Shown here piece after piece: positions 1 through 55,306 of a stretch of 55,306 nucleotides of DNA (the stretch's first letter is position 1; the number at the start of each line of letters is the position of its first letter). The position numbers and the translations under genes are program-made. The notes under the pieces were generated by a model, which searched no databases, had not been told where the DNA came from, and was given only the letters and a program-made list of their open reading frames with translations. Source of the stretch: Psammoneis japonica. Taxonomy: Eukaryota. The stretch is taken from positions 62,001 to 117,306 of the forward strand of contig QPGO01000213.1 of the NCBI GenBank assembly GCA_008632985.1. The letters are read 5' to 3'.

Positions 1-669
1 CCTCCCAGCCGTGCAAGTGCCGCCATGGGTCCCAAAAGGCCCCACGTTATGGCGGCACTGTCCAATCCGGCAGACTGCGAGGCTGTCAAGAAGGCAAGTG
101 CCGAAGCAAGTGGTACGCCATTGGCCACAAACCCAGCTGCAATTGGTAGAGCTCCACACGAACACAGTGGTGTGGCGAGACCCACAAGCGCCGCCTTGGT
201 TAGTGATCCAGACAGTGATTTCGCAACGAGTCGAGCGGCAATTGCAACACTTCCAATACCGCCGTCAAGAGAACTCCCAAAATTACCCATGGAACCGCTT
301 GCATAAGTTCCGATAATAGCTTGTTCCAGTAGTTGATCGGAGGCACATAATTGGGATTACGAATTGTCCGGGGTTGCCACTTGTATTCTGGGTTTTCAAT
401 ATGCCTGGTTGCCACTCGCCATCGTCTTCTTCATCCCAGTCAGACGGCATGACAGAGTCTGGATCAGGAATCCATCGCAATTGTCCCAAGCACTCGTCGG
501 GCGGCTGCAAGTCGGTTGGATCGACAATAAATTCTTCTTGTGGAGCAGCAGCAGCAGCAGCAGCAAGTTTGTGTTTGCAGCAGGATTCATGAGCAGACGC
601 AAAGCAAAACGATAACAGCACCGCTGCAATCATAAGAAGGTGGTAAATGCGAAACTGTGGCTTTCTCAT
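1..669 (-). CDS. Signal peptide + calreticulin/calnexin P-domain-like repeats fused to an ArsP/DUF318-family permease; runs off the window edge and has two 1-nt frameshifts (~407, ~214)
   Basis: ATG at 669 gives a hydrophobic leader, then IPDPDSVMPSDWDEEDDGEWQP. A second frame continues RHIENPEYKWQPRTIRNPNY...MQAVPWVILGVLLTAVL. A third frame reads AALVGLATPLCSCGALPIAAGFVANGVPLASALAFLTASQSAGLDSAAITWGLLGP, containing the ArsP-type PLCSCG motif. Confidence 0.8.
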
Positions 670-829
670 TGTGCAAACAAACAATGCCTTCACACAGTAA
701 CACGCAGGCTGATGACTGTTTGCTCTACGAGTTCGTACGTAATGAGTTTCTGCGTTTGCTATAGTTTGCTGTGAATAATCGCGCTCTCGCGCTGCGAGCT
801 CTGGAGCAACTGGAGCGCAAATTCCCTCC

Positions 830-3800
830 GGGTGCTCTGAGTGCTGAAAGCAGGCAAAATGAGGTGATGACGACTTCATCGCGAATCACGACCAATCTTG
901 TCATTGTGACATCATTTGCCGAGTGCGACCCCCCTTCCAGAGCACAAACCCACCCCAAAAGCTGTGCTTCACTCAGCCAAGTTTCTTGGCTGAGGCTCCT
1001 GTTGCTCAGGTTTTTGTTCACTGTGGTGCCTGGCCGATTGGCCAGAGAACCTTTGAGGTGGTGTGGGTCTCTCACTTCAGACAGCGGGTCTCCTGGCAGC
1101 AACAGCTGCTCTCAGTTTTGACCAGCCCTGCTCTCATGGCTTCAAGCCATGGCTTGAGATTTGAGTCACTCAAAAACAGCTCCAACTTTTTTGGCTCTGC
1201 ACACATTCAGCGAAGGAGAAGCAGGCCCAAGGGTTCTTGACACCCTCACCTTGTTGACTTTGCCCTCATCAAGTTGCGAGCCAATGTGTTGGCTGCTTCC
1301 TCTGTTGTCAGGTCCAGACTCATGCACCACCCCCTCATCACACCTGCTCCCATGGGAGACAGGAAATCTCACAGTCTTCTGTGCATGTTGAAGCTTGCAT
1401 GTCTCTCTGGCTCTGCTCATCTTCCAAAGTGAAGTGGCTGCCAGCCACTGTGCTGCTTGAGCTCCTTGTGAGTGTCGTGCTTCTGTGCTGCATTGTCAGC
1501 TTACATGCCTTGCCAGTCTTTGCACTGTGCCAGCAGCAGGCACAAAGAAAACAAAACAGAGGCTCAAAATCTTGTGCTCGTGGCACATGTTCTCTCTCAC
1601 CGCACAAGTGTTTCACAGAAAAAGCCTGCAGTCTTTGTGAGGGTTGCTCCTCTGACTCAACTTCCCCAGGAAGACAACACAGGCTCTCATCAGCAGACTC
1701 TCCTGTTGTCTTACAAAAAATCTCCTCTGGCCTGTCCTCTTTCTGCAAATGCCGCACTGAAGTGCTGAGTGCCTTTTTGGCATCTTGAGTTTCTTGTGCA
1801 GCAAGGTCTGGCCCAGAGCACGCCCCACAACAAAGGCTTTGCACAAGCTCTCTCAATCCTTGCTCATCAGCATGCTCCAAGAAAGCAGATGCAGCAGAAA
1901 GCTCTGCAGCTGTTGCAGGCAACAAGGATGTGTGTGCACCACAGGCAAAATGGCAAAAGGGTTGTTGTTGCCAGTCTTTGCAAATGACTGGCTGCTGAGT
2001 TGTGTGGCTGCTTGGCAACTTGCAGCAATGTGTGCCACACTGACTGAGACTCACCCAAGCATTTGTTCTCACAGAGTCCTTCTCAGCCAGCATTGCAGAA
2101 AGAGTCCAAAGAGCTTAAAAAGAGTGGAACTTGCAAACGGCTTGCACTCAAATGCTCATCTTGTCAATGCCTTTTGGTCATTTTCTTGAAACAGCTTCTG
2201 CCTTTGTCATTTTTTCTCCAGCCCCTCTGGCACATGACAACTGCTTGCACACAAAGTTTGGCCTTTCAAAACTGGCAAGCACCAACTCTGCAAGCAAAAG
2301 CACAGTGTCTCATTGTGACTTTTTAGAAGCCTCTGTGGCACCAGCCCCAAACTCAGCACCCAACAAAGAAGTGGAGCTGCGGGCACAAAACTCAGCAGCT
2401 GGTTTGCACCACAAGAAGTGAAGTGCCACCATCTCAAAACACACAGGTGTGGCTCCTTTGATGGAGTTGTCAAGCCAAGTGGCAAATGACATGTGGAGCA
2501 AGGAGAGGGAAATCCAAACAAACAATGGTGCACCATTGCCCCCTGTCTGGAGGCTGAAGCTTCTGAGCAAACAAGAAGCTGATCTCAAGGCACAAGGGCC
2601 AGATTCACAATCTTGGCAGTTTCTTGATGAAGTCCACTGCAGCAGCAAGCAAAGATGTGAAGAACTCTGGGCATTTGCCATTGTTTGTGAGTGTCAGGGT
2701 GCTCTAAAAGATTTTCCTGGGCACACATGCTGCGTGCCTTGCTGAAGAAAGACAAAACCTTGCCACATTCTCTTCTGCATCAAAACCCCAAAAGCACACC
2801 AGAACAATGTCGTCCCCACTCATTTTGCTTGGCAATTTTGCACTGGAGCTGTGCAGGGACACCTTGAGCATGGTGAGAACACAGCAGCCTGGTTTGACCT
2901 TGGCTGCTCAGAATCCACCAGCCGGGGGGGGGGGGGGGGGGGCTCCACTCCTCCTCCTCCTGGTGCACCACACAGCTCTCTTCTCTTGTTTGCCATTGTC
3001 AAAAACAAGGCTTTGTTTGCAACAAATGGATGATCAAGAAATGGCAGTTTTGAGAGTTTGTTGTTGACCGTGTGACTCTGGACAGGTCAGCACCATTTTG
3101 ATTTCTTGGCAGGGCTTCTGCCACATGTCCTCACTTTTGCAGCCATTTTGATGAGAGTGAGAGTCAGCCAGTGCTTGCACATGACACATGGGTGTGGGTG
3201 GTGGAGAGGTGAGAACACAAGGGCAATGACATGTGGCAACATGTGTGGTGCACACGAAGCTGATGGTGCTTTTGGTTTTCTGCCTTTCTTGCAGCTGAAA
3301 GTTGGGAGAAAGCACACACAGGTGATGTGTGCCACTGCTCTCATGCTGTTTCTTGATGTTGTGTGTTGACAAGGTCAGTTGAGTGCAATGGCAAGCTGTG
3401 TGGCACCTCTCTTGCATGACAATGTGTGTGTGTGAAACTGACCACACTTTTCTTTTTTCTGCTTTGCTGTCATCCACAAATTGGCACAAGGCAAGCAAGC
3501 ACATGAAGGAGGCAAATGCCAGCACTCTCATGCTTGGTTGAAACTGAGCAATCTTCAGTGTTGACCAAACAAAGTGGCACATTCTGTGGCAGCAATGTTG
3601 ACACCCTTCTTCATTCATTGTGAAAGAAGCACCCCAGCACATGTGTTCTTGACCTGTTGCATCCAGCGAATGTGTCACCGCCGCTTGCTGCATTCATTGT
3701 GTCTTTTCTCTCTCCCACAGATTTTTCATCTCTGATGACCCTCAAAGCTTTGGAAGTTGAGTGCACACAGCTGCAGCTCAACACATCCATGTGCTTTGCA

Positions 3801-6800
3801 ATTGTTGGCTGGAGTGTGTCTTGCTTGTTCTTGCAGCATCTCCCCTGCCCTCATCCACTTGGCATGTTTGTCACAAAAGAGAGGCGCTGTGACCATCACA
3901 CTCTGTGGGCAGCAGATGGGTGCCGAATGAAAAAAAAAACAGATCACACCCAGCTCTGGCTCAGTCAACAGCCAACAAAGCTCAATGAGGGCCAGCTTTG
4001 TAAGGTTTTCACAGAGTGCTTGGATGACAACACATGAGGTGGCTCATGCATGCAACTGGGCCACAAAATGACTGTGATGGCCTTCTGTGCCTGAGAGGAT
4101 TTTGTGGGGCGAACTTCAAAAAATTGCAAAATTGCCTCAATGCAACACTCACAGAGGGCTGGCAATTGATTTTTGTTCTGTTTTTGGTGCCACTAACTCA
4201 GTCAGTTTTTTGCAACTGTTGCCATTGTTTTGTCTCTGCTTCCTCTGGTGGCTGTTGGCAAACATTTCTGCAAGTTGATGAGCCATGTCTCATCATGTTC
4301 TTAAGAAGCCTTCATGCCACCAGCCCCAACCTTGGTGCCCACAAAAGCAGAGCTTTGAATGTGTGTCAGAACAGCTGGCTCTGGCACCAGCCAAACACAA
4401 GCAAAGTGCCAAGTCTCACAAAAGGTGGGAGAGGTGTGGTCCATTGACAGGGGCACTGAGGTGGTTTCTAATGTAAATTTTCAACAAATGACATGTGACA
4501 AACATTTTGAGTCTTGTCAGTCATTTGAGCCATGAGGTGTTCATTTGCTTGTCTTTGTTGATGCCACTTGCACTCTTTGGAGATTTTGGCCCATGGGAAG
4601 AACAAAGGAGGTGGCTGCCAAAGGTGGCCCAGAAGTGCAAAGTGAGAAGGAAAAGAAGAAGGGAGAGAACAGAAAAGAGAAAGGGTCAATTTGCTGTGTC
4701 GTCAATTTGTGGTCCTTGCCATTTTCCTCAAAACAGTCCACACACAATTTGTGGCACACTTTGGTTCAGCACTGGACATTGGAGCTTAAATTGCAGCAAC
4801 CACGGCCCCTTGTCAGCATGTGATGGACCACCAACCATGTCTTTTGCAAGTGCCTTGCTTCCAATCTGCCTCAGTTTCTTGCTTTCTTTGTCAACTCCTT
4901 GCTCCATCCTTGTCTTTTGCATCTTTTGTCCATGCATCTTCAGAGCTGTTTTGCAAAAGCGGGTCACATCTCACTGCCAAGTCCTGCCAAATCTCCAGGA
5001 AAAGTCATCATTTTGGCATGTTGGACATTCTGTGAATCTGACACTTTGCTGGCAAACTTGTCATTGCTCAAGTTGTCCCTGAAAACAGTTTGAGTCCCAG
5101 CCACAGCTTTCCAGAATGATGCTGTCTCTTGTCAATCAGAAAGCTTTCTTGTTTCCAGAAGGCATGTGTTTTGGCATGCTGGCATGCCAACCTTCTCCAG
5201 CTTGTGGCTCCACTTGTGGAGGATGATGAAAGTCTCCCACCATGGGAGCAGCAGCAGCTGGGGTGACATTGTTGATGCTGGGTCTTGCTGCAAACGGAGC
5301 AGCCACACAGCAGATGGGGCAATGCCGTTGCTTGGTGCTGGAGTGGTCTGAGCAGGTGGTGCTTCAGGGTCAGCCAGGGCAGCCAACAATGCCTCATTTG
5401 ATGATGGCAATGCAGAGGCCGCCACTCCAATGTTGAAGAGCAGCAGTTCTTTTTCCACCTTTGCCCATTCCTTGCATGCTCTGCAATTGGCACCAGCCAA
5501 CTCATTGCATTGTCCCTGAGCTCCACAGAAGAAAGTTGATTCCATGATGTGTTGGCAGCTTGGAATTGCCAGTCAACAAGCATCTTGTGCAGGTGCCATC
5601 ATTCAATGGCACAAAGATCAGCACAACACCTGATGGCTTTGCAAGCTTTCTGTCCTTCTTGTCCAGACTGAACCTGGCCACTCAAAGCCACAGATGTTTG
5701 TTGGCAAGACCAGATGACCAGCAACTGCTGATGTCATGCACAAGATGAACAATGGTCAAACACAGCACAGAGTTTCTTCTCATTTGGTGGTGTGAATGTC
5801 TTGTTGCAATGTGCAGTCTAAAAATCAGGCCACTGCCACAGATCTGCATGTTCATTCTCAAAAAGTTCTACATGCATCTTTGTTGTCTTGGCTCTTTTCT
5901 GCTCAAATGATTGATTGAGGTCTCAAGGCACAGCAGAAAAAACAGTGCCATCTTTCAAGAGCTCATTGCAAAACTCCTTTGTGACAAATGCTTTGCCATC
6001 ATCCTTGCCATCTGTGGTCATGTCAGTCTCAACAAATTTAGAGCACTGTTCTCAGAGCTTCTGCAGATGCTGTGCCCACAGTTCTGCCTCGTGTGCCATG
6101 AAATCATGATTGCTTGCAAGATCTGCACCATCCCCCACAGCCTTCTTGGGGTTTCCAGCACAAGTGACACTGCTGCAGGTTCCAATGGCAGACAGCATGG
6201 GTGCTCTGCATTTGAGCACAGCTGTGGCATGTGCTGAGTCTTTTTTGCAGCCCGGCTTGTTCTCAAACTTTGCACATTGGTTGATGCCACACCAAGGGCG
6301 GGGCTTTTTTTTTGACACCCACAACTTTTTGCCCACATTGTCACATTGACACATTTACAACAGAACTTTTCCTCTTCAATCAGGAGGTCCCTGGTCAAGA
6401 CAATGCCATTGAGTGCAATGTCATTGACAAAATGTCACCTCCACTCAAAGTGACAATGTTGCTTCCAATGCCGCAAGCAAGAGCCTGATTTTCTTCAAGC
6501 AGTGTGGCCACCTTCCAGTGCCATCCAAGGAGCAGCTTCTGCACCTCAACTTTCCAAACAGCAAGAAGACAGAGCCACAGAAGTTTAAAGCAGCTGTGGA
6601 GTTCCTGGAGTCTGGAGTGCATCATGAGCAAGACCAGCAGCACACAATTCTTCCACACGACAACAAATCCATGGATTTTCACAACAGCTGCTGTGCTGTG
6701 CAGAGTGCAGCCTGTCTTCACAGGTCTTGGGGCTCAAGCAGTGGTGCACAAGAAAAATCAAAATGTGTCAACCCTTGGCAAGCAGAGAATGAGCAGCTTG

Positions 6801-8820
6801 GCAGGATTTGTGAAAAAGGTTGTGTCCAAAGCTGCCTGCAGCACTGGCCCAAAAAACTCACAAACCAACGCGCAAACAGGTGGGCCAAAGTGAAACACAT
6901 GTCAAGCAGTTGTGTGCTGCAGTGTGAAAAGAAGCTTGTGCTTCAGAAATGTCTGTTTCAAATTTGGTGCCACACAACTGCTGTGTGTCAACTTGGATGA
7001 AGCAAGTGCACCAAAGCTTCGGTCTTGACTTTGGTTTTAACATCAAATGCAGCCAATGATCTGTTGCGTGAAAATGATGGCACATGATCTGAGATCAAGA
7101 ATTTGGGCAATCAGATCTCTCTTTTGAGGATGCCCTGGTTTTTTCATTGTTGCTTGCACACCATCTGCAAAGCCACTTGGGGTGCTGGTGGCTCTGGCAC
7201 ATTTGCAACACCACAATTGGCACTTGGCACACTTGACACAACACAGCTGGCACTTGAGTGATTCACTGGTGTGGATTTGTTGACGTCCTGCTCATCTGCA
7301 GGGATTGTTTCCATCCATCATGCACTTCTTTGCACACCTGGCTTGGATTCTTGGGGAGAGTCTTGCACTCAACTGGCAAGGTTTGCTGGAGACTCACAGA
7401 AATCCTGCTGTTGGCACTCTCTGTCAGAATTTCCTCCCAAGCAGCCGCCCGCCCCCAGCTGGTGGCTGCTCCTGCTTCCCACACACAACCCCAAATGTGC
7501 CCCAGCAGGTCGATGCCATGGGAGACGCTGACCAAACATTTGCCAACAACTCTCCAACATTTTCAGACAACGGCGACAAATTCAAATGCTGAGGACCACT
7601 GCTGCTTTTGCATTTCACAGCTGAGCTCAGACACTGCCCGTCTGGTTCCTGATGAAAACTTTGGGGCACCAACATGACCTCCACCTGTTTTCATCAATTG
7701 AAACTTGACAATTTTGACATCCACTTCTGCAGGAGATGTGGTGCCATTGCCTCCAATCTTTGCCAACCCAAAGTCATGATTGGAAGGCTTCACCATTGCA
7801 AAGGGCAGCTTTTCAGCAATGGCAAGGTCTTGAAAGTTGCAATCTCGAAGGATCACCACATTGCCCCATCCACCCCCAAAACATGCAAGGCAACCTTCCT
7901 TGTTGATGGCGCAGGACTGGTCACCGTTGTCAAACACAGCCATGACATTTCAAGTGGGGAGGCTGCAAACCACTCTGGGATTGCCACAAGAAATGCCTGA
8001 ATGACCAAGTTGGCCCGATGCACTGCTGCCCACAAGAAAGATTGATTGTTGTGAGACACAGACCCATCGACAAATCCAGGGGCAACAGAGATGTGCAACA
8101 ACGGCATCAACAATGACTGTGACGGAACAGTGGATGAGGCCAATTGCATCAAATCTCCATCCACTTTGCCTTTGGATGCCCCGTCCGCATCGTTGCAACC
8201 ATGGAATGAGCCATCAGTCTCTTTTGCCCCCCAAGTGTGCACCCCTTGCATGCACCCTCAAATGTCCCGAGCAGCACACCATCCATTTCTTCCTCCCTGT
8301 TGTTGTCCCAAGCAATCCCATGTGTCTGTTCCTTTCTCGCCGAGCACTGGCATGCTCCCCTCCAGTGACCCCTTCTCAGTTGCTCCTTTGGCGGTCTGTT
8401 CTCCTGCCTGTGAGAGAAGACAAAAGCGCCTCTCTCAATGAAAAAATGAGCATTTCAAAAGGAAATTTGCCGCAACAATCATGAGCTGCACATGAAGCCA
8501 CGACACATGGTGCATTGCTGTGGACATGCATTGCAGCCATGAAAACATGGCACGATGAAGGCCTTTTGTTCAAGTTCTCTTCGGCCCCATTCTCGGATCA
8601 CAACAGCTGTGCAACCCCCCCCATGATTTGTTCTCAATGCATGAGGACAAGATGTGAAAGAAAGCAACAAAGTCTGTTGTGGCATGGCAATGATCTGTGC
8701 AAGGCACACAAGTGCCGTGCTGTTTTTGCGCCGCGGCAAAACATGGGTGCTGCTGTGCCAACAACTCCTCCTCCCACACCTCTCGCGGTGCAATCTCGTC
8801 CGGCTGGCTCTTTAAGCAGC
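830..8820. mobile_element. Degenerate repeat/TE-derived block A, depleted of TpA and CpG (element family not identified)
   Basis: About 18 TA dinucleotides in ~8 kb (manual count), very high TG/CA, no intact gene; ORF translations are rich in C/H/Q and nearly lack Y. TE origin is inferred by analogy to blocks C and D, which contain retroelement motifs. Confidence 0.65.
7380..8400 (+). pseudogene. Hypermutated remnant of a secreted-type protein with a MopE-like putative metal-binding repeat
   Basis: Hydrophobic leader LTEILLLALSVRISSQAAA near 7390. At 8045-8150 it reads DTDPSTNPGATEMCNNGINNDCDGTVDEANC, matching the D-x-D-P-x-x-NPGA-x-E-x-C-x-x-GID-N-D-CDG-x-VDE repeat. Many stops and frameshifts. 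Confidence 0.6.
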
Positions 8821-9064
8821 AGCTGTCAATCTACCTGCCTTTTCCTTTTCATCATCTACACTGTTGCTTGTATGTGCATCTCATGACGCCAATGCTAGAG
8901 ACTCTGTTGTTCATGTTGCAGCGAGTTGCGTGTGATTTTCTCTCATGCCAAAGAAAAACACCAAAATTTCAGAAATTTTGAAAATTCGAAAATTTTCGTT
9001 GAAAAACAAAAAAAGTAAGCAAACGAGGCGAGCGAGCGAAAGATCCAACTTCGTCTACACAGTT

Positions 9065-9156
9065 AGTACTTGGGTTTCTGTTGTGGCGGTTGTATCGAAT
9101 CATCAACAGTACTTGGGTTTCTGTTGCGGTGGTTGTACAAGTATCGAATCATCAAC
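9065..9156 (+). repeat. Two-copy tandem repeat (43/49 bp) just upstream of the next gene
   Basis: agtacttgggtttctgttg...gtatcgaatcatcaac occurs at 9065-9107 and 9108-9156. Confidence 0.85.
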
Positions 9157-9196
9157 GAGCCGAAGCATCCTTTACGCTGTTGTAATCAAACGAGTC

Positions 9197-10520
9197 ATGT
9201 CCAACGAAATTGCCGGAGAAGAACAGCAAGAGCGAGACGTGCAGAAGCCTGTCTGTCACTCAGATTTGCCAGAGAAATTGGGCACTAAATTCAAGCATTT
9301 GTTCGCTCGTATCCACGTCTTGCGCACTGTCGAACCAGGAGAAAGACAGCGAGCAGGACAGGAGCTCTCCGATCTCATCATACTAGAAGTTAACGAGGAA
9401 CCGATCCTCGCAAGAGCTGTTCACAAGGGTGGAAATCAAAATGGATGGTATTTGCTTGCTACTGCGATTTATTGCGAGTTACGTCAGAATTCCATTCTTT
9501 ATGAAGCCAACAAGTTTCTGATCAATGCAAACCCACATGCCTTGCTGTGGAAATACAGCAATGCACCCGGTTCTCACCATCTTCTGGTATTCATCGGCTC
9601 CAGACATTGTGCTTTGATGCCCTGGATTGCGCGGAACCATGAGTGGATTTTTGAGCACCCGACCGTCATTCAAAACTACTCCCAAATACTTCACTACGGC
9701 CTTGTTTGGCAACATGCTTGTCTTCGAGATTGTGAGGCATCCATTGTTCGTGAGTTCTTTGAGGTGCGCCCTGCAGATCTCGGCAACACCGCCGGAGGGC
9801 TTGTCTGCATTTTGTTATTTGGGGATCGGGATGGGGAGAGTGCGACTTGGGCTTGGTGAAATGGATGGTTCAAAAGCATCCCGAAAGCCTGAAATATCGC
9901 GACGACAAGGGAAGGACTGCTTTGTCCGTGGTGTGTGAGTGCATTTCACCTGTTGATAACATTTTCTTAAAAGATTCCAGTATATCATGGATGGAGAACA
10001 TGGCAAGCATTTGTCGCTTTTTCATGCAAGAGTATCCAGAGGCTATCCGCATCAAGACACGCATCAAGACACGCATCAAGACACGACGACTGCGTTGCAA
10101 TGATCGGTACCTGCCACTTCACTACCTGGCCCTCCGATGCAACAAGAGTCCGGTCCAAGAACTTGTGGTTGAATTGTTGAAAGCATATCAAAGTTGTCGA
10201 CTGTGCCTTTTATCCAAGCAATCGGGCCAGTTTTGCAACAGCAGGCTGAGCTGAAACAAGAGGAAGAGTCCCTTGAGAAAAATATAAAGCTCTTTAGTGA
10301 ATCTTCAGAATCTGATGCGGGGGCTGGCGTGGTCCCCGAGAAAACCAGCGTCCCCGAGAAAACCAGCGAAGTACTCTCGGCGTGGATGACCGCTCGTGTG
10401 GCGACATTCCGGGATCAACATGCTACCTTGGAGGTGGTGATTGCCGACATCAAAGAAGCCTTTGAAGAAGATGATAAACGAAGTGACATCGAAGGAGAAA
10501 GCGATGAAGACTCCTTGTAG
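9197..10520 (+). CDS. Hypothetical protein with ankyrin-like helical repeats and a C-terminal coiled coil; two frameshifts (~9833, ~10188)
   Basis: Three consecutive ORFs join into one protein if single bases are restored (GECDLGLVKWMVQKHPESLKYRDDKGRTAL; AYPKLSTVPFIQ). Motifs YLPLHYLA and YPEAIR; acidic tail; internal (IKTR)x3 and (VPEKTS)x2 tandem duplications. Confidence 0.65.
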
Positions 10521-11129
10521 ACACTGAAAGAGATGAGGAGAGTCTGGGAGCCCAGGCTGATGCTGATGAAGGTGATTTGGGTGAGGCGGATCGGGACGCA
10601 AGGCCATACTGAGCGACTGCGTAAAGATGCCATTGCTGGACTGTAAAGCTTTGCAAAGTGCGGCGTGGGGAACACTAAGAAAGCATGGGAGCAAACCTTG
10701 TTTATCTAATGCACTAGAAACTGTACATCTGCCTATTATCGCTCTGCCGGATAGATTTACTGTGTGCTTTCGTCTCTAAAGAATATTGAAAGCTAAACAG
10801 TGCTGCCCGCATCCTCTGGAGAGCAATGATAAGGCCGACTACCAAAAAACAATGTACTGCAGCAAGGCAAGCATCGCCTTGATCAAATTAGGCTAACCTC
10901 AAAGCATTACGTCCTCTCTACTACTGTACAGCCGTAGCTACCGGTAGGGCGGACTAGCAGCAGTGACACGTCGATGAGTTTCAAGTATACGGTACATACC
11001 AGGTTCATTACAGTATTATGTTTTATGACAAGTATATGCAGGCCTTAAAGACTAAAAGAATGTCCACACTGCGCTCTTTCATCAAGACTGCGTCAACACC
11101 ACGCGCGTTACGCTCATTATGGCAATCCT

Positions 11130-12199
11130 TTATTGTTCAACAAGATTCCCGTGATCAAAAATAAATTGTTGACCCATTTCCAATTGCATGGCTTGAGACA
11201 CGTGTTGGACGGGTGTCATGGTCCATACTGCGATATTGGCAATCTCAAAGACAGCATTATTGTTGGTGGTAATAAGCGGAGGATTGCCAAAGGTAATGCT
11301 GGCTTGTGTCGTGCCCCGTTCCAAGGTTGGATCAAAGACAAGCGTGGACATCGCATCGAAGCACCATCACTCAATAATGACTACTTGAGCCAATAATTAT
11401 CTTGTTGAATGCAAAAGGGCAAATACGGACGGAGTGCATCCATCGTGGGTGGTGACAGGACGTGTGGGTAGCAATTCGTGTCATGCACGTGCGTCGCCAA
11501 AATGACAGTTGGAATCGTACTCTCTTCCTCTTCTTTTGAATCTTTGTCTTGTAGTGCTTCTTTTGAATTTTCTTGTTGTTTTACTCCAAAGAGTTTGTCA
11601 AGCAAGCTGGTTGTCCGTTCTTCTTGTTGTTGATGTGGTGGTTCGTCGTCGACTTGTCCCTTTTGGAGAGAACGCGTGGAGGATGGTGCTGCTTTGGGGG
11701 TACTCGAGCCATACTTCCTTTCGAAAGGGTGGTTCATCTAGATTCAATTTGGGTAAAAAAAACCTGGACTGCGGTCGTCGGAGGTTGCTTGACAAACTCA
11801 GAACTGCTTTCATTATCGTCATCATAGAGTAGATCGCTGCTCAGTACGTGCTGCACCTTTTCCAACTGTTCCTCGGGCACATTTTCGGCCAATACAAGAC
11901 TCTGTAAGAAATCGGCTTCATATTGATTCAAGCATGACTTTTCCGGAAAATGGATTGACGCAAATATTGACGATGATTGGTTTTGTTTCGTCTTTTGGTA
12001 GAATCGTATAGCTTTTCTTGTGTAGCCGAGAACGTTACTGCTACGCTCTGTTTCTCCGAAAGAGCCTGCAACAAGTCTTGTTCGGCAGGTGTAAGAGACG
12101 ATCGCCGCGTCGTCAATCGTGTTTGCTTCGATACAATGCCGATGGCAAAATGATGGGCTTGCAGGATCCCTGCGATGAATAAGTCTCTGTGGTGTCCAT
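11130..12199 (-). pseudogene. TLDc (OXR1/NCOA7-like) domain pseudogene
   Basis: HVLSPPTMDALRPYLP...NYWLK*SLLSDGASM, then STLVFDPTLERGTTQASITFGNPPL...FEIANIAVWTMTP. It has an in-frame TAG where Tyr is expected, a 5-bp cgatg duplication, further frameshifts, and the centre of the TLDc domain is missing. Confidence 0.8.
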
Positions 12200-12319
12200 G
12201 AAAAGACAGAAAAATGAAAAATACATCACAACATCGAACATCGCATCATGGTGGATGCGGAGATCAGATCTATCTGGATCTGATCGTATCTTTGATGACG
12301 TCATGCCGCCCTCATGAGT

Positions 12320-14340
12320 GTAACATCACCGCGTGTGCGACGACATCGAAAGCAACAGCAGCAACCGATGATGATCATTCGAAGACGGCCAGAAGTGAGA
12401 TGCCGGCAGAGCTTTGCCAACGTCAAACATGATGTCAATGGGAATCATTCGGCTCTCAGAGGCATCACGTAGAAATTGTGCAGGAGAGCACCAGAAAAAA
12501 GCCCCAAGTCCATCCGTCCCGTCCACCTGCTGCTTCTGAACACTGGCTTCTCGGGAAATCGATTTGTGCCTTTGATCAGATGACATTTCAATCATAAAAG
12601 TGGGTGCCACACATTTGGTGCAGTCGTGCGAGCAAGGGGCAGTTGTCGTGCACATTCATTCGTGTGCTGCGCAAGTGAGATCCGAGTTGATTCTGGCACC
12701 GCAGTCAGCATGTTGCTGGGTTTTTGTTGTCTGCTCAGCCTGGCATTGATGTTTTCTGTGAGCAACAGGTTGGCACACTTTTGGCAAGGGCAGTCTGGCC
12801 CAAGCAGGGTCATCTGGTGCTTGCGTGGGGAGAGACCAGCACCGCCCTCCCATTGAGGACATCTGGAGCTGATCTGGGACAAAGTGATGCGTGATCTCCT
12901 GAGGCAACAATGAGTTGCTCACACCAAAGTGATGCTCATTCTCACTTCAACACAGCGGCACACCTCCAAGTGTGGCTTTCACCATTTCTCAGCTGGTTTG
13001 GCAGAGATTCTGTGCAGCGCTGCTTTGGCTTCCTTGCCAAACAGCCCATCACCTGAAACGACAAAGGGAGCAAAGTGGCGACATTGTTCAAGGCAGGGCT
13101 TGAGGTGCTTGCGCTTTTTCTCTCATTGGCATTGTCCCAGAACTTCTTCTGGTGTCTTGGGCAGGTGTGATTTTGCGTCTGTGTCTGGAGTGCGAACATC
13201 CATGATGGCATCTGTCCTTTTTTGTCCCAAACCCTTCAGACAAGAGATCTCCGCGGTCGCCATCCTTGGACATGTTGGAGTTTGTGTTGCTTTGTGAGTT
13301 GTTGGAGGTGCCCGGGCTTCCTGAGATGCAACCAATGGGGTCAACTCGGCTCTCAGAGTCATTGCATGGAAATTGTGCAAGAGAGCACCAGAACAAAAAG
13401 TCTCAAGTCCATCCATCCATCCACCCACATCTGAGCACTGACTTCTCGGGAAATCGATTGAAATGTCATCTGATCAAAGGCACAGCTCTTCACCATGTGG
13501 GTCAAAATGATTTTGATCAGATGACATTTCAGCTGACTTCCCGAAAAGTCATCAGCCCCAATCTCACCCTCCCACACAATGTTGTGCACATTGTTTCTAC
13601 TTTGCACACAGTTTTGCATTTTTCCTCAAATGCAAAACATCAATTGTGACCGACGCTACATTTTTGAATGACTCTGTGGGCACAACATTGCAACACGAGC
13701 GATGGTGGTGTTTGCACAACACAAATTTGCATTCACCGTTGACACAGAATGTAAACCAGAAATTTCAGAAAATTGCAACACGCCCAATGCCACACAACAT
13801 GCACACACACACTGAACACGCCACTCGCCGATGTCAATCACCATCAAAGACATCTTCCGGAATTGATGACAACTGTTTCTGGAGCTGCTTGTGAATGTCC
13901 GTGTGAAGCCAACTGGAAATGCTCTCACCCTTTTCATCTGAATCTGGTTTGATGAGCTGAGTTGTGGAAGTGAGCCCATGCTGTCGGGAGTGGAAAGACC
14001 CCTTGCTGTGGCAGCTCTTCGTCAACCTCACTCTCATGCCGCTCGCTCTCGCATGTCTTCAGAACAGCAGGTTTGTTTTTAAAAATGTCATCTCAACGGA
14101 TTCACCTGGTGACCCCTTTTAAAGGAATAAGCAGAACTTGGCAAGGTTGATTTGCCTCTGATGAATTCTGCAGCAGCACGCCCTGTGGATGTCCGGGACG
14201 AAATCTTCTTCAATTTGACACTGTTGCCAAAAGTGTTTTAACATGCGCTCAATTGCAGCATTGTCAATGAGCATGCAAAATTCTTTTGGCAACTGACTGG
14301 CAGTTTTCAATGACGTTGCCGCATCGGCTCTTTGCCATCG
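12320..14340. mobile_element. Degenerate repeat block B (TpA-depleted) with ~150-200 bp direct repeats at 12435-12590 and 13333-13531
   Basis: Shared tcggctctcagag...gaaattgtgca.gagagcaccaga...cttctcgggaaatcgatt...tttgatcagatgacatttca. The second copy also has an inverted repeat tgaaatgtcatctgatcaaa / tttgatcagatgacatttca (13460-13531). Confidence 0.7.
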
Positions 14341-14519
14341 TCGTTTGTCGGCTTTTCTCGTGCTTCAGTGCGTGGGCGGGCGGGCAAAACAGTCAGTCGA
14401 ACTAGTCAAGTTTCTTCGAACACCAATTTTATTAATTTTTTCAATTCTATATAAAGTTGATTATGGAACGGTTTCTACGGGATGTTGTGCCCATACATAC
14501 ATAGATTCCTGTTGTTCGG

Positions 14520-14668
14520 TGCGGGCGACAGCAAGACTTTTCAAAAATTTCGTTTTTCCCAAAGAAACACATAATTTCGGGAAAGTGGTGAGTCGTGTTT
14601 CCCAAAAAACAATGATTTTCAGGAAAAAAGTATTTTTGGGAAATATGTGCGGGCGACAGCAAGACTTT
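14520..14668 (+). repeat. 22-bp direct repeat pair in an AT-rich region upstream of the ferredoxin-domain gene
   Basis: gtgcgggcgacagcaagacttt at ~14519 and ~14647. Confidence 0.7.
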
Positions 14669-14765
14669 CGAAAGATCGCGAAGCGAGCTTTATTAGATCA
14701 GCTCAGCGCCAGCGGCGGATCGCAAACGAAAGCAGGAAACGCATCAGCCGCTCTGTAATATCACC

Positions 14766-16604
14766 ATGAAGACTCTCTTTGTCTTGTTGTTCGTATTGCC
14801 ATGTGCTTCACTAGCCTTTTTCAGTAGTTCTTCAAATACAAAAGCGACAATAGCATCGCGACAGCTCTGGAGCAAAAACGATTGGTCCGCTGCCGACGAT
14901 TGGACGTCGCTCTCTTCGGAATCCCATGAAAATGCCGTTGCGGATTCCGACTCGATTTTCAATCAAGACTTGGCTCGTAATGCTGCGGATGAAATGTATC
15001 TTGAAAAGGAAAGTTCGGATGATCAGTGGATTACCGACACGGTCGAGATGATTCATCACAATGGCTTTTACTTTGAGCCATCGCCAGACGATCCTCAGCT
15101 CTATGATACTGCTACGCAGGAAGAAGAAGATGCGTTGAAAATGAATTTTGTCGATGAAATGGGCAAGGAAATATCAATGTTGGTGCATTGCAACGAGCGA
15201 CCCGAGACCATGTTGATTAATGAGGGGAGAGCGCTGCCTCCGCTGACTCGAGAGGAACGAGACGATGTTTCTCAGCTAATTACAGAACAGAAACAGCCCA
15301 CGCCGTTCTTCAGAAAGGCAATCTCGACCATGTTCCAAAAGCACGCCACAACGAACGACGAGGGAGTCAAGATTATGGACGCCTTTGCCGTAGCCAGTTG
15401 GATGATGCAGAGTTTGAAGAATGAAGGAAAGGTTGGGCCTTTTGATAGACGGTATGTTGTTGTCAGAGCTGAGCGTCGCATATATGATGTATAATTTCTT
15501 AGACGTGTTCTCATTCACCAGCTCACTCTTGCATAATTGCTCTTGAAGTGTTCTTGGAGCCATTGCCAACTTTGGTACACATGGAACAGGCTACATGACA
15601 CGTAGCGACTTTGGTAATTTGTATCTCTCCGCCGTCACGTCGGATGAAACCCGCATGACGAGAAAACCAACGTCTCACTACTATCCAAAAACGAAAAAGA
15701 CGCCTTCGTCAGCTGGCCTTCAGGGTGTTTGGCGCGATATTCGCAATCATGGCATGTTGGGACCGATTGAAGCAGAGCGAAGGCAACTCGAAGAAAAATT
15801 AAAGGCCGAGATTCAACCGTTGCCGCAACAGAGCAACGACGATATCTGGGACGAGTGTGAGATTTTGGAGTATCAAGATTCGTTTCAAAACAGTGAAACC
15901 ATCAGTGATTCTGCCGTTGGCGCGTCATCTGGAAAGAGCAGCCATGAGCTAGTGGAACTGGCGTACGACAATCGAACTCCTAAATACATTCGCGACGGGG
16001 ATTTTGTGTTTATTGACGAGCAAACATGCATTGGTTGTACACAATGTGCTCAAATTTCGCCATCATCCTTTCTCATGCTTGACAATGGCAGGGCTCGAGC
16101 CTTTAGTCAACGCAACGGTCCCGATATTAGCCAAAGCGTTGCCGCGTGTCCGGTGAACTGCATCATGAGAGTTTCATTTCGTGAATTAAAGGAAATGGAA
16201 GCCAACCGCGACAAAGAGAACTGGGATGACGTGGATAGGCGACACTTGAATCATCGAAAGGGTAATGTTCCACTGTACGTGGCAGGAATGGATTCCGATG
16301 CCAATCATCGAAGCAGTTGGTACCATTACTTGAAACAAAAGTGTCACAGTAAGTAGAGTATCTATGTATCTCTTGCCAAGATTTTGCTTTCCTGATCCAG
16401 ATGCACCTAACGCTTCTCTGTTCTTCTTCTTATTCCCTCCCTCATTTAGTGTCCAAGGCTTGCCCGCAGAAGGGTTGTTATGACTGTCCTCACTATGATT
16501 CACCCGGCGAGAATCCATACTTTAAGAAGCAACATCAAGAGGCTGAGCACGTGCGAGCACAGGAATTCAGTGACAGTCTTTGGCGAAAAACGGCCGAATT
16601 GTAA
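14766..16604 (+). CDS. Probably plastid-targeted ferredoxin-domain protein (Fer4-type, similar to the DnaJ-Fer ferredoxin module); 3 exons: 14766-15451, 15549-16348, 16450-16604
   Basis: Signal peptide ending SLA-FF followed by a Ser-rich transit peptide. GT-AG introns 15452-15548 and 16349-16449 keep the frame. Motif FVFIDEQTCIGCTQCAQISPSSF...GRARAFSQ...AACPVNCI; C-terminal CPQKGCYDCP. Confidence 0.88.
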
Positions 16605-16619
16605 ACTAGGAATGCAGTT

Positions 16620-18717
16620 TTACTCGTGATACTTTATATCTAGCACAGAACCTGAGAACGGATACCCGTCTTCTCTCCAGATTTGCCAAATGACTCCTTG
16701 CGCCTGAAAGGCGACAAACATGTACTGAGCGTCGGGTGAAAATGCCAATCCAGTCGTTTCACTTTTAAAGCCAGGTCCGTCAAGAATGCTAAAATACTTG
16801 GCAGTGCCATCTCGTCCATGGACTCCCGACTTGCGGCCTCCCTCTTCGCAAAAGTAGATAATTCCATTCGGATCATTCAGAATGGATCCAATTTGATCAG
16901 GCCTTTTGTCAAAGGCACCACTCGTAGTGGTGAAATTGGTATACGTCAGTTCGTCAAGGTTCAAAATGTAGAGCCGACTTGACCTCTTTGTTGTAAAGTG
17001 GAGCAACCCATTCACGACATCAATGCCTTCACTGAGAGGATACAGTTCTGGGTTAGCATCAGCTTTGTTTAGAACCCATGCAAACGTTCCGTTCTCGCCG
17101 CCTTGATCGGGATGCATTTGAAGATAGTCGTGAGATCCGTGATTTAGCGTGCACCACTTTTCGGCAAACGTCGTTTTGTTGTAACAAGCCATTCCCTCGT
17201 CATTTGGTGTAAAACGAACCAACGCACCCTTCTTTGCGTCTTCTGTGGTGTAAAAGGTTGGAACGTCGTACCGAGTGTCAAACGAAAAGGATTCATAACT
17301 TCCGCCAAATTCAACAACGTTAGTTTGCTGAGCCTCCAGGACGCCAGACGGATCACATTGGTGTACTCTGCCTCTTCCATACTCTTCGCAAGACACCCAG
17401 CTGCCCCAAGGAGTTTTTCCGCCGCCACAGTTTCTCGTTGTGCCGTTTAAAATATTGTAATAATCCACAACATCTCCGTTGGCATTGAACTTTAAGACAT
17501 AAACTCCGCCTCGCTGCTGTGTCACTTCCGAGTTGGTAGTGTAGTAAAACCCTCCGTCAGGAGCCGGAAAGGTTGCCGCACCATCGGGTAGGTCATGAAG
17601 TAAAAGTGACGAATTGGATCCGTCCGCAAACTCAACGGGATGACCAGCATAGGCAATCGCTCTGGCTGTCAAGCCGTTGGAAAGCACAATCTCTCGTCCT
17701 TCTCGACTGAAAATAGAGGAGCGTATACAAGATTGATAAGATAAGATAAGTTATGATGGTTTCAGGGTAAGTAGTATTCGCAAGAACTTGTTCCAAATAT
17801 GCAGAGTACCTCTCATGAATAAACTTACTCTGCCACTCGAATACCTTGCGAGAAGTTTCCTGGATGGTACGTTGCAGGAGTGTCGGTCGGCATTGGGGTT
17901 TGAGTTGGAGACATGGAAATAGTCGGTGACTGTGAAGGCTGTACTGAAACTGTTGGACTCGATGTAGGAGAGACGGACGGTGATGAAGAGGGTGTAGTTG
18001 TCGGCAACGCAGATGGAGCAGGGCTACTCGTAGGAGATGCCGACGGCGTCTGCGTCGGTGCATCGGACGGTGTACGCGTCGGAAAATCTGATGGCGAATG
18101 CGTTGGAAGACCAGAGGGTTCACTCGTCGGAGAATGTGTTGGCACTGGAAACGTTGGAAAGTTTGATGGTAACATGGATGAAAGCTCCGTCGGAGAGGTA
18201 GTTGGGTCTTGTATTGTAGGACTATCTGTTGGTTCATTCGTTGGATCTGGAAAATCGTCATAGTCAGGTCTATTGCCAGCGCATTCAGCAATACCTCCAG
18301 CAGCACCACAGACACAATATGGGAGCAAACAACAGTTTTGAGTTTGTGCTAGAGTCGACATGCAGTCACTGTCAAACTTGCATGGGGTAATTTGGCCAGA
18401 GTTGAATGGTAGGCTGTGGTAGATCACGGAGTAGAAGTTGGGACAAGAGTCCAACTCGCCATCCTGCTGGTTTTGCACCTTAAGTAACAGAACAAACAAA
18501 AAGATATTAATGTCATTGTCGATAGATTAAACACTGAAACACAGTACCTGTGCTCCAATCACATATCACATCATTCTCAATTCATCGCACATGCCTGCTC
18601 GTTCGCGTTTTCTTTCTGCGATTCGCTCATGTCGACGGCATGGACACAGCCCAAAACTATCAATAGGATCGCAGCACGGATCACAACATGAATTAACAAG
18701 GGACTATTCTTATTCAT
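16620..18717 (-). CDS. Secreted PhoX-like (DUF839) alkaline phosphatase-family protein with a Cys-rich N-domain and Pro/Thr/Ser linker; exons 18717-18595, 18478-17829, 17706-16620
   Basis: Leader MNKNSPLLIHVVIRAAILLIVLGCVHA; PT/PS repeats; motifs PDGAATF, NCGGGKTPWGSWVSCEE and ETTGLAFSPD. Intron 17707-17828 is GT-AG and in frame; the first intron needs a GC donor. Confidence 0.85.
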
Positions 18718-19599
18718 GATTTGTTGCGCTCCACTAGCTAGCTTTCAATCTCATCGTGGCGACACAAGCTCAGTCAAAACGGTACTTTTGGCCGTTGACT
18801 GTCATTTTCTCTGTCTTTTCGAATTCAAACGAACAAATGAATATACAGTAATACATACATAGAATCATAGAAGACATAAATAATTTAGCGATGTACAACG
18901 TCACAATGGCGATAGACGTACGCACGGAAAGGCAGCCCAACGGCTTCCCATCATCAGCTGCAGCATGAGAGAGGACCGACCGCACCGGTGCAGCAGTCCT
19001 GCAAAATGGACATGTCTGGTGCGCGACTTTGTTGCAGAAGTTGAGTCATCCTGCCTGCCCATCTTCAAACTCAGATTCAGGCAAGACTCTGGGGGAGTGC
19101 CGCTCTGACATCATGATGTGTGCCATCAACTGACACCACAAAAGGTGTGTGGCCAATTTTCTGATTTGCTGGCTGGTGGTGGCTGGGTCGCAGAAGGTTG
19201 GCCATTTTGTTCCAACATTTTTGTTTTGCACTTGACTCTTGGAAAAGTCACCCACATCAGAGCGTGCATTGCAGTGATCCAGACCACCTTTCTTGCAGTG
19301 ATTTTTTTTAATCCATTGCAGGCAAAATTCTGTTGTTTCAAACCTTGACAGAGTTGTGCAGCTGGCAATGACATGTCAACTGTGACAAATTGTCATTTTC
19401 ATGCTGTGGGAGTGCTGACCAGACTCCCCCTCCCTGTGAGGAAAAATGTTTCACCATGAACAGGGGCAAGTTTTCCCTGTGAGAGTGCACACCCTCTGTC
19501 CCCACAAAACCTGTAAATTGGGGTCATTTGCGCTGCACCAAGAACATCACATTTTGTTGTTTGCGTTTAAATTGGATGATGCTGATGGAGACAACACCC

Positions 19600-20125
19600 C
19601 TGGAGTTTGCAGCAGCAGTTGCAACTTGCTTTCTTCAAGTGCCGCGCTGCTGGCAACCACCTTGTTCATTGCAAAAAAGTGCAGAACATGTTGTGAGAGA
19701 GCAGTGCAATGTGGGTGAACTAACACTGCCAACAGGAACGGCAACATGGACTTGCCCGTGCTGATTCTGGAGCAGGCGAGTTTGCAGCAGGAGCTGCTGC
19801 TCCATCATTTGAAGTGCCACTGCTCCACTCCACCTCATTCATTGCCAAAAAGAGCAAAACACATTGGGAGAGCATGACACAGATGAGCTGGCACAACCCA
19901 TGGGAATGGCAACATGAGCACGCCAGTGTGTCAGACGCCACTGATTCTGGAGCAGGTGAGTTTGCAGCAGAAGTGCTGTTGCTCCTCTGATTGTCCACCC
20001 TCACTCATTGCCAAAAAGTGTGGAGCACACATTGTGAGAGCATGTTGTGGATGAACTGACATGAACTGCAACACACACTTGCTGGTGCATGGGTGCATCT
20101 GGTGCCACTGATTCCAGAGCAACAT
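19600..20125 (+). repeat. About 3 diverged tandem units of ~175-180 bp
   Basis: Anchors gagtttgcagcag (~19603, 19778, 19958), cattgc.aaaaag (~19667, 19840, 20006) and tgatt(c)(t/c)(g/a)gagca (~19762, 19943, 20109). Confidence 0.75.
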
Positions 20126-20327
20126 GGGCGCTGGTGTGCCGCGCAAGACGTTGAGCACCCAGCTCCACCCCTGCAACTCAAAGAAAACACAAAAAGAAAG
20201 CATGTGAGCAAGCAAACAACATCTCAAGTGCCACAGAACACACTTGCTGGAACAGCTGTGGGAACAAGCACCGCCTGCATGTGCACCACATTGCACAAGG
20301 CGCTGCTCGAACAACAAAGTCATCGGC

Positions 20328-20770
20328 AATGACCAAGTTTGCCCCGCACCTCCTGTGCTGTGGACGGTTCATTGATGACATGTTTAGAGTGGTGTGGACC
20401 AGAAACAGCAGAGAGACTTGGGAAGCCTTTAAAAATGAGCCCAACAAATCAGTCAACCTCCAGTGGATTGCCCCCTCCCCACTCTCTGCCTCTGCAGTCT
20501 TTCTGGATCTGGATGTAGAAATTGGAGAAGAGGGATGCAACACAAGTGAACATGTCAAAAACCAATGAAGCTCTTTTTGTTGTGCACACCTTTTTTAAAG
20601 AGTGTCATGTGTGGTGAAGAACTTTTCATGCATGTGATTCTGAGAGTGGCAGGAACGAGCACCGCCTGCAGTCTTTCTGGATCTGGACATGGTTTTTGGA
20701 GAAAAGACGGATGCAAATGCATCAGAAACCAATGAACCTCCTTTTGCACATTCCTTGTTTGAAGAGCATC
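20328..20770 (+). mobile_element. Penelope-like element reverse transcriptase/thumb fragment, partly duplicated
   Basis: KFAPHLLCCGRFIDDMF...WEAFK...NLQW...SAVFLDLDVEI and MHQKPMNLLLHIP resemble the PLE consensus YYxRFIDDxF...FLDL...TYxKPMNLYLYIP. Confidence 0.8.
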
Positions 20771-23570
20771 ATTTGTGGCAACTTGTGATGATTCTGGATG
20801 CAAAACTGTGACACACACAATCATGCCAACACTGCAGAAAAGCAAGTTTGTGATGTGCGTGCACACAACAACACACCAGCAGCTCAGCATTTTGGATGCG
20901 GTGGATTCGTGACAGCACACTCACGATCACGAAACTCAAGCTGCACCCAAATCAAAACCCATCTTGACCAGCCAGAAGGACAGCAGGTTTCACCATGCAC
21001 TGAGCTGCTGTCATTGGCCAATGGGGCAAAGTCATTCACCACCATGTGGCCGGTTGTCGATTTACAGATTTGCGACCACACACAGGATCCACGTGAATTG
21101 TGACAGTGCTTGCTTTCATTTTTCAAACTTTGGGGAGAGGGTGCACTGTTGTGAAGTGTGCAGAAAATTGTGCATGTAAAAACACACTGAAAACGCCACA
21201 CAGACCAATGGGGCTGCACAAATCTGGGAAACATGAAGAAAAATGAAGGTGGGTCATGTGCGTGTGCATGAAGCACTGCATGTGCAGCAGACTGCACATG
21301 TGCAAAGACACACACACATGAGTGAGGAGGACAAAGTTGCAAACCAAGTTCAAATTGATTGCAATCAAAAGAAAAGTTGATGAGACATCAGATGAAATGC
21401 ACAAAACAACTGCATTTTGCTGAGCACTTTTGCCGGCAATTTTTTAAATTCTGCTTGTCAACAATTTTTACAATGCACATTAAAAAATTTACAAAGGAAA
21501 GTGGAAACCACTGCATTGCAGCCACTGATGCACTGTCACCCTTTGTCATGCTGCAGGTCAAAGGTCAAGTGCATGATTGCATTGCTGCCTTGCCATTTGA
21601 GACAGGCCCAACTTGGCAATTTCTCCACCTCCCCAGCTCTTGAGAGGGCTGACACACCAGGAAAAGCAGCAGCAGCAAAGTCATGTGCACCACACATGGT
21701 GCTCCCTTCTTAAAACAAAGACAAGGATCAAGGTTGAATCTAACTGTGTTTGAGCAGCCCTTTGCACAGCTTTTTCACAGAAGCATGCTGGAGACTGTCG
21801 GAATCCAGACAGGCCTTTCAGCACCTGATTTTGGCTGAAAACCCTCTGTGGCAATTTTTTGTGTCTGCTGCACCTTCTTGATGTCACAGCCCATCAGAAG
21901 AGTGGCAGCACAACCCACTTGACAAGCAGCCCATGCCATTCTTTCAGCATCGGAACAAAGAAAAAAACCATGTGTGTGGCTGCTGCACACTGCTGGCGCG
22001 CAGGTCTCAAAATGTCAATGCCTTCTTGTTTCTGCAAATTTTGTTGCAAACACAATGTGCCATGCCTTGCACATCAAGGGTGCGCTGTCAGGGAGTCAGT
22101 CAAGTTTGAATGCCCAATTGCCAGTCAACGCACTCCTCACATTGATGGCTCTTGTCAGTGTCATCTCCCACACACCAGCAGAGCAGCTTGTTCTTTGTTT
22201 CAATTTTTTGTGACCCCACAACCCACTTGTAAAACACTGACATGGCTGCACACACCTTGCCCAGAACATGTGATTTGGCTTTTGGCCAGAGCTTTGCATT
22301 GCTCTGGGAATGTGCAGTGCTCAGCAGCACCAAGAGAACAGCAGTGTCATTTGGCATGCCAAGAGACATTGCATTGTGGGTCATGGTTGCATTTTGCTGT
22401 GTGCTTCTTGAACTGGAGCAAAGGGCAGGCATGGAGCAAGCCTCAGACCTGGGCAAAATTGAGATGACCAAACTGCCATTGCCATTCCAAAATGAGCTCT
22501 TTGGCCTGCTGGCAAGGTTTTTGCTGTCTGCATCCAGCAATGCAAGAAAATGACAATTTTTTGCTGGCTCTCCTTTTTGACATGTGTGTCATTCAATCTT
22601 TTGCATTGCAGTCTTGTCAAGCACTCAAGTGCATTTCAAAAATGCAACTGCACATCTCTGTGCATGACTTTGTTGCTGAGAAATGATGCCCCAAGAGTCG
22701 CAAGCAAGAATGGTGCATTGCATTGCAAACAAAACACACTTTGTAGAAGATGAAAAGTGCAGCCAATTGGCAAATGCCCATCTTTTCCAAACAGCCCAAG
22801 CCATTTGTGCAATGCCCTCACAGAGCCCAATCATTGGGAAAAAAATGAGAGACTGGCAAAAAGAATGGCACAGGGTGCAGAGCCACACCCAAGATCAACT
22901 CCAAAACAAGCACTCAAAAGACACCCAACTTTGTCACAGTTCAAACATCTTGTGACTTTTTCAATGACATGGCGCAGAACACATCACACTTGTTTTGCAC
23001 TCTCCTTCTCATCACTTCTCAGGAAAGCAACTCCCAAGCTTTCTGACTTGTGGCCTTTTTTAATGCTGTGCAGGAGAGAACAAAATTTGTCAGGTCAAAT
23101 GATGTGCAGCTTGCACACAATGTGCATGCCGGAAGTCATGCAGAGCAGAGACACCAACCAGATGATGTCTGTGTCAATTGCTCAATTTGCTTTTGATCAA
23201 AAGCAAGCATCATCTGCTTTGACAGAAGAGCCACGGATGTCATTTGTTTGACACTCCCACACATTGGGGTGCATCAATTGCCCCCACCATGAATCAGAGC
23301 CAACTTGAGAAGCCGATTTATTTACATTTGGACGTTGCACTTTTTTTGTCTGGTTCTTCTGTTGCATCAAACACCTTGGCACCAACAAGACTTTAATTGG
23401 TCTTGCCTCATTGGCTCAGCAAAAGACAGAAGCTTGAGGGTGGCAACTTGCTCAAAATGGAGGCAGCAACTGCAGCTCATTCACAAGCACAGGGAGAGAA
23501 GAACATTCTGACAAAAAGAAGAGACCCAGGTCAGTGCATCAAGGTAACTTGATGAACACCATGGAGAACT

Positions 23571-23790
23571 GGGGACATGAGGAAGGCTTCCAGAATCGAG
23601 AACTGCCATCCGCATCCGAACGATGCATGCCAATGAGTCAAGTGGTCAGCACTGCTGCACAAAGAGTCAATGACTGCCACAGAGCTCTGGGGAGATGAGG
23701 AAGGCTTCAAGAATTGAGAAATGCCATCTGCATCTGAACGATGCATGCCAAGGAGTCCAGTGGTCAGCACTGCTGCACAAAGAGTCAATT
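23571..23790 (+). repeat. Two-copy direct repeat, ~100 bp match with ~119-bp period
   Basis: atgaggaaggcttc.agaat.gagaa.tgccatc.gcatc.gaacgatgcatgccaa.gagtc.agtggtcagcactgctgcacaaagagtcaat occurs twice; three of the differences are CG vs TG. Confidence 0.85.
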
Positions 23791-24692
23791 GCCATGCTCA
23801 TTGAATCACACAGAGACAGTCACCTGGAGGTCCAGGCTGTTGGCCAAAAGATTGAATCGAAGAAGCAGAAGGTCGTGCGGATGGCCACAAAGAAAATGCC
23901 ACCTGACTTCAACAGCAACAGCTGGGAAGACTTGGTTGCCTCGGTTTCCTTTGAAGAACAGGCAGCATTCCTTTGACCACTAAAGCCTTCAGTCTGTTGG
24001 GGTTAGCCAGAGACTTGTGGATGCAATCATGAATGGATCAACGGCGATGGACGTTTTCTTTCCCTTTTGTTCCATCGCTGTAGCCGTGCCACCTCCACTC
24101 TGTGGGATTCTCAAGCGTAATGAAACCGGATTGCAACTTTTTTCTCCATTCCTTCTTCAGCTTGAGACTTTTTCGATTGGTTTCTTTCGGGCCTGCTCGG
24201 GTGAGCTTGAGCCAGAAACCACCGCTATCCGACGAGGATAGAGAAGGCAATGTACTATCATTATCGTCCTTTTTCGTAGCGCCAATAGTATCTATGCACT
24301 ATTGTTTACCTCGGGTCAGTAGTGTTGCGTATCTATACCGCACCGCTTCCCACGCACTCTGCAATATGTGATACTAAATACAATACGCCCAAAGTTCGAC
24401 AAATGTCTAATGGTAGACAATAAAAATACCACAGTAGTACGTCAAACGTCTAATGATAAATAATCAAGCCGTATAGATGCCGAACGAATCGCCATATATC
24501 GGTATGCAAAGGCTCAATAAACTACAATGTCGTTCCCACCATGCTTCAGGATATTGATACTTGAGTGAATTTCACGACTTTTCCAAGACCCCGCAATACC
24601 GTACATGCTGAGAGTCAATCTCCGCTGTCTACTTGAGTACTGCCTTTTCTATAGGTAGGAAGACAACCATCAAGTCCCTCCACTTCCTTCGC

Positions 24693-25747
24693 TCATCGCC
24701 AACGCAAGCCTTCCAATGCAACAGCCATGTCATTTTCACTCTCCAAAAAGAAGCGATCACCCTCTGAATTGGTGCAATGAAAACTCAGACTAAAGTCACA
24801 AATTTGAACCTTGAAGGCAGGTATGTTGGATAGTAAGCTGCGAATCTGCTTCCCTCCTCTGCAGTCTCTCAGCTCTGAAAGCCAAGGAAACTCCTTCTCC
24901 TCTAGGATTCTCAAATCGAAACCCGCCGTGCATTCAAAGGCATTTGATTCATGTTCGGCCTGTAAAATGAGAGCCCTTCCTCCAGCCTGAGTACAATCTA
25001 CCTTGATGTCTTCATTCATCCAACAGAAGCGCTTTTCGTAGATGTCAGGGTACAACAGGGGGCCTCGTTCTTGGATGAAGGCTTCACTGTCTACAATGCA
25101 CACTGATTTCATGTTGTCACGCCTGAACAGAGTAACTCGGAGTCGGGGAACACGTTTGCCAATGTGTGCTCTTACCGCATCTTCTACAATGTCTGTTGTG
25201 ATGCCAGTGATGCCCTTCAAACCGAGCGCTTCATCATCATCACAGTACCAAGACTTGCGAACGGATGCTGTTGATGATGCGTACGGATTTTCAACCGTGA
25301 GCACCCCCACGGCGTCATGCGCACGTAACATATTTCGGAAGTCGAGCCGAATCTGATCTTGCGACCACGAAGCTATGACGTGTCGGCGACGCTTGTTTTT
25401 GTTGACATCGATGGATCTCTCGATTTGGTAGAGTTCCACAACTGCAAAGATGGAGTTCAACGGAAGGTTGTGAGTGAGTGGAACTCTTGGAAGCTCCTCC
25501 ATCGGCACTTCCCTAGAGAGAGAGATTCAGCCAAGCGACGGAAATCCCAGTTGGGTCACACGGAGAGAAAACTCTGGACCGCACTCTCGGAATGAGTGTT
25601 TGCGCAGATTTGTTTCCACAAGTCTCCACAGTCTTGACTTGAGGAGAGCATTTTGTTCCAGGATTTACACACTCTGGACGCAGATCCGACATCCTGAGCA
25701 TCAAGCCAGCGCATGACTAGCCGCCACGTAAAGTCATCCATCACCAT
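24693..25747 (-). pseudogene. F-box protein gene disrupted by an in-frame TGA (25556-25558) and a 2-bp slip in a (CT)n tract (~25520)
   Basis: N-terminus MDDFTWRLVMRWLDAQDVGSASRVCKSWNKM...DLWKQIC is an F-box. It reads through V*PNWDFRRLAESLS and shifts into the 271-aa ORF. Confidence 0.72.
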
Positions 25748-26116
25748 GTTTGTTCAATCGTCTTAGACATCAGACACAAGGCAAAAGGGGTTAGTTGAGC
25801 GCGGCTGCAGCAACACCAGTGCGATGATGAGTGATGAGCCCGCAGCGCCTGTGGATGTCATACTAGTGCGATGAGCCAACCACAACGAACAAACGCGGCG
25901 CCGCACGCTCCCCACGCGAAACGCGAGCAGCGCTTGACAGACAGCCAGACTGACAGCGGTACGTAAGACGCGCGACGATGGCTGGCTGCTACCGCCACCG
26001 TTGCGCTGAAAGTGTTGATGAGCGAGCAAGACACGGTACATACAACACAGTGTGCTTCCCGAACTCTGCACTATAGCTCTACTGTAGCTCTAGAGAGAGT
26101 GTCTGTAAGCCCCGCC

Positions 26117-27210
26117 ATGTCTGAACATCATCTTCTTGGACACGACAATGCCTTGATCCTCAGAGGGTCTGCGGCTGGCTCGAATTAGATGAAGTTCAGC
26201 AGTTGTCATTGGCTTCTCGTTCATGTCGGAAGATCATTGTAAACCACAAGCCGCTGTGGACGGACCTTATGAAGCAACGCTATCCAAATCTTTTTGACGT
26301 AGGTGGCGTTTCGTGCTGGAGCCATCATGACTACCTCATGAGACTTCGAATGCACAGAGATCCGGTGTTTCCGGTTCGTCCTGCGGCGCTTCCCGAAGAG
26401 CTGCTCTTGCCAGGCGAATTTCTCCTTCGTACATGGCAACCAGAGGCTATTTGCTTCTACATAGATCTTTGGAGAGGAAGCACTCGGATGATATCCACGA
26501 CGCATCGAGTCAAGCTGGATGAGAAAGGGGAGCCCGTTTTCACCTTCAACAGCAACGATGAGCTACACAAGGCAGAACCCTGTTTCATCGGTTACGACGG
26601 AAACAGAGAATTTGTGCATCCTAACTTGAGCGGAGATGATAATTTTCTCAGACTAGGTGGACCTAGGGAGATCCAGCTGTGCGGTGATGACGCAATCGAA
26701 CAAGCCGAAGCCATTGCAAGTGAATTGCACAGTTTCGGCGAATATGAAGAAATCAATGTCAAAATGTACGCAAGTTTATCTTACAAGGTCGAAGGCGAGG
26801 ACGTTCCATCAATGGACAAGCCAGTTATGCTCCTGTCAGAACATGAATCCTTCCATGGTGACAACACTGAATATGGAATGCCGGTGCGGCTGCTGTTTCG
26901 GACAGATGTGATGGACACATATGAATGGTCCGACAACTACTTGCCTGATCGATATGTTGGCTCGCCTCTACCATTTGACCCTGTCATTGATTTGTTCTTT
27001 TCCCCTCGTGGTGAGCGCTGGAATCAGTTTCCGAATTGGGATGGTGTAATCTGCGATCGGATGAAGAATGACACGGTGGACGTTTGTTCCTTGTATCTCG
27101 AGCTTAGGTTTTATACGGCATCAAGATTTCCTTTAGACTTCTCTGGCATTGTTTTATCAAGGCTCCTTTCCTTGTACCATGAAGTGATTCGCCGTGTTGA
27201 AGAAGTGTAG
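26117..27210 (+). CDS. F-box protein with one frameshift near 26163
   Basis: ATG 26117 gives MSEHHLLGHDNALILR, then a shifted frame reads VCGWLELDEVQQLSLASRSCRKIIVNHKPLWTDLMKQRYP and continues as the 335-aa ORF. Confidence 0.7.
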
Positions 27211-28075
27211 CTATGCAGGGACAGCAATTCAGAAAGAGCGTGCTGTAACTTTGCACAGTAGAACTTTTGGGATAAGTTGTTTCTGTCGTCGGGACCTTTC
27301 TGTGAAGCTCCTTGGCACTCGTTCGGGAAGTACAAACATACATTATTCAGGAAATACGACATGCACAATATTCGGGAAAGTCATAATGTGCGGCACTTGT
27401 CCTTATACTATTTTTGTAATTTGCTAAAATAGAGACAGGTAGCAAGGTGATTTTGAATACTATTGTCGCTGGTTTTCGCTACTCGCCCCTTCTGTACGAG
27501 TCCGAAATCGATCTGCATACGCATCCATTCCAGACCCGGGTCCGTACAGTGCGTGTTCCCAACATCTCGGCGTGCGCCAGGCTCAGGCCCATACGTGTAC
27601 AGAACATCTCAGGATATAGTCCATATGTTGTATCCAAAGGGTTTCCTCGAATGCTGGAAGCAGGGCCGTACGTGTCGTTACCTTCTCTTCTTGGTCCAGG
27701 TCCACAATGCTCTGCACCTTCTCGCAGCTCATAAGCATCTCACCACCAATAACTTTCGGAGGTCCAAGGTTAGTAGCAGCAGGTCCATCCCAACTTCTTC
27801 TTCGTTATGGCCCGCCGCCGTTGCCGCCACTTCAGGCAGTCTCACTATCATCCCGAGAAGCAGTGTCACCCCCCAAAAGCGCCACCAGTAGAAGATAAGG
27901 ATACAGAGCACATTTAACTTTTCTGAATATACCAGACACTCGGTACAGGGAGTGTTAACAAGAACCTCCACTAAGACGCCTTTCGAAGAGAGAAAAGATG
28001 CCTATCGCGTCATTGTTTCGTGTATATCAAGACATGTTGTGTGCTTTCTCCAGTGACAAGCACCTTGCTGAGAAA

Positions 28076-29400
28076 TCAGCTCCAGAACGACATTGCGCCA
28101 CAAGAATAGCCTGCTTTTCTCTGCAAACTCTTGATGGCAATCTTGCGGTCCACTCGCAACGGTGTCGTCTTGGTAGTACGCGGCACAAGATCAGAAACAT
28201 TCCAACGTCTGTGCGATTCGTGTTTCTCAAGGTCCTCGAGAAAGTTCTTGTGGCGGTACAAGCGTACCCTCGCACATCCTCGTTCCTGTTTCTTGCTTTT
28301 CTGCTCGGCATCATCTTCCACCTCCTTTCCCACCAAGGTACTTTCTTGACGTTTCGCAGCACCGCATCTGCAGACAAACTTGTAACCATCCCTTGCATCA
28401 AACTGGTAGTCATAAATCAGAATTCCCCAGGAGATATGTTCATACAGCATTTGATGGCAACGTGCAAGTACCCTCCAACACTGACTCGGACCAGTTCGCA
28501 GTTTGGATCAAACGAATGATTAACCTCATTGCTCGCATCAATGTACCATCCGGTGTCAAGATACACGAGCCCCCAGCCTTTTCCCTTTCCCGCTGAGACT
28601 TGCATTTTGCAAACTTTCTCATACCCAAGCTAAGATTCCCATATTCAAGACCAAGCTTACAGTTTAAGTATGGACAGTTCTCGCCATAGGACGTGCGAGA
28701 AACACCCGTACATTCCATCATCACCATTCGCTTTAGACAATGCTCGTCACAGGAAACTCTGCAGCGACAGGCATCACCACTGAAAGGACGCAGCTTTGGT
28801 CGATTCGCCGGGTCGTAACGAAGGCTATGTACTTGACGATACGACGGTGGTTGAGAGTGGACCTGGAGGATCATGTGCTGTGTCAGCAACAAGGAAAATG
28901 GAATTATGATACACCCTGTACACAAAAATAACAACGAGACTCTTACCTCTGCCTTGTAGCCACAGGGAAAACAAAAGGTCGAATCCGACGAACGCTTGAC
29001 TAACTCATCTCCATCGAGCAGGTCGTGAAACGTGTTCTCCTCAGGATTGGCATCATCTATTCTCACTGCGGGAAAAGACAAGTTTGGCCCGGCCTGTACT
29101 TACACCTAATCTCTTGCGCTCTAGCTTCTCCTTGCGTTTCTTGCCACGTTCAATCCTGCTTAGTTTCTTACCGATATTGGCTTCGACTTGTCCCTGAAAT
29201 GAGGAATCTTACCCGTGGGATGCCCTAGAACTCCCACCTCATCTTGTAGTGCCAGCAAAGGACCAAATTCAAGTGGCTCTAAGTTGTTCCAAAATTCCTC
29301 CTTTTCCACACAAAACAAGGCCAAGTCGAACGCGTTGCAGACGATTTTCGCAACCGCTTGAAATTTGCGTTCGTCACCACGACGCTGGACTTGCACCATG
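28076..29400 (-). pseudogene. AWS-SET-postSET histone lysine methyltransferase (ASH1/NSD/SET2-like) pseudogene
   Basis: CRCRVSCDEHCLKRMVMMECTG (AWS); GKGWGLV, WYIDA, NHSFDPNCEL, NISPGEF, YDYQF (SET); FVCRCGAAK (postSET). The motifs are scattered over frames with internal deletions, and the remnant probably extends further on both sides. Confidence 0.85.
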
Positions 29401-29892
29401 CTGGCATACTAGACCGAATGGACAGTGGTCATGATTAATCTTTCTTTGACACAAAAGCCGCTGCTCGTGCTGGTGGGACTGATGCGTCTTTTACCATGGA
29501 ATCAAATTATCGGGAGATACGTGTTCCGCATGGTTGCAGTGAACTTTCAAAGTAGAATCGCAGACAGCCGACAGCTCAGTGTCGCAGTGATTTTCTTCTT
29601 TATCGTCTTCAGCACGATAGCAGTCGAATGCTGTGGTCAAAACATTCCGTCGTTGCGTCGACGTGTCGAAGCCAAAAATCTACTTCGCGTGATTCTTGCA
29701 GTCAGTTGTTCGCAACGATGAAACGGAAAATGCCACTACTGCAAATTCTTGTAAAATCGCAGACAGAAACAGTGGCAGCATCCAAAGAGAGCAAGTGAGT
29801 GAGCACCATTGTATGCACACAACTGATTGCTTGCTTGGTGTCGTTGTGATTTTTCAACTTGCGATTATCATCGTGAGATGCGCGAGCTAGGC

Positions 29893-29968
29893 GTCGGAGG
29901 GAGTTTCTGACGGACATACGGACCGTGTCGGAGGGAGTTTCGGGCGACACACGGACCGTGTCGGAGGG
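29893..29968 (+). repeat. About 33-bp tandem repeat (2.3 copies); the same motif recurs at 41163-41210
   Basis: gtcggagggagtttc...gaca(t/c)acggaccgt repeated; the 41163 copy reads tgtcggagggagtttcgggagacatacggacagtgtcggagggagtttc. Confidence 0.85.
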
Positions 29969-30369
29969 ATTCAAGCAAGATTTTTTGCAAAAGATGCTGC
30001 ACCAAATGCAAATAGTACGAACCGATGATTCCAACAGCTCTTGTGTTTGGCCGCACATAGCACCTCCTCCAAGAGTAACTCCGAGCGTCCCATCACGTGC
30101 TGCTTCAACTCCCTCGATGCCGGCTGCCGTCAAGTCCGAGTGATGTGTTGCAGCCACCAAGGCCATGATGAGTGGTTCTCCGACTAGGAATCCTATCGTG
30201 GCCCTAATTGATGCACCAGTCGCCCAGCCCAATACCAACAACTGTCTCCTTTCTGCTTATGCCGAATAAAACCTTCTTACGTCACGACTAAAGGATGGGC
30301 TTCCGCGACTGAAAATCGAGAATTTCAATCTTTTGGCGGATGCCGAGTAAATGACTTGTTCATTCCAGT

Positions 30370-32430
30370 TCATACTGTACCCATGGGATGCCACTGTGCC
30401 ACGTATATGCCCTTTTGTGGACCAACCTTGAGTAAATCATGGTGCGCACCCGTCTCCGCAGTCGCTCCGTCCTTGATCACAGCGACTTTGTCTGAAAGCC
30501 GTCCTGTTACCCACTTGTGAGAAGACAAGATTATCGCAGCACCCGTTTGTTGCAGTGCAGCTAGGAATCTAGCCTCTTCTGCTTCTGACGTTGATGCTGT
30601 AACATCATCGAGAATCAATATAGACCCCAACAAATATTCGTCAACCGAATTGGGTGATAGATATGGCTTGGTAGTCATTGTCATATTATATCGCCTGAGC
30701 TAGAACTTTGGTGAGCAGAACTTTTGACCACTCCGAAGGAGACAATGCACTAGCCGGCGGTCGCAGTGCTGATGGCTGTAGCTCATCCTCGTTTGCAGAG
30801 ACGACCGTCGAGAGTTTGGAAGGAAGCCGTGGCAGCAGCGAAGTCGAAACGCCAGTAATCTCAATAAGCACAAAACAATTGGCGCGATGCTTGAGATCTA
30901 TCATGATGAAATCATCTCTCTCTGGAAACAATACAAATACTAACCTTCATAGCCAGGGTCATAGAGCTGTGTTCGCGACCTCCTAAGCTGTGAGGTTTTT
31001 GTCGAAAGGCTCTAGTATCTTTTCGAGAGTGAGCCCTGACATTCAATCAGCAAGATCAGTGAGAGTGCGGGCGTCCGTCAAAGATACTCCAAGACGCTTC
31101 TTCAACTGAGTACTGTCCCATTTTACAACGTCGGTGCCGTCGACACTTAACGAGCCTCGGACTTTTGTCGTTGATTGAGATCGCTTCGGAGGTATGATCA
31201 TGGCCTCCACCATAGCCGTCAACAAACGCGTCTTTCCGGCGCCATTATTTCCGAGAAACACAAACAGTTCTCCATTGCGGCATGAGATGTTCGCGCCGCG
31301 TACAGCCCAAGCACGTTTGGCAAAGTACAGTGCTCTGAAGCGATTGGTTTGGTTGCCGCTATGGACTGACAATCTCTTGGCGGATTCGGTGTGCGAGTTC
31401 AACGATCCCGACCCCGCCGGGGTGGATGGCGTGTTGATTACGATGAATTCGATCTTCAGGCGCGTCCGCTGTGTACAGAGGAGCTTTGAGGCTTACTGGG
31501 TTACTTGAGTGAGCACGTCCAAGAACCACTCATGACTTTATTTCAGAAATCAAGACAAGCTGTTGAGGCGCGTGTGTATAATCCAGAGAAGCTTAAGATT
31601 TGATTTCCCATGTTGCGCTCATTTTGTCGGATTTACTACTCCCTGGTATTCCAAAACTGTCCCGAATACGCGTTTTACGAATAACCATGCGATTGCAGCA
31701 GCAGTTTGATCAAACACTCCATGAAACAGCACGGCGGAAAAACCCACAAAGATCAAGGCCACATTCTGAGTCGGACTTTGTTTTTGGTGCAGTAACAAGA
31801 AACAGCAAAGGACCGCCCACGCCATTTTCGTTTGCGAAACACCATTAAAGGTGACGGCATCTGAATTCTGATGCGAGTATCGGTACAAAATACCCTGAAG
31901 TGCATAGAGCACCGCCGGCAATCTCAAATCTCGTCACCACTAGAGACGAAGAGAATGACCAATGTTGTTGTTGCTTCAATGCCGCTGCTACGGTCTTGGT
32001 GTGTTGTTGCAATTTCAACATTGTTCTTGCCATGGTAAACTTAACAACTGCTTCGACGACCGTGACGCTTGATCATTTACTTTTGGGATACAATTCTTCT
32101 TGGAAATGCCTGGTTGAATGTTGTACTGTGGCCCTACTAGGAGCAGCATGCACACAACCGCCATGGGTGTAACCATGGCTGATTCGAGAGAATCTGGCTG
32201 ATTCGAGGGCCGAAGTAGAAAAAACGGCAGTCCCCGCACCGACAAGAGCCGTAGGTGCTACAGTACTGCAAACGGCGTAGTAACGTTCGTTGGAAATAAG
32301 GCGCCTTGTAGTAGTATTCTCGGTTGTCGTTGTTGTCGCTGTTGGCATCATCAATGGTTTGTTGAAAGAGTATACGATTCTTTTCCGCCACGCGTACGGA
32401 AGCTAAGAAGGCCTTTGTATGTGGAACCAT
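30370..32430 (-). pseudogene. ABC transporter pseudogene (NBD recognisable; 5' limit uncertain)
   Basis: AVRGANISCRNGELFVFLGNNGAGKTRLL (Walker A), degenerate signature LSPSEWSKVLL, ILILDDVTA (Walker B), IILSSH (H-loop), DKVAVIKDG...ETGAHHDLL. Split by many stops and frameshifts. Confidence 0.82.
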
Positions 32431-32499
32431 GGTTGTCGGTGTTGTAGCACTGTACGGTAGTTTGTGGAAAGGATGATGACGCGTGCACAGCGAAAAATA

Positions 32500-33090
32500 A
32501 ACAGGTCGTTGCGTATCCTCGTTCTTGTACGTTGAATCCTCTCTCTAGAAGATAAGTCCACGGCATCAGAAAGTCCCGCAGGATACTGCTCCGTGGTCAC
32601 ACCCGTTGCCTTTTCTCCACGAACATTGCCGTCCTTGCCTCCGTCGTGATTTCCTCCTCTTCCAAGTAGAACTCGGGTGGGACCTGGTGCATTTGAAATT
32701 TGAATACTATGCACTCCCCATGGGTCTTGAAGCTGTTTCGAGAGTCTCTTTTGGACTGTTTCCAGGCTTCTATACAATCTTTCTAAACAAACACAAAGAA
32801 TAGAACACGTGAGTCTTGCTCAACAACAACTAACACATGCAGAGCAACAACAAGTGTATGTACCGTATAGCGCTACTCACTCTGTCGTGTTGAGATTATC
32901 TTGTGGTTCTGGTTTGAGACGAAGGTCGAAGTCTTGACCACAGTGCTGGTAATAGTAGAAGTAATTATATGGGACATCGTCGGAATCTCGATGCCCCTCA
33001 TAAAGGACGCTACAGTTTTTGCAGTCTTGAGGCCGACAACATCAGTACCGTATCCATTGATGAAATGAAAGAGTTGACCCTAGAGAGTCG
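32500..33090 (-). pseudogene. Spliced gene remnant of unknown identity (intron about 32783-32880)
   Basis: Minus-strand GTGAGT donor at 32880 and a pyrimidine-rich TTTAG acceptor at 32783, followed by LYRSLETVQKRLSKQLQDP. No continuous ORF. Confidence 0.35.
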
Positions 33091-34197
33091 GTGAAGGTGT
33101 GTAACATTGAGAGTTCAGCGTCCGTAACGAGAGTAAAGGACAATCAAATTCGACAACACTGAAGTGCCAGCTTGAACACTCGGACGATTCAGGAGGCGAC
33201 GAGACAGCAGCCGATCAGCAACCACGAGATCTTCCAGCAGCCAAACAAAGGAAAAAAGCCTGCAGTACCTGTGGAATCCCAAGATACTATACGTGATTGC
33301 CCAAGCCTCCTCGAATGCAAGCAAGTGGTCTCCATTAGCATCAATTTTTTCACAAGAGGAACGGGAGAGGCCGAGTTTTCCCAGCAATCCCAAGTAATCC
33401 AATGGATAAGCAACTTCTTTCTCCAACTGTACCACCAAAATCTATGAGCGGAGATGTGATCCACTATTGCATTGCACTGACGACCTGCATGACACATGCC
33501 TGGAGTCTAGCAGATATATTTCGTCACACGCGAGATGCTATAGAGAACACAAAAGGCAGCAATTCAGAATGCGAAAGTACGGTCGCGACGGGAGAAAAGC
33601 AAACACCCGAGTGACCCACGTTCCTTACCATCTCTCATCTGCGACGCACTATCCGTCACAGAAGAAAATAAACCAAAAAAAAATTCATTACCGTCATTGA
33701 ACTAAACGCACAGGGATACATGATATACGTGGGCAGCCATTCTTGCATGGGTAGTAATGGAGATTCACGAACAACCGCACAATAGAGTATCACAGCAGAG
33801 CTGTTATGGTATGGCAGATATCTCAGCAATAAAGTGAGCACGGTAAGTACGGAAAACCACGTAGTTTTCTACGTGAGTTTGATTTGTCAAAAACTCCCTC
33901 CAACGTCAGTCCTCCGTCCCTTTTCGCGCTCGTGTGCACGCCTAACGCTCAACGCTCGCGCAGACGCGCATAGCAAGGCTTCGCCGACATGCACACGACA
34001 CACGACACCGCAAAGGACGACAAACCATGAGACGTTAATGAGACCATCACACTGGGCGGTCGTCGTACACAAGTACAGTATCAGAGAGGATCATTCGACG
34101 AGGCTTGTATTTGAGTAAGACCTCTCCGGAAGTTAAAAAGCTTCGGTTGAAGTGTTGGATTTGTCAGAGAAACCCACCCACGGTTTCTACAGAAAAC

Positions 34198-34743
34198 ATG
34201 AACGCGGTTCGGGCAGTTTCATGGACCTTCTCCCGAGAGGCTGCCTCAATGCAACCTACAAAGGCGCACTGTCATGTCCGCTCGTTACCATCATTGTTTA
34301 GGCAGGAACGCCATTCTCAAAGGCAACGTCCTGGTGGTATTCTGAATCGCTCGTTTTTCTCCACCGACGCACACGAAAAGTTGCTAACCATTCTGGAAGA
34401 ATACCGGAAAGCAAAGTGAGTCCGTGTTGAGCAATTTGCTTCGTTACTACACCAGCAGTGATTAAAATTCCTAACGTTTTCTTTGTGCTATAGCTATTCT
34501 CAAACGATTCCCTCGCGCTTTGTGAAGAAGGTTCTTGCCGCCACAGATGAAGATGGTGATGGACGAATCTCGGTAAAGGAGGTGCAGCGATTGTTGAAGA
34601 ATATTGGTGCAGCCGACAGGATGTCTCAAGAGGAGTTGCAAACAATTATGATGTATCTCGGCTGCTACAATGTTGAGAAACAGGAAAACATGTCTGTTCC
34701 GTTGGAGGAAGTCAGAGATTTGTTTCTCGGAAAAAAGAAGTGA
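34198..34743 (+). CDS. Small EF-hand protein with a probable mitochondrial presequence; exons 34198-34415 and 34494-34743
   Basis: Arg/Ser-rich N-terminus ending RSFFST; in-frame GT-AG intron 34416-34493; EF-hand loop DEDGDGRISVKE. Confidence 0.85.
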
Positions 34744-35309
34744 AGAAGGACACACTGACAGCGACGTATGAAAGTCCATTATTCTGGCCGAGAATTGAGT
34801 TAAACTTAAATCCTTTATACTTTGTAACGATGGTTTTGCTCTCTATCTATGACTGGTTAATGTGTAGCTTGGGAAACATAAGTAACCCGAGAGCTATGGC
34901 AGGTTGTCACCTCCTGCATCAATGTACTACACCTTTGCTTGGAATGTTTTGGAACGCACACCGTGAAAACCGAAAAAAGAATTCCTTGCCAAGTGCCACC
35001 GAAAAAATCAACTACCCTGCCGATCAACATCATGACGTTATTGTTTGTGCTTTTCCTTCTTCCTGTCACGCGCGCCACTCTACCAGCGCTGAATCTCACA
35101 AATTGCTGGCAACATGTGGCAATGAGTTCCGACTCAGACTTCCAAGTGGAAACGGGGGAGAGGGGGCACAACAACCCGCAAAGAACAACATGCAGCATCT
35201 ATGCAGGTTTCTGCGCTGGTGCACAATGGATGATTTTCAAGAAGCAGAAACTCTGCTGTGCCTGTGTGCATCTCATTTCTTTTGTCGCACCGCAGCTCTC
35301 TCAGAGTTC

Positions 35310-37770
35310 CCTGGCCAGATGGGCCTTGCAGCGCTCAACCACAATTCTGACAGTGTTCCCAGGGTTCCACCAGAGATTGCTGACATCCTTGGTCTGCATT
35401 TGGTGTTTTTGTGGGTTGCATCAGGGCTTTCCTTTCACTCTGGAGCTGCGAGAGTCCCCCAGCTCTGACATGGATGAAGTGACTGGGGGGCACAACTGCG
35501 GTGCAAGATCGGCCTCACAGCACTCTGCCACAGTTCTCAAAGTGTTCCCTGGGTGCTGTCAGAGACCCTCAATGCTGTCAGCCTGCAGTTCTTGTGTTGG
35601 TTGGTCACACATCTGGGTGTCCTTGCACTCTGGAGTTGGGAAATCACAGCTCTCACTCTGGCATGGATGAAGAGTGACTGTGTGGGGGGTGCAACTGCAA
35701 ACAGATGAGCCTTAAAACACTCCACCACTGTTCTCAAGTGTTCCCCAGATTGCACCAGAGAGTTGCAGTTTCTTTGGCCTGCAGTTGTTGTTTGGTCAGT
35801 CAGAGTCAAAGCTGTGTTCTGCCTCAAGCTTCCGTGTGCAGTCTCCAATGGGGGGGTCAAAATGGCCCATTTGTCACAGCATGCAGAATCTGCATGGGTT
35901 CCAGCATTGAACTTGCTGCAAAAGACAGAGTCAGCACACATGACCTGCTCTGTGCAAGTGCCACCAAAAAACTCAAAAACCAACATCATGGTGGGCAATC
36001 GGAGCGGATTTTGGTCATTTCATGAAAAAACCAAGTGAATTTTTTACTCTCATCTCTGCCAGATTTCTGCAGTCAATCTCTGAACAGCCCGTGTGTCATT
36101 CCAGATGGGCGGAAGAGAGAAGAGTGAAGACTCTGACTTCAAAAACTGAGCAAGGCATCAACAACCATCTTTGGTCTTTTGTCACCATGGCTCCATCTCT
36201 GAGGGCATTAAAATCTCAATGGGAAGCCAGAGAACACTTTGAGAGCAGTGGTTGAGAGTTGCAAGGCTTGCCTGCTGGTGCAGCTGTGCCAAGCAAAGCC
36301 TCCAACCTCACACAACTGCTGCTGGCCAACTCAACAATTGCAGGCTGAGGGCATTGAAGCTCTCCAGAGAAACCCTGGGAACTTTTTGAGAATGGCAGCA
36401 GAGTGTTGCAAGGCTAATCTGGTGCAGTTGCAACCCCCCAACTGCTCAATCCATGCCAAAATGAGAGGAGAAGAATTCCCAGCACTGCTCCAGAGCAAAA
36501 AGACACCCTGCAGTGCAATCAACTGACCCAACAACTGCAGGCTGAGGGCATTGAGTCAAGGTCTCAAGAAGAACCCAGGGAACACTTGAGAATGGTGATG
36601 GAGTGTTGCAAGGCTCATCTGGCACAGTTGCAGCCACCAGGGACTCAAACCATGCCAGAGTGAGAGCTGAAACTCCTGACTCCAGAGTGAAAAGACACAC
36701 ACTGATGCAGCCAACCCACCCAAAAATTGCAGGCTGAGCACATTGGATTTCTCCAGCAAAGCCCAAAGAACACTTTGAGAGAATGGCGGTGGAGCATTGC
36801 AAGGCTCATCTGGAGCAGTTGCAGTCACCAGTCACTTGATCCATGCCAGAGTGAGAGCTGACAAAACTCCTGACTCCAGAGCAAAAGGACACACTCGTGC
36901 AGCCAACCAACCCAAGAACTGAGAGCTGAGGGCATCAGGGCTTGACTGCAGGCTGAGAGGATTGAAGGTCTCCCATGGAACCCAGGGAACACTTTGAGAA
37001 TGGTGGTGTGGCATTGCAAAAGGCTCATCTGGCACAGTTGCAGCCACCAGACACTTGGCCCATGCCAGAGTGAGAGCTGAAACTCCTGACTTCAGAGTGA
37101 AAAGACACCCTGATGCAACCAACCATTACAATGACTTCAGCCTGAGAGCATTGAAGGTCTTCAGTGGATTCCAAGGAACACTTTGAAAATGGCGAGTGAT
37201 TCATGGCACTGAAACTCCCAACTCCAGAGTGAAAGGACACCCTGGCACAACCAAACAGCCCAACAGCTGCAGGCTGAAGGCACTGAAGATCATGCACGGA
37301 ACACTTTGCGAATGGTCGTGGAGTTTTGAAGAGCTCATCTGGTGCAGCTGCAGCCCCCAGTCCCTCAATCCATGCAAAAATGAGAGGAGAAAAAAATTCC
37401 CATTTGCTCCAGAGTGAAAGGACACCCCCTGGTGCAACAAACCAACCCACAACTGCAGGCTGAAGGCATCAATGGTCTCCTGTGGAACCCAGGAGGAGGC
37501 CACACTTTGAGAATGGTGATGGTGGGTTTGTTGAAGGGCTCATCTGGTGCTGCTGCAGTCCCTGGTCACTCAATCCATGACAAAATGAGAAGAGAAAATT
37601 TCCCAACTGCTCCAGAGTGAAAGGACACCCCGATGCAACCAACCAACCCAACAGCCACAGGCTGAGGTCATTGAGTCAAAGGTCTCAAGAGGAACCCAGG
37701 GGACCATTTGAGAATGGTGGTGGAGTGTTGAGAGGCTCACCTGGTGTGGCTGCAGCCACAATGCTCCAGG
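35310..37770. repeat. Diverged ~190-200 bp satellite: about 3 units in minus orientation (35310-35800) and about 9 units in plus orientation (36230-37770)
   Basis: Anchor ggaacactttgagaatgg at ~36386, 36586, 36776, 36994, 37183, 37306, 37507 and 37708; its reverse complement (ttct..agtgttccc) at ~35345, 35535 and 35730. Confidence 0.85.
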
Positions 37771-38259
37771 CACACAGCAACATGATGACAGATTGGTGCT
37801 GACCTCATCCAGCCCACATCAACTCCAAGATCTTCATTGGTCAATGCCCCCAGTGCTCATGCTCTTTCATGCTTGCCACCTTCTTGCCAATTTGAACAAG
37901 GGCTTCCCTGTGAGCCACAATGCAAATGTGTGCTCCATTGCATTTGAAGCCATGACGGCAATGATGAATTGTCCCTTGTGGGTCATCGTGACTCACCTGA
38001 AGACTGGCAGGAGTGGCTGCACTGTCAAGAAACCAGGTCACCTCATTGAGTCAATGAAGGCTGAAATCCACATCCCAACCAACAAGTTGCCAACTGCCCA
38101 AAAAAAATCCCAAGTGCTCAGCAAAGTCAGAAACATTGAACAAACAGTTTTTGATGGCACCACAATGGGACAGCATTGCAAATGCTCTCAGATCAAAAGG
38201 CTTGCATGCTGTGATCAACATTTTCAGCCAAAGTGCCAATCAAGAACATGACACACTCT

Positions 38260-38930
38260 CAAAGAAATGCACCCTCTCTGGCTCTTGCAGCTGTTGCCAA
38301 TTCTGCTGACAACCCAAAACTTGGGAGGAAGCCATGAGTGGACCTGATCTCGCCGCCTGTCTCAAGGCTTGTGATGTCAAAATTGACTCCCTTGTTGATG
38401 ACAAAGATGCTTGGGAAGAAGTTGACTGCCAAGATTGGACAAACATCCTGTCATCCACTTGGGCCTTCAGATGCAAACAATGCCCTGATGGGTCAATTCA
38501 AAAACACAAAGCCTGATTCTGTGTCCGTGGTGACAAGAAATTGGAATGTGTTGGCCACTTTGATGCCTTTGCTCCACTGCAGATTGGACAATGGCACAGC
38601 TGATGCTTGTGCTGTCTCAAATTTTTGAGCTCTCAACCAAACAAGTTGATTGTGTTGCTGCTTTTGTCCATGCTCCAATTGACAACGATCCAAAAGCATG
38701 GGACAACATGATGCGTGAAGAGTGAGAGCACTCTGGACAATCGCGGGGCTTTGACTCCAGCTGACATCATGCCAAGCTCCAAGCACTGTGCCATCAAGTG
38801 TCAGGCTTTGCTTGCAGCTGAAACCAAATCAAGTCACTGTGTCCAAGATTGCAACAGATTTTAACAAAGGGACTCATCACAGCCAAATTGAGTCTGTTCA
38901 CAAGTTGCTCTGCGGTTGGTGGCTTCTTTG
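38260..38930 (+). mobile_element. Ty1/copia (CoDi-like) pol remnant: RT N-terminus joined by deletion to the RNase H C-terminus
   Basis: WEEAMSGPD...AWEEVD...NILSSTWAFRCKQCPDGSIQKHKA*FCVRGD; QVDCVAAFVHAPID; ILTKGL...KLLCGW. Confidence 0.92.
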
Positions 38931-41339
38931 TTGAAATCATGCATGACTCGCACACGCTCATGCTTGCGCGTGCAATTTTCTGCTTCCAGCCTTGCACCTG
39001 CAGCACTGTGTGGTGCTCTCTAGAGAGTGCAAAACAAGACATTGGCACGCAGCTCCGTTGATTGCATTGCTGTCATTGGCCCTGCTGCTGGCAATGCATT
39101 TGCCATTCACCCTCCAGCTGATCTCTTCCAACTCTCAGACAACAGTCATTGCACCCACAAAATGACAACAAAGCATCATCATCTTTGCTGTCATCCATGG
39201 TAAATCATGCATCATGCATCCAGAACCATGAGCACAGCATGTCACATCAAGCACTGGGAGACCATGACATGCATTGCCAGCCCCTGTTGGACCTCTCCCC
39301 AACAAACAAGAACAACGCAGTCTGCCAGCAAGGAAGAAGAATGCATGTGCAACAACAAAACAAAGGCACAAGACCCTGCACAGCATGCCAACAACAATTT
39401 AGATTCGCTTGATCAAGCAGCTGCAATGCACTGGGCTGAACGTGCTCAAGTGCTGCAACACAAACTGCACCAGCAACAAGCAACAAGACACAAAGCAGCT
39501 TGTTCCCAAGTTTGTTTTGGAAAGAAAAGCATTCAAGCTGAAGTGCAAGGAGCAGTTGGACATTTGTTGTGGGGAACTGGCACCAGAATTGCAAGAAGAA
39601 AACAAGGAATTGCAACATCAAGTGAGTGCACTGGAAGAGGTGAGTTGCTCCTTGTGTCAGCAAGCATCTGAGTTGAGCCGATTGGCACAAGTTTCAGACT
39701 CAGGAAATTGCAAGCTTTGGCAAGAAAAGAAAGAGCTGCAAATGGAAGCCAACAGACAAGACAAGCAAACTCTTGAACATGAGTGGACAGAACAGCGCAG
39801 TGACTTGAGCAAGCTGAGCATGCACAAGCAATTGGGTGATGATGCGGAACCCAATGTGATTGGTTGGGAAACATCAGGGTGAAGCACAAGTGCTGTGAAG
39901 GAAGCAGAGGGGCCTTGTCTTTTTAAATTGCTGGGCATTTTTGAAGAGGCCATGGGTGATGAGGTTGAAAAGTCTTGGTTGGAATCTGACAGTCACATGA
40001 TGTGCCATGAAACGGACGAAACATCCACTCCACTGTGCAAGGAATGTGTCGCCGTTTTGGAGGCTCTCACACAAATGTGATGAGTGCTGACAATGAAGAA
40101 GAAAGCAACAAACATGCAGATGTTGCATTGCTGGTGGGTTTGACAAAAGGAATTCAGCAAGAAGCATCACACCAGAGGAGGAAGTGTCAGTCATCAGATG
40201 GCATCCGCGACTGAACGAATCATCCACTCAAGATTTCAAATTCTGTCCTTCAATGGAAGAAGAATTTCGGCATTGCCTGACAATGTTGTGTGTGCAAGCA
40301 TCCAACAAAATGCAAACCTGCAATGAGTTGCTGCACAAAGAATGAAGTGGGTTGCTGTGCAAAACATTGGATTTGTTGGAAGCCAGCACCAGGCAGTCAA
40401 TGGCATGGAGACACGCGATTGTCGCGCGGTCACAAACTGACTCGACAAACTTGTTTCTTCTCATGCACTCAAGTGCCGCCAACAAAAAGACACTCTCAAC
40501 AAACAATGCAATTGCAGTGGACACACGTTGGCTGCCCATGTCACACAACATCATGGGCAGTGAATGCCGCGTGCAGCGGCATTGGATGGCAAGAGTTTGA
40601 GCTCAGTCCTTGCATTTGGTGTGCATTGTGCATGAATCAAGTGCCGGCAAGACCTGCCATGATGCAGTGGCATCCTCCACCTGCACTGAATCATTGTTGA
40701 GACCACCTGTGTTGCTGCTCATGGCATCCAACAGTGACTCGGCCCATCCCACCCCAGCTTTCACAACTTCGATCCAGACTGTCATTGTGAACAAACCGAG
40801 TTTCACTCCCCCCCACACACATGCCACTGACTGCAACATTTAGTCCAGTCAAGCAAGCACCCTTGAAGCCCTGCAACCATCATCCCTGCATCCATCTGCA
40901 CACACATGGAGTGCGACAGGGGTGCTTTGGACACAACCAAAGATCAACTGGTTTGGCATTTCCATGGCACTGTCCAAGATGTGTTGACTGCTGCTGGTCC
41001 CCATTTTTTTTAAGTGTTTTACTTGTGCGCCGAGCACAGCGGATGATCGTTTCGATTTGACTGTCAGTGCCCATTGCATCTGACTCTCTCCAGTTTCTCA
41101 TGTTTTTAATGAAGCATTTTATTGTGGCGTCCTGCATGCTCAACGCAAGAGCGCTGCTTGCCTGTCGGAGGGAGTTTCGGGAGACATACGGACAGTGTCG
41201 GAGGGAGTTTCCATTCGGGCGAACGGCAAAAAAAAACACGCCACACCATGGCGTAAATCTTCAAGGAAGAAACTGCTTGATTTACCGTAAGTGCCAAGAA
41301 AATGTGTTTTTAGATCACTCGCTCCTATCACGGGTTGCA

Positions 41340-42000
41340 ATGAGCCAGAAAAAGACGGCATGGAGGTGGAGGATAAGAGCAATGAGGCGTCGTCTGCATC
41401 TCCAGGAAATTATTCTTCTCTTGAAGGCAAGCAAAACAAAACAAAGGCTTCCACCAAGAGCAAGCAATCAACGTCTTAGTCCACCGCAGTCTTGCACTCC
41501 AATGCCGTTGGTGGTGGTGTTGATGCACATCCGTTTGCTCGTGGATCTCTGGGAAAATGAGGATGATGATGTTACTACAGTCGAGGGACGAGCCGGCAGT
41601 GGGCCTAGTATCCGAGCACATCATCCTCACGGCGATTGATCATGTCGCTGTGGGTGATAAGTAGCGTTATTATGTGCATTACCGCTACTTCAATCGACGT
41701 GTGGACGAATGGGTTGGCATGGGTCGCATTGTGTCACCTCCTTCATTTGGGAATGCCAAAGCTCGAGTGATAAAAAGGACGAAGAACGTCGAAAGCGAAA
41801 GCAAGCGCGATTGGAGGAACGGAATGCGGAAAACACTGAAGATTCACTGCCGGCACACGGAGTAGACGGAAGCCGCCGTGGGCGGTGCTACTGCTACTAC
41901 TACTTCAGCTGAAGAATCGTCTACGGACGCTGCTGCGGCTATGGTCTCGGATCTAGCGTCAACAACTACAACACCTCGCATGACACGCCCAACGTGCTGA
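41340..42000 (+). pseudogene. N-terminal fragment of a MYST histone acetyltransferase (Tudor-knot/chromo-barrel)
   Basis: RYYVHYRYFNRRVDEWVGMGRIVSPPS at ~41665-41745, followed by a frameshifted charged segment. No HAT domain follows. Confidence 0.75.
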
Positions 42001-42206
42001 CGGTGACGTGTTTTCGGTGTGCAAACGGGGTGTTTTGTTTGACGCGTCTCACTGTATGACGCCACGTATATTTATCTCTTTTATTGCCATTCGTATACAC
42101 CCATTGAGCTCGAAGGAATCACGTCGAATACAGCTAGCCGCGTACAGAAAGTTCTTCGGCAGTACAAGTCGATAGTCGATTGATCAAACGAATTATTGGC
42201 CGAGCC

Positions 42207-42449
42207 TTTTTCAGCTTTAACAGAACCTACCTTTGGAGAAGAATATACTACACCGCAAGTTGATGATGGTGCAGTGCAGCCAAGAACATCGTTCAGGGAG
42301 TCTTCGTTTCGGGAATCAATGCAACCGTCTTTTTCAGCTTTAACAGAACCTTTGGAGAAGAATATACTACACCGCAAGTTGATGATGGTGCAGTACAGCC
42401 AAGAACATCGTTCAGGGAGTCTTCGTTTCGGGAATCAATGCAACCGTCT
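42207..42449 (+). repeat. Recent tandem duplication of ~120 bp
   Basis: ttttcagctttaacagaacc...gggaatcaatgcaaccgtct occurs twice, differing by a 4-bp indel and gtgca vs gtaca. Confidence 0.9.
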
Positions 42450-42469
42450 TTGTATACGGACAAACCTGT

Positions 42470-43200
42470 AGTGGTAAGACCTACAAGATGCAGGGTTTCG
42501 GTTCAATTGAAAAGAAGGCTACAAATCTACCGGTGGAGGCGTTGTACATACCGGTATGACTACCAATGATCCATTTAATCACATTGCCGAGACACGAGAC
42601 ACCAGACCGAATGTTCTTGGTTCGAACGTCATTCTTTGAAGTCTTCAACGAGGAAGTGCCTGAGTTGCTCGGCGAGAACGATGTGCACAAGTACGAGAAG
42701 ACCCTCGACATGGATGGTTTGTGAACAGCCACGAGGAGGATGTTAACGATTTTGATCGCATCATGGAGGTACTATTTGCTGGAGAGAAGAACCGGGCTGT
42801 AGCATCTACCTGCATAAATGAACGCTCTTCCCTATCTCATACCATTCCGTATCACCGTCGAAAGTCGGTGGAAGACGGATCAAGATTTATGACGATACAT
42901 CAGTGATAAGCATAACCACGAAAACAAAGATTACGGTGCCATTCATATCTACACTCTGAACTTGGTCGACTCAGCTAGTTCCGAGATCGTTCCTCACTGT
43001 AATAGTCAGAAAGAAGGAGGAAAGATCAATAAGTGGTGAGTTGCTTTGAGAGCTTGCAAACTCTCATCTATTGTACTCTCAACTTTTACACAATACCTGT
43101 CCTTTATCTGCAGTCAATCTCGCTTTGGCAAACTGTTAAAGGAAACACTCCGAGGAGCCTTTAACTCCGAAGAGACTGCTACATGTTGTAGGAACGATTA
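42470..43200 (+). pseudogene. Kinesin motor-domain pseudogene fragment (kinesin-7/CENP-E-like)
   Basis: SGKTYKMQG (P-loop), FLVRTSFFEVFNEEV.ELL, GEKNRAVASTCINERSSLSHTI (switch I), TLNLVDSASSE (decayed LVDLAGSE), KEGGKINK, then a gtgagt...cag intron. Multiple stops. Confidence 0.85.
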
Positions 43201-44169
43201 ACGTGATCTCCCCATCGGGTGAAATGCGCATGGAATAAATATTTAAACTAAACTAAAACAAGATGTGTTGACTGCTAGTCCCCATCAGATTTGCGTCTGA
43301 TGACTCATGCTCCCTCACCACGGCACGGTCGTCAACAAGAAGGAGTGCTGCTGCCTGTGGTACCCTTGGGGGGCCCCGTGCAGGTTGTTAATAGCCCGTC
43401 AGCTCTTACAACAGCCATGTTCAATGTTTTTTTACGATTAACATGAAAAACTCGGGGCTTTCTTAAACTTGGTGCTTTCCTAACCAAGGGGCCTGTTGTT
43501 TGCTTGGCGCCCCGCCAAGGTTCTGGGCTTGTCTTTTTCATCGAGGTGCTTTCCTAACCTCGCCGTTTTAGTTGTAAACATCGAGTTTCGTCTCGAGTGG
43601 GGTTTCCTGAGGGTGCAGAGAATGGTACACTCTCTGTGCATCACCCAACAGGCGGTCGTCCTACCGTACCGAGACACTCGTCAGTGCCAGCAATTGTAAG
43701 AATGTTTAAACCTGCATGAGAAGGAAGAAGGTATAACTCAGCCAGTTTGGCATCGTTGGAAAGGGGTTAGCACTTCTTCATGTCTTGCAGAGCGCCGCAA
43801 CCATACTGCAGTGCAGAGAGGGCGGTCGATGCAGAAGAAGTGAGACGAAAACACGTCGTGCAGCGAAGATCACGAGACGACGAACAAACAATGTGGCCAA
43901 ATCTTTATTGAGCTGGCCTGCCTTTTTCAATTCAAACACTCACATCACGCCTTCTTGGCTTCGAATGAGCTGCAACATATTATATACATTGATTAGAACA
44001 ACAATTCATTCGTGGCGCCAATTTGAACGGAAAAGAGGCCTCCCACCGCACCTGTGCAACGCTTTTCGCGCCTTCCGCGGCGATTTCAAAAGAGTGTGGC
44101 TGGCGGGCAAAGTGCGCCTAAAAATAAATAAGGAGTTTTTTAGCGGGGACGTTAAAGTTTTGCCGTTGA

Positions 44170-46770
44170 AGCAATTCAAAACCGATGGCGTGCCTTTCCG
44201 ACGGCGGATTGAAATCAACATTGTCTTTGAAATTTTCAAATCAACCCAGACGAACTTTTTTTGCTCAACTCGCAGCTTCCATGAGAACATTTTTTCTGAA
44301 TCACATGGGCATTCTGCAGGAGTCGATGAGGTTGTGCGGCGAACAACACTCCATTCATGTGGGGTTCGACGAGTGGAGGACACTGTTCTGCAGGAATCAC
44401 TGAGATTCTGAGAGTGTTTTTGGAGCAGGAAAATGTTTGGGCAAACCTTTTCAGACAAAGACAACACTCTCAAAGTTCAAGTTAGAGCAGGTGAAGAACC
44501 TTGAGGAATCCTGCAGGCTGCACAGTGCATTTGACCCACCAACACATTTGACCCTGGGGCAAAGATTTGTGAAAAGCGCAGTGGAGACATTGAGCTTTTG
44601 CAGCTGAAGCAGTTCAAAACCGATGGCATGCCTCGCTTGTCTCCGACAATTCAAACAAATTGTTTTTGAAATTTTCAAATGAACCCACAATGCATTTTTT
44701 GCTCAACTCACAGTTTTGGCCCAGCATGAGAACATCTCCAAATCACATGAACCCATGCATTCTGCAGAAGTCAGCAGGTGTGCCTCTTTGCGAGAATTGT
44801 CCCTTCCTGTGCATTGGCAGGAAGTGCAGCCACAATCCATGCACAGGCCCAGTGCTTGCCGAACAGCACCAACAGATGAGGGAAAATTGGCGGGAGTTTT
44901 GCCGGCTTTCTTGGACAGGGCCTCAAAGCCCATTCAATCAAAGATGGGGTTGCCCTCGTCAATGACGTGAAGGCTGTCACTGCCGCAATTCTTGCTCGGA
45001 AGACAGACATCAAATTCAATGTCACAACCCCTCCAATGAAAAAAGACAACAGCATGGTGCATGCCCAAGTGTGACATCGCGCAACAACAATGCACAACAC
45101 CTCCCATCAGCGTGCAAACAGATGCGTCTGGCCCATGTCAAGATTGGGTGGCATCATCACAAGTCCGTGGACTTGGGGCAGAAAGACCCCCATTTGCTTG
45201 CAATCACAGAAAGTTGTGCCTCTGACCAGGAGGAGGACACCAAGCTGTGCAGAACAACTCCAAACCAATCTGGCCACACTCCTCTTTCTGTTTGTTGGAC
45301 ATCTCTCACTCCAGCTGTCACCTCCATGATTTGAGAAACGGCACCTGCCTCTGTCACCATTTGCCATCATGTTGAAGACAGTCACATCAAACGCACCATG
45401 TGGGTTTTCACCCATGTCAACTGGAAAGCATGCGTTGTCAGCTGTGTGCTGTCCAAAAACTTTCCTCAGTGTGGTGAAGCATGTTTTCATGCGCCTGGTG
45501 AGGGAAGAAGAAAGCATCTTCTCAGCCTTTTTGTTTGTGCAGTGCTTTGCAAACTGGCGCCGTTGGCTGTTGTCATCATCAGGATTTGGGCCCAAGGCAA
45601 AGAGTTTGAGCAACTTGATGAAAGCTTGGTTGAAGAACTTGCAGCAGTGAAGAAGGTCAACTGAAAGCGGGGGGGGGGGGGCACATGACAGCTGTGGGAC
45701 AGTCGCTTTCTTAATTTAGAATGTCGCTCAACAGGGAGTTGCAATCAACATGGACAGGAGGGGCATCAAAGTCCTTGTCAGCAGGAGAGAGGTTGTGTGC
45801 CAGCCCCAGTGGATTCTTGGGATCAAACAAGGAATCTGTGACCAGGCCAACATCGGCGGGCAACAGGAGGAGGAGAAGCTGCATCATCTGCTGGCGTTGG
45901 CAGTGGCTGCATTGGTGGCAGTCACATTGGCAGCAGCGGCATGCAATCAACCAACCTCCGTGTCGGCAATGCAGGGGTGGGCACCATTGCAACATGGTCT
46001 TCGCTCTCAGCAGCAATTTTGTTGACTCACAACGAAAATTTGCCTGCAAAGCCAGGCCATGGCAATGACAAAGTTGGCTTGCTCTGAAGCCCAAAAGTTT
46101 GCTCCTTGTTTTGGCTTGCCAAATTGGCTGGAGTTGCATGCCCAATGGTCTTCGCTCTCAGCAGCAATTTTGTTGACTCACAACGAAAATTTGCCTGCAA
46201 AGCCAGGCCATGGCAATGACAAAGTTGGCTTGCTCTGAAGCCCAAAAGTTTGCTCCTTGTTTTGGCTTGCCAAATTAGCTGGAGTTGCATGCCCAGTGCT
46301 GCTGCGCGCAGCTTTGACACCCGCGCTCCTTCTTTTTTAATTCTGGCGAAGTTTGAGTTGGTTGGCAACAGAAAGCTCATCTCTGGTCTGCTTTTTTTGG
46401 CTTGTCTCTAGAGTCTGGGCTGCTGCTCTGTGTGTGTGTGCATGCTACAAAACAGTTGACCATTGTGGCAAGGCAATTTGTTGGCCACAACAGAGGGCTT
46501 TGCTTGTGCGCGGCAATGTTTGGTTGGTTGGCGCGAAAATTGAAAATGTTGTGGCAGCATGCACCCCCCAAAAAGTGCAGCCAAATGTGGGTCTTCATTG
46601 GTGGCAGATGCACGAAGAATCAAGCTGGGGGACAAGGTTGACAGACTGCATGTGCAGCCAGTCCTTCCAGTCTGCTGCACTGTGCATCACAGATCTGCAG
46701 TCACAGTGACGTCTGTTCTTGCTCAGTTGTGCCGACAGTCTGTCAATGGTTGAGAAGTTTTTTTTAGGAT
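44170..46770. mobile_element. Degenerate repeat/TE block E; related sequence continues to the left with normal composition
   Basis: TA essentially absent from 44170 onward; internal diverged repeat 44148-44323 vs 44586-44772. Confidence 0.65.
45994..46295 (+). repeat. 151-bp tandem duplication with a single mismatch
   Basis: 45994-46144 vs 46145-46295; the only difference is aaattGgctg (46126) vs aaattAgctg (46277). Confidence 0.95.
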
Positions 46771-47093
46771 GACCTCGCAGACCCCATAACCCATATATCG
46801 ATCGAAAGCTCGTGACGAGCTGAATGAGGTCCAACGCATGTTGTATCGGTCGGGGTGACTGGAAAGCGAATGTTTTTCGTTGAAAACTTGTTAGTTACTT
46901 AAGAAAAAATAACTGTTATGTTCGATTATCCCTAATTAACATTTATGTTTATATACCATTATTAAATGTATAAAAAATATGACATTTAATCCGGAGTTCG
47001 GAAAGGTCATACAGATTTGGATACTATATAAATTACTTAGGGACAGTTTTTTTCTAGACTTTGCTATTGTTCTGGAGCCTCCACAATGGCCGA

Positions 47094-47166
47094 TATTGAA
47101 AATCGGCTTTCGTCACCCACTGCAACTTGGTGTTATGTAGTGGGTGACGAAAGCCGATTTTCGATA
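47094..47166. repeat. 31-bp inverted repeat with an 11-nt loop
   Basis: tattgaaaatcggctttcgtcacccactgca ... tgtagtgggtgacgaaagccgattttcgata; 24-bp perfect core. Confidence 0.92.
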
Positions 47167-47879
47167 AGTGTTTTCAGTATCGAGATTTTTGAAGAGCAAA
47201 AAAAACTTCGCTACCATTGACAGACCGTCGGTACACCAGTAGTTTGCTAGCCACACAAACACAGTAGTGCCGAGAGGTTCACTTTTCGTCGTATTTTGAG
47301 AATGTCAAAAGAAGTCACAACGACTGTCACGCATAAATGTTTCAGACATTTGGGTTGGCTGTCATTCGCTTGTGTAAAAAATTCTCATTTTGACAATTAC
47401 AGCAGTCATTGAGATCATTCCAATGACTTTCGTTCCAATGATGAGTACGATGGAAATTGTATCAGACTGCGCAAACTAATGACGCTTCGTGTCCTATGTG
47501 ACTTTGATGAAACAAAAGAGAGATCAATGACCCTTGTTTCTACTCAATTTTTCGTAGGATTCTCTAAACCTTCACTTATGACTCGCTCATCAGTGACCTC
47601 CATCCAAGAGAAGAACATTCGAGTTCACAGACGCATTTTGGTCGTCGCCCCCTCCGATTCTGTCGTCCATAAAAAGTACAAGAGTGAGCAAAAGCCGTCG
47701 ACAAAAATCAAAACGCGTCCCCCTTCTTCTTCCTCCGAAAGTTTTGATCAATTTCATCTGTTGCCAAATCGGACAAAGACGCATTTCTACTCATGCCAAA
47801 GCTCGTCGTTTCTTCCAGCTATTTCTGGTTGTGTCGGTGATACTTTCATCGAGATTCCCGATTGTGAAAGCGGACGGAT

Positions 47880-48737
47880 ATGGAAAAGTTCTTGGTAAGT
47901 TCACTTTTCTATTCATGTTTGTTCCTTGAAAGAAGTGGGGATAAAAGTTGCTCACGGTAATCTCTCGGTCCGAATTTGAACTCTCGAAAAGGAACTGCGA
48001 CAAATCTGCGCGGTACCGTTAATGGCACGAAAACCTCCAAAGAAGAAGTCCAGCAAGGCCATGTCACGAGGAAACTGCCGGAGGGAGGTGGCTCATCACA
48101 TTATGAAGAAGATATTCAACACAAGAATACCGATACGGCTACACACTTTGAGACGCGAGATGCTACCGGACCCCTTGATCCAGGCAGCGAAGGCACACAC
48201 TACGACGACGAAGAATACGAGGATCTCGATTTAAGCATGTACAACTTCACAGATGAGGAGTTGGAGTATATGGAATATAACGACACTTCGCAAGGAGGAG
48301 CTCTCGAGGAATTGGGAGGAGGATCAACCTTAGCTTTGTCAGAGCGATGCATGGAATGCAATCGAGCCGGTTGTCACAGTACGACGAACTACTCTTTTGC
48401 TCTTCCTCCCTTGGGCGACACCTGCAAGAGGTTGAAGTGCGATACCGCTCCTTGCTCACCGCCCCAATGTTGGCGTTGTCGCAGTCGAGGTTGCTACAGA
48501 GGTGGTATCGCCAACGTGCTGAGCGGAAACAAGGCGAAGGCCGAATTTTGTCAAACAAGGGGGTGCTTCTCGATGACATGTATAACCAATCAATGCACAA
48601 AGTGTAAGAAGATTGGGTGTTTCACTGTGAAACGCAAATCTGAAAAATTGCGAAAAAAGTGCTGGTTTTGGGGTTGCCCGAAATTAACCTGTGCTCGAGG
48701 CAAAGTAGCCCTTGCATCTAAGGTGCAGCTTCCGTGA
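47880..48737 (+). CDS. Probably secreted protein with an acidic Tyr-rich spacer and three 6-Cys repeats; 5' end disrupted or unresolved
   Basis: The 253-aa ORF has three C-x2-C-x3-GC-x13/18-C-x4-C-x4-C units. The in-frame ATG at 47880 (MEKFLVSSLF...) is separated from it by a TAA at 47958. Confidence 0.65.
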
Positions 48738-49221
48738 TGTACTGTGGCATTCGTTCAACCTTATCGGAGCTCCCCCATGTAGTATCCCGTCAATCTGAGT
48801 TTAACAGTAGTACTTGTATGTAGAAAACGCAATCATACTTTCGTTCAGTAGGCGTACAGCAGCTGATCAAGCTGGTCACGACAAATATGTTGATACTTGG
48901 CGTGTTGCTCCCGAATGCAGATTGTTATCGTTTCGTGCTCCGCAGGAAGGAAAGGAAAGAAGAAGTGATATCCGGTATCTTTTTTGAAACATTGATGACG
49001 TGGCATACACGACTGAAGAGCTTATACCGCCGCCACCACGACACACGAACACGACTCACACGACAAATCGGCGCACGCATGCGCACGCTACGCATCCATT
49101 CATTTCCGCATTTCTGCTTCTCTCATCTCCTTCGATTTGGTCTTACTGTATTCATTCTTTTTGTTGTTGTGCGTGTGAGTTTTGTCGCTAGTGTGATTGT
49201 ACCTACTTCTATCAAATAACG

Positions 49222-50355
49222 ATGAAAGCTAGCAAGCTCTCTGTGGCCACGCGGTGCAGCAAGTGGCTCCTACTACTAGGGATTATCGAAATCATTGATT
49301 GCCATTCCATTGTTTTCTATTGCCATTCTTTCTCCTACGCGGTAGCTCCACTTGGGAGGAGACGGCCGTTCTTCTCACGGCCAAAACCTGTTAAATCGTC
49401 TGGGTTGATGATGGCTGCGGGCACGGGAATGGGAGGAGCAAGTACCAGAAATCGTAAATCAAAGAAAAAAGGGAAAAAGAAGAAAGCATCAGCTTCTGCC
49501 CCCTTTGATGCGAATGCGTCACTCCTTCGCCTTGAGAAGCGCTATGATGAATTATGTTTGGCAGATGCAAAGGATGTACAGTTAGATGCACAGGACGACT
49601 TTCAACGACAGGGGATTGAGCCTCGTGTGCTGTCAGAGTACGTAATTGGGGTCAGAGCTGCTCCCAAGTCCAATGCTGACGTGAGATCTGTTTCGGATTG
49701 GATACCGGTCGCGCAGTTATGCATTTCCCAGTCCATGACACACAAGGAGACTACAGACCAGAAAGATGGAACTACAGCAGGTGTTTCTTTTTATTGTCGC
49801 GAGCTTTCGCATGCTGCAACTCTTGGAGTACCCGTATTCAAAACGTTGGCTCGTGAACAAATAGAATACAGTGCAGAACCAGTAAACTCGTTCTACAAGT
49901 ACGTCTATGATCCCATTGTCGGAGGAACTAATGATGACGACAGAAACGATCAAGTCATGACGAAAACTGAAGCACGATCCATGTTAGAACTAGAGGAAAA
50001 TGTCAGCGATCTCTCACTTGTCAAGCAATCGTACAAAAAGCTGTCATTTGAACTTCACCCGGATAGACTCTTGGGTCAGAATCTCGGTGATCAAGAACTT
50101 AAGGATGCGTCAAAACGATATGCGCAAGTCAAGCTTGCTTATGAAACGTTAATATCTGGTGGCGTTCGAAGAAATGGAGATTCGTCTTGGTATCAGTCGT
50201 TGGGAGGGAGAGCCCGGACCGAATTTTTTGGTCCGATTCCTCTCATGACAAGAGAATTGGCGCAAAGTTGGATTAAACAAAACAACGTTGATTTTGCGGT
50301 TGTAGGGCTTGATCCAGAGATCACAACACCGTTTTTGCTGGCGAAATCAAGCTAG
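49222..50355 (+). CDS. DnaJ (J-domain) protein with an N-terminal signal/plastid-type leader
   Basis: 377-aa intact ORF; EARSMLEL...VKQSYKKLSFELHPDRL...YAQVKLAYETL with the HPD motif. Confidence 0.9.
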   Translation: MKASKLSVATRCSKWLLLLGIIEIIDCHSIVFYCHSFSYAVAPLGRRRPFFSRPKPVKSSGLMMAAGTGMGGASTRNRKSKKKGKKKKASASAPFDANASLLRLEKRYDELCLADAKDVQLDAQDDFQRQGIEPRVLSEYVIGVRAAPKSNADVRSVSDWIPVAQLCISQSMTHKETTDQKDGTTAGVSFYCRELSHAATLGVPVFKTLAREQIEYSAEPVNSFYKYVYDPIVGGTNDDDRNDQVMTKTEARSMLELEENVSDLSLVKQSYKKLSFELHPDRLLGQNLGDQELKDASKRYAQVKLAYETLISGGVRRNGDSSWYQSLGGRARTEFFGPIPLMTRELAQSWIKQNNVDFAVVGLDPEITTPFLLAKSS

Positions 50356-50446
50356 TTTATAATGAGTGCCAGTTGAGCAGAATGCCGTTTGAGTTATTGA
50401 CGTGTCTGAAGGGTTATTGTGGAGTAGTTTGAATGAGAATAATAAT

Positions 50447-50614
50447 NNNNNNNNNNNNNNNNNNNNNNNNNNNNNNNNNNNNNNNNNNNNNNNNNNNNNN
50501 NNNNNNNNNNNNNNNNNNNNNNNNNNNNNNNNNNNNNNNNNNNNNNNNNNNNNNNNNNNNNNNNNNNNNNNNNNNNNNNNNNNNNNNNNNNNNNNNNNNN
50601 NNNNNNNNNNNNNN
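50447..50614. other. Assembly gap (N run)
   Basis: Run of n bases. Confidence 1.
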
Positions 50615-50653
50615 ATCTTTCTCCTCTCAAGCGAGCAAGTAGAGGTATGGTAG

Positions 50654-50819
50654 GGCCTAGAGGGCCCTAGCGACTAGCAGGCTCTACTCTCTAGCTAGAG
50701 AGGGCCCTAAAGTAAAGTAGAGAGCGAGTAGAAAGCGAGGCCTAGGGCCCTAGCGACTAGCAGGCTCTACTCTCGTAGAGAGAGGGCCCTAAAAAGTAGA
50801 GGGCGAGTAGAAAGCGAGC
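50654..50819 (+). repeat. About 83-bp CTAG/TAG-rich tandem repeat (2 copies visible) next to the gap
   Basis: ggcctag(ag)ggccctagcgactagcaggctctactctc...gagagggccctaaa...gtagag.gcgagtagaaagcgag occurs twice. Confidence 0.85.
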
Positions 50820-51004
50820 GAAGATAAGCAGGATCAAACAATAATGAAAACCCGGAGGTGTTGCCGAACTGGAAGAGTCACAGTCACAGTCATGGGGCTT
50901 ATGTGTGACAGTTGAAATTTCAGGCCGTGCGATGTTCGTTCAAGGTGGTTTCACCACACACCCGCACACAAAATCCGGCGAGAAGGCTCCGAATGCTGTA
51001 CACC

Positions 51005-51328
51005 ATGGTTTCTCGTGCTTTGTTCATCTTCATTTCCCTCTTGCTTCTCGTGGCTTGCGAGAGCGCTCATCCAACTCCTGAAGAGCATTGTTCTGTATGC
51101 CTAAAGAAATGTTTACGAGGCGGCGACCAGTATGCATGCGACGTGTGCAACCGCATCAAAGATTGCCCAACGCCTTGCAACCACTGTAGCGGCATGGGCT
51201 GCTTCGGACCGAGAGGTGATTCCATCGAGGCCTGTCATGAGTTCAAGTGCCACAGTATTCTTTGCCCGCACCCGATCGCAACCATTGACTCAAATCTCCG
51301 TCCAGTGAAACCGAAACCCGAAAAGTGA
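51005..51328 (+). CDS. Small secreted cysteine-rich protein (107 aa, 12 Cys in the mature part)
   Basis: Signal peptide MVSRALFIFISLLLLVACESA, then CSVCLKKC...CDVCNRIKDC and CNHCSGMGC-x10-CHEFKCHSILC. Confidence 0.75.
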   Translation: MVSRALFIFISLLLLVACESAHPTPEEHCSVCLKKCLRGGDQYACDVCNRIKDCPTPCNHCSGMGCFGPRGDSIEACHEFKCHSILCPHPIATIDSNLRPVKPKPEK

Positions 51329-51639
51329 GAATCGTGTCGAGTGTCGAAAGGCTCGCTGTCGAAGAGTGGTACAAGAAAATGAGAAGGATTGCATATGACT
51401 CGGTTACTTCGATGATGTTCGAGATGTATGGGAAAATGGTGAAGGATGCAGATAGTGTGATAGTCCCTACCGTATACATAAAACATTGTTACACATGAGA
51501 GCGAATTGAGCAGCCGTTTTAGAAATGAAGACACCTAAGAATAGGCCGTTGCTTGTTCAACTTGAGACTTAGAATGGAATCATCTTCATTGCTTGTTCAC
51601 AGAGGTGAAAGTGTCACTTTTGGTGCGTGCTGTGCTCAG

Positions 51640-52370
51640 AACGGAATCGAGAGCCAAGGCGTTACGGTCATCAGTCTTTACCACAAGGTAAACCTGGATG
51701 AGATATGAGACAGAGTGGCCTATCGGTTGTGGGACAGGAATTTCCTATGTTATTAACATGGGGCAACTTTACGTTTCGTGCCTGGTGTCTATTCTCAGAA
51801 TAACAGGCAATAGAATCGTCAAGCCCTCGCTACCTCTTCCCCCGCATCGCTCTCGGAACCAGTGCATCGAAGCATCGACCGCTGCAATCAATGGATCGTC
51901 CTTTTGGGCCCGCTCTCTTGACTACACTCTTGAGGAACAGTGTGCCCAGGCCTTCAGCACATTTTGGGTTTTGGTGCCTTTGCCATTACTGCAAGTACTC
52001 GTCTCACTTACAACGGTTCCATCCACCCCTGTATATATTCATGCGCAACATGTCTCTGTGGCTTTCCGCCAATGTTGTCGTTGCGCTCCAGCTCTTCACG
52101 ACCTACACACCCGGTTTGAACGATACCATCTTTGGTGTGTCCGGTATGAACGGAACCAGTGATGTATCACCATTTCGATGATGGTTTCCGTCTTTTTGAA
52201 CAGGGTTTCCGAAGAAGGCGCTTCGCCGTCGCCTCAAGGCCCAGGGTTCAGATGCGGACGATCGCGAGGACTGGCTCTTTGTTGCGCATGTTGATCCTGC
52301 CCCGCACGGCACCAAGCTTCCAAGGGAGCTTCCAAGCTCAACTTGGATGGCTGAGTTGGACAGATAGAGT
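51640..52370 (+). pseudogene. C-terminal fragment of a P-type (P2) cation ATPase
   Basis: FWARSLDYTLEEQCAQAFST; NMSLWLSANVVVALQLFTTYTPGLNDTIFGVSGM; KALRRRLKAQGSDADDRE. These resemble Cation_ATPase_C helices and are spread over three frames. Confidence 0.65.
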
Positions 52371-52716
52371 CCATTCAACGCTTCTGCCAGCTGGGGATGA
52401 AGCATCGGATGTGTTCCCAAGTGCATGCGCATGTGTGTTATAGAGGGCTTGTCGTCCAGGAATTGGGAGAAAAGAGTTGGTCGGCAGCAACGTGTTCGTT
52501 GTTTTTGAGATTGCTCTTCCTTTTTAGTCTTTCGAATCTTGTTTGGAACGTTTTGACGGAGAGTGACAGCAAACAGAACAATAGAAGGGAGAGAGTTCCA
52601 CTCTGCTCTACGGCATGCCAAGGAATGGAATGTAAGTGCTAGTAGAGATACACAAGAAGCGAGAGAGAAGCAAATAAAAACTGAAGTACCACAACTTATA
52701 ACAAAACATTAACGTT

Positions 52717-55149
52717 CTATAAATCCGGCTCGTAGGTTGCAATTTCATAAAGCTTCGCACAGAAGTTGATAATCAAAACCAATACGATCGTGCTTCCCAA
52801 CAACATTGGTCCCCGAGGGTCGTCCCAACGCCCAGGAATACGAGTCTTGATGCGATCTGCTCGCCACAGAAACACGTGCACTGCATAAAGGCAAAAGCCC
52901 AAGGACACCGGCAACAAGACGAGAGCGTACCAATGCGCCCAGCTCTCGCCCGTGTCGTCGGAAAAGGCAAGAATACCGGACGAAATTGTGTATAGCGTGA
53001 CACCGGCGTGCAGCCAGTGCAAGTAGGTACGCTCGTTCGCGAAGAAGACCTTGGGCTCAATCTTTTGCACAGACGTAGGAGCCAAAACAGTTTCGTAGTA
53101 AGCGTTCGAGGACGAACAGAAAGGGAAGAGCCAGCCGCAAATAGTTTCATCTCCGCAACACTCTTCGGTTTGTCCCCTGAGAATTTCTTGCTCGTCCAAG
53201 TCCGCGTCACTGTAAAAGTTCACTCCATAATTACCAACTACAGGCTGCTTCTTGTCCTTGCCTGCGATCACAGCTTCTTCCATATTGGACGTCCTTCCGG
53301 TGGCAGTCGCGGTTCTGTCTTGCTTGATATCGCCAAACGGCAGCAAGTGGTCATATATCCTATTGGCCCCAGGTCCAACGCCAACCTCTGCATCATCGGG
53401 CATGAGGATGCGTTCACCCTTGGATGCAAAGATGGAGTCTCGGAGACTGGCGTCATCAACCCAGTACGGAACACTCTGTACGTCCTCGGGAAGAAGTACG
53501 GCGCAGCCATGGATAAACTTGGAGAACTTGTGCACCTCATACAAGAGACCAGAGTTCTGCAAGTCAGTAACCCACTTGGGCGGGGTGGAGTCTTCGCCCT
53601 TGAGTTCAAGCTTGATTTCCAACACCGCGTGTGGGAAGCGGGTGATCTCGTTGTCCTCCAGAATAGCGCTCTTGTCACGATGCCACACGGTTTTGTCCTT
53701 GAGGTCATATCCGCGCTCGGAAATCATACATAGATTCGTATCAAGACTGACACGAACCGTCGCGTCAAAGGGAATCTGAAAAGCAGTACGCATGTATTGG
53801 GTACGCATGGTCGGGACTAATTGCTTCGATACCATCACTTGCACCACCTCGCGGGCCAACTGCTCCCACTCGTCAGCTTCCTGTTGCGTCTTGCCCTCCT
53901 CGAGCATCTTCTTTTTCTTTTCCGAAATTGGATACGTGCCATTCATGACTTGTTCGACTTCTTCTTCCTTGATCTGTGTTTGGTGATGAACGTAGGCAAA
54001 CGTGCGTCAGAACCAGCCAGCCATGGTATGCGCAACCTTCATCTCTGCCGTACTTACAATGAAGCGTTCCTTCACACTTACTTCTCCTGTCCACGAATCA
54101 CGATGAGTCTTTCGTTCGACAAACACAATCTGTGGATCGGCAGCTCCATACCAGCGGAGACGCGTTGCAATGGCACCGGGCAACTTATCCAATCGCCCAT
54201 GGTACAACTCGAGTTGGTCATTATCGAGATAGACACTGTTTGTGAGTTGACTGTCGCTCTCTCCCGTGGAAGTCTTTTGCAAAAAGACAGGCAAGTTCCT
54301 AAGAACTGCATACTTGACCCTACTCACGTCCTCCGTCTTGACCCAGTACTTGGTCGTGGATCGCAAGAAGGATTGACTGGCGTCAGCGTTCTCCTGAGCT
54401 GCTTGGTCGTTACGAAGAGTAGAGTAGATGCTCGACATGCGCACCACAACGTCGGAATAGTCTCCGCGCACCCACGCTTGTGCGTGCAGACGAGATACAT
54501 AAAAGGACCGACAGGGATTGGTGGGAACGTACTTGTCGTGCTTTTTGAGAATCTTGTGAAGGCCCATAAAATTGATATTCACGTACTTTTCTAGAGTCAA
54601 AAAAGCCTCGGCCACTTCATCCACCTGAGTACGAATCAAATCCATAGATCGTTCACTGCCACTGAGGTTCCTTTCGAGATTGGCCTCGATTTCTTCAATC
54701 TTCTGACGGAGTTCCGTGACCTTAGCAAGAGTGAAGGACTCGATCTTACCGATTTCTCCCTCGAGAGCTTTGAGAAAAGCCTCATTGGTTGCTGTTTGGT
54801 TGAACTGAGGCAAGCCCTGAGCGTTCGTGGGAGGTGGTGTCGTGAGAGAAACTTGTCGCTTCGTCAAATCGGCGCTAAAAGATATTCAAAAAAGTGAAAA
54901 GTGTAAGATACAATTTTCAGGATTTGCAGTTTCACGCAGATTCGCGAAGATTCCCGCTGTAGAAAACGTACTGAGAAAGTACACAGATCTGACGTGATGC
55001 GCGTTTGTTGGACAACAATGGCCTCCTTACCTGGCGAGCGCATTTTGGCTGAGTTCACGAATGATTCCATCAAGACGTGCGTAATCCAAATAAGGCTCGG
55101 GGCCGTACTCTTCTGCAATGTTATCTCGCAGGTGCTGCTTAAACTTCAT
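52717..55149 (-). CDS. VTC4: Vacuolar transporter chaperone / polyphosphate polymerase (SPX + VTC catalytic + DUF202 TM domains); exons 55149-55031, 54874-54058, 53973-52717
   Basis: MKF...YLDY and KILKKHDK (SPX); TTKYWV, NSVYLDN, RLRWYG, FVERKTH, VKERF, RTAFQ, VRVSLDTNL, FPHAVLEIKL, KFSKFIHG (VTC); KIEPKVFFANERTYLHWL plus 3 TM helices. Both GT-AG introns are in frame. Confidence 0.93.
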
Positions 55150-55306
55150 GGTGGTGTTCGAGCTGTAGCCCCCCGTGCTTTGCGGCTTGCGACGAGAAAT
55201 AAAAATGAGAACGGTATGTTGTTGGTTACGTGGATATATTACTGGATCCAACGTACGTGACTCCTACAGAGAGCCACCGTACCATGCTGTCAGTCTGGCT
55301 GTCTGG

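What the first reader, a model, noticed from the sequence alone, without database searches (positions are those of the whole stretch)
830..46770. Candidate undescribed genome-defence mutator: repeat-restricted TpA->TpG/CpA hypermutation (opposite to RIP) acting together with CpG decay
Seen: five blocks (830-8820, 12320-14340, 18950-24000, 35050-41100, 44170-46770) have almost no TA. Block A has about 18 in 8 kb by manual count, where several hundred would be expected from base composition. TG/CA is very abundant, while genes and spacers in between keep normal TA. Established: 5mC deamination explains CG->TG/CA but cannot remove TA, and fungal RIP creates TA (CpA->TpA). Inference: a second, context-specific A:T->G:C process acts on both strands of TE DNA, so TA and CG both converge on TG/CA and coding capacity is destroyed. 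Candidate mechanisms are a DNA adenine deaminase (TadA-derived editors prefer TA), error-prone pol eta repair (A->G at WA motifs) triggered in methylated DNA, or a modified A/T base that miscodes. I am not aware of a description of this, but could not search the literature.
Basis: partly seen in the sequence, partly recalled or inferred. Interest (0 to 1): 0.95.

Follow-up and report, generated by a model that had tools for sequence, protein, structure and literature searches.

The report
TpA-erasing hypermutation blocks in an alga
Five stretches of this diatom-like alga's DNA have had almost every TA and most CG dinucleotides converted to TG or CA, the footprint of a TA-targeted mutator so far reported only in a 2026 preprint on an unrelated alga.

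Summary
Five blocks (22,967 bp in all) hold TA at 0.29% of dinucleotides, against 4.06% in the DNA between them. CG is 1.40% against 5.54%. TG+CA rises by 7.73 points, almost exactly the combined TA and CG loss of 7.92 points.

Copies of internal repeats differ by TG versus CA at the same sites: 44 TG, 44 CA, 0 TA, 0 CG. Another assembly of a public run of this organism reproduces the blocks and their junctions.

Three of its claims do not:
- "Repeat-restricted": block A is essentially single-copy.
- "TE": no transposon or viral domain was found.
- "Undescribed": bioRxiv 10.64898/2026.01.13.699255 shows de novo TpA hypermutation in Bigelowiella natans.

This window is not B. natans. Its genes match diatoms best, so it would be a second lineage.

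New details here are near-saturation, TA loss running ahead of CG loss, and surviving TAs concentrated in TTAA and other TTA/TAA contexts. The enzyme is unknown.

An earlier scan note (e1-5320246) reports a CA/TG-rich island in a phage. It was read differently there and was not tested here.

The parts
776..8813 (.). Block A. It is TA-depleted (17-18 TA) and CG-depleted, and mostly single-copy. CG recovers towards the right end from about 7500.
12323..14080 (.). Block B. TA o/e is about 0.08 and CG only about half depleted. It belongs to a dispersed, diverged repeat family. One X1 contig joins 12322 directly to 14700.
18919..23981 (.). Block C. It is TA- and CG-depleted. Its left part (about 19344-20100) is a high-copy repeat of about 180 nt.
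35200..40841 (.). Block D, TA- and CG-depleted.
44153..46765 (.). Block E. TA is depleted and CG about 0.3-0.4 o/e. The first ~330 bp are TA-free with normal CG.
36177..37731 (+). Array of units of about 192 nt inside block D. The copies differ mainly by TG versus CA at the same sites.
35327..35837 (-). Inverted copies of the same 192-nt unit.
19603..20077 (+). Tandem units of about 180 nt inside block C.
45994..46295 (+). Twin 151-nt copies in block E. Their only difference is TTGG versus TTAG (46126/46277).
8055..8438 (+). Relic ORF in the TA-free right end of block A. It carries one MopE-type metal-binding motif (PF11617; 36.2 bits, 33.7, cut-off 27).

Best explanation
The five blocks are silenced, non-genic DNA. 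Some is dispersed repeat, some single-copy, and its origin is no longer recognisable. Two context-specific transition processes have rewritten it in place.

Process 1: the A of TpA is changed to G on either strand. Because TpA is self-complementary, this gives TpG or CpA with equal probability.

Process 2: the C of CpG is changed to T on either strand, as expected from deamination of 5-methylcytosine. This again gives TpG or CpA.

Both routes end in TG/CA, which neither process attacks. The sequence therefore drifts to a TA-free, CG-poor, TG/CA-rich state with unchanged GC content, and any coding capacity is lost.

TA loss is faster or more complete than CG loss. It is least efficient at TTAA and other TTA/TAA contexts. 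Neighbouring active genes are spared right up to their starts.

Shown here: the footprint, its direction, its symmetry between strands and its action in place.

Inferred: that the agent is a targeted host activity like the one seen acting de novo in Bigelowiella natans. The most likely chemistry is deamination of adenine in DNA to inosine. I put about 0.4-0.5 on that step alone.
For: Dinucleotide budget. Blocks versus background: TA -3.78 points, CG -4.14, TG+CA +7.73. GC is 0.488 versus 0.477. AA, TT and AT change by 1 point or less.

Forward simulation from the window's own background DNA. With 93% of TA and 74% of CG converted by transitions, TG rises by +3.96 (observed +3.85). CG decay alone gives +2.05, TA to TT/AA gives +2.47 and TA to TC/GA gives +2.63. 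Side-effects on the 7 other dinucleotide classes correlate at r = 0.72 for the two-process model, against -0.36 for CG decay alone.

Action in place. In six internal repeat families, adjacent columns polymorphic for T/C then A/G carry TG 44, CA 44, TA 0, CG 0. The control order (A/G then T/C) carries all four types: AT 10, GT 7, GC 7, AC 8. In the 8-unit alignment, CA and TG co-occur in 22 of 174 column pairs, against 0-9 for the seven other double-transition pairs.

Ongoing change:
- The only difference between the 151-nt twin copies is TTGG/TTAG.
- Of the 4 differences listed between the window and X1 contigs inside single-copy block A, one is CA/TA and one TG/CG.

Both strands: TG:CA is 888:921, 178:191, 550:616, 602:667 and 271:280 in the five blocks, with no consistent same-strand runs.

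Context: 53 of 62 surviving TAs lie in TTA/TAA, against 435 of 1180 in the background. TTAA occurs 20 times against 2.7 expected. ATAC/GTAT, ATAG/CTAT, ATAT and GTAC occur 0 times against 26.8 expected. Chi-square p = 4e-33.

Decoupling: every block has TA o/e <= 0.08, while CG o/e ranges from 0.16 to 0.55.

Assembly: X1 contigs reproduce block A and bridge its junctions.

Precedent: in B. natans, 230 of the 231 mutations in the two viral regions (302 nuclear single-nucleotide mutations in all) were A to G or T to C, all of these at TpA. The authors also found 124 TpA-poor, CpA+TpG-rich clusters genome-wide (Results read).
Against: No less-mutated copy or outgroup was available, so the ancestral state of individual sites is inferred, not seen.

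The budget and the simulation both assume that the blocks began with the composition of the flanking DNA. The simulation under-predicts the GC-dinucleotide gain (+0.29 against +1.85 observed).

A tetranucleotide regression meant to separate TA from CG ancestry gave unstable coefficients.

Pairwise differences between repeat units also include many transversions (737) and other transitions (573), against 204 events at signature sites. Much unrelated divergence has therefore accumulated as well.

No transposon or viral domain marks the blocks as foreign.

Run X1 may be the sample the window was assembled from.
Confidence: 0.8

Rival explanations
1. The footprint is the same, but the chemistry differs. 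One option is a modified thymine at TpA (5-hydroxymethyluracil or a base-J type) that mispairs with G. Another is error-prone repair synthesis at WA motifs in silenced chromatin. Neither involves adenine deamination.
For: TpA is self-complementary, so T to C at TpA gives exactly the same TG/CA outcome as A to G (established base-pairing logic). Nothing or 57 distinguishes the two. The preprint's ADAT2 candidate rests on sequence and predicted structure only.
Against: No T-modifying enzyme or modification is known to me for this lineage (recalled, not searched). A pol-eta-type WA spectrum would also hit AA, yet AA/TT are retained or slightly raised.
Confidence: 0.25
2. Editing took place on RNA. 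Transcripts of retroelements were hyper-edited A to I at UpA by an ADAR- or ADAT-like enzyme and then reverse-transcribed and inserted, so the blocks arrived already TA-poor.
For: A preference for U before the edited A is known for ADARs (as cited in the preprint's Discussion). Blocks B and C are multi-copy.
Against: TG and CA are equal on the same strand in all five blocks, and there are no same-strand runs. Tandem and inverted repeat units diverged by TG/CA after duplicating in place. Block A is essentially single-copy. No reverse-transcriptase or integrase domain was found. No LTR pairs appear even in a transition-blind search.
Confidence: 0.05
3. Native composition or selection. The blocks are foreign elements, viral or otherwise, that avoid TA and CG by their own evolution.
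For: TpA and CpG are under-represented in many genomes and viruses (search listing only).
Against: TA o/e of 0.03-0.08 over kilobases, without open reading frames. No RY period-3 signal in most of the blocks: median 0.89 against 1.99 outside. Five unrelated sequences share the same state. Repeat copies differ by TG/CA, with TA and CG missing.
Confidence: 0.04
4. Artefact. The pattern comes from mis-assembly or systematic mis-calling of modified bases.
For: The one run that holds the DNA may be the window's own source.
Against: Separately built contigs at depth of about 58 match block A with 0-8 differences per piece and cross both junctions into normal DNA. GC content is unchanged and the edges are base-sharp.
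Confidence: 0.03

Closest known systems
TpA-specific hypermutation of integrated viral DNA in Bigelowiella natans (Mettrop et al., bioRxiv 10.64898/2026.01.13.699255). I read the abstract, the Results, the Discussion and term searches; figures and supplements were not seen.
   Same: Only TpA is hit, giving TpG or CpA on either strand. The effect is confined to discrete regions beside a normal genome. There is a long-term footprint of TpA loss with CpA+TpG gain, and many affected sequences carry no annotation.
   Different: The host here is diatom-like, not a chlorarachniophyte.

The blocks are near saturation: TA is 0.29% of dinucleotides, against 3.3% in the B. natans giant-virus region.

No viral or transposon domain is recognisable here.

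CpG is depleted in parallel; the preprint's text never mentions CpG (0 occurrences).

A TTAA/TTA-refractory context is seen here. The words context, flanking and trinucleotide do not occur in the preprint's text, and its figure 2B could not be seen.

De novo events were not observed here.
Decay of methylated CpG by deamination of 5-methylcytosine at silenced repeats. Diatom transposons are CpG-methylated through DNMT5a (PMC9998398, passages read).
   Same: CG loss with TG/CA gain, restricted to non-genic blocks.
   Different: It cannot remove TA. On its own it yields only about half of the observed TG/CA gain (+2.05 against +3.85).
Fungal repeat-induced point mutation (RIP).
   Same: Transition-only degradation of selected DNA on both strands, leaving genes intact.
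   Different: The direction is opposite: RIP turns CpA into TpA and raises TA and AT content (search listings; otherwise recalled). Here TA is erased and GC content is unchanged. Block A is not a repeat at 85% identity or more.
ADAR hyper-editing and TadA/ADAT adenine deaminases.
   Same: A to I (read as G) with a preference for T/U before the target. This is the most plausible chemistry.
   Different: These enzymes act on RNA in nature. No such gene could be examined here. The footprint here is at DNA level, symmetric between strands and made in place.

Membership tests
TpA-directed hypermutation (B. natans type) | The changes are A to G / T to C at TpA only, giving TpG/CpA. | tested here: met
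   This was tested as a footprint, not as de novo events. The TA loss plus CG loss equals the TG+CA gain. Only the two-transition model reproduces that gain. AA, TT and AT are retained. Repeat copies carry TG 44, CA 44, TA 0, CG 0.
TpA-directed hypermutation (B. natans type) | [quoted passage not shown] | tested here: met
   23 of 55 windows pass, in runs of 8, 5 and 6 windows plus two runs of 2. The thresholds were set on the B. natans genome, so the transfer is approximate.
TpA-directed hypermutation (B. natans type) | The targets are of foreign origin (virus or transposon). | tested here: inconclusive
   0 viral or transposon Pfam families were found. Blocks B and C belong to diverged multi-copy families, and one contig lacks 12323-14699. 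Block A (830-7200) and block D were searched only as ORFs of about 85 aa or more.
TpA-directed hypermutation (B. natans type) | The de novo mutation rate in the regions is raised about 1000-fold. | not testable with these tools
   This needs mutation-accumulation lines or population resequencing. There are only hints: the twin-copy TTGG/TTAG difference and the CA/TA and TG/CG differences from X1 contigs.
Fungal RIP | C to T at CpA, producing excess TpA and AT-rich DNA. | tested here: not met
   TA o/e is 0.03-0.08, CA is enriched 1.7-1.8-fold and GC is 0.488.
Fungal RIP | It acts on duplicated sequence only. | tested here: not met
   Block A lies at the single-copy contig depth of about 58, with short local bumps. 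Contig depth is not a calibrated copy number.
Methyl-CpG decay | CG depletion balanced by TG/CA gain in silenced DNA. | tested here: met
   CG is 1.40% against 5.54%. CG/TG or CG/CA differences occur between repeat copies (40 events) and against X1 contigs. Methylation itself was not tested.
RNA-level A-to-I hyper-editing of retroelements | Strand-asymmetric, clustered A to G changes in elements that passed through RNA. | tested here: not met
   TG:CA is about 1:1 in all five blocks and runs-test z ranges from -3.1 to +2.7 without a trend. No reverse-transcriptase domain and no LTRs.

The most novel reading that the evidence does not exclude
A DNA-level, TpA-directed adenine-editing genome defence is shared by distant algal lineages of the SAR supergroup (here a diatom-like stramenopile, and the rhizarian B. 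natans). It is aimed at silenced chromatin regardless of copy number and outpaces methyl-CpG decay. It also has its own extended specificity: RTAY-type sites are erased completely and TTAA is spared. If so, a natural double-stranded-DNA adenine base editor awaits discovery by comparing these genomes.
Probability: 0.3. Interest if true: 0.9.

Novelty: new member of a known kind. Interest (0 to 1): 0.75.

Why it matters
Until a 2026 preprint, no eukaryotic process was known that specifically erases TpA.

A second, unrelated algal lineage with the same footprint, here driven to saturation, would show that the process is not a peculiarity of one species. It would also give a comparative handle on the unknown enzyme: genes shared by carriers of the signature and missing from species without it.

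There are practical consequences too:
- DNA treated this way becomes invisible to homology-based transposon and virus annotation; here there were 0 domain hits.
- It changes local mutation-rate and composition models.
- A natural TpA-specific A-to-G activity on DNA would interest base-editing work.

The decoupling of TA loss from CG loss, and the TTAA-refractory context, are concrete properties that any candidate enzyme must reproduce.

Tried and rejected
Origin of the blocks:
- Pfam on 118 of the 205 stop-to-stop ORFs of 70 aa or more. The 87 shortest or edge ORFs were dropped by hand. Result: no transposon or viral family.
- Read-through six-frame Pfam (stops as X) on B, C, E and 7200-9000 gave only the MopE motif. 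The first attempt on all blocks was too large to print. Block A (830-7200) and block D were not read through.
- A transition-blind (purine/pyrimidine) repeat search found no LTRs, terminal repeats or homology between blocks.
- Stop counts per frame show no preserved long frame.
- A period-3 signal appears only at 7201-8700 and 44401-46200.
- A full HMMER search with the MopE ORF matched only a repeat motif of about 30 aa in giant repeat proteins, so a Tyr-to-Cys/His codon test of direction was not possible.

Separating TA from CG ancestry by tetranucleotide regression was unstable.

Relatives: 80 metagenome loci (536 kb) around VTC homologues show no such block. These are short, gene-centred contigs, so this is weak evidence of absence.

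Expression: no RNA holder was listed. Contigs of run X2 lie only on genic parts and none on the blocks. This is not evidence of silence.

Data that could not be had: no whole genome is held, and cluster-member names could not be looked up because the database was off.

Other Pfam scans: the flanking ORFs gave 0 families. One search identified the flanking genes (see the full report).

Earlier notes of this scan: none on this genome or sequence. One phage note was not pursued.

Literature: searches found no other description of localised TpA hypermutation. Subscription journals are not covered.


Full report
**1. Observation**

|---|---|---|---|
| 830-8820 | 18 | 0.03 | 0.16 |
| 12320-14340 | 10 | 0.08 | 0.55 |
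| 18950-24000 | 24 | 0.07 | 0.22 |
| 35050-41100 | 15 | 0.04 | 0.21 |
| 44170-46770 | 8 | 0.05 | 0.38 |

TG and CA stand at 1.6-1.9 times expectation in every block.

All 30 TA-free gaps of 250 bp or more in the window lie inside these blocks. The TA positions refine the limits to 776-8813, about 12323-14080, 18919-23981, 35200-40841 and 44153-46765. Edges are sharp: at about 46765, TA and CG reappear within a few bases. 23 of 55 1-kb windows pass the thresholds that a recent preprint used for the same signature.

As an outside control I fetched 80 loci (536,290 bp) around homologues of the window's VTC gene from metagenomes. None shows the combined TA/CG loss with TG/CA gain. Long TA-free gaps there occur almost only in DNA of 65-83% GC with normal CG (the three longest gaps per locus were examined).

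**2. Is the assembly right?**

One public run (X1) holds 96% of block A's sampled words. Its separately built contigs, at depth of about 58, match block A as follows:
- 0 differences over 4498-6148 and over 6172-7234;
- 1 difference over 2973-3938;
- 8 differences over 1-2907 and 2 over 7216-9249.

The last two pieces cross the block's left and right junctions into normal DNA. X1 may be the sample the window came from, so this excludes mis-assembly better than it excludes a chemistry-specific error.

**3. Setting**

The flanking genes are eukaryotic:
- a calreticulin exon at 283-879 (-);
- a PhoX-type phosphatase at 16620-17687 (-);
- a ferredoxin-domain gene at 15595-16356 (+);
- a DnaJ protein at 49222-50355 (+);
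- an SPX-VTC-DUF202 polyphosphate polymerase at 52717-54867 (-).

The VTC ORF's best hits are unnamed, at 73-82% identity. The four hits among the best 120 that carry an organism name are all diatoms (Bacillariaceae sp., a "Staur..." transcriptome, Cylindrotheca closterium, Nitzschia sp.), at 65% identity. The only named hit of the calreticulin exon is again Cylindrotheca.

No hit approaches identity. The organism is therefore a diatom-like alga that is not in the named protein sets, and it is not Bigelowiella natans. That last point is an inference from the absence of near-identical hits.

**4. What the blocks are made of**

No transposon or viral protein family was found. I searched 118 ORFs, then frames read through their stops for blocks B, C, E and the right end of A. 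The single hit is a MopE-type metal-binding motif at 8055-8140. It matches only a 30-residue repeat of giant repeat proteins.

A repeat search blind to transitions (purine/pyrimidine coding) finds no LTRs, no terminal repeats and no homology between blocks. Coding periodicity in the same coding is absent from most of the blocks: median 0.89, where 1 is random, against 1.99 outside. It appears only at 7201-8700 and 44401-46200.

Contigs of run X1 pile up over 12007-14674 (summed depth 357-955) and over 19344-20000 (2093), against about 58 over block A. Of the 758 contigs laid, 527 are less than 95% identical to the window. Blocks B and the left part of C therefore belong to diverged multi-copy families, while A is essentially single-copy. 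Depth here is not a calibrated copy number.

One X1 contig joins 12322 directly to 14700. A form without block B therefore probably exists, although what lies between the two sides in that contig is not known.

**5. Direction and nature of the change**

Relative to the DNA between them, the blocks lose 3.78 percentage points of TA and 4.14 of CG. They gain 7.73 of TG+CA. GC content is unchanged (0.488 against 0.477), and AA, TT and AT move by 1 point or less. General GC-biased conversion is thereby excluded.

I simulated the two processes on the window's own background DNA, converting 93% of TA and 74% of CG by a transition on a random strand. The predicted TG gain is +3.96 against +3.85 observed. 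Alternative models fall short:

| Model | Predicted TG gain |
|---|---|
| Both transitions | +3.96 |
| CG decay alone | +2.05 |
| CG decay plus TA to TT/AA | +2.47 |
| CG decay plus TA to TC/GA | +2.63 |
| Observed | +3.85 |

The two-process model also gives the best account of the side-effects on the other seven dinucleotide classes (r = 0.72). It still misses most of the GC-dinucleotide gain.

**6. Action in place**

Block D holds about ten copies of a 192-nt unit in direct and inverted arrays. C and B hold smaller repeats, and E holds a twin of 151 nt.

Across these six families I took every pair of adjacent alignment columns polymorphic for T/C followed by A/G. These carry TG 44 times, CA 44 times, and TA and CG never. 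The control order (A/G then T/C) carries all four combinations: 10, 7, 7 and 8. This is what is expected if ancestral TA or CG sites were resolved independently in each copy, on either strand with equal chance.

The same alignments also contain 737 transversions and 573 other transitions, so the units are old and diverged in other ways too.

The youngest pair, the 151-nt twins, differ at one base only: TTGG against TTAG. Inside single-copy block A, four differences from the X1 contigs are listed. Two fall at signature sites: CA in the window against TA in the contig at 8086, and TG against CG at 8247. Only the best-supported 40 of 433 differences were shown to me.

**7. Properties of the process**

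- It hits both strands equally. TG:CA is close to 1:1 in all five blocks and there are no consistent same-strand runs. This argues against editing of a single RNA or DNA strand in long tracts.
- It is faster or more complete than CG decay. TA is at 0.08 or less of expectation in every block, while CG ranges from 0.16 to 0.55. The margins 12323-12470 and 44153-44483 are TA-free with normal CG.
- It has an extended context. Of the 62 surviving TAs, 53 lie in TTA/TAA, against 435 of 1180 in the background. TTAA occurs 20 times against 2.7 expected. ATAC/GTAT, ATAG/CTAT, ATAT and GTAC occur 0 times against 26.8 expected. The distribution fits neither uniform survival (p = 4e-33) nor fresh creation from TG/CA (p = 5e-17).
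- It stops close to active genes. Block A fills the space between the calreticulin ORF (ending at 879) and the ORF starting at 8945.

**8. What is known**

Five full-text searches found one description of such a process: bioRxiv 10.64898/2026.01.13.699255. I read its abstract, Results and Discussion and searched its text. Its figures and supplements were not available.

In mutation-accumulation lines of Bigelowiella natans, 231 of 302 nuclear mutations fell in an integrated giant virus and a virophage. Of those 231, 230 were A to G or T to C, and all of these fell at TpA. The authors also found 124 TpA-poor, CpA+TpG-rich clusters across the genome. They propose an ADAT2-like adenine deaminase, on sequence and predicted structure only.

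That text does not mention CpG, diatoms or flanking context.

For diatoms, PMC9998398 (passages only) reports CpG methylation of transposons maintained by DNMT5a, and a RID-like DNMT4 of unknown function. It reports no TpA process. Fungal RIP works in the opposite direction.

**9. Verdict**

Its claims of repeat restriction, transposon identity and absence of any description are not.

The most likely reading (0.8) is in-place, both-strand TpA to TpG/CpA hypermutation of silenced DNA, running alongside methyl-CpG decay. It is the same kind of process as in B. natans, seen here at saturation in a diatom-like alga. The chemistry is unresolved; adenine deamination is favoured at about 0.4-0.5.

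Noticed in passing
window 47094-47166: A near-perfect hairpin in normal DNA about 330 bp right of block E: two arms of about 21-24 nt (aatcggctttcgtcacccact / agtgggtgacgaaagccgatt) around a short loop.
   Followed up: no
window 12322/14700: One X1 contig joins 12322 to 14700, skipping 2377 bp. The skipped piece holds block B and also about 600 bp of TA-normal DNA (14081-14699). This may be an insertion/deletion polymorphism between haplotypes or strains. No target-site duplication is evident at the ends.
   Followed up: partly
window 15451-15547: Contigs of run X2 skip 97 bp inside the ferredoxin-domain gene. This looks like a spliced intron, so X2 (kind guessed as DNA) behaves like cDNA.
   Followed up: no
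window 35327-35837 and 36177-37731: The 192-nt units of block D form two arrays in opposite orientation, about 340 bp apart. This is a large inverted-repeat architecture of unknown origin.
   Followed up: partly
window 50447-50818: An assembly gap of 168 N is followed by an 83-nt tandem repeat (2 copies, 91% matches) rich in CTAG and GGGCCC.
   Followed up: no
window 42206-42451: A 119-nt tandem duplication (96-99% identical) in TA-normal DNA between blocks D and E.
   Followed up: no
window 7500-8813: The right end of block A keeps TA at zero while CG climbs from 0.27 to 0.61 of expectation. It also shows period-3 signal and a MopE-type motif. It may be a younger, formerly coding piece joined to an older block.
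   Followed up: partly
window 52717-54867 (-): The SPX-VTC-DUF202 gene is split into two ORFs (54007-54867 and 52717-53946), about 60 bp apart. This is presumably a short intron.
   Followed up: no

Follow-up and report, generated by a model that had tools for sequence, protein, structure and literature searches.

The stretch of DNA analysed here, referred to as the window, comprises 55,306 nucleotides and contains five blocks that are poor in the dinucleotide TpA and together account for 23,963 bp, or 43% of its length (Table 1). The blocks were delimited by two sets of borders, with the first leaving 69 TpA within the blocks and 1294 outside and the refined set leaving 72 and 1286. Block A is single-copy (with a depth of 1–2.4 times) and consists of a CpG-poor core extending from about 930 to 7400, which is framed by regions (777–930 and 7400–8812) that are devoid of TpA yet have kept CpG. 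Of three runs from one sample, X1 was used to follow copy number, based on exact 31-mers shared with its Logan contigs, where unique DNA is found at a depth of about 56. In this run, block B is present in about 5–12 copies (depth 302–687) and one contig connects position 12322 with 14700, thus bypassing the block, and the core of block C reaches a depth of 1516–3714, equivalent to 27–66 times that of unique DNA. Run X2 appears to be spliced, as one of its records omits 15451–15547, and it leaves blocks A to C uncovered except for a trace depth of 0.32 and 2.51 in two bins, a gap to which we attach no weight. Run X3 gave no match to the window.

Table 1. Location of TpA-poor blocks and associated features in the window.
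Feature	Position	Strand	Basis and remarks
TpA-poor block A	777..8812		TpA absent from 776 to 1502 and frequent once more beginning at 8813; contains the range of the earlier note
Range of the earlier note	1490..8820		18 TpA left, 17 of them TTA or TAA; lone exception CTAC at 5869
Remnant with Cys-rich MopE-type metal-binding motif	8055..8138	+	Pfam PF11617, E=7e-9, residues 1-28 of ORF 8055-8438
TpA-poor block B	12322..14402		TpA positions; CpG loss partial only
TpA-poor block C	18920..24225		TpA positions; core 19442-21442 is a high-copy repeat
TpA-poor block D	35082..41010		TpA positions; 10/12 TpA left are TTA/TAA
Array inside block D, unit about 190 bp	35314..37775		Direct copies 36185-37775; inverted copies 35314-35793
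TpA-poor block E	44154..46764		TpA positions; 5/7 TpA left are TTA/TAA

The coding content of the window was investigated in a Pfam scan of stop-to-stop open reading frames, which included 126 frames of at least 110 residues from the entire window and 142 of the 169 block frames of 62–109 residues. The MopE-type motif is the sole above-threshold domain match in any block and it is located in a zone without TpA but with CpG. The scan otherwise returned two sub-threshold chance matches, and viral or transposon domains were found neither in those 126 frames nor in the 142 block frames. A search for homologues of the block frame 20887–21387 on the minus strand gave none at E ≤0.001. The affinity of the host is reflected in a VTC frame on the minus strand (52720–54006), whose best matches show 62–73% identity (82% in one partial match) and where, among the 120 matches listed, all 11 that are assigned to a named organism are from diatoms. 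This single protein suggests that the window is diatom-like and does not originate from the chlorarachniophyte B. natans. In 80 metagenome loci with VTC relatives (531 kb) we found no block-like stretch, which carries little weight since metagenome contigs under-represent repeats. Among these loci, 23 overlapping 1-kb windows have an observed/expected ratio of TA below 0.2, 22 of which reside in contigs of 69–82% G+C with normal CpG, and the remaining one (in locus L061) combines a TA ratio of 0.18 with CA and TG ratios of just 1.37 and 1.31.

The depletion of TpA is directly observed in the composition of the blocks, where the observed/expected ratios amount to 0.05 for TA, 0.22 for CG, 1.77 for CA and 1.83 for TG, compared to 0.58, 0.98, 1.18 and 1.19 outside, at a G+C content of 0.49 vs 0.48. 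In block A, the 1-kb windows 1001–8001 show TA ratios of 0.00–0.08 and CA and TG ratios of 1.49–2.07. As already claimed in the earlier note, runs of AA and TT are not depleted, with ratios of 1.23 and 1.26 in the blocks and 1.13 and 1.14 outside. Once the outside counts are scaled to block length, the deficit of about 850 TA and about 960 CG approximates the surplus of about 1750 CA and TG. A cluster of TpA hypermutation has been defined for B. natans as at least three consecutive 1-kb windows where Rho(TpA) is at most 0.43 and where Rho(CpA+TpG) is at least 1.52 (Mettrop et al. 2026, bioRxiv 10.64898/2026.01.13.699255). Three such clusters of at least three consecutive windows are found here (1001–8001, 19001–23001 and 35001–40001), with TA ratios of 0.00–0.11 and CA and TG ratios of each 1.65–2.14, except for CA of 1.49–1.60 in windows 8001 and 36001–38001, in which CA and TG nevertheless average at least 1.65. 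The loss of CpG, for which decay of methylated CpG in silenced repeats may be a candidate process, differs from that of TpA in its borders and its flank rule, with survival being highest between G/C flanks (GCGC 0.55, CCGC 0.47, ACGT 0.08).

The TpA dinucleotides that remain in the blocks are strongly biased in their flanks. Between 1490 and 8820 we find exactly 18 (with T at 1502, 1712, 2116, 2324, 2705, 4001, 4194, 4302, 4469, 4474, 4787, 5819, 5869, 6039, 6356, 6586, 7038 and 8813), which distribute into 6 TTAA, 11 TTAB or VTAA and 1 VTAB and which confirm the approximate count of the earlier note of 17 sites with a T before or an A after the dinucleotide, with a CTAC near 5868 as exception. 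Since TTA or TAA make up 489 of the 1294 TpA outside the blocks (38%), 17 of 18 has a binomial probability of p=8e-7. The same bias, which had also been noticed in block C and applies there to 23 of 25 sites, extends to all five blocks. TTA or TAA account for 60 of 69 sites if the first borders are used (odds ratio of 11 in Fisher's test, p=3e-16) and for 61 of 72 vs 485 of 1286 outside if the refined borders are used (p=3e-15). The bias holds against a first-order expectation computed from the blocks (p=2e-14) and against non-block DNA within (p=6e-43) and outside long open reading frames (p=8e-34).

A count of all NTAN tetramers in the blocks and in non-block DNA supports the flanking-base specificity that was proposed initially, as survival departs widely from proportionality with the ancestral frequencies, whichever of the available estimates is taken. 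The expected counts in this comparison, which were obtained from non-block DNA or from a Markov expectation from the blocks, are proxies that stand in for aligned ancestral or unmutated copies. Survival is graded, from 0.50 in TTAA to 0.25 in CTAA/TTAG, 0.15 in GTAA/TTAC and at most 0.06 in the remaining classes. Within the refined borders, the numbers seen vs the length-scaled expectation are 23/46.1 for TTAA, 17/69.2 for CTAA/TTAG, 18/119.1 for GTAA/TTAC, 8/146 for CTAC/GTAG, 2/43.8 for CTAG, 3/138.4 for ATAA/TTAT, 1/99.2 for ATAG/CTAT, 0/97.6 for GTAC, 0/159.9 for ATAC/GTAT and 0/69.2 for ATAT. The described erasure of VTAB sites is thus evident (9 seen vs about 570 expected within the first borders). 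The suggested resistance of TA flanked by A/T tracts stands with respect to a graded sparing beside A/T runs, but its equation with TTA or TAA was too coarse, as TTAT and ATAA are erased like VTAB (3 seen vs about 128–138 expected across both border sets).

The observed gradation is described by an additive half-site model, where the dose is defined by the base at position +1 of the adenine (A 0.29, G 1.23, C 1.86 and T 3.7). Compared to the absence of a flank effect, this model yields a likelihood-ratio statistic of 128.7 (p=1e-27) and it fits all 10 classes (e.g. 23 vs 26.5, 17 vs 12.7, 17 vs 14.6 and 3 vs 2.6). An A at +2, two places 3' of the adenine, confers further protection (likelihood-ratio statistic 72.7, p=6e-15), and protection of TpA becomes stronger with increasing length of the A run. 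The share of A runs with a 5' T, in blocks and outside, is 0.010 and 0.242 for a single A, 0.019 and 0.154 for two, 0.049 and 0.174 for three, 0.049 and 0.148 for four, 0.145 and 0.179 for five and 0.189 and 0.219 for six or more. Half-sites of the type TA|CG are absent from the blocks (0 vs 162 outside). The signal in the flanks is gone by +5, which defines it as a short-range context effect.

Both strands are struck about equally, as is directly apparent from 2566 TG vs 2755 CA, with TG contributing 47–49% in each block, and a strand-biased (transcription- or replication-coupled) deamination was rejected on this basis. The asymmetry of products agrees with a rule on the 3' side in five of six asymmetric site classes, including ATAA (ACAA 128 vs ATGA 28), GTAA (GCAA 215 vs GTGA 35) and CTAC (CTGC 202 vs CCAC 101). 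New TG followed by A is found at 0.52 of the strand-symmetric expectation and new TG followed by C at 1.61. Two observations do not fit, namely TG followed by T, which at 0.75 shows no excess although one is predicted from the survivors, and the products of the ATAC class (115 vs 105). We also considered a rule that acts from position −2, 5' to the changed A, and rejected it, as the product asymmetry runs the opposite way. Together, the fit of the half-site model and the asymmetric products suggest that what matters lies 3' of the changed A. The context-wise mass balance is poor, with G/C-flanked products above and A/T-flanked products below the prediction from non-block DNA, and the ancestral flank make-up was thus unlike the proxy. 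CpG decay yields the same products and confounds the product test.

The blocks were mutated in place, since copies of a repeat differ chiefly by swaps of CA and TG. In the eight full copies of the array in block D, adjacent double differences are most often CA/TG (125 of 533, with the next class at 39) and 16 column pairs contain both TG and CA, two of which still read CG in some copy. Moreover, among 40 differences listed of 251, there are at least three places where other copies in run X1 read TA and the window CA or TG (8086 ATAG, 20044 ATAT and 21976 GTAT).

We consider it probable, at roughly 0.6, that silenced repeat or foreign DNA has been acted on by a TpA-specific A:T-to-G:C mutator whose rate depends on context, and that the remaining TpA owe their flank bias to this dependence, the survivors being the mutator's slow sites. 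The five blocks would thus constitute silenced repeat or foreign DNA, where a TpA-specific transition, turning TA into TG on one strand and appearing as TA to CA if the other strand is struck, would have come near completion, and where the loss of CpG would be a separate, slower process alongside. The two adenines of the TpA step would be attacked independently, each at a risk set mainly by its own 3' neighbours, which would be high for T or C at +1, intermediate for G and low for A, and which an A at +2 and longer A runs would lower further. TpA would persist only where both adenines are slow substrates, a requirement that would preserve TTAA and T(n)A or TA(n) junctions and eliminate ATA/TAT and GTAC. 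The relative rates are inferred, as are the polarity of the changes and the enzyme, for which, by analogy to the proposal for B. natans, a DNA adenine deaminase or an equivalent enzyme is the likeliest candidate.

Alternatively, the survivors could mostly be new TpA that were made after hypermutation had ended by ordinary context-biased mutation (for instance C to T at TpC, turning TCA into TTA and TGA into TAA, or substitutions where homopolymer runs end), which we regard as unlikely. The change of C to T at TCA yields TTA/TAA by construction and its sources in the blocks are plentiful (1173 TCAN including the reverse complement). Survivors also concentrate at A/T runs, with 44 of 69 adjoining a run of at least three compared to 177 of 1294 outside, and at 4194 (CTAA) run X1 has TC in place of the surviving TpA, a difference of the transversion type among those listed, and at least some survivors may thus be young or polymorphic. 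However, TpA derived from CA/TG would comprise 41% ATAN/NTAT and 7% TTAA, compared to the 6% and 33% seen (p=4e-23), and an origin from TT/AA is likewise incompatible with the data (p=1e-121). A derivation from TCA alone would provide 19.9 TTAA, 12.0 TTAC, 13.2 TTAG and 16.0 TTAT, whereas 23, 18, 17 and 3 are seen (p=0.002), although TTAT should be about as frequent as TTAC or TTAG. A context-dependent erasure is thus still required. New mutations, which the earlier note had named as the refuting alternative, are thus insufficient to account for the survivors as a group and may explain single sites.

It appears similarly improbable that the mutator is blind to flanks beyond TpA and that the rule instead originates from context-dependent repair of the lesion, such as the removal of hypoxanthine by endonuclease V- or AAG-type activities, or from A-tract structure limiting access to the base. 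The steady increase of protection with A-run length to five or more is as expected for A-tract structure, the signal extends to +2/+3 on the 3' side, endonuclease V cuts on the 3' side of inosine, and both strands are struck equally. Conversely, the counts for GTAC and CTAG leave no protective effect of G/C flanks, indicating that the relevant variable is something other than simple duplex stability or breathing, and the half-site model does not need a duplex-level term.

Even less credible is a native origin of the composition, with the blocks being TA-poor and CA/TG-rich foreign or satellite DNA from the outset or with selection preserving certain TTAA/TAAA motifs. Although no protein domain is left in the frames scanned that would prove ordinary coding ancestry and the flank make-up of the products is unlike non-block DNA, the exchange of CA and TG at the same columns of homologous copies, the TA found in other genomic copies, the one rule that is common to five unrelated blocks and the approximate equality of TA and CG deficit with CA and TG surplus all argue against it. 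Finally, while dense DNA modification can cause systematic miscalls in long-read-only assemblies, an assembly or base-calling artefact at modified bases is hardly conceivable, since short-read contigs of run X1, an accurate-read data type from the same sample and as such not independent of the assembly, match the window with 0 differences over 4498–6148 and 6172–7234 and 2 over 7216–9249, which demonstrates that the blocks are genuine.

The context-dependent mutator that we favor might have implications beyond the window. Hypermutation that is specific for TpA and directed towards G+C has been described once, for foreign DNA in a single chlorarachniophyte (Mettrop et al. 2026). Full-text literature searches gave no report of TpA-erased blocks or TpA hypermutation in diatoms, and we found no paper linking A-tracts with adenine deamination at TA. 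It is a tentative proposal, with the odds slightly against it, that not only the rhizarian B. natans but also diatoms, as stramenopiles, own a DNA-level TpA-specific A-to-G mutator for genome defence which has cleared much of their repeat DNA of TpA and whose code can be read from the survivors. On each strand independently, 5'-T-A-Y would be converted fast and T-A-G more slowly, and T-A-A, T-A-N-A and junctions with A-tracts would hardly be touched. If true, this code would serve as a fingerprint by which the enzyme could be picked out from candidate deaminases, or a pathway of thymine modification or repair recognised, and the system would represent a eukaryotic counterpart to RIP that is both ancient and widespread and is directed the other way, towards G+C. 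If the same process has shaped 43% of a diatom-like window, it would be present in two supergroups of eukaryotes and could have been overlooked as a major influence on the composition of algal genomes and on the control of transposons. To our knowledge, the flank rule is the first quantitative description of the mutator's preferences outside TpA itself. It speaks against ADAR-like and polymerase eta-like spectra and against simple DNA breathing, provides a testable substrate motif for candidate deaminases and predicts which TpA should be hit in published mutation-accumulation data.

Among known systems, fungal RIP is likewise a hypermutation by transitions that targets a dinucleotide, spares DNA other than repeats or foreign sequences and has rather sharp borders. 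RIP proceeds from C to T, mainly at CpA, so that it lowers CpA and raises TpA and A+T, whereas here TpA is erased, CpA and TpG are increased and G+C is unchanged, and the single-copy block A is affected as well. The pattern does not conform to RIP. Polymerase eta, which the earlier note had named for comparison, shares the A:T-to-G:C changes at TA. Its motif WA includes AA, and it was rejected in light of undepleted AA/TT and of a near-total strand-symmetric erasure that is unlike a polymerase error spectrum. For TadA, ADAT and derived base editors, we know of no description of a strong TAT preference or of protection by an A at +2. The tRNA adenosine deaminases TadA and ADAT2-3 act in the context 5'-ACG after U33 (PMC10661471), and their target A always follows U or T. 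A deaminase of this type acting on DNA would entail a strict 5' T/U, a favoured 3' C(G) and an enzyme of the CDA fold. In the blocks, the 5' T is strict, with CA not being a target, and a 3' C is a good context in that it is enriched in the products and that no TA|CG half-site is left, but by survival a 3' T is at least as sensitive. The natural substrates of these enzymes are tRNA loops. ADAR converts A to G with a comparable preference for a 5' U/T (U > A), in the context 5'-UAG (PMC10661471), but its substrate is double-stranded RNA and the base it prefers on the 3' side is G, whereas the 3' order found here is T > C > G > A. An ADAR-type footprint was thus rejected, based on the dose for a 3' G below those for C and T and on undepleted AA.

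The closest resemblance is to B. natans, where TpA is converted to TpG/CpA on both strands of integrated viral DNA, where mutation-accumulation lines show de novo A-to-G and T-to-C changes solely at TpA and where single-copy DNA is changed in place (Mettrop et al. 2026). The same dinucleotide logic is found here on both strands, as read from the sequence. In the main text of the preprint, the words flank, context and trinucleotide do not occur, and a flank rule is thus not stated in it; the word CpG occurs 0 times, whereas CpG is co-depleted in the blocks. Finally, with TA ratios of 0.00–0.08, the depletion is far fuller than in the giant-virus region of B. natans, for which the preprint gives a Rho of 0.45.

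The five stretches of the window that are nearly free of TpA in 200-bp bins (blocks A to E) together comprise 23,963 bp, or 43% of the window, and contain 72 TpA steps compared to 1286 in the 31,175 bp outside. Inside the blocks, the observed-to-expected ratios, calculated with first, slightly narrower borders, amount to 0.05 for TA, 0.22 for CG, 1.77 for CA and 1.83 for TG, whereas the respective values outside are 0.58, 0.98, 1.18 and 1.19 at equal G+C. With outside counts scaled, this arithmetic corresponds to a deficit of about 850 TA and 960 CG and a surplus of about 1750 CA and TG, which is the pattern expected from a conversion of TA to TG or CA combined with a conversion of CG to TG or CA. 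An earlier note had described the TpA sites surviving between 1490 and 8820 as residing almost exclusively in a TTA or TAA context, and this observation is confirmed by a list of all sites with their flanks, where 17 of 18 conform and CTAC at 5869 is the lone exception (binomial p=8e-7, relative to 489 of 1294 TpA outside the blocks). The same bias was found as proposed in block C (23 of 25 survivors), and AA and TT are, as claimed, not depleted (1.23 and 1.26 in blocks vs 1.13 and 1.14 outside).

Features of the window, with block borders defined by TpA positions
Feature	Position	Remark
TpA-poor block A	777-8812	
TpA-poor block B	12322-14402	
TpA-poor block C	18920-24225	
TpA-poor block D	35082-41010	
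TpA-poor block E	44154-46764	
TA in other copies, CA/TG in window	8086	ATAG
TA in other copies, CA/TG in window	20044	ATAT
TA in other copies, CA/TG in window	21976	GTAT
Zero or almost zero TpA, much CpG retained	777-930, 7400-8812, 12322-14402	
TpA-dense short patches directly at block borders	18842-18919, 24226-24300, 14430-14498, 43978-44153, 46765-46900	
MopE-type motif	8055-8138	
Array of ~190-bp unit (block D)	35314-37775	nucleosome-sized, copies 65-76% identical
Tandem duplication (block E)	45994-46295	151 bp twice, 99% identity
Tandem duplication (block C)	23569-23789	118 bp, 1.9 times, 92% identity
Run of ~18 G (block A)	2925-2942	
N gaps (2, totalling 168 N)	~50400-50820	adjoining 83-bp tandem repeat (50661-50818); G+C nearby locally down to 0.39

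The survival of individual tetramers refines the proposed resistance of TTA and TAA, which holds for TTAA, CTAA/TTAG and GTAA/TTAC and fails for ATAA/TTAT, thus illustrating that 'TTA or TAA' is insufficient as a rule. Protection is overridden by an A on the 5' side or a T on the 3' side of the TpA step. All ten classes are reproduced by an additive model in which a TpA consists of one half-site per strand, characterized by what follows the A of that strand in the 3' direction, with doses of 0.29, 1.23, 1.86 and 3.7 for A, G, C and T at position +1 (likelihood-ratio statistic 128.7 relative to no flank effect, p=1e-27). An A at +2 confers extra protection, even after C or G as in TACA and TAGA (statistic 72.7, p=6e-15). 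The share of A at +1, +2 and +3 is 0.60, 0.65 and 0.39 in survivors compared to 0.21, 0.28 and 0.28 outside, and the flank signal is absent by +5. Protection of TpA increases with the length of the following A run, as the share of A runs preceded by T in the blocks is, for runs of 1, 2, 3, 4, 5 and at least 6 A, about 4%, 12%, 28%, 33%, 81% and 86% of the share outside. The bias is present in every block taken singly, and it persists against a Markov expectation built from the blocks (p=2e-14) and with either coding-like or non-ORF reference DNA.

Survival of TpA by tetramer context, with expected counts as a proxy scaled by length from non-block DNA rather than from ancestral states
Context	Seen	Expected	Survival
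TTAA	23	46.1	0.50
CTAA/TTAG	17	69.2	0.25
GTAA/TTAC	18	119.1	0.15
CTAC/GTAG	8	146.0	0.055
CTAG	2	43.8	0.046
ATAA/TTAT	3	138.4	0.022
ATAG/CTAT	1	99.2	0.010
GTAC	0	97.6	0
ATAC/GTAT	0	159.9	0
ATAT	0	69.2	0

The strand that was hit is revealed by the product at asymmetric sites. In a comparison for which CpG decay is a confounder, as are ancestral flanks clearly different in composition from those of non-block DNA, ATAA has chiefly turned into ACAA (an excess of 128 vs 28 for ATGA), GTAA into GCAA (215 vs 35) and CTAC into CTGC (202 vs 101), with the same lean in the products of CTAA and ATAG and none in those of ATAC. Pooled new TG relative to a strand-symmetric expectation amounts to 0.52, 1.61, 1.08 and 0.75 when followed by A, C, G and T. 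This asymmetry agrees with a rule located 3' of the A that was converted and is at odds with one at its position -2. Since TG and CA are near-equal within every block (2566 vs 2755 in all), both strands were hit alike.

Judged from the sequence, these properties are best explained by a TpA-specific A:T-to-G:C mutator whose rate is set by 3' context. It would attack the adenine of each strand separately, at a rate governed by the bases that follow, and a survivor would be a TpA in which both adenines are slow. The same flank rule could originate from context-dependent repair of lesions or a structural effect of A-tracts, and a chemistry that targets the thymine of the other strand would leave an identical sequence pattern. 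It is improbable that the survivors were instead newly created from other dinucleotides by ordinary mutation, as considered in the earlier note, since creation in proportion to the source predicts quite different flanks, both from CA/TG (p=4e-23) and from TT/AA (p=1e-121). A C-to-T change at TCA would provide TTA by construction, but it predicts TTAT to be about as frequent as TTAC or TTAG, and 3 were seen where 16 would be expected (p=0.002). Even so, part of the survivors may be of recent origin, and the TpA at 4194 reads TC in sequencing run X1.

The blocks are not an artefact of long-read base-calling, since 4498-6148 and 6172-7234 show zero differences to Logan contigs assembled from X1 reads of the same sample (unique depth about 56). 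Block D contains an array of a ~190-bp unit in direct and inverted copies. Among its eight full copies, CA versus TG is the top adjacent double difference (125 of 533, the next class counting 39), and 16 column pairs carry both TG and CA, two of which retain CG in some copy. Such swaps are the trace that would be expected if ancestral TA or CG steps had been converted independently from copy to copy. At three in-block positions, among 40 of 251 differences listed, other copies carry TA where the window carries CA or TG, all in contexts that rank as sensitive by survival.

The loss of CpG follows a different rule, with survival highest between G/C flanks (GCGC 0.55, CCGC/GCGG 0.47), which do not protect TpA, and lowest between A/T flanks (ACGT 0.08, TCGA 0.13). 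The extents also differ, as both ends of block A and most of block B are without TpA and have kept much CpG; TpA loss extends beyond CpG loss or proceeds faster. Together, the distinct flank rules and borders point to separate processes, and the loss of CpG probably reflects decay of methylated sites. The zones retaining CpG may be a spill-over of the TpA process into adjoining unique DNA, which includes the remnant of a gene with a MopE-type motif. At block borders, the transition from TpA-rich to TpA-free DNA spans less than 100 bp.

Apart from this motif, no protein domains were recovered from the block ORFs searched, and no homologues of one block ORF were found. The depth of X1 indicates 27-66 copies for the core of block C, 5-12 for block B and 1-2.4 for block A. 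One X1 contig bypasses block B by linking 12322 straight to 14700, with its left joint exactly at the TpA-free border, and this block may be an insertion that one haplotype, or a further copy of the locus, lacks. Depth, bypass and domain content thus characterize the blocks as repeat-like insertions between host genes, which in a domain scan include calreticulin, PhoX, an ABC transporter, DnaJ and VTC/SPX. At least the 151-bp pair in block E, at its 99% identity, is probably younger than most of the hypermutation. A record of X2, a second run of the sample listed as 'DNA?', maps to 14780-16348 in two pieces, omitting 15451-15547 like a spliced transcript, and X2 may contain RNA.

De novo hypermutation restricted to TpA is described for mutation-accumulation lines of B. 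natans, where it targets an integrated giant virus and virophage, in a 2026 preprint whose main text contains zero occurrences of CpG, flank, context, trinucleotide or diatom and whose supplements list the mutated sites (10.64898/2026.01.13.699255). The window appears diatom-like rather than from Bigelowiella by one protein, the VTC ORF, with best matches at 62-73% identity and diatoms as all 11 organism-named entries among 120 matches listed. Full-text literature searching found no report of TpA-erased blocks in diatoms. Among known systems, the block spectrum is the opposite of RIP, and the intact AA sets it apart from that of a polymerase with a WA motif. Sensitivity of TAT and protection by an A at +2 are not known as features of TadA/ADAT enzymes. 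Table 1 of PMC10661471 gives 5'-UAG as preferred context of ADAR, which the block spectrum does not resemble, and 5'-ACG as that of TadA/ADAT. With the latter, the block mutator would have in common the obligatory 5' T and the good 3' C.

What the first reader, a model, noticed from the sequence alone, without database searches (positions are those of the whole stretch)
12320..14340. TpA is erased more completely than CpG, and paired repeat copies capture intermediate states
Seen: block B, and also 7400-8800 and 44170-44400, retain many CGs but very few TAs. The repeat copy near the block edge reads cat-CA-CG-TA-gaaattg (~12462) and the interior copy reads cat-TG-CA-TG-gaaattg (~13361). Inference: TA conversion is at least as fast as, or spreads further than, CpG decay, so it is not a minor by-product of it.
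Basis: partly seen in the sequence, partly recalled or inferred. Interest (0 to 1): 0.7.

Follow-up and report, generated by a model that had tools for sequence, protein, structure and literature searches.

The report
TA erased faster than CG
In this diatom's dead transposons, TA letter pairs are rewritten to TG or CA about six to seven times faster than CG pairs decay, and the two processes can run apart, so TA loss is a separate targeted DNA mutator and not a side effect of DNA methylation.

Summary
Confirmed. Block B (about 12323-14402) of a diatom genome is a stack of transposon relics with 10 TA and 66 CG, against about 83 and 112 expected. Measured against inferred parental states, TA loss exceeds CG loss in 50 of 56 copies from three families (window copies: TA 59/60, CG 33/54); median rate ratio 6-7.5. 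TA changes are pure transitions on both strands, not strand-clustered, slowest in TAA/TTAA. The two processes separate: one copy lost 16/20 TA and 0/19 CG, while copies on contig C312 lost TA 13/95 and CG 48/143. 'Faster' is supported; 'spreads further' is not: margins I could polarise were other repeats or parentally TA-free, and both fronts weaken in the same tails. Best reading: a domain-targeted, switch-like TpA mutator (adenine deamination most likely, enzyme unidentified) beside ordinary 5mC decay. The signature matches the TpA hypermutation of Bigelowiella natans (2026 preprint, which never mentions CpG).

The parts
12323..14402 (.). TA-depleted block B: stack of transposon relics with near-complete TA loss and partial CG loss
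12323..12435 (.). 113-bp margin with 0 TA and 10 CG, no other genomic copy found; possible spread into non-repeat DNA, unproven
   Evidence: P about 0.013 at flank rate, post hoc
12436..12593 (+). Edge copy (partial) of a ~330-bp MITE-like family with terminal inverted repeats; TA lost 6/7, CG lost 2/5
12466..12471 (+).
12597..13345 (-). 5'-truncated non-LTR retrotransposon relic (3' end; RT plus C-terminal nuclease-like part, CRE-like by recalled motifs); TA lost 33/33, CG lost 25/40
13333..13690 (+). Interior copy of the same MITE-like family; TA lost 20/20, CG lost 6/9; site 13363-13368 reads TG-CA-TG
13670..14495 (+). Internally deleted copy of a ~1170-bp repeat family; the TA front lies inside it: 8 of 8 aligned TA converted at 14110-14287, 8 of 8 kept at 14403-14494
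7400..8800 (.). Right part of block A: 0 TA, 34 CG; a contig of run X1 differs at only two places over 7216-9249, TA vs CA (8086) and CG vs TG (8247)
44154..45488 (.). Left part of block E with a 98.6% duplicate on C148: TA already exhausted in both copies, CG sites still diverging (13 single CG differences, 0 TA differences)

Best explanation
Two separate mutational processes act on transposon-rich chromatin domains of this diatom. (1) Ordinary decay of methylated CpG to TpG/CpA, slow and continuing. (2) A TpA-specific mutator acting on chromosomal DNA: it changes one A:T pair of a TA step to G:C on either strand, giving TG or CA, one site at a time. It switches on for a domain rather than for a sequence, then removes about 80% of TA steps while only 7-26% of CG steps are lost, and stops only when TA is exhausted (TAA/TTAA last). 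SHOWN: direction, strand symmetry, context, rate order, uncoupling, fronts inside elements. INFERRED: that CG loss is 5mC deamination; that the TA lesion is enzymatic, most likely adenine deamination to hypoxanthine by a TadA/ADAT-family enzyme recruited to silenced chromatin (about 50% within this explanation; enzyme not identified); that it serves genome defence.
For: Parental states inferred per column: LINE subfamily A TA lost 633/783 vs CG 426/1378 (11 copies), subfamily B1 310/370 vs 159/851 (7 copies); validation: inferred TA at codon positions 1-2 is followed by C/T in 14 of 15 and 19 of 22 cases. Per base in young subfamilies: A of TA to G 235/655 and 299/714 with 0 transversions; other A to G 0.002-0.014; C of CG to T 0.09. 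TG:CA outcomes 325:305 and 161:146; no strand clustering; all codon phases hit alike, 0.83-0.90. Uncoupling: L108 vs TA-intact L020, 16/20 TA changed, 0/19 CG; C312 copies TA 13/95 vs CG 48/143, p=0.0005. Switch-like: 40 copies of a 690-bp family, 35 with at most 0.20 TA loss, 5 with 0.77-0.94, none between; all 5 converted copies abut a TA-poor flank vs 12 of 35 others, p=0.009. A to G by 3' base: C 0.53, T 0.47, G 0.36, A 0.23. Order: C148 duplicate shows CG still decaying after TA is gone. Same signature measured per generation in B. natans. TE CG methylation by DNMT5 in a model diatom (PMC9998398 passages); C5-methyltransferase genes present here.
Against: No enzyme identified: the deaminase hits are ordinary families, the best a TadA-like ORF. 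The one natural ADAT2 shown to edit DNA prefers GAA, not TA (PMC10354150 passages). Sequence alone cannot tell an A lesion from a T lesion. No strand-coordinated runs, which a processive ssDNA deaminase would give. Methylation was not measured in this organism. Copies were found by similarity and capped at 40 per search, so proportions are not genome-wide; copies of a subfamily are not fully independent. TA and CG loss drop together in LINE tails (CG 54/287 vs 8/103, p=0.007), so they share a domain signal and are not wholly independent.
Confidence: 0.72

Rival explanations
1. Same targeted, separate process, but the lesion is on thymine: a T modification at TpA in repeats (oxidised T such as 5hmU/5fU, or another adduct) that mispairs with G, giving T to C.
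For: Outcome and symmetry are identical to the A-lesion model; lack of strand clustering fits a stable mark that mutates site by site. 5hmU marking of transposons in dinoflagellates is recalled, not checked.
Against: Tet_JBP search found no match in G000, but the controls did not ring either, so this is weak. No positive evidence for modified T.
Confidence: 0.17
2. Error-prone patch repair: 5mC deamination creates T:G mismatches, and a polymerase-eta-like enzyme miscopies nearby A:T pairs at WA motifs.
For: TA and CG loss fall together in LINE tails and correlate across copies (rho 0.46).
Against: AA to AG is 0.013 against TA 0.36-0.42, with zero transversions at TA, unlike the recalled WA spectrum; TA loss occurs with no CG loss and CG loss with little TA loss (C312); no same-strand patches.
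Confidence: 0.05
3. TA loss is a compositional by-product of CpG decay, or reflects parental TA poverty of these elements.
For: Background TA o/e is already about 0.6; some TA-free margins are parentally TA-free.
Against: Simulated CpG decay leaves TA o/e 0.60-0.68; intact family copies carry normal TA (54 per 1180 bp; 50 sites per 691 bp); copies show independent TG or CA at the same parental TA.
Confidence: 0.01
4. Editing at the RNA or reverse-transcription stage (ADAR-like), or selection against UpA or TA target sites.
For: The LINE passes through RNA; ADAR favours a 5' U (stated in the B. natans preprint).
Against: TG and CA outcomes are equal on the sense strand; MITE-like elements with inverted ends are hit as hard; fronts continue across element junctions and stop inside elements; dead copies lose 66-80% of TA with 1-3 other changes per 200 sites.
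Confidence: 0.02

Closest known systems
TpA hypermutation of integrated NCLDV and virophage DNA in Bigelowiella natans (Mettrop et al., bioRxiv 10.64898/2026.01.13.699255; parts 1-4 of 5 of the text read, supplements closed)
   Same: A:T to G:C transitions only, only at TpA, both strands, localised domains, foreign or mobile DNA, apparent on/off behaviour.
   Different: A diatom, not a chlorarachniophyte; targets shown here are a LINE and MITE-like elements; depletion runs to near completion (o/e 0.03-0.08 vs 0.45); coexists with CpG decay, which the preprint does not mention (0 occurrences of 'CpG'); flanking-base rule and fronts inside elements. No per-generation rate here.
CpG decay of methylated transposons (5mC deamination; DNMT5-dependent TE methylation in Phaeodactylum, PMC9998398 passages)
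   Same: Accounts for the CG to TG/CA component: both strands, repeat-confined, slow.
   Different: Cannot remove TA; here it is the slower process by about 6-7-fold.
Repeat-induced point mutation (RIP) of fungi
   Same: Dinucleotide-specific transition hypermutation of repeats on both strands.
   Different: Opposite direction (RIP makes TA from CA; here CA to TA is 0 of 1267 and 1 of 1293); repetition alone does not trigger it (three 99.5-99.9% identical copies are TA-intact).
ADAT2/TadA DNA adenine deamination (amphioxus BjADAT2, PMC10354150 passages)
   Same: Chemistry that would give A to G in DNA.
   Different: Preferred context GAA and also C to T at TCG; no TA specificity; no link to this genome.

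Membership tests
B. natans-type TpA hypermutation | Only A:T to G:C transitions, at TpA | tested here: met
   235/655 and 299/714 to G, 0 transversions; other A contexts 0.002-0.014
B. natans-type TpA hypermutation | Both strands of chromosomal DNA (TG and CA) | tested here: met
   325:305 and 161:146
B. natans-type TpA hypermutation | Confined to domains of foreign or mobile DNA | tested here: met
   (transposons; viral inserts not examined)
B. natans-type TpA hypermutation | About 1000-fold rate per generation | not testable with these tools
   only relative, partly saturated fractions
B. natans-type TpA hypermutation | Non-constitutive, on in some lines only | tested here: inconclusive
   bimodal copies and a spared contig are analogous but are not lines
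B. natans-type TpA hypermutation | Shared enzyme (ADAT2 proposed, unproven there) | tested here: inconclusive
   nine PF00383 matches, none diagnostic
CpG decay (5mC deamination) | C to T at CpG on both strands in repeats | tested here: met
   0.09 at CG vs 0-0.016 elsewhere; explains the CG part only
CpG decay (5mC deamination) | Sufficient to explain TA loss | tested here: not met
CpG decay (5mC deamination) | 5mC present at these CG sites | not testable with these tools
   methyltransferase genes present; methylation not measured
RIP | C to T at CpA raising TpA | tested here: not met
RIP | Triggered by homology across the duplicated sequence | tested here: not met
   near-identical TA-intact copies; fronts inside elements
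ADAR-type RNA editing | A to G on the transcribed strand only | tested here: not met
Polymerase eta WA mutagenesis (features recalled) | AA as well as TA mutated, with transversions | tested here: not met

The most novel reading that the evidence does not exclude
Diatoms carry a dedicated, switch-like DNA adenine (or thymine) editing system that is recruited to silenced transposon domains independently of 5mC decay, is the first and dominant inactivator of new insertions, and can be absent from whole chromosome segments such as C312; shared with Bigelowiella it would be an SAR-wide 'reverse RIP', and TA loss versus CG loss gives two independent clocks (time since targeting, time since methylation) for every copy.
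Probability: 0.4. Interest if true: 0.88.

Novelty: new variant of a known kind. Interest (0 to 1): 0.62.

Why it matters
It turns a compositional oddity into a ranked, separable pair of mutational processes. The TA mutator, not methylation decay, does most of the early damage to transposon copies here. Diatoms are genetically tractable, so the enzyme that is only guessed at in Bigelowiella becomes directly testable (knockouts, mutation accumulation, modified-base detection), and the spared contig and the bimodal family give built-in controls for what recruits it. It also means transposon ages from raw divergence are badly inflated in this genome.

Tried and rejected
Pfam found nothing in block B frames or in the LINE ORF; the RT call rests on the Atlas feature match to RVT_1 clusters (0.97) and recalled motifs. 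Strand-coordination test: 1 of 10 TA bins at p<0.05, read as chance. Spread beyond repeats: change points put the CG front further inside than the TA front at 8 of 10 window edges (median 128 bp, sign test p=0.11), but a faster rate on one gradient predicts this too; the L047 margin proved to be another repeat; the 44154-44254 margin is TA-free in a 92% paralogue that abuts its own depleted block; 14288-14402 is parentally TA-free. No allelic contig for 9000-12440 in G000. Tet_JBP search blank with blank controls: no verdict. No RNA holder listed. Collapsed-assembly chimera as the cause of kept TA in L040 rejected: it would give CG as often as TA at those sites, and none is seen. Rows left out: 7 of 29 aligned LINE copies (older subfamilies without close sisters), 1 of 28 aligned MITE copies (L117) plus L123 (same insertion as L125), ambiguous columns (34-108 per LINE run); the C312 copy of the 690-bp family (TA 1/47, CG 3/42) is not in the pooled C312 count; the 690-bp family (TA>CG in 32 of 40, mostly near zero) is not in the 50-of-56 tally. 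Literature searches for TpA loss in diatom repeats listed only the Bigelowiella preprint as relevant; a base-editor context search gave nothing usable. The C148 duplicate could be read only over the 4 kb held.

Full report
Setting. The window is G000:C215:62001-117306 of a 91-Mb assembly. The named homologues of its VTC gene are diatom proteins at 62-66% identity, so it is a diatom; I did not go further. Five blocks have TA o/e 0.03-0.08 against 0.6 outside, and CG o/e 0.10-0.55 against 1.0.

Observation. 12320-14340 has 10 TA and 66 CG, where background rates give about 83 and 112. 7400-8800 has 0 TA and 34 CG, 44170-44400 has 0 and 12. The two quoted sites are as described.

Anatomy. Block B is a stack: a 113-bp stretch with no other copy found (12323-12435), a partial copy of a ~330-bp MITE-like family (12436-12593), the 3' end of a 5'-truncated non-LTR retrotransposon on the minus strand (12597-13345; shared 3' ends, ragged 5' ends; RT by Atlas features; CRE-like by recalled motifs), a second MITE copy (13333-13690) and a deleted copy of a ~1170-bp family (13670-14495). 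The two MITE copies share 13 letters seen in at most 1 of 25 other copies, so they are of one sub-lineage, but whether they are two insertions or a local duplication is open. The third count is inflated by searching with the edge copy.

I inferred the parental state of every pyrimidine-purine step by a mixture model and counted losses per copy. LINE subfamily A: TA 633/783, CG 426/1378, TA ahead in 10 of 11 copies; subfamily B1: 310/370 and 159/851, 7 of 7; the window copy and three older ones, 4 of 4. MITEs: 6 of 7 and 19 of 20; a 450-bp family: 4 of 7. Total 50 of 56, with 2 unmutated ties and 4 reversals. Window copies pooled: TA 59/60, CG 33/54, p=3e-7. Median hazard ratio 6.1 (A) and 7.5 (B1). 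The inference checks out against the reading frame: inferred TA at codon positions 1-2 is followed by C or T in 14 of 15 and 19 of 22 cases. Searching with a TA-rich LINE copy returned the same close set, so query bias does not drive the LINE result. Simulated CpG decay alone leaves TA o/e at 0.60-0.68, whereas adding a 6.7-fold faster TA rate reproduces the blocks.

Signature. In young subfamilies the A of TA goes to G in 235/655 and 299/714 bases with no transversion; A in AA, CA, GA 0.002-0.014; C of CG 0.09. TG and CA outcomes are equal on the sense strand and all codon phases are hit, which excludes RNA editing and selection on protein. Neighbouring sites are not strand-coordinated.

Intermediate states and uncoupling. 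L108 differs from TA-intact L020 at 16 of 20 TA, 0 of 19 CG and nowhere else over about 300 bp. Conversely three copies on contig C312 lost TA 13/95 and CG 48/143, and repeat blocks along that 62-kb contig keep much TA. In a 690-bp family, 35 of 40 copies have at most 0.20 TA loss and 5 have 0.77-0.94 (196/236 TA, 40/209 CG), none between; the search ranks by likeness to an intact copy, so intermediates should have been favoured, which suggests a short transit. All 5 converted copies abut a TA-poor flank, against 12 of 35 others. A 98.6% duplicate of block E's edge differs at 13 single CG sites and no TA inside the block, where only one TA is left: TA goes first, CG decay continues. A contig of run X1 differs from the window at two places in 2033 bp, one TA/CA and one CG/TG, the window holding the derived letter in both; n is tiny.

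Against 'spreads further'. The CG front lies inside the TA front at 8 of 10 window edges (p=0.11), which a faster rate on a shared gradient also predicts. Where I could polarise a margin it was parentally TA-free, another repeat or ambiguous. In four young LINE copies the TA front lies inside the element (bodies 123/133, tails 20/73) and CG loss falls in the same tails (54/287 vs 8/103, p=0.007). In the window the right front lies inside the third repeat. So both processes follow a chromatin-like domain, and repetition alone does not trigger TA loss: three 99.5-99.9% identical copies are intact. The 113-bp left margin is unresolved; an X1 contig joins 12322 to 14700 with unknown letters between.

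Mechanism. Shown: a DNA-level, double-strand-symmetric, context-reading TA mutator, faster than and separable from CG decay. Inferred: CG decay is 5mC deamination (DNMT5-dependent TE methylation in Phaeodactylum, PMC9998398, passages; methyltransferases present); the TA lesion is enzymatic. Adenine deamination is my first choice, thymine modification second; sequence cannot separate them. Deaminase genes exist but none is diagnostic, and amphioxus ADAT2 prefers GAA (PMC10354150, passages). A polymerase-eta route fails on AA and on uncoupling.

Known systems and novelty. It works like the TpA hypermutation of Bigelowiella natans (preprint, parts 1-4 of 5 read; its supplements were closed and may hold context data), meets its sequence-level features and cannot be tested for rate or enzyme. 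It is not RIP, ADAR editing or CpG decay. Searches listed no paper on this in diatoms. The scan has noted the phenomenon many times in this genome; a word search for a rate comparison found nothing, though I saw only short excerpts. Verdict: real, a new variant of a recently described kind; the contribution of this finding is the rate order and the uncoupling. Interest 0.62.

Noticed in passing
G000:C312 (L040, L132-L137): A 62-kb contig whose repeat blocks show CG decay but keep much TA; three copies of two families lost TA 13/95 vs CG 48/143. Why it is spared is unexplained.
   Followed up: partly
window 12322-14700: A contig of run X1 joins 12322 to 14700, so another haplotype lacks all of block B; about 125 unaligned letters between are inferred from the record length. 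The joint sits exactly at the last TA.
   Followed up: partly
L171-L210 (690-bp family, 40 copies): TA loss is bimodal: 35 copies at most 0.20, 5 copies 0.77-0.94; L185 and L187 are converted mainly at the end facing a TA-free flank.
   Followed up: partly
window 42200-45488 vs L218 (C148): 98.6% duplicate: 3 differences in about 1950 bp outside block E, 30 in 1335 bp inside, 11 of them at neither CG nor TA steps, hinting at a generally raised mutation rate in the blocks or conversion/selection outside.
   Followed up: partly
L161-L163 (C301, C297): C5 cytosine methyltransferase ORFs, some broken, lie in TA-erased but CG-rich DNA (16-23 TA, 139-167 CG per 3.5 kb); possibly mobile or virus-derived methyltransferases hit by the mutator.
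   Followed up: no
L141-L143: Three 1170-bp copies 99.5-99.9% identical and TA-intact although next to TA-free blocks; 3 of their 4 substitutions are TA/TG differences.
   Followed up: partly
window 35300-37760: Degenerate ~190-210-bp tandem array in both orientations inside block D.
   Followed up: no
window 9150-12180 and 42090-44250: Multi-copy gene-like segments (one with a weak ankyrin hit) with paralogues at 70-92% elsewhere in G000; TA-normal although repeated.
   Followed up: no
L149:1327-2055: TadA-like deaminase ORF with HAE...PCVMC motif and an N-terminal extension; probably an organellar tRNA editor, not shown to act on DNA.
   Followed up: partly
window 18695 and 18718: Both differences of a 367-bp X1 contig just outside block C are TA/TG polymorphisms, one in each direction.
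   Followed up: no

What the first reader, a model, noticed from the sequence alone, without database searches (positions are those of the whole stretch)
20328..20770. A second, unrelated retroelement class (Penelope-like) carries the same Tyr->Cys/His signature
Seen: PHLLCCGRFIDDMF and HQKPMNLLLHIP, versus the expected xYLLYYxRFIDDxF and YQKPMNLYLYIP. Both TAY->TGY and TAY->CAY occur in one ORF, so both strands are hit. Inference: the mutator is host-encoded and works on chromosomal dsDNA. RNA editing of a retro-transcript would give a strand-biased A->G pattern only.
Basis: partly seen in the sequence, partly recalled or inferred. Interest (0 to 1): 0.75.

Follow-up and report, generated by a model that had tools for sequence, protein, structure and literature searches.

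The report
TpA mutator hits all transposon classes
This dead Penelope-like retroelement in a diatom bears the scar of a host process that rewrites TA steps to TG or CA on both DNA strands in Penelope-like, LTR and DNA transposons alike, a kind of mutational genome defence that I found described only in one 2026 preprint on an unrelated alga and whose enzyme is unknown.

Summary
Both motifs are real, but they lie in different frames, not one ORF, and the two Cys of CCGRFIDD were probably already present in the founder of this repeat family. The element is a non-autonomous remnant of a Penelope-like RT family (less-mutated relative YYGRFIDD, TERT-like fold) in a diatom. TA>TG versus TA>CA is 249:225 in Penelope-like, 325:309 in copia and 95:101 in piggyBac-like copies (pairs share references). 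In young copies A>G outside pyrimidine-purine steps is near zero. Erasure follows chromosomal domains that cut through elements, prefers TAC/TAT and outruns CpG decay. Transcript editing is rejected and a host chromosomal mutator is supported. Adenine deamination and a double-stranded substrate are inferences. The same signature is published for Bigelowiella natans (bioRxiv 10.64898/2026.01.13.699255). I found no diatom report. The scan noted this process many times on other DNA of this genome.

The parts
19255..21530 (+). Non-autonomous repeat derived from a Penelope-like element; at least 40 copies in the genome, mostly 78-88% identical to this one
   Evidence: 41 matches from 40 scored of 92 candidates
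20249..20320 (+). RT motif B remnant GTAVGTSTACMCTTLHKAL; Tyr>Cys and Tyr>His in one frame
   Evidence: 71% identical to L063 aa 507-530; codons
20317..20538 (+). RT motif C remnant with PHLLCCGRFIDDMF (20344-20385), different frame from motif B
   Evidence: 47% identical to L063 aa 528-599, E 7e-18
20492..20614 (+). First copy of the internal duplication (FLDLD ... CQKPMKLFLLCTP, frameshifted)
20666..20781 (+). Second copy of the internal duplication with HQKPMNLLLHIP (20720-20755)
18920..23980 (.). TpA-erased domain holding the element (TA o/e 0.03-0.15; CG also low)
15751..25556 (+). Stretch with a same-locus duplicate or allele on G000:C148: 98% identical in the left genic flank, 88% in the element
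1001..8900 (.). Another TpA-erased domain
12500..14000 (.). Another TpA-erased domain
35300..41000 (.). TpA-erased domain with a ~190-200 nt tandem repeat and a copia RT remnant (38343-38579)
44500..46730 (.). TpA-erased domain ending at the left arm of a small inverted-repeat element

Best explanation
The stretch is a decayed, non-autonomous copy of a Penelope-like retroelement in a diatom. Shown: its TA steps, like those of copia and piggyBac-like copies, have become TG or CA with no strand bias, in domains that cut through elements and spare some copies. Inferred: a host enzyme, steered by silent (probably CG-methylated) chromatin rather than by pairing of repeats, deaminates the A of TpA on either strand of chromosomal DNA. 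The inosine is copied as G, so each TpA ends as TG or CA and is then no longer a target. A TadA/ADAT2-type deaminase is the likeliest catalyst because of the strict 5' T and the preference for a 3' pyrimidine. Hits are scattered rather than in one-strand tracts, erase most TpA soon after insertion and destroy Tyr codons. Slower CpG decay follows in the same domains. My odds: host, post-insertion, chromosomal about 0.9; adenine deamination as the chemistry about 0.6 of that.
For: Young Penelope-like copies against L063: TA>TG/CA in 57 of 118, 91 of 125 and 83 of 124 sites, while A>G after A is 1/457, 3/473, 0/469 and after G 1/338, 0/351, 0/346. Symmetry: Penelope-like 249:225 (p=0.29, 644 TA sites, 7 pairs on 2 references), piggyBac-like 95:101 (p=0.72, 337 sites, 6 pairs on 3 references), copia 325:309 (p=0.55). 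The YY before RFIDD appears as YY, YC, CC, CH, HC and HH across 13 motif hits. Mutated sites cluster in part of an element (L083/L088 and L063/L062, no shuffle of 5000 as clustered); the 5' repeat of L063 has TG/CA at 12 sites where its 3' repeat keeps TA, and none the other way. No strand tracts in 13 runs tests, lowest P 0.059. Base 3' of the hit A: C 202/483, T 126/324, G 72/307, A 47/308; same direction in 6 of 6 context classes in copia and 5 of 6 in the window's family. TadA-derived editors prefer UACG/TACG (PMC8052359, passages). TA loss outruns CG loss 14-19 fold in young and about 5 fold in older copies. The same signature arises de novo in B. natans mutation-accumulation lines. DNMT5 methylates diatom TEs (PMC9998398, abstract); C5-methyltransferase genes are present here.
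Against: No special enzyme was found. The genome holds an ADAT2-like gene, a TadA-like gene with an N-terminal extension, dCMP- and guanine-deaminase-like genes and two A_deamin genes, none tied to the process; no ADAT3-like gene was recognised among these hits. No G preference at +2 (factor 1.03-1.15), and upstream A at -2 and -3 also matters, so the motif is not the TadA UACG motif. One context class reversed in the window's family (TTAG 66, CTAA 83). Pairs reuse the same reference sites and some copia copies (L108, L109, L113) share their changes, so p-values on context are inflated. Methylation and chromatin were not measured. Defence function is assumed: a partly mutated founder still gave at least 40 copies.
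Confidence: 0.55

Rival explanations
1. Same host, chromosomal, domain-targeted process, but the lesion is on the T of TpA: an oxidised thymine (5-hydroxymethyl- or 5-formyl-uracil) laid down as a silencing mark mispairs with G and gives T>C.
For: TA>TG and TA>CA are the same event seen from either base, so fit equally. In dinoflagellates 5hmU marks TEs and preferentially replaces T in TA and TC (PMC11572971, passages and start of abstract). That 5-formyluracil causes T>C is recalled.
Against: No Tet_JBP match in the genome (0 candidates; weak in a six-frame search). T>C before C is near zero (1/252, 0/254, 2/247), unlike the TA+TC preference in dinoflagellates.
Confidence: 0.17
2. An error-prone polymerase (Pol eta-like) does repair or late synthesis in silent domains and misinserts opposite A or T at TpA, perhaps triggered by repair of deaminated 5mC.
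For: CG decay occurs in the same domains. Pol eta A>G errors at WA motifs are recalled from somatic hypermutation.
Against: AA>AG is 1/457, 3/473, 0/469 against TA>TG 26/118, 52/125, 39/124, far stricter than the recalled WA rule. TA loss runs ahead of CG loss. No strand tracts.
Confidence: 0.1
3. A>I editing of element RNA (sense and antisense, ADAR-like) is fixed by reverse transcription or RNA-templated conversion.
For: Two A_deamin-family genes exist. A same-locus duplicate shares most TA outcomes with the window copy (8 of 87 differ, against 43% for dispersed copies), which by itself also fits editing before insertion.
Against: DNA transposons are hit equally. TG and CA alternate along single copies. 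Boundaries cut through elements. A deaminase gene copy and C5-methyltransferase-bearing repeats are also TA-erased. TAG, the recalled ADAR motif, is disfavoured.
Confidence: 0.04
4. Selection or CpG decay alone explains the pattern: Cys/His come from Arg codons, and TA-poor elements are favoured.
For: CG>TG/CA is real and symmetric, and some Arg(CGY) became Cys/His (1 of 18, 1 of 21, 5 of 21).
Against: Tyr codons of L063 became Cys/His in 14 of 21, 21 of 24 and 19 of 23 cases. Different copies resolve the same TA to TG or CA (44 columns with TA, TG and CA among four copies). The changes fall in dead copies.
Confidence: 0.02
5. Sequencing or assembly artefact at modified bases.
For: Only one read set holds the stretch, and it may be the source of the assembly.
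Against: Short-read contigs match erased DNA letter for letter. Copies share heritable patterns (L108/L109; window/L002).
Confidence: 0.02

Closest known systems
TpA hypermutation of integrated viral DNA in Bigelowiella natans (Mettrop et al., bioRxiv 10.64898/2026.01.13.699255; read parts 1-3 of 5, abstract to conclusion, plus passages)
   Same: Transitions TpA>TpG and TpA>CpA, confined to regions of foreign or mobile DNA; TpA-depleted sequences there are enriched for RT and DDE domains; ADAT2 proposed, enzyme unproven.
   Different: Different SAR branch (diatom versus chlorarachniophyte). Here it is near-saturating on Penelope-like, LTR and DNA transposons, with strand symmetry tested per class, a 3'-pyrimidine preference and paired CpG decay; the preprint's main text has no hit for 'diatom', 'CpG', 'trinucleotide' or 'context'. 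It has direct de novo rates, which I lack.
Repeat-induced point mutation (RIP) of ascomycetes (recalled; search listing)
   Same: Dinucleotide-specific transitions on both strands that destroy repeats after insertion.
   Different: Opposite direction (A:T>G:C). Some repeat partners are spared (L067 region; duplicate pair L143/L152), so location seems to matter more than homology.
TadA/ADAT2-ADAT3 tRNA A34 deaminases and TadA-derived base editors (PMC8052359, passages)
   Same: Strict 5' T/U and a liking for 3' C.
   Different: No +2 G preference, T as good as C at +1, upstream A effects; natural enzymes act on tRNA, and no link to DNA was tested here.
Endonuclease-less Penelope-like elements (Athena, Coprina; PMC8557442, passages)
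   Same: TERT-like RT with a DK motif, no GIY-YIG domain, direct terminal repeats.
   Different: Dispersed inside contigs, no telomeric repeats at the ends of four copies, no hammerhead found, and an extra upstream ORF; clade not assigned.

Membership tests
Penelope-like elements (PLE) | RT most akin to telomerase RT | tested here: met
   Model of the L063 RT core (pLDDT 78): the three best Foldseek hits and 9 of the best 10 are telomerase RT. Sequence searches of PDB found nothing. The window remnant is 47% identical to L063 aa 528-599. No tree with reference PLEs was built.
Penelope-like elements (PLE) | DKG-type motif upstream of the RT core | tested here: met
   DKNLG in L063 and L067, nearly invariant in 19 aligned homologs; variant third residue as in other PLE clades. 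Not within the RT pieces recovered from the window remnant.
Penelope-like elements (PLE) | Pseudo-LTRs, partial tandems, inverted truncated copies | tested here: met
   About 445-nt direct repeats in 4 of 4 L063-family copies; an inverted pair in L061.
Penelope-like elements (PLE) | Hammerhead ribozyme in the terminal repeat | tested here: inconclusive
   No hammerhead at E<=1 in L063, L067, L001; repeats are partly mutated and some PLE clades lack it.
EN+ PLE (Penelope/Poseidon, Neptune, Nematis, Naiad, Chlamys) | GIY-YIG endonuclease fused to RT | tested here: not met
   No such domain in the 769-aa ORF or the 510-aa upstream ORF; none among Pfam labels of 120 homologs.
EN- PLE (Athena, Coprina) | Attachment to telomeric repeats at chromosome ends | tested here: not met
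   No TTAGGG-like tandem (repeat unit recalled) at the ends of 4 copies; matches are spread through contig interiors.
B. natans-type TpA hypermutation | A>G and T>C almost only at TpA | tested here: met
B. natans-type TpA hypermutation | Confined to regions of foreign or mobile DNA, genes spared | tested here: met
B. natans-type TpA hypermutation | About 1000-fold raised de novo rate in culture | not testable with these tools
   Only relative divergence: TA change per step is 150-650 times the change per site outside pyrimidine-purine steps.
Fungal RIP | C:G>T:A transitions | tested here: not met
   The dominant change is A:T>G:C; C>T is a slower, CpG-bound process.
Fungal RIP | Both partners of a duplication are mutated | tested here: not met
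   L067/L107 keeps TA while 88-92% identical partners lost it; duplicate pair L143/L152 keeps TA in both.
Fungal RIP | Premeiotic timing and RID dependence | not testable with these tools
   Needs crosses and mutants.

The most novel reading that the evidence does not exclude
This diatom encodes a natural DNA adenine deaminase that is guided by silent chromatin to T-A-pyrimidine sites in intact chromosomal DNA and erases every class of mobile element. Shared with a rhizarian alga, it would be an old, overlooked genome-defence pathway of the SAR lineage and a native counterpart of engineered adenine base editors.
Probability: 0.35. Interest if true: 0.9.

Novelty: new variant of a known kind. 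Interest (0 to 1): 0.62.

Why it matters
Known mutational defences against repeats (RIP, APOBEC, CpG decay) act on cytosine, and DNA adenine deamination is known mainly from engineered TadA (recalled) plus the few cases cited in the B. natans preprint. A second lineage with a saturating, strand-symmetric TpA mutator on all transposon classes makes the question testable. It gives a sequence fingerprint (TAC/TAT over TAG/TAA, TTAA most resistant) to screen candidate enzymes against, and half-erased copies in which to watch it act. It also warns that TE ages and annotations in such genomes are distorted: erased DNA loses TAA/TAG stops and Tyr, so it gives long false ORFs and escapes homology searches. 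The Penelope-like remnant itself is ordinary; its value is as a second and, with piggyBac, a third class of witness.

Tried and rejected
The mutated 81-aa fragment found no homolog in the large protein set and its 137-aa frame had no Pfam family; the less-mutated L063 ORF was used instead. PDB sequence searches gave nothing. Rfam gave no hammerhead. The metagenome scan returned 2 loci, both with normal TA, so spread to other diatoms is untested; its patterns included Tyr and would miss erased copies. No RNA holder listed. No strand-coordinated tracts. No TACG preference. Deaminase searches gave only ordinary-looking genes; the Asn noted in the preprint is present in the ADAT2-like gene (GCRNDRFGG) but is, from recall, common to ADAT2. 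No Tet_JBP match. The window-versus-C148 comparison was meant to show ongoing TA change but showed that most of it predates their split. The gypsy pair was too small to count (4 TG, 7 CA, 6 TA of 17). Copia: 10 of the 14 other loci were used; L116, L118, L119, L120 were left out as further pieces on contigs already counted; L114, an unerased relative (75 TA kept, 4 TG, 18 CA), is inside the pooled count. Searches that found no diatom report. The preprint's supplements (mutation list) could not be seen and may hold flanking-base data.

Full report
Setting. The window is G000:C215:62001-117306 of a 91.4-Mb assembly. The named homologs among the 120 best hits of its VTC gene are diatoms, at 62-66% identity. 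Five blocks have TA o/e near zero while gene-rich DNA has 0.3-1.0: 62 TA in 21,503 nt against 1,164 in 28,703 nt. CG is low in the same blocks.

The observation. Both peptides exist, at 20344-20385 and 20720-20755, but in different frames with stops between them. The second lies in a duplicated piece; the first copy of that piece reads CQKPMKLFLLCTP, so the same two ancestral Tyr became Cys, Cys in one copy and His, His in the other. RT similarity runs from 20249 to about 20806 in several frames. It is part of a 2.3-kb repeat (19255-21530) with at least 40 copies. The CC codons are fixed in the family (23 of 23 and 22 of 23), so the founder probably already carried them, while the His codons vary among copies.

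What the element is. A protein search of the genome and 20 fetched stretches gave less-mutated relatives. L063 (C214) has a 769-aa RT frame with DKNLG, YYGRFIDD and YQKAMNLYLYIP, an upstream 510-aa frame, about 445-nt direct repeats and no GIY-YIG domain. It has 712 homologs among 7,998 scored candidates, labelled DUF8422/HTH_animal/RVT_1. Its predicted RT core is closest to telomerase RT. These features fit a Penelope-like element as defined in PMC8557442 (passages); I put this at about 85%. It fails the endonuclease test of EN+ clades and the telomere test of EN- clades, no hammerhead was found, and no tree was built, so the clade is open.

The mutation. Against L063, three 95-97% identical copies changed 57 of 118, 91 of 125 and 83 of 124 TA steps, all but one to TG or CA, while A>G after A or G was 0-3 in 338-473 sites. 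Tyr codons became Cys or His in 14 of 21, 21 of 24 and 19 of 23 cases, Arg(CGY) in only 1 of 18, 1 of 21 and 5 of 21.

Relative to element sense, TG:CA is 249:225 for Penelope-like copies (644 TA sites, 7 pairs), 95:101 for piggyBac-like DNA transposons (337 sites, 6 pairs) and 325:309 for copia (10 of 14 other loci). Single pairs range from 14:25 to 45:30 and, in copia, from 4:18 (L114, an unerased relative) to 30:17. A model with flanking bases on 833 Penelope-like and piggyBac-like sites gives a strand factor of 0.98 (p=0.77). Pairs share references and three copia copies share history, so counts are not independent, but sense-transcript editing would predict almost no CA. Non-RT genes are affected too: a deaminase gene copy (C151) and repeats bearing a C5-methyltransferase.

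How it is aimed. Within half-erased elements the changed sites cluster at one end (no shuffle of 5000 as clustered for L083/L088 and L063/L062; P 0.001-0.013 for three more; not significant in the other pairs). In L063 the 5' repeat has TG/CA at 12 sites where the 3' repeat has TA, none the reverse. About 20 kb of C267 holding broken copia and Penelope-like copies keeps TA o/e of 0.2-0.9 while 88-92% identical partners elsewhere are erased, and a broken gene duplicate keeps its TA. Position, not repeat pairing, appears to decide; this is inference. TG and CA alternate at random along copies (13 runs tests, lowest P 0.059), so there is no sign of one processive pass on one strand.

Timing. TA loss exceeds CG loss 14-19 fold in young, about 5 fold in older and 1.6 fold in the oldest pair. 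The window copy and its same-locus duplicate on C148 differ at 8 of 87 TA-type sites (43% for dispersed copies) but at 27 of 65 CG-type sites: TA erasure came early, CpG decay went on. This result alone does not separate pre- from post-insertion change; the DNA transposons and domain edges do.

Fingerprint. The hit A is followed by C 202/483, T 126/324, G 72/307, A 47/308. The order holds in 6 of 6 classes in copia and 5 of 6 in the window's family. A at -2 and -3 raises the rate, G at +2 does not. TTAA is the most frequent survivor (20 of 62 in the window). The 5' T and 3' C resemble TadA-derived editors (TACG; PMC8052359, passages) and disagree with recalled ADAR (UAG) and Pol eta (WA) rules, but the match is partial.

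Candidates. Family searches found ADAT2-like, TadA-like, dCMP- and guanine-deaminase-like genes and two A_deamin genes, several C5-methyltransferases and no Tet_JBP. None is linked to the process.

What is known. Mettrop et al. (bioRxiv 10.64898/2026.01.13.699255; parts 1-3 of 5 read; passages; supplements not seen) report de novo TpA>TpG/CpA hypermutation of integrated viruses in Bigelowiella natans and propose ADAT2. Six searches found no diatom report. Dinoflagellate 5hmU favours TA and TC and marks TEs (PMC11572971, passages), which keeps a thymine-side mechanism alive. PMC9998398 (abstract) and PMC12344493 (passages) support CG methylation of diatom TEs. Earlier notes of this scan describe the same process and the TAY preference on other pieces of this genome; I had found the preprint and the +1 effect before seeing the notes that name them.

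Verdict. Observation partly confirmed, interpretation supported in its conclusion but not in its argument. The remnant is an ordinary dead element; the mutator it records is real, general across transposon classes, and a new variant of a process described once. Interest 0.62.

Noticed in passing
window 46728-47235: Small element with 38-nt inverted arms and a TA-rich interior right at the edge of an erased domain; the arm on the domain side shows one TA>TG and one CG>CA against the other arm, plus two transversions.
   Followed up: partly
window 38343-38579: Copia RT remnant in an erased block, with Tyr replaced by His or Cys.
   Followed up: partly
window 35300-37760: Degenerate tandem repeat of about 190-200 nt in direct and inverted orientation.
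   Followed up: no
window 44142-44324 and 44580-44772: Local duplicate in which the copy inside the erased domain shows TA>TG and CG>TG/CA against the copy outside.
   Followed up: partly
L063 1484-5964 (G000:C214): Penelope-like family without endonuclease yet dispersed inside contigs, with an extra 510-aa upstream ORF of no known family; two metagenome contigs hold a relative with long frames upstream of the RT. How it integrates is unexplained.
   Followed up: partly
L130 1114-2827 (G000:C79) and L128 (C40): Two A_deamin-family genes where one ADAT1 would be expected (recalled); the C79 gene borders an erased domain.
   Followed up: partly
L101 313-1785, minus strand (G000:C79): Deaminase domain in one frame with what looks like a 2-oxoglutarate/Fe oxygenase (assignment recalled from motifs, not scanned).
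   Followed up: no
L106 1315-1773, minus strand (G000:C151): TA-erased copy of a deaminase gene, 45% identical to L101 over 60 aa, with Tyr replaced by His or Cys.
   Followed up: partly
L147, L148, L149, L153 (G000:C301, C297): Multi-copy repeat carrying a C5 DNA methyltransferase, TA-erased but keeping most CG; carrier element not identified.
   Followed up: partly
L067 3147-3183 and 3820-3874: Two related near-perfect palindromes between the copia and Penelope-like copies (the miRNA labels are far below threshold).
   Followed up: no
window near 50400-50600: Run of N, an assembly gap.
   Followed up: no

Follow-up and report, generated by a model that had tools for sequence, protein, structure and literature searches.

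A diatom nuclear genome contains a dead Ty1/copia pol fragment, CoDi-like, frameshifted and internally deleted. The 5.6-kb island of repeats around it and four other islands in the analysed stretch were probably rewritten in place by two context-specific transition processes. This stretch, the window, comprises 55,306 nt of Psammoneis japonica (GCA_008632985.1, contig QPGO01000213.1, positions 62,001-117,306 of the forward strand). The first process would be a targeted hypermutation of TpA to TpG or CpA, that is A:T to G:C on either strand, which would have run near completion and would spare chiefly TTAA-like contexts. The second, slower one would convert CpG to TpG or CpA, most simply by deamination of methylated CpG. 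In coding sequence, the two would turn Tyr into Cys or His, CTA-encoded Leu into Pro, GTA-encoded Val into Ala, and CGN-encoded Arg into Gln, Cys or a stop.

The five islands are sharp-edged and amount to 22.8 kb (22,832 bases). Island 1 (776-8813; 8036 bases) is a purged block with 17 TA (rho 0.03) and 86 CG (rho 0.18), in which some CG is kept from about 7500 onward. TA has likewise been lost from island 2 (12595-14080; 1484 bases; 3 TA, rho 0.03), where CG is half depleted (41, rho 0.45), and from island 5 (44153-46765; 2611 bases; 7 TA, rho 0.04), which retains about 40% of the expected CG (61, rho 0.39). Island 3 (18919-23981; 5061 bases; 23 TA, rho 0.07; 66 CG, rho 0.23) is purged and has tandem repeats inside, and island 4 (35200-40841; 5640 bases; 10 TA, rho 0.03; 64 CG, rho 0.19) encloses the copia relic. 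The edges of island 4 are sharp to within about 250 bases, and its TG and CA stand at rho 1.96 and 1.67.

Together, the islands contain 60 TA versus 868 expected (rho 0.04) and 318 CG versus 1325 expected, where the expectation is the odds ratio outside and takes the gene-rich flanks as a proxy for a DNA-level ancestor. TG is in excess by 859 and CA by 866, a joint gain of 1725 set against a TA plus CG loss of 1815, and G+C is 0.489 inside versus 0.474 outside. Across all five blocks, which measure 1.5-8 kb, rho is 0.03-0.07 for TA (0.58 outside), 0.18-0.45 for CG (0.97 outside) and 1.6-2.0 for TG and CA, the loss of TA being complete even in islands where that of CG is half done. The purge thus runs from TA and CG to TG and CA and ends abruptly at regional limits. 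A TA-free run of 1735 bases (37127-38862) holds the copia fragment, whereas 75 of the 76 related metagenome loci have no such run longer than 267 bases; the absence of TA around the fragment is far beyond chance.

Both strands are affected. TG and CA occur equally often and are well interspersed (z between -3.1 and +2.6 in a runs test, as in the flanks), and this test found no strand-coherent tracts of TG versus CA in the islands. TA survival varies with the flanks: ATAN/NTAT occurs once in the islands versus 611 times outside, GTAC 0 versus 128 times and TTAA 22 versus 62 times, and the survival order is ATA < GTA < CTA << TTA. This context dependence suggests an enzyme-like activity. CG survival depends on the flanks as well (0.61 for GCGC, 0.10 for ACGT). 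Four of the six asymmetric contexts lean one way in their tetranucleotide excesses; as CG-derived products confound these excesses and the per-context bookkeeping of tetranucleotides lost versus gained does not balance, we make no claim on the edited base or its flank. The two copies of a direct repeat that spans one edge of island 2 (12436-12564 versus 13333-13459) show 3 differences in the predicted direction, 0 reversed and 22 others, too few to use.

The identity of the relic rests on phmmer, tblastn and a profile of 43 relatives. These place a Ty1/copia-type pol remnant, consisting of the linker and the N-terminal part of the reverse transcriptase (RT), at 38106-38722 (+), and tblastn places the extreme C-terminal end of pol at 38736-38919 (+), joined almost directly to the start of the RT. 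Overall, the dead fragment extends over 38106-38919 with about 265 codons left; its frame is 0 (mod 3) up to about 38590 and 2 from 38585. Searched by phmmer against 1.84 billion representatives, region 38313-38600 gave 1659 matches at E<=1e-3 and 127 at E<=1e-10, the best with 55% identity, and the nearest relatives listed carry PF07727. The profile's scores in two successive frames were 3e-43 and 2.6e-12. In tblastn with 20 long relatives (polyproteins of 816-2469 aa), 38106-38782 was the sole matching region in the whole window. At the far end, relative P0019, which has 890 residues, aligns through its final 36 (855-890) with 38830-38919 (E 1.9e-4), and residues 1356-1381 of P0047 match 38736-38798 weakly (E 0.32). 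Similarity breaks off around 38722-38782 and returns over the final ~60 residues of pol; by this alignment, most of the RT and RNase H, including the catalytic YxDD region, has evidently been deleted internally. Neither a YxDD motif nor an RNase H domain was found in the relic by tblastn of the relatives, and the 20 polyproteins revealed no gag, protease or integrase around it in the window. No long direct repeats that could represent LTRs flank it, even with YpR steps collapsed. Judged by its similarities, the fragment is Ty1/copia pol with an RVT_2-type RT and not a whole element. The lineage name CoDi was given to it by the first-pass annotation and is used in PMC2806351; we keep to CoDi-like for the fragment. 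A VTC-domain protein identifies the host as a diatom.

How far do the residues of the RT fragment bear the marks of the purge? The codons from which the first-pass annotation had argued are present, AAA CAA TGC ... GGT GAC at 38475-38534 (+), reading KQCPDGSIQKHKA*FCVRGD with an in-frame TGA at 38514-38516, and CAA GTT GAT TGT at 38642-38653 (+), reading QVDC where relatives have QVDY. As these two strings are in frames 0 and 2 (mod 3), the frameshift near 38585 falls between them. The copia pattern used there, KRYPDGxIRKYKARFCVRGD, is mostly borne out by 101 aligned relatives: Arg occupies 38478 in 84 (Gln, CAA, in the window) and 38514 in 88 (TGA in the window), 38499 is Arg in 49 and Lys in 35 (Gln in the window), and 38481 is Tyr in 40, Phe in 37 and Leu in 7 (Cys in the window). 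Its weak point is the Tyr of 'KY' at 38505, where the window has His and relatives have Leu (48), Phe (34) or Tyr (13); the TAC>CAC change proposed there would start from a residue that 13 of the 101 possess and finds no support. An ancestral QVDY, on the other hand, agrees with the relatives, Tyr being the commonest residue at this site in the 43 (0.50) and TAY the codon in 70 of the 76 related metagenome loci, which were fetched with a pattern allowing Tyr, Cys, His or Arg there; the window has TGT. Measured against the 30 closest metagenome relatives, the claimed loss of CGN-encoded Arg is seen as well, with five of six conserved Arg sites reading Gln, Gln, Gln, Cys and stop, and the sole Tyr site conserved at >=70% reads Cys. 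Since there is no TA from 37127 to 38862, no Tyr codon is possible anywhere in the fragment. Comparison with the relatives assigns TA>CA to 38160, 38556, 38594 and 38696, and TA>TG to 38565, 38609 and 38651, the ancestral state of these changes being inferred from the relatives and not observed.

Among the 34 replaced conserved residues (consensus >=0.5 in the 43 relatives), 15 can be explained purely by CG/TA -> TG/CA transitions and 2 by the mirror process GC/AT -> GT/AC (simulated null 8.4%; binomial p 3e-8). This imbalance and the rho values of 0.03 and 0.19 in island 4 uphold the proposal that the loss is directional, aimed at TA and CG, and not due to age alone. What does not survive is the accompanying picture of few other changes and of other residues left largely untouched: 19 of the 34 replacements are of another type, 11 of them one-step and 8 two-step, and the one-step group includes several transversions, among them Q>K at 38538, G>C at 38547 and V>L at 38577. 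The frameshift and the internal deletion of most of the RT and RNase H contradict it further. With these 19 replacements, the contribution of ordinary decay is also large, and the RT fragment alone is no proof of targeting.

A metagenome contig, L040, which belongs to the same QVDY.AAFVHA subfamily as the window's copia, presents the TA signature in isolation. It contains 0 TA in 3085 bp at a CG rho of 0.92, and its pol frame, open over 727 aa, has neither a stop nor a Tyr. Fifteen sites that are Tyr in at least 70% of relatives read His (7), Cys (7) or Arg (1) in L040, for which we found no flank rule, and at 10 of 52 conserved Leu sites it has Pro; conserved Arg (21/25), Trp (12/12) and Glu (13/13) are kept. 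In the other 75 of the 76 metagenome loci, TA rho is at least 0.47. CpG-only depletion is common among these related copia loci, as in L072, with a CG rho of 0.17 and a TA rho of 0.57. The losses of TA and CG, which had been treated as one process, are accordingly two that can be separated across related loci, L040 having lost TA with CG intact and others CG with normal TA. Besides L040, protein P0132 carries the signature, both coming from other assemblies.

That the changes occurred in place is recorded in a satellite within island 4 (35314-37763), of which we found 12 copies of ~190-bp units, the three leftmost inverted versus the others. The copies are 65-76% identical to each other, and of the 950 adjacent double differences that separate them, 225 are CA<->TG. 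TG and CA are each present in at least two copies at 11 sites, with CG/TA intermediates in 1 of 93 cells; in the AT<->GC comparison, intermediates fill 19 cells versus 12. The copies have diverged into TG versus CA after amplification, so the purge acted in situ and persisted once the array had formed. In a run that is probably of the same sample, summed contig depth is 1368-1552 over the satellite, a value that is not a copy number, versus ~56 on single-copy flanks, and at 75-82 versus 56 the part of island 4 at 38671-40671 has a nearly single-copy depth. Independent assembly of a public run gave contigs that match the island sequence, with 6 differences in 2846 bases and 8 in 610; as the run is probably from the same sample, they are not fully independent of the window. 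Between the window and a near-identical contig, TG<->CA double differences occur at 35378-9 and 35690-1, which may be allelic or due to conversion between satellite units. A further run, X2, which may be RNA, skips a GT..AG segment at 34415-34494; it does not cover islands 4 and 5 or 47342-49999 and is no evidence on expression.

The remaining island content is largely anonymous. A Pfam scan of 111 stop-to-stop island ORFs placed one family above the cut-off, the MopE motif at 8055-8438, and six further weak matches below it; the MopE-motif fragment lies within island 1 and is possibly host-derived. Translations of island 4 in the three + frames gave 0 Pfam families, and none of the 487 candidates for the longest island ORF (1341-2114 (-), 258 aa) was a homologue at E<=1e-3. 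Self-BLAST of the window, both raw and with YpR steps collapsed to one symbol, found tandem arrays, but neither a pair of LTRs nor sequence shared by different islands. As the identified content consists of the copia piece, the satellite and the MopE-motif fragment, the designation as repeat or foreign DNA is established for part of the islands only.

Can the footprint be explained without a process directed at TA? The fragment is clearly old, given its frameshift, its deletion and the 19 of 34 replacements outside TA and CG, and CpG-only depletion is common in its metagenome relatives (L072), all of which suits neutral pseudogene decay with ordinary methyl-CpG loss. Age alone is nevertheless hardly credible and already contradicted by the TA rho of 0.03-0.07 in five islands versus 0.58 outside, by the single ATAN/NTAT versus 611, and by L040, from which every TA is gone despite an open 727-aa frame and normal CG; moreover, a one-for-one exchange of TA for TG and CA is not expected of neutral decay. 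That most island content cannot be identified leaves some room for foreign DNA that lacked TA and CG from the outset, or from which both were selected away, but this is extremely improbable: by comparison of the proteins, Tyr, Arg, CTA-Leu and GTA-Val codons have been specifically replaced, a CGA has become a TGA stop, and the enzyme is dead, while the G+C of the islands is that of the host and the satellite copies are polymorphic for TG and CA. The chance of a sequencing or assembly artefact at modified CG and TA is negligible. Modified bases do give systematic transition miscalls on some platforms, but strand-dependent miscalls would leave a mixture with CG and TA rather than their absence, L040 and P0132 bear the same signature in other assemblies, and the independently built contigs match the island sequence, although they probably stem from the sample of the window.

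Two further alternatives accept a TA-directed chemistry and place it elsewhere. As the element is a retrotransposon, and A-to-I editing with a preference for a 5' U is known (cited in 10.64898/2026.01.13.699255), an ADAR-like activity could have edited its RNA, with reverse transcription fixing the changes, so that the copy arrived mutated. We consider this highly unlikely, as editing of sense RNA yields TA>TG (Tyr>Cys) on the coding strand only, whereas both directions are seen in L040 and in the window. The purge also takes in the satellite, the MopE-motif fragment and several kb outside the element, with edges unrelated to the element, and the TG versus CA divergence of the satellite copies followed their amplification. 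Alternatively, silenced chromatin could impose a slow regional bias without any dedicated defence, by 5hmU- or 6mA-like base modification at TpA and error-prone repair or replication, alongside 5mC deamination. The lack of strand-coherent tracts and the seemingly independent events at each site agree with this, a symmetric base modification would suit the involvement of both self-complementary YpR steps, CG survival depends on the flanks as in methyl-CpG decay, and the island edges resemble those of chromatin domains. We regard it as unlikely: in L040, TA loss is total before any stop or CG loss, an order of events that speaks for a fast process, islands with half-finished CG loss have completed that of TA, and the rate described for Bigelowiella natans is ~1000x background and active in some lines only (10.64898/2026.01.13.699255). 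For the TpA purge we favor an enzymatic defence guided by chromatin or RNA, for which a DNA adenine deaminase, as proposed for B. natans, would be a candidate; the CpG loss may be methylation-driven, as the CG methylation of other diatoms suggests.

The closest precedent is indeed B. natans. Two integrated viral regions were followed there in mutation-accumulation lines; of the new mutations, 210 of 211 in one and 20 of 20 in the other were A>G or T>C, and all of these were at TpA. Its genome holds 124 TpA-poor, CpA+TpG-rich clusters, defined by cut-offs of 0.43 for TpA and 1.52 for CpA+TpG, and its TpA-depleted coding sequences are enriched in RT and DDE domains (Mettrop et al., 10.64898/2026.01.13.699255). 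These clusters of at least 3 kb share with our islands, which are well past both cut-offs, the regional TpA>TpG/CpA transitions on both strands and the presence of RT or transposase domains in such sequence. The differences are equally clear: the host there is a chlorarachniophyte, here a diatom (stramenopile) from another supergroup branch; the targets there are giant-virus and virophage insertions, here a copia relic and a satellite; rho is 0.45 in the NCLDV region there, near-total at 0.03-0.07 here. CpG is also lost here and goes unmentioned in the main text of the preprint, as does the flank dependence by which ATA is lost and TTAA half kept. A de novo rate was measured there, while our account is of a footprint alone.

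Other systems resemble the purge in part. RIP, which turns C into T mainly at CpA, creates TpA and lowers G+C (PMC2621366), has in common with it the logic of a genome defence, transitions confined to repeats, sharp edges, a dinucleotide signature and the destruction of coding capacity; in contrast to the TpA gain and A+T-rich product of RIP, TpA is destroyed here and G+C unchanged. Diatom transposons are CG-methylated (PMC2806351; bioRxiv 10.1101/2021.06.11.447926), and methyl-CpG decay resembles our case in its CpG>TpG/CpA changes, stronger at A/T-flanked CpG, and in a CG rho well below 1; it accounts for the CG half alone, the removal of TA being beyond it. The APOBEC and ADAR enzymes of animals likewise inactivate retroelements by deaminase-type, context-specific transitions, but their substrates are single-stranded cDNA or RNA and the clusters they produce are strand-asymmetric, whereas the purge affects both strands equally, forms no tracts, includes DNA other than retroelements and continued in place. 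With the CoDi copia elements of PMC2806351, the relic shares the N-terminal RT motif family K-R-Y/F-P-D-G ... K-A-R-F-C-x-R-G-D ... Q-V-D-Y as well as the C terminus of pol; it differs in its reduction to about 265 codons, with gag, protease, integrase, YxDD and LTRs not found. We found in the literature no report of joint TA and CG loss in diatom transposons and no second paper on TpA-specific hypermutation besides the B. natans preprint. A preprint on diatom transposons (10.1101/2025.10.24.684338) does not mention hypermutation, RIP, dinucleotides, deamination or CpG, nor does PMC2806351 mention dinucleotides, RIP or hypermutation. This kind of footprint has so far been reported in one unrelated alga alone, in a single preprint.

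Do diatoms then possess a defence of their own? Possibly, though we put this forward tentatively, silenced repeat or foreign DNA in diatoms may face rapid TpA-directed editing at the DNA level, of the kind seen in the chlorarachniophyte and independent of CpG methylation. It would remove every TpA, ATA fastest and TTAA slowest, before other decay sets in, and leave genes that are open but Tyr-less and catalytically dead. RIP was long viewed as a fungal peculiarity, and the chemically opposite change, A:T to G:C at TpA, was reported in 2026 for viral insertions in one rhizarian alga. If our reading is true, the saturated footprint on a diatom retrotransposon and satellite would widen this process across major phytoplankton lineages and to transposons, as would the TA-free, CG-intact copia of L040, and a diatom TpA defence would have an ancient origin in the SAR supergroup or in an even wider group. 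Genetic tools exist for P. tricornutum and T. pseudonana; should the footprint also be found in model diatoms, the enzyme and its guidance could be tested with them. Purged elements are missed by Pfam and BLAST annotation, and Tyr-free predicted proteins would provide a cheap marker of the process in metagenomes. In the purged DNA itself, stops are almost all TGA and spurious long ORFs are numerous.

What is the true extent of the feature betrayed by the altered codons of the copia reverse transcriptase (RT)? Dinucleotide odds ratios (rho), taken per kilobase along the window, show that it is regional rather than restricted to the copia motif, and consists of five sharp-edged TA- and CG-depleted islands: island 1 (776-8813), island 2 (12595-14080), island 3 (18919-23981), island 4 (35200-40841), which holds the copia relic and a satellite, and island 5 (44153-46765). 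With the odds ratios of the 32,306 bases outside as expectation, TA occurs 60 times in the 22,832 island bases against 868 expected (rho 0.04; outside 0.58) and CG 318 times against 1325 (rho 0.23; outside 0.97), while TG and CA exceed expectation by 859 and 866, at a G+C of 0.489 inside and 0.474 outside. The loss of about 1815 TA and CG steps is thus matched by a gain of about 1725 TG and CA steps, as expected from transitions at the two self-complementary pyrimidine-purine steps. All five islands have lost TA to the same degree (rho 0.03-0.07), whereas the rho of CG varies from 0.18 to 0.45. The longest TA-free run in the islands reaches 1775 bases, compared with at most 267 bases in 75 of 76 related copia loci from metagenomes. 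Stops in the purged DNA (35101-41003, forward frames) are nearly all TGA, 55 of 58 and 56 of 58 in two frames, and stop-to-stop ORFs of at least 90 aa are frequent in the islands (111 in 22.8 kb).

The first-pass annotation had described mutated copia codons, which fall in island 4, and both of the strings it quoted are found on the forward strand: AAA CAA TGC CCT GAT GGG ... GGT GAC spans 38475-38534 and contains a TGA in frame at 38514, and CAA GTT GAT TGT spans 38642-38653. They lie in different frames, which places a frameshift near 38585 between them. A phmmer search of 1.84 billion representative proteins with the translation of 38313-38600 (X at the stop) gave 1659 matches at E<=1e-3, 127 of them at E<=1e-10, the top one being 55% identical; a profile of 43 relatives matched at 3e-43 in one frame (about 38103-38594) and at 2.6e-12 in the next (about 38579-38755). 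Similarity to 20 long relatives (816-2469 aa), sought by tblastn across the whole 55-kb window, is confined to 38106-38782, and slightly 3' of it 38830-38919 matches the C-terminal 36 residues of pol from one relative (E 1.9e-4). By these matches the fragment is a short relic made up of the linker, the first ~100 RT residues and a C-terminal tail; tblastn with relative proteins and self-comparison of the window found no gag, protease, integrase, YxDD motif, RNase H or LTRs belonging to it.

Is the change in this relic directed? At the 85 sites where the 43 relatives share a consensus of at least 0.5, the fragment keeps 51 and replaces 34. Fifteen of the replacements (14 one-step) need only CG or TA to become TG or CA, eight being of CG type alone and seven of TA type alone, whereas the mirror process, GC or AT to GT or AC, accounts for two. 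Since only 8.4% of random nonsynonymous single changes on the back-translated consensus are compatible with the process (binomial p 3e-8), the proposed enrichment is real. The accompanying prediction of few other changes, however, fails, as 19 of the 34 replacements (11 one-step, 8 two-step) require something else. Measured against the 30 closest metagenome relatives at a consensus of at least 70%, 55 of 93 conserved sites are retained, five of six conserved arginines have become Q, Q, Q, C and stop, and the only tyrosine site is now C. Among the individual substitutions that had been read from the sequence, R to Q at 38478, R to stop at 38514 and Y to C at 38651 are supported, and Y to C at 38481 more weakly (Y in 40 and F in 37 of 101 relatives), but Y to H at 38505 is not, since 82 of the 101 relatives carry L or F there. 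The view that the fragment reflects targeted mutation rather than age alone therefore holds for the targeting, but much ordinary decay is present as well.

Joint targeting of TA and CG had also been proposed. Both are indeed lost in the RT fragment, but the relatives show two separable processes. Among the 76 metagenome loci, which were retrieved with the pattern Q-[VI]-D-[Y/C/H/R]-x-A-A-F-[VI]-H-A, the variable codon is TAY in 70. It is TGC in locus L040, which has no TA in 3085 bases at normal CG (225, rho 0.92) and a G+C of 0.57, and whose pol frame is open over 727 codons without a single Tyr, compared with 41 Tyr in 1434 aa of its nearest relative, L038 (68% identical). At 15 conserved Tyr sites (Tyr in at least 70% of at least 10 relatives), L040 has His seven times, Cys seven times and Arg once; Pro occupies 10 of 52 conserved Leu sites (CTA to CCA), and Val to Ala occurs three times and Ile to Thr twice. 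Retention is 21/25 for Arg, 12/12 for Trp, 13/13 for Glu and 18/19 for Phe, and 308/397 over all sites. This pattern shows TA loss to be a distinct process, separable from CpG loss, fast relative to other decay and acting equally on both strands. By the genetic code, TGA can be reached in this way solely from TAA, so that TA loss makes no stops in an open frame and leaves the L040 gene open yet dead. Another copia RT, protein P0132 from a different assembly, is probably a third purged copy: it has no Tyr in 284 aa, where the 15 relatives nearest to it (P0274-P0287 and P0121, 51-65% identical) have 6-16, and carries the motifs GVDHF, QVDC and VCV. The converse, low CG with normal TA, is seen in L072 (CG rho 0.17, TA rho 0.57) and L075 (0.20 and 0.56). 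Together with L037, L031 and L029, all copia loci of low-G+C organisms, they span CG rho 0.17-0.30 and TA rho 0.54-0.62, which is CpG decay without TA purge.

Within the islands, TG and CA are equally frequent and well mixed (runs-test z -3.1 to +2.6, flanks similar), and the runs test found no long single-strand tracts of either. Survival of TA is strongly flank-dependent. Inside and outside the islands, respectively, ATAN/NTAT occurs 1 and 611 times, GTAC 0 and 128, CTAC/GTAG 6 and 193, GTAA/TTAC 17 and 157, CTAA/TTAG 17 and 90, and TTAA 22 and 62, which fits roughly multiplicative per-strand rates with protection by a T before TA or, equivalently, an A after it. CG survives best in GCGC (0.61) and least in ACGT (0.10) and TCGA (0.12). 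The satellite of island 4, 12 copies of ~190-bp units at 35314-37763 that are 65-76% identical, records the change in place. CA/TG is the most frequent adjacent double difference between copies (225 of 950; runner-up 57), and at 11 sites where TG and CA are each present in at least two copies the intermediates CG and TA fill 1 of 93 cells, whereas for the pairs AT/GC (19 vs 12) and AG/GA (17 vs 14) intermediates exceed the two forms. Such a split almost without intermediates indicates that the copies independently resolved an ancestral CG or TA after amplification of the array. A 4.7-kb same-sample contig that joins unique flank (2 differences listed) to the satellite start differs from the window by TG/CA doublets at 35378-35379 and 35690-35691, which could reflect independent allelic resolution or conversion between satellite units.

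Fungal RIP follows a similar logic to the TpA process but is chemically its opposite, creating TpA and lowering G+C. The closest known match is instead the TpA hypermutation of Bigelowiella natans, described very recently in a preprint (bioRxiv 10.64898/2026.01.13.699255, 2026). Two viral regions integrated in that genome mutate at ~6e-7 per site per generation in mutation-accumulation lines, with A>G or T>C making up 210/211 and 20/20 changes, all at TpA; the genome contains 124 TpA-poor, CpA+TpG-rich clusters, TpA-depleted coding sequences are enriched in RT and DDE domains, and an ADAT2-like deaminase is proposed. Our islands exceed the compositional thresholds of that work by a wide margin. 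They extend it to a new host lineage and to transposon and satellite targets, and show near saturation, a dependence on flanks and concurrent CpG decay; the main text of the preprint makes no mention of diatoms, CpG or flanking context, and our literature search found no report of such TpA/CG loss in diatoms. The CpG decay fits the CG methylation described for diatom transposons (PMC2806351; bioRxiv 10.1101/2021.06.11.447926). We thus consider DNA-level TpA hypermutation combined with methyl-CpG decay of silenced repeat islands the likely explanation, in which we infer both mechanism and guidance.

Logan contigs from a public run, probably of the same sample, match island sequence over 2846 bases with 6 differences and over 610 bases with 8. 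Summed depth of look-alike contigs, which is not copy number, is 1368-1552 for the satellite, 260 for the RT piece and ~56 for single-copy flanks. Host genes lie outside the islands at 14697-18526 and 49192-54885: an ORF with a 4Fe-4S ferredoxin domain (15547-16353), a PhoX-like gene (16623-17750, reverse strand), a DnaJ-domain gene (49192-50352) and a VTC4-like SPX-VTC-DUF202 gene (52720-54885, reverse strand). The VTC-domain ORF of the latter (52720-54006) is 62-73% identical to relatives among the matches listed; those with an organism name include Chaetoceros, Epithemia, Nitzschia, Cyclostephanos, Skeletonema and Cylindrotheca, which shows that the host is a diatom. In run X2 (labelled 'DNA?'), 78 bases with GT..AG ends are skipped at 34415-34494. 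The skip looks like a spliced intron of a gene to the left of island 4 and would make X2 a possible RNA run. A 168-N assembly gap (50447-50614) adjoins an 83-bp tandem repeat (50661-50818). The terminal part of island 1, which lacks TA but has lost CG only in part, contains a fragmentary ORF (8055-8438, forward strand) with a metal-binding motif of MopE type (PF11617, E 7e-9), which may be a purged piece of a host gene. Island 5 carries two copies of a 151-bp unit at 99% identity (45994-46295), a duplication that either postdates the purge or had no mutable sites left. The edge of this island at 46765/46766 is razor sharp. At 46728-47235, the two arms of a 38-nt inverted repeat (89% complementary) flank a 432-nt TA-rich stretch with a summed contig depth of 703 (vs ~56), and the left arm, within the island, has TG/CA where the right arm, outside, has CG/TA; the structure could be a TIR element of recent origin, or an element that the boundary of the purged domain cuts through.
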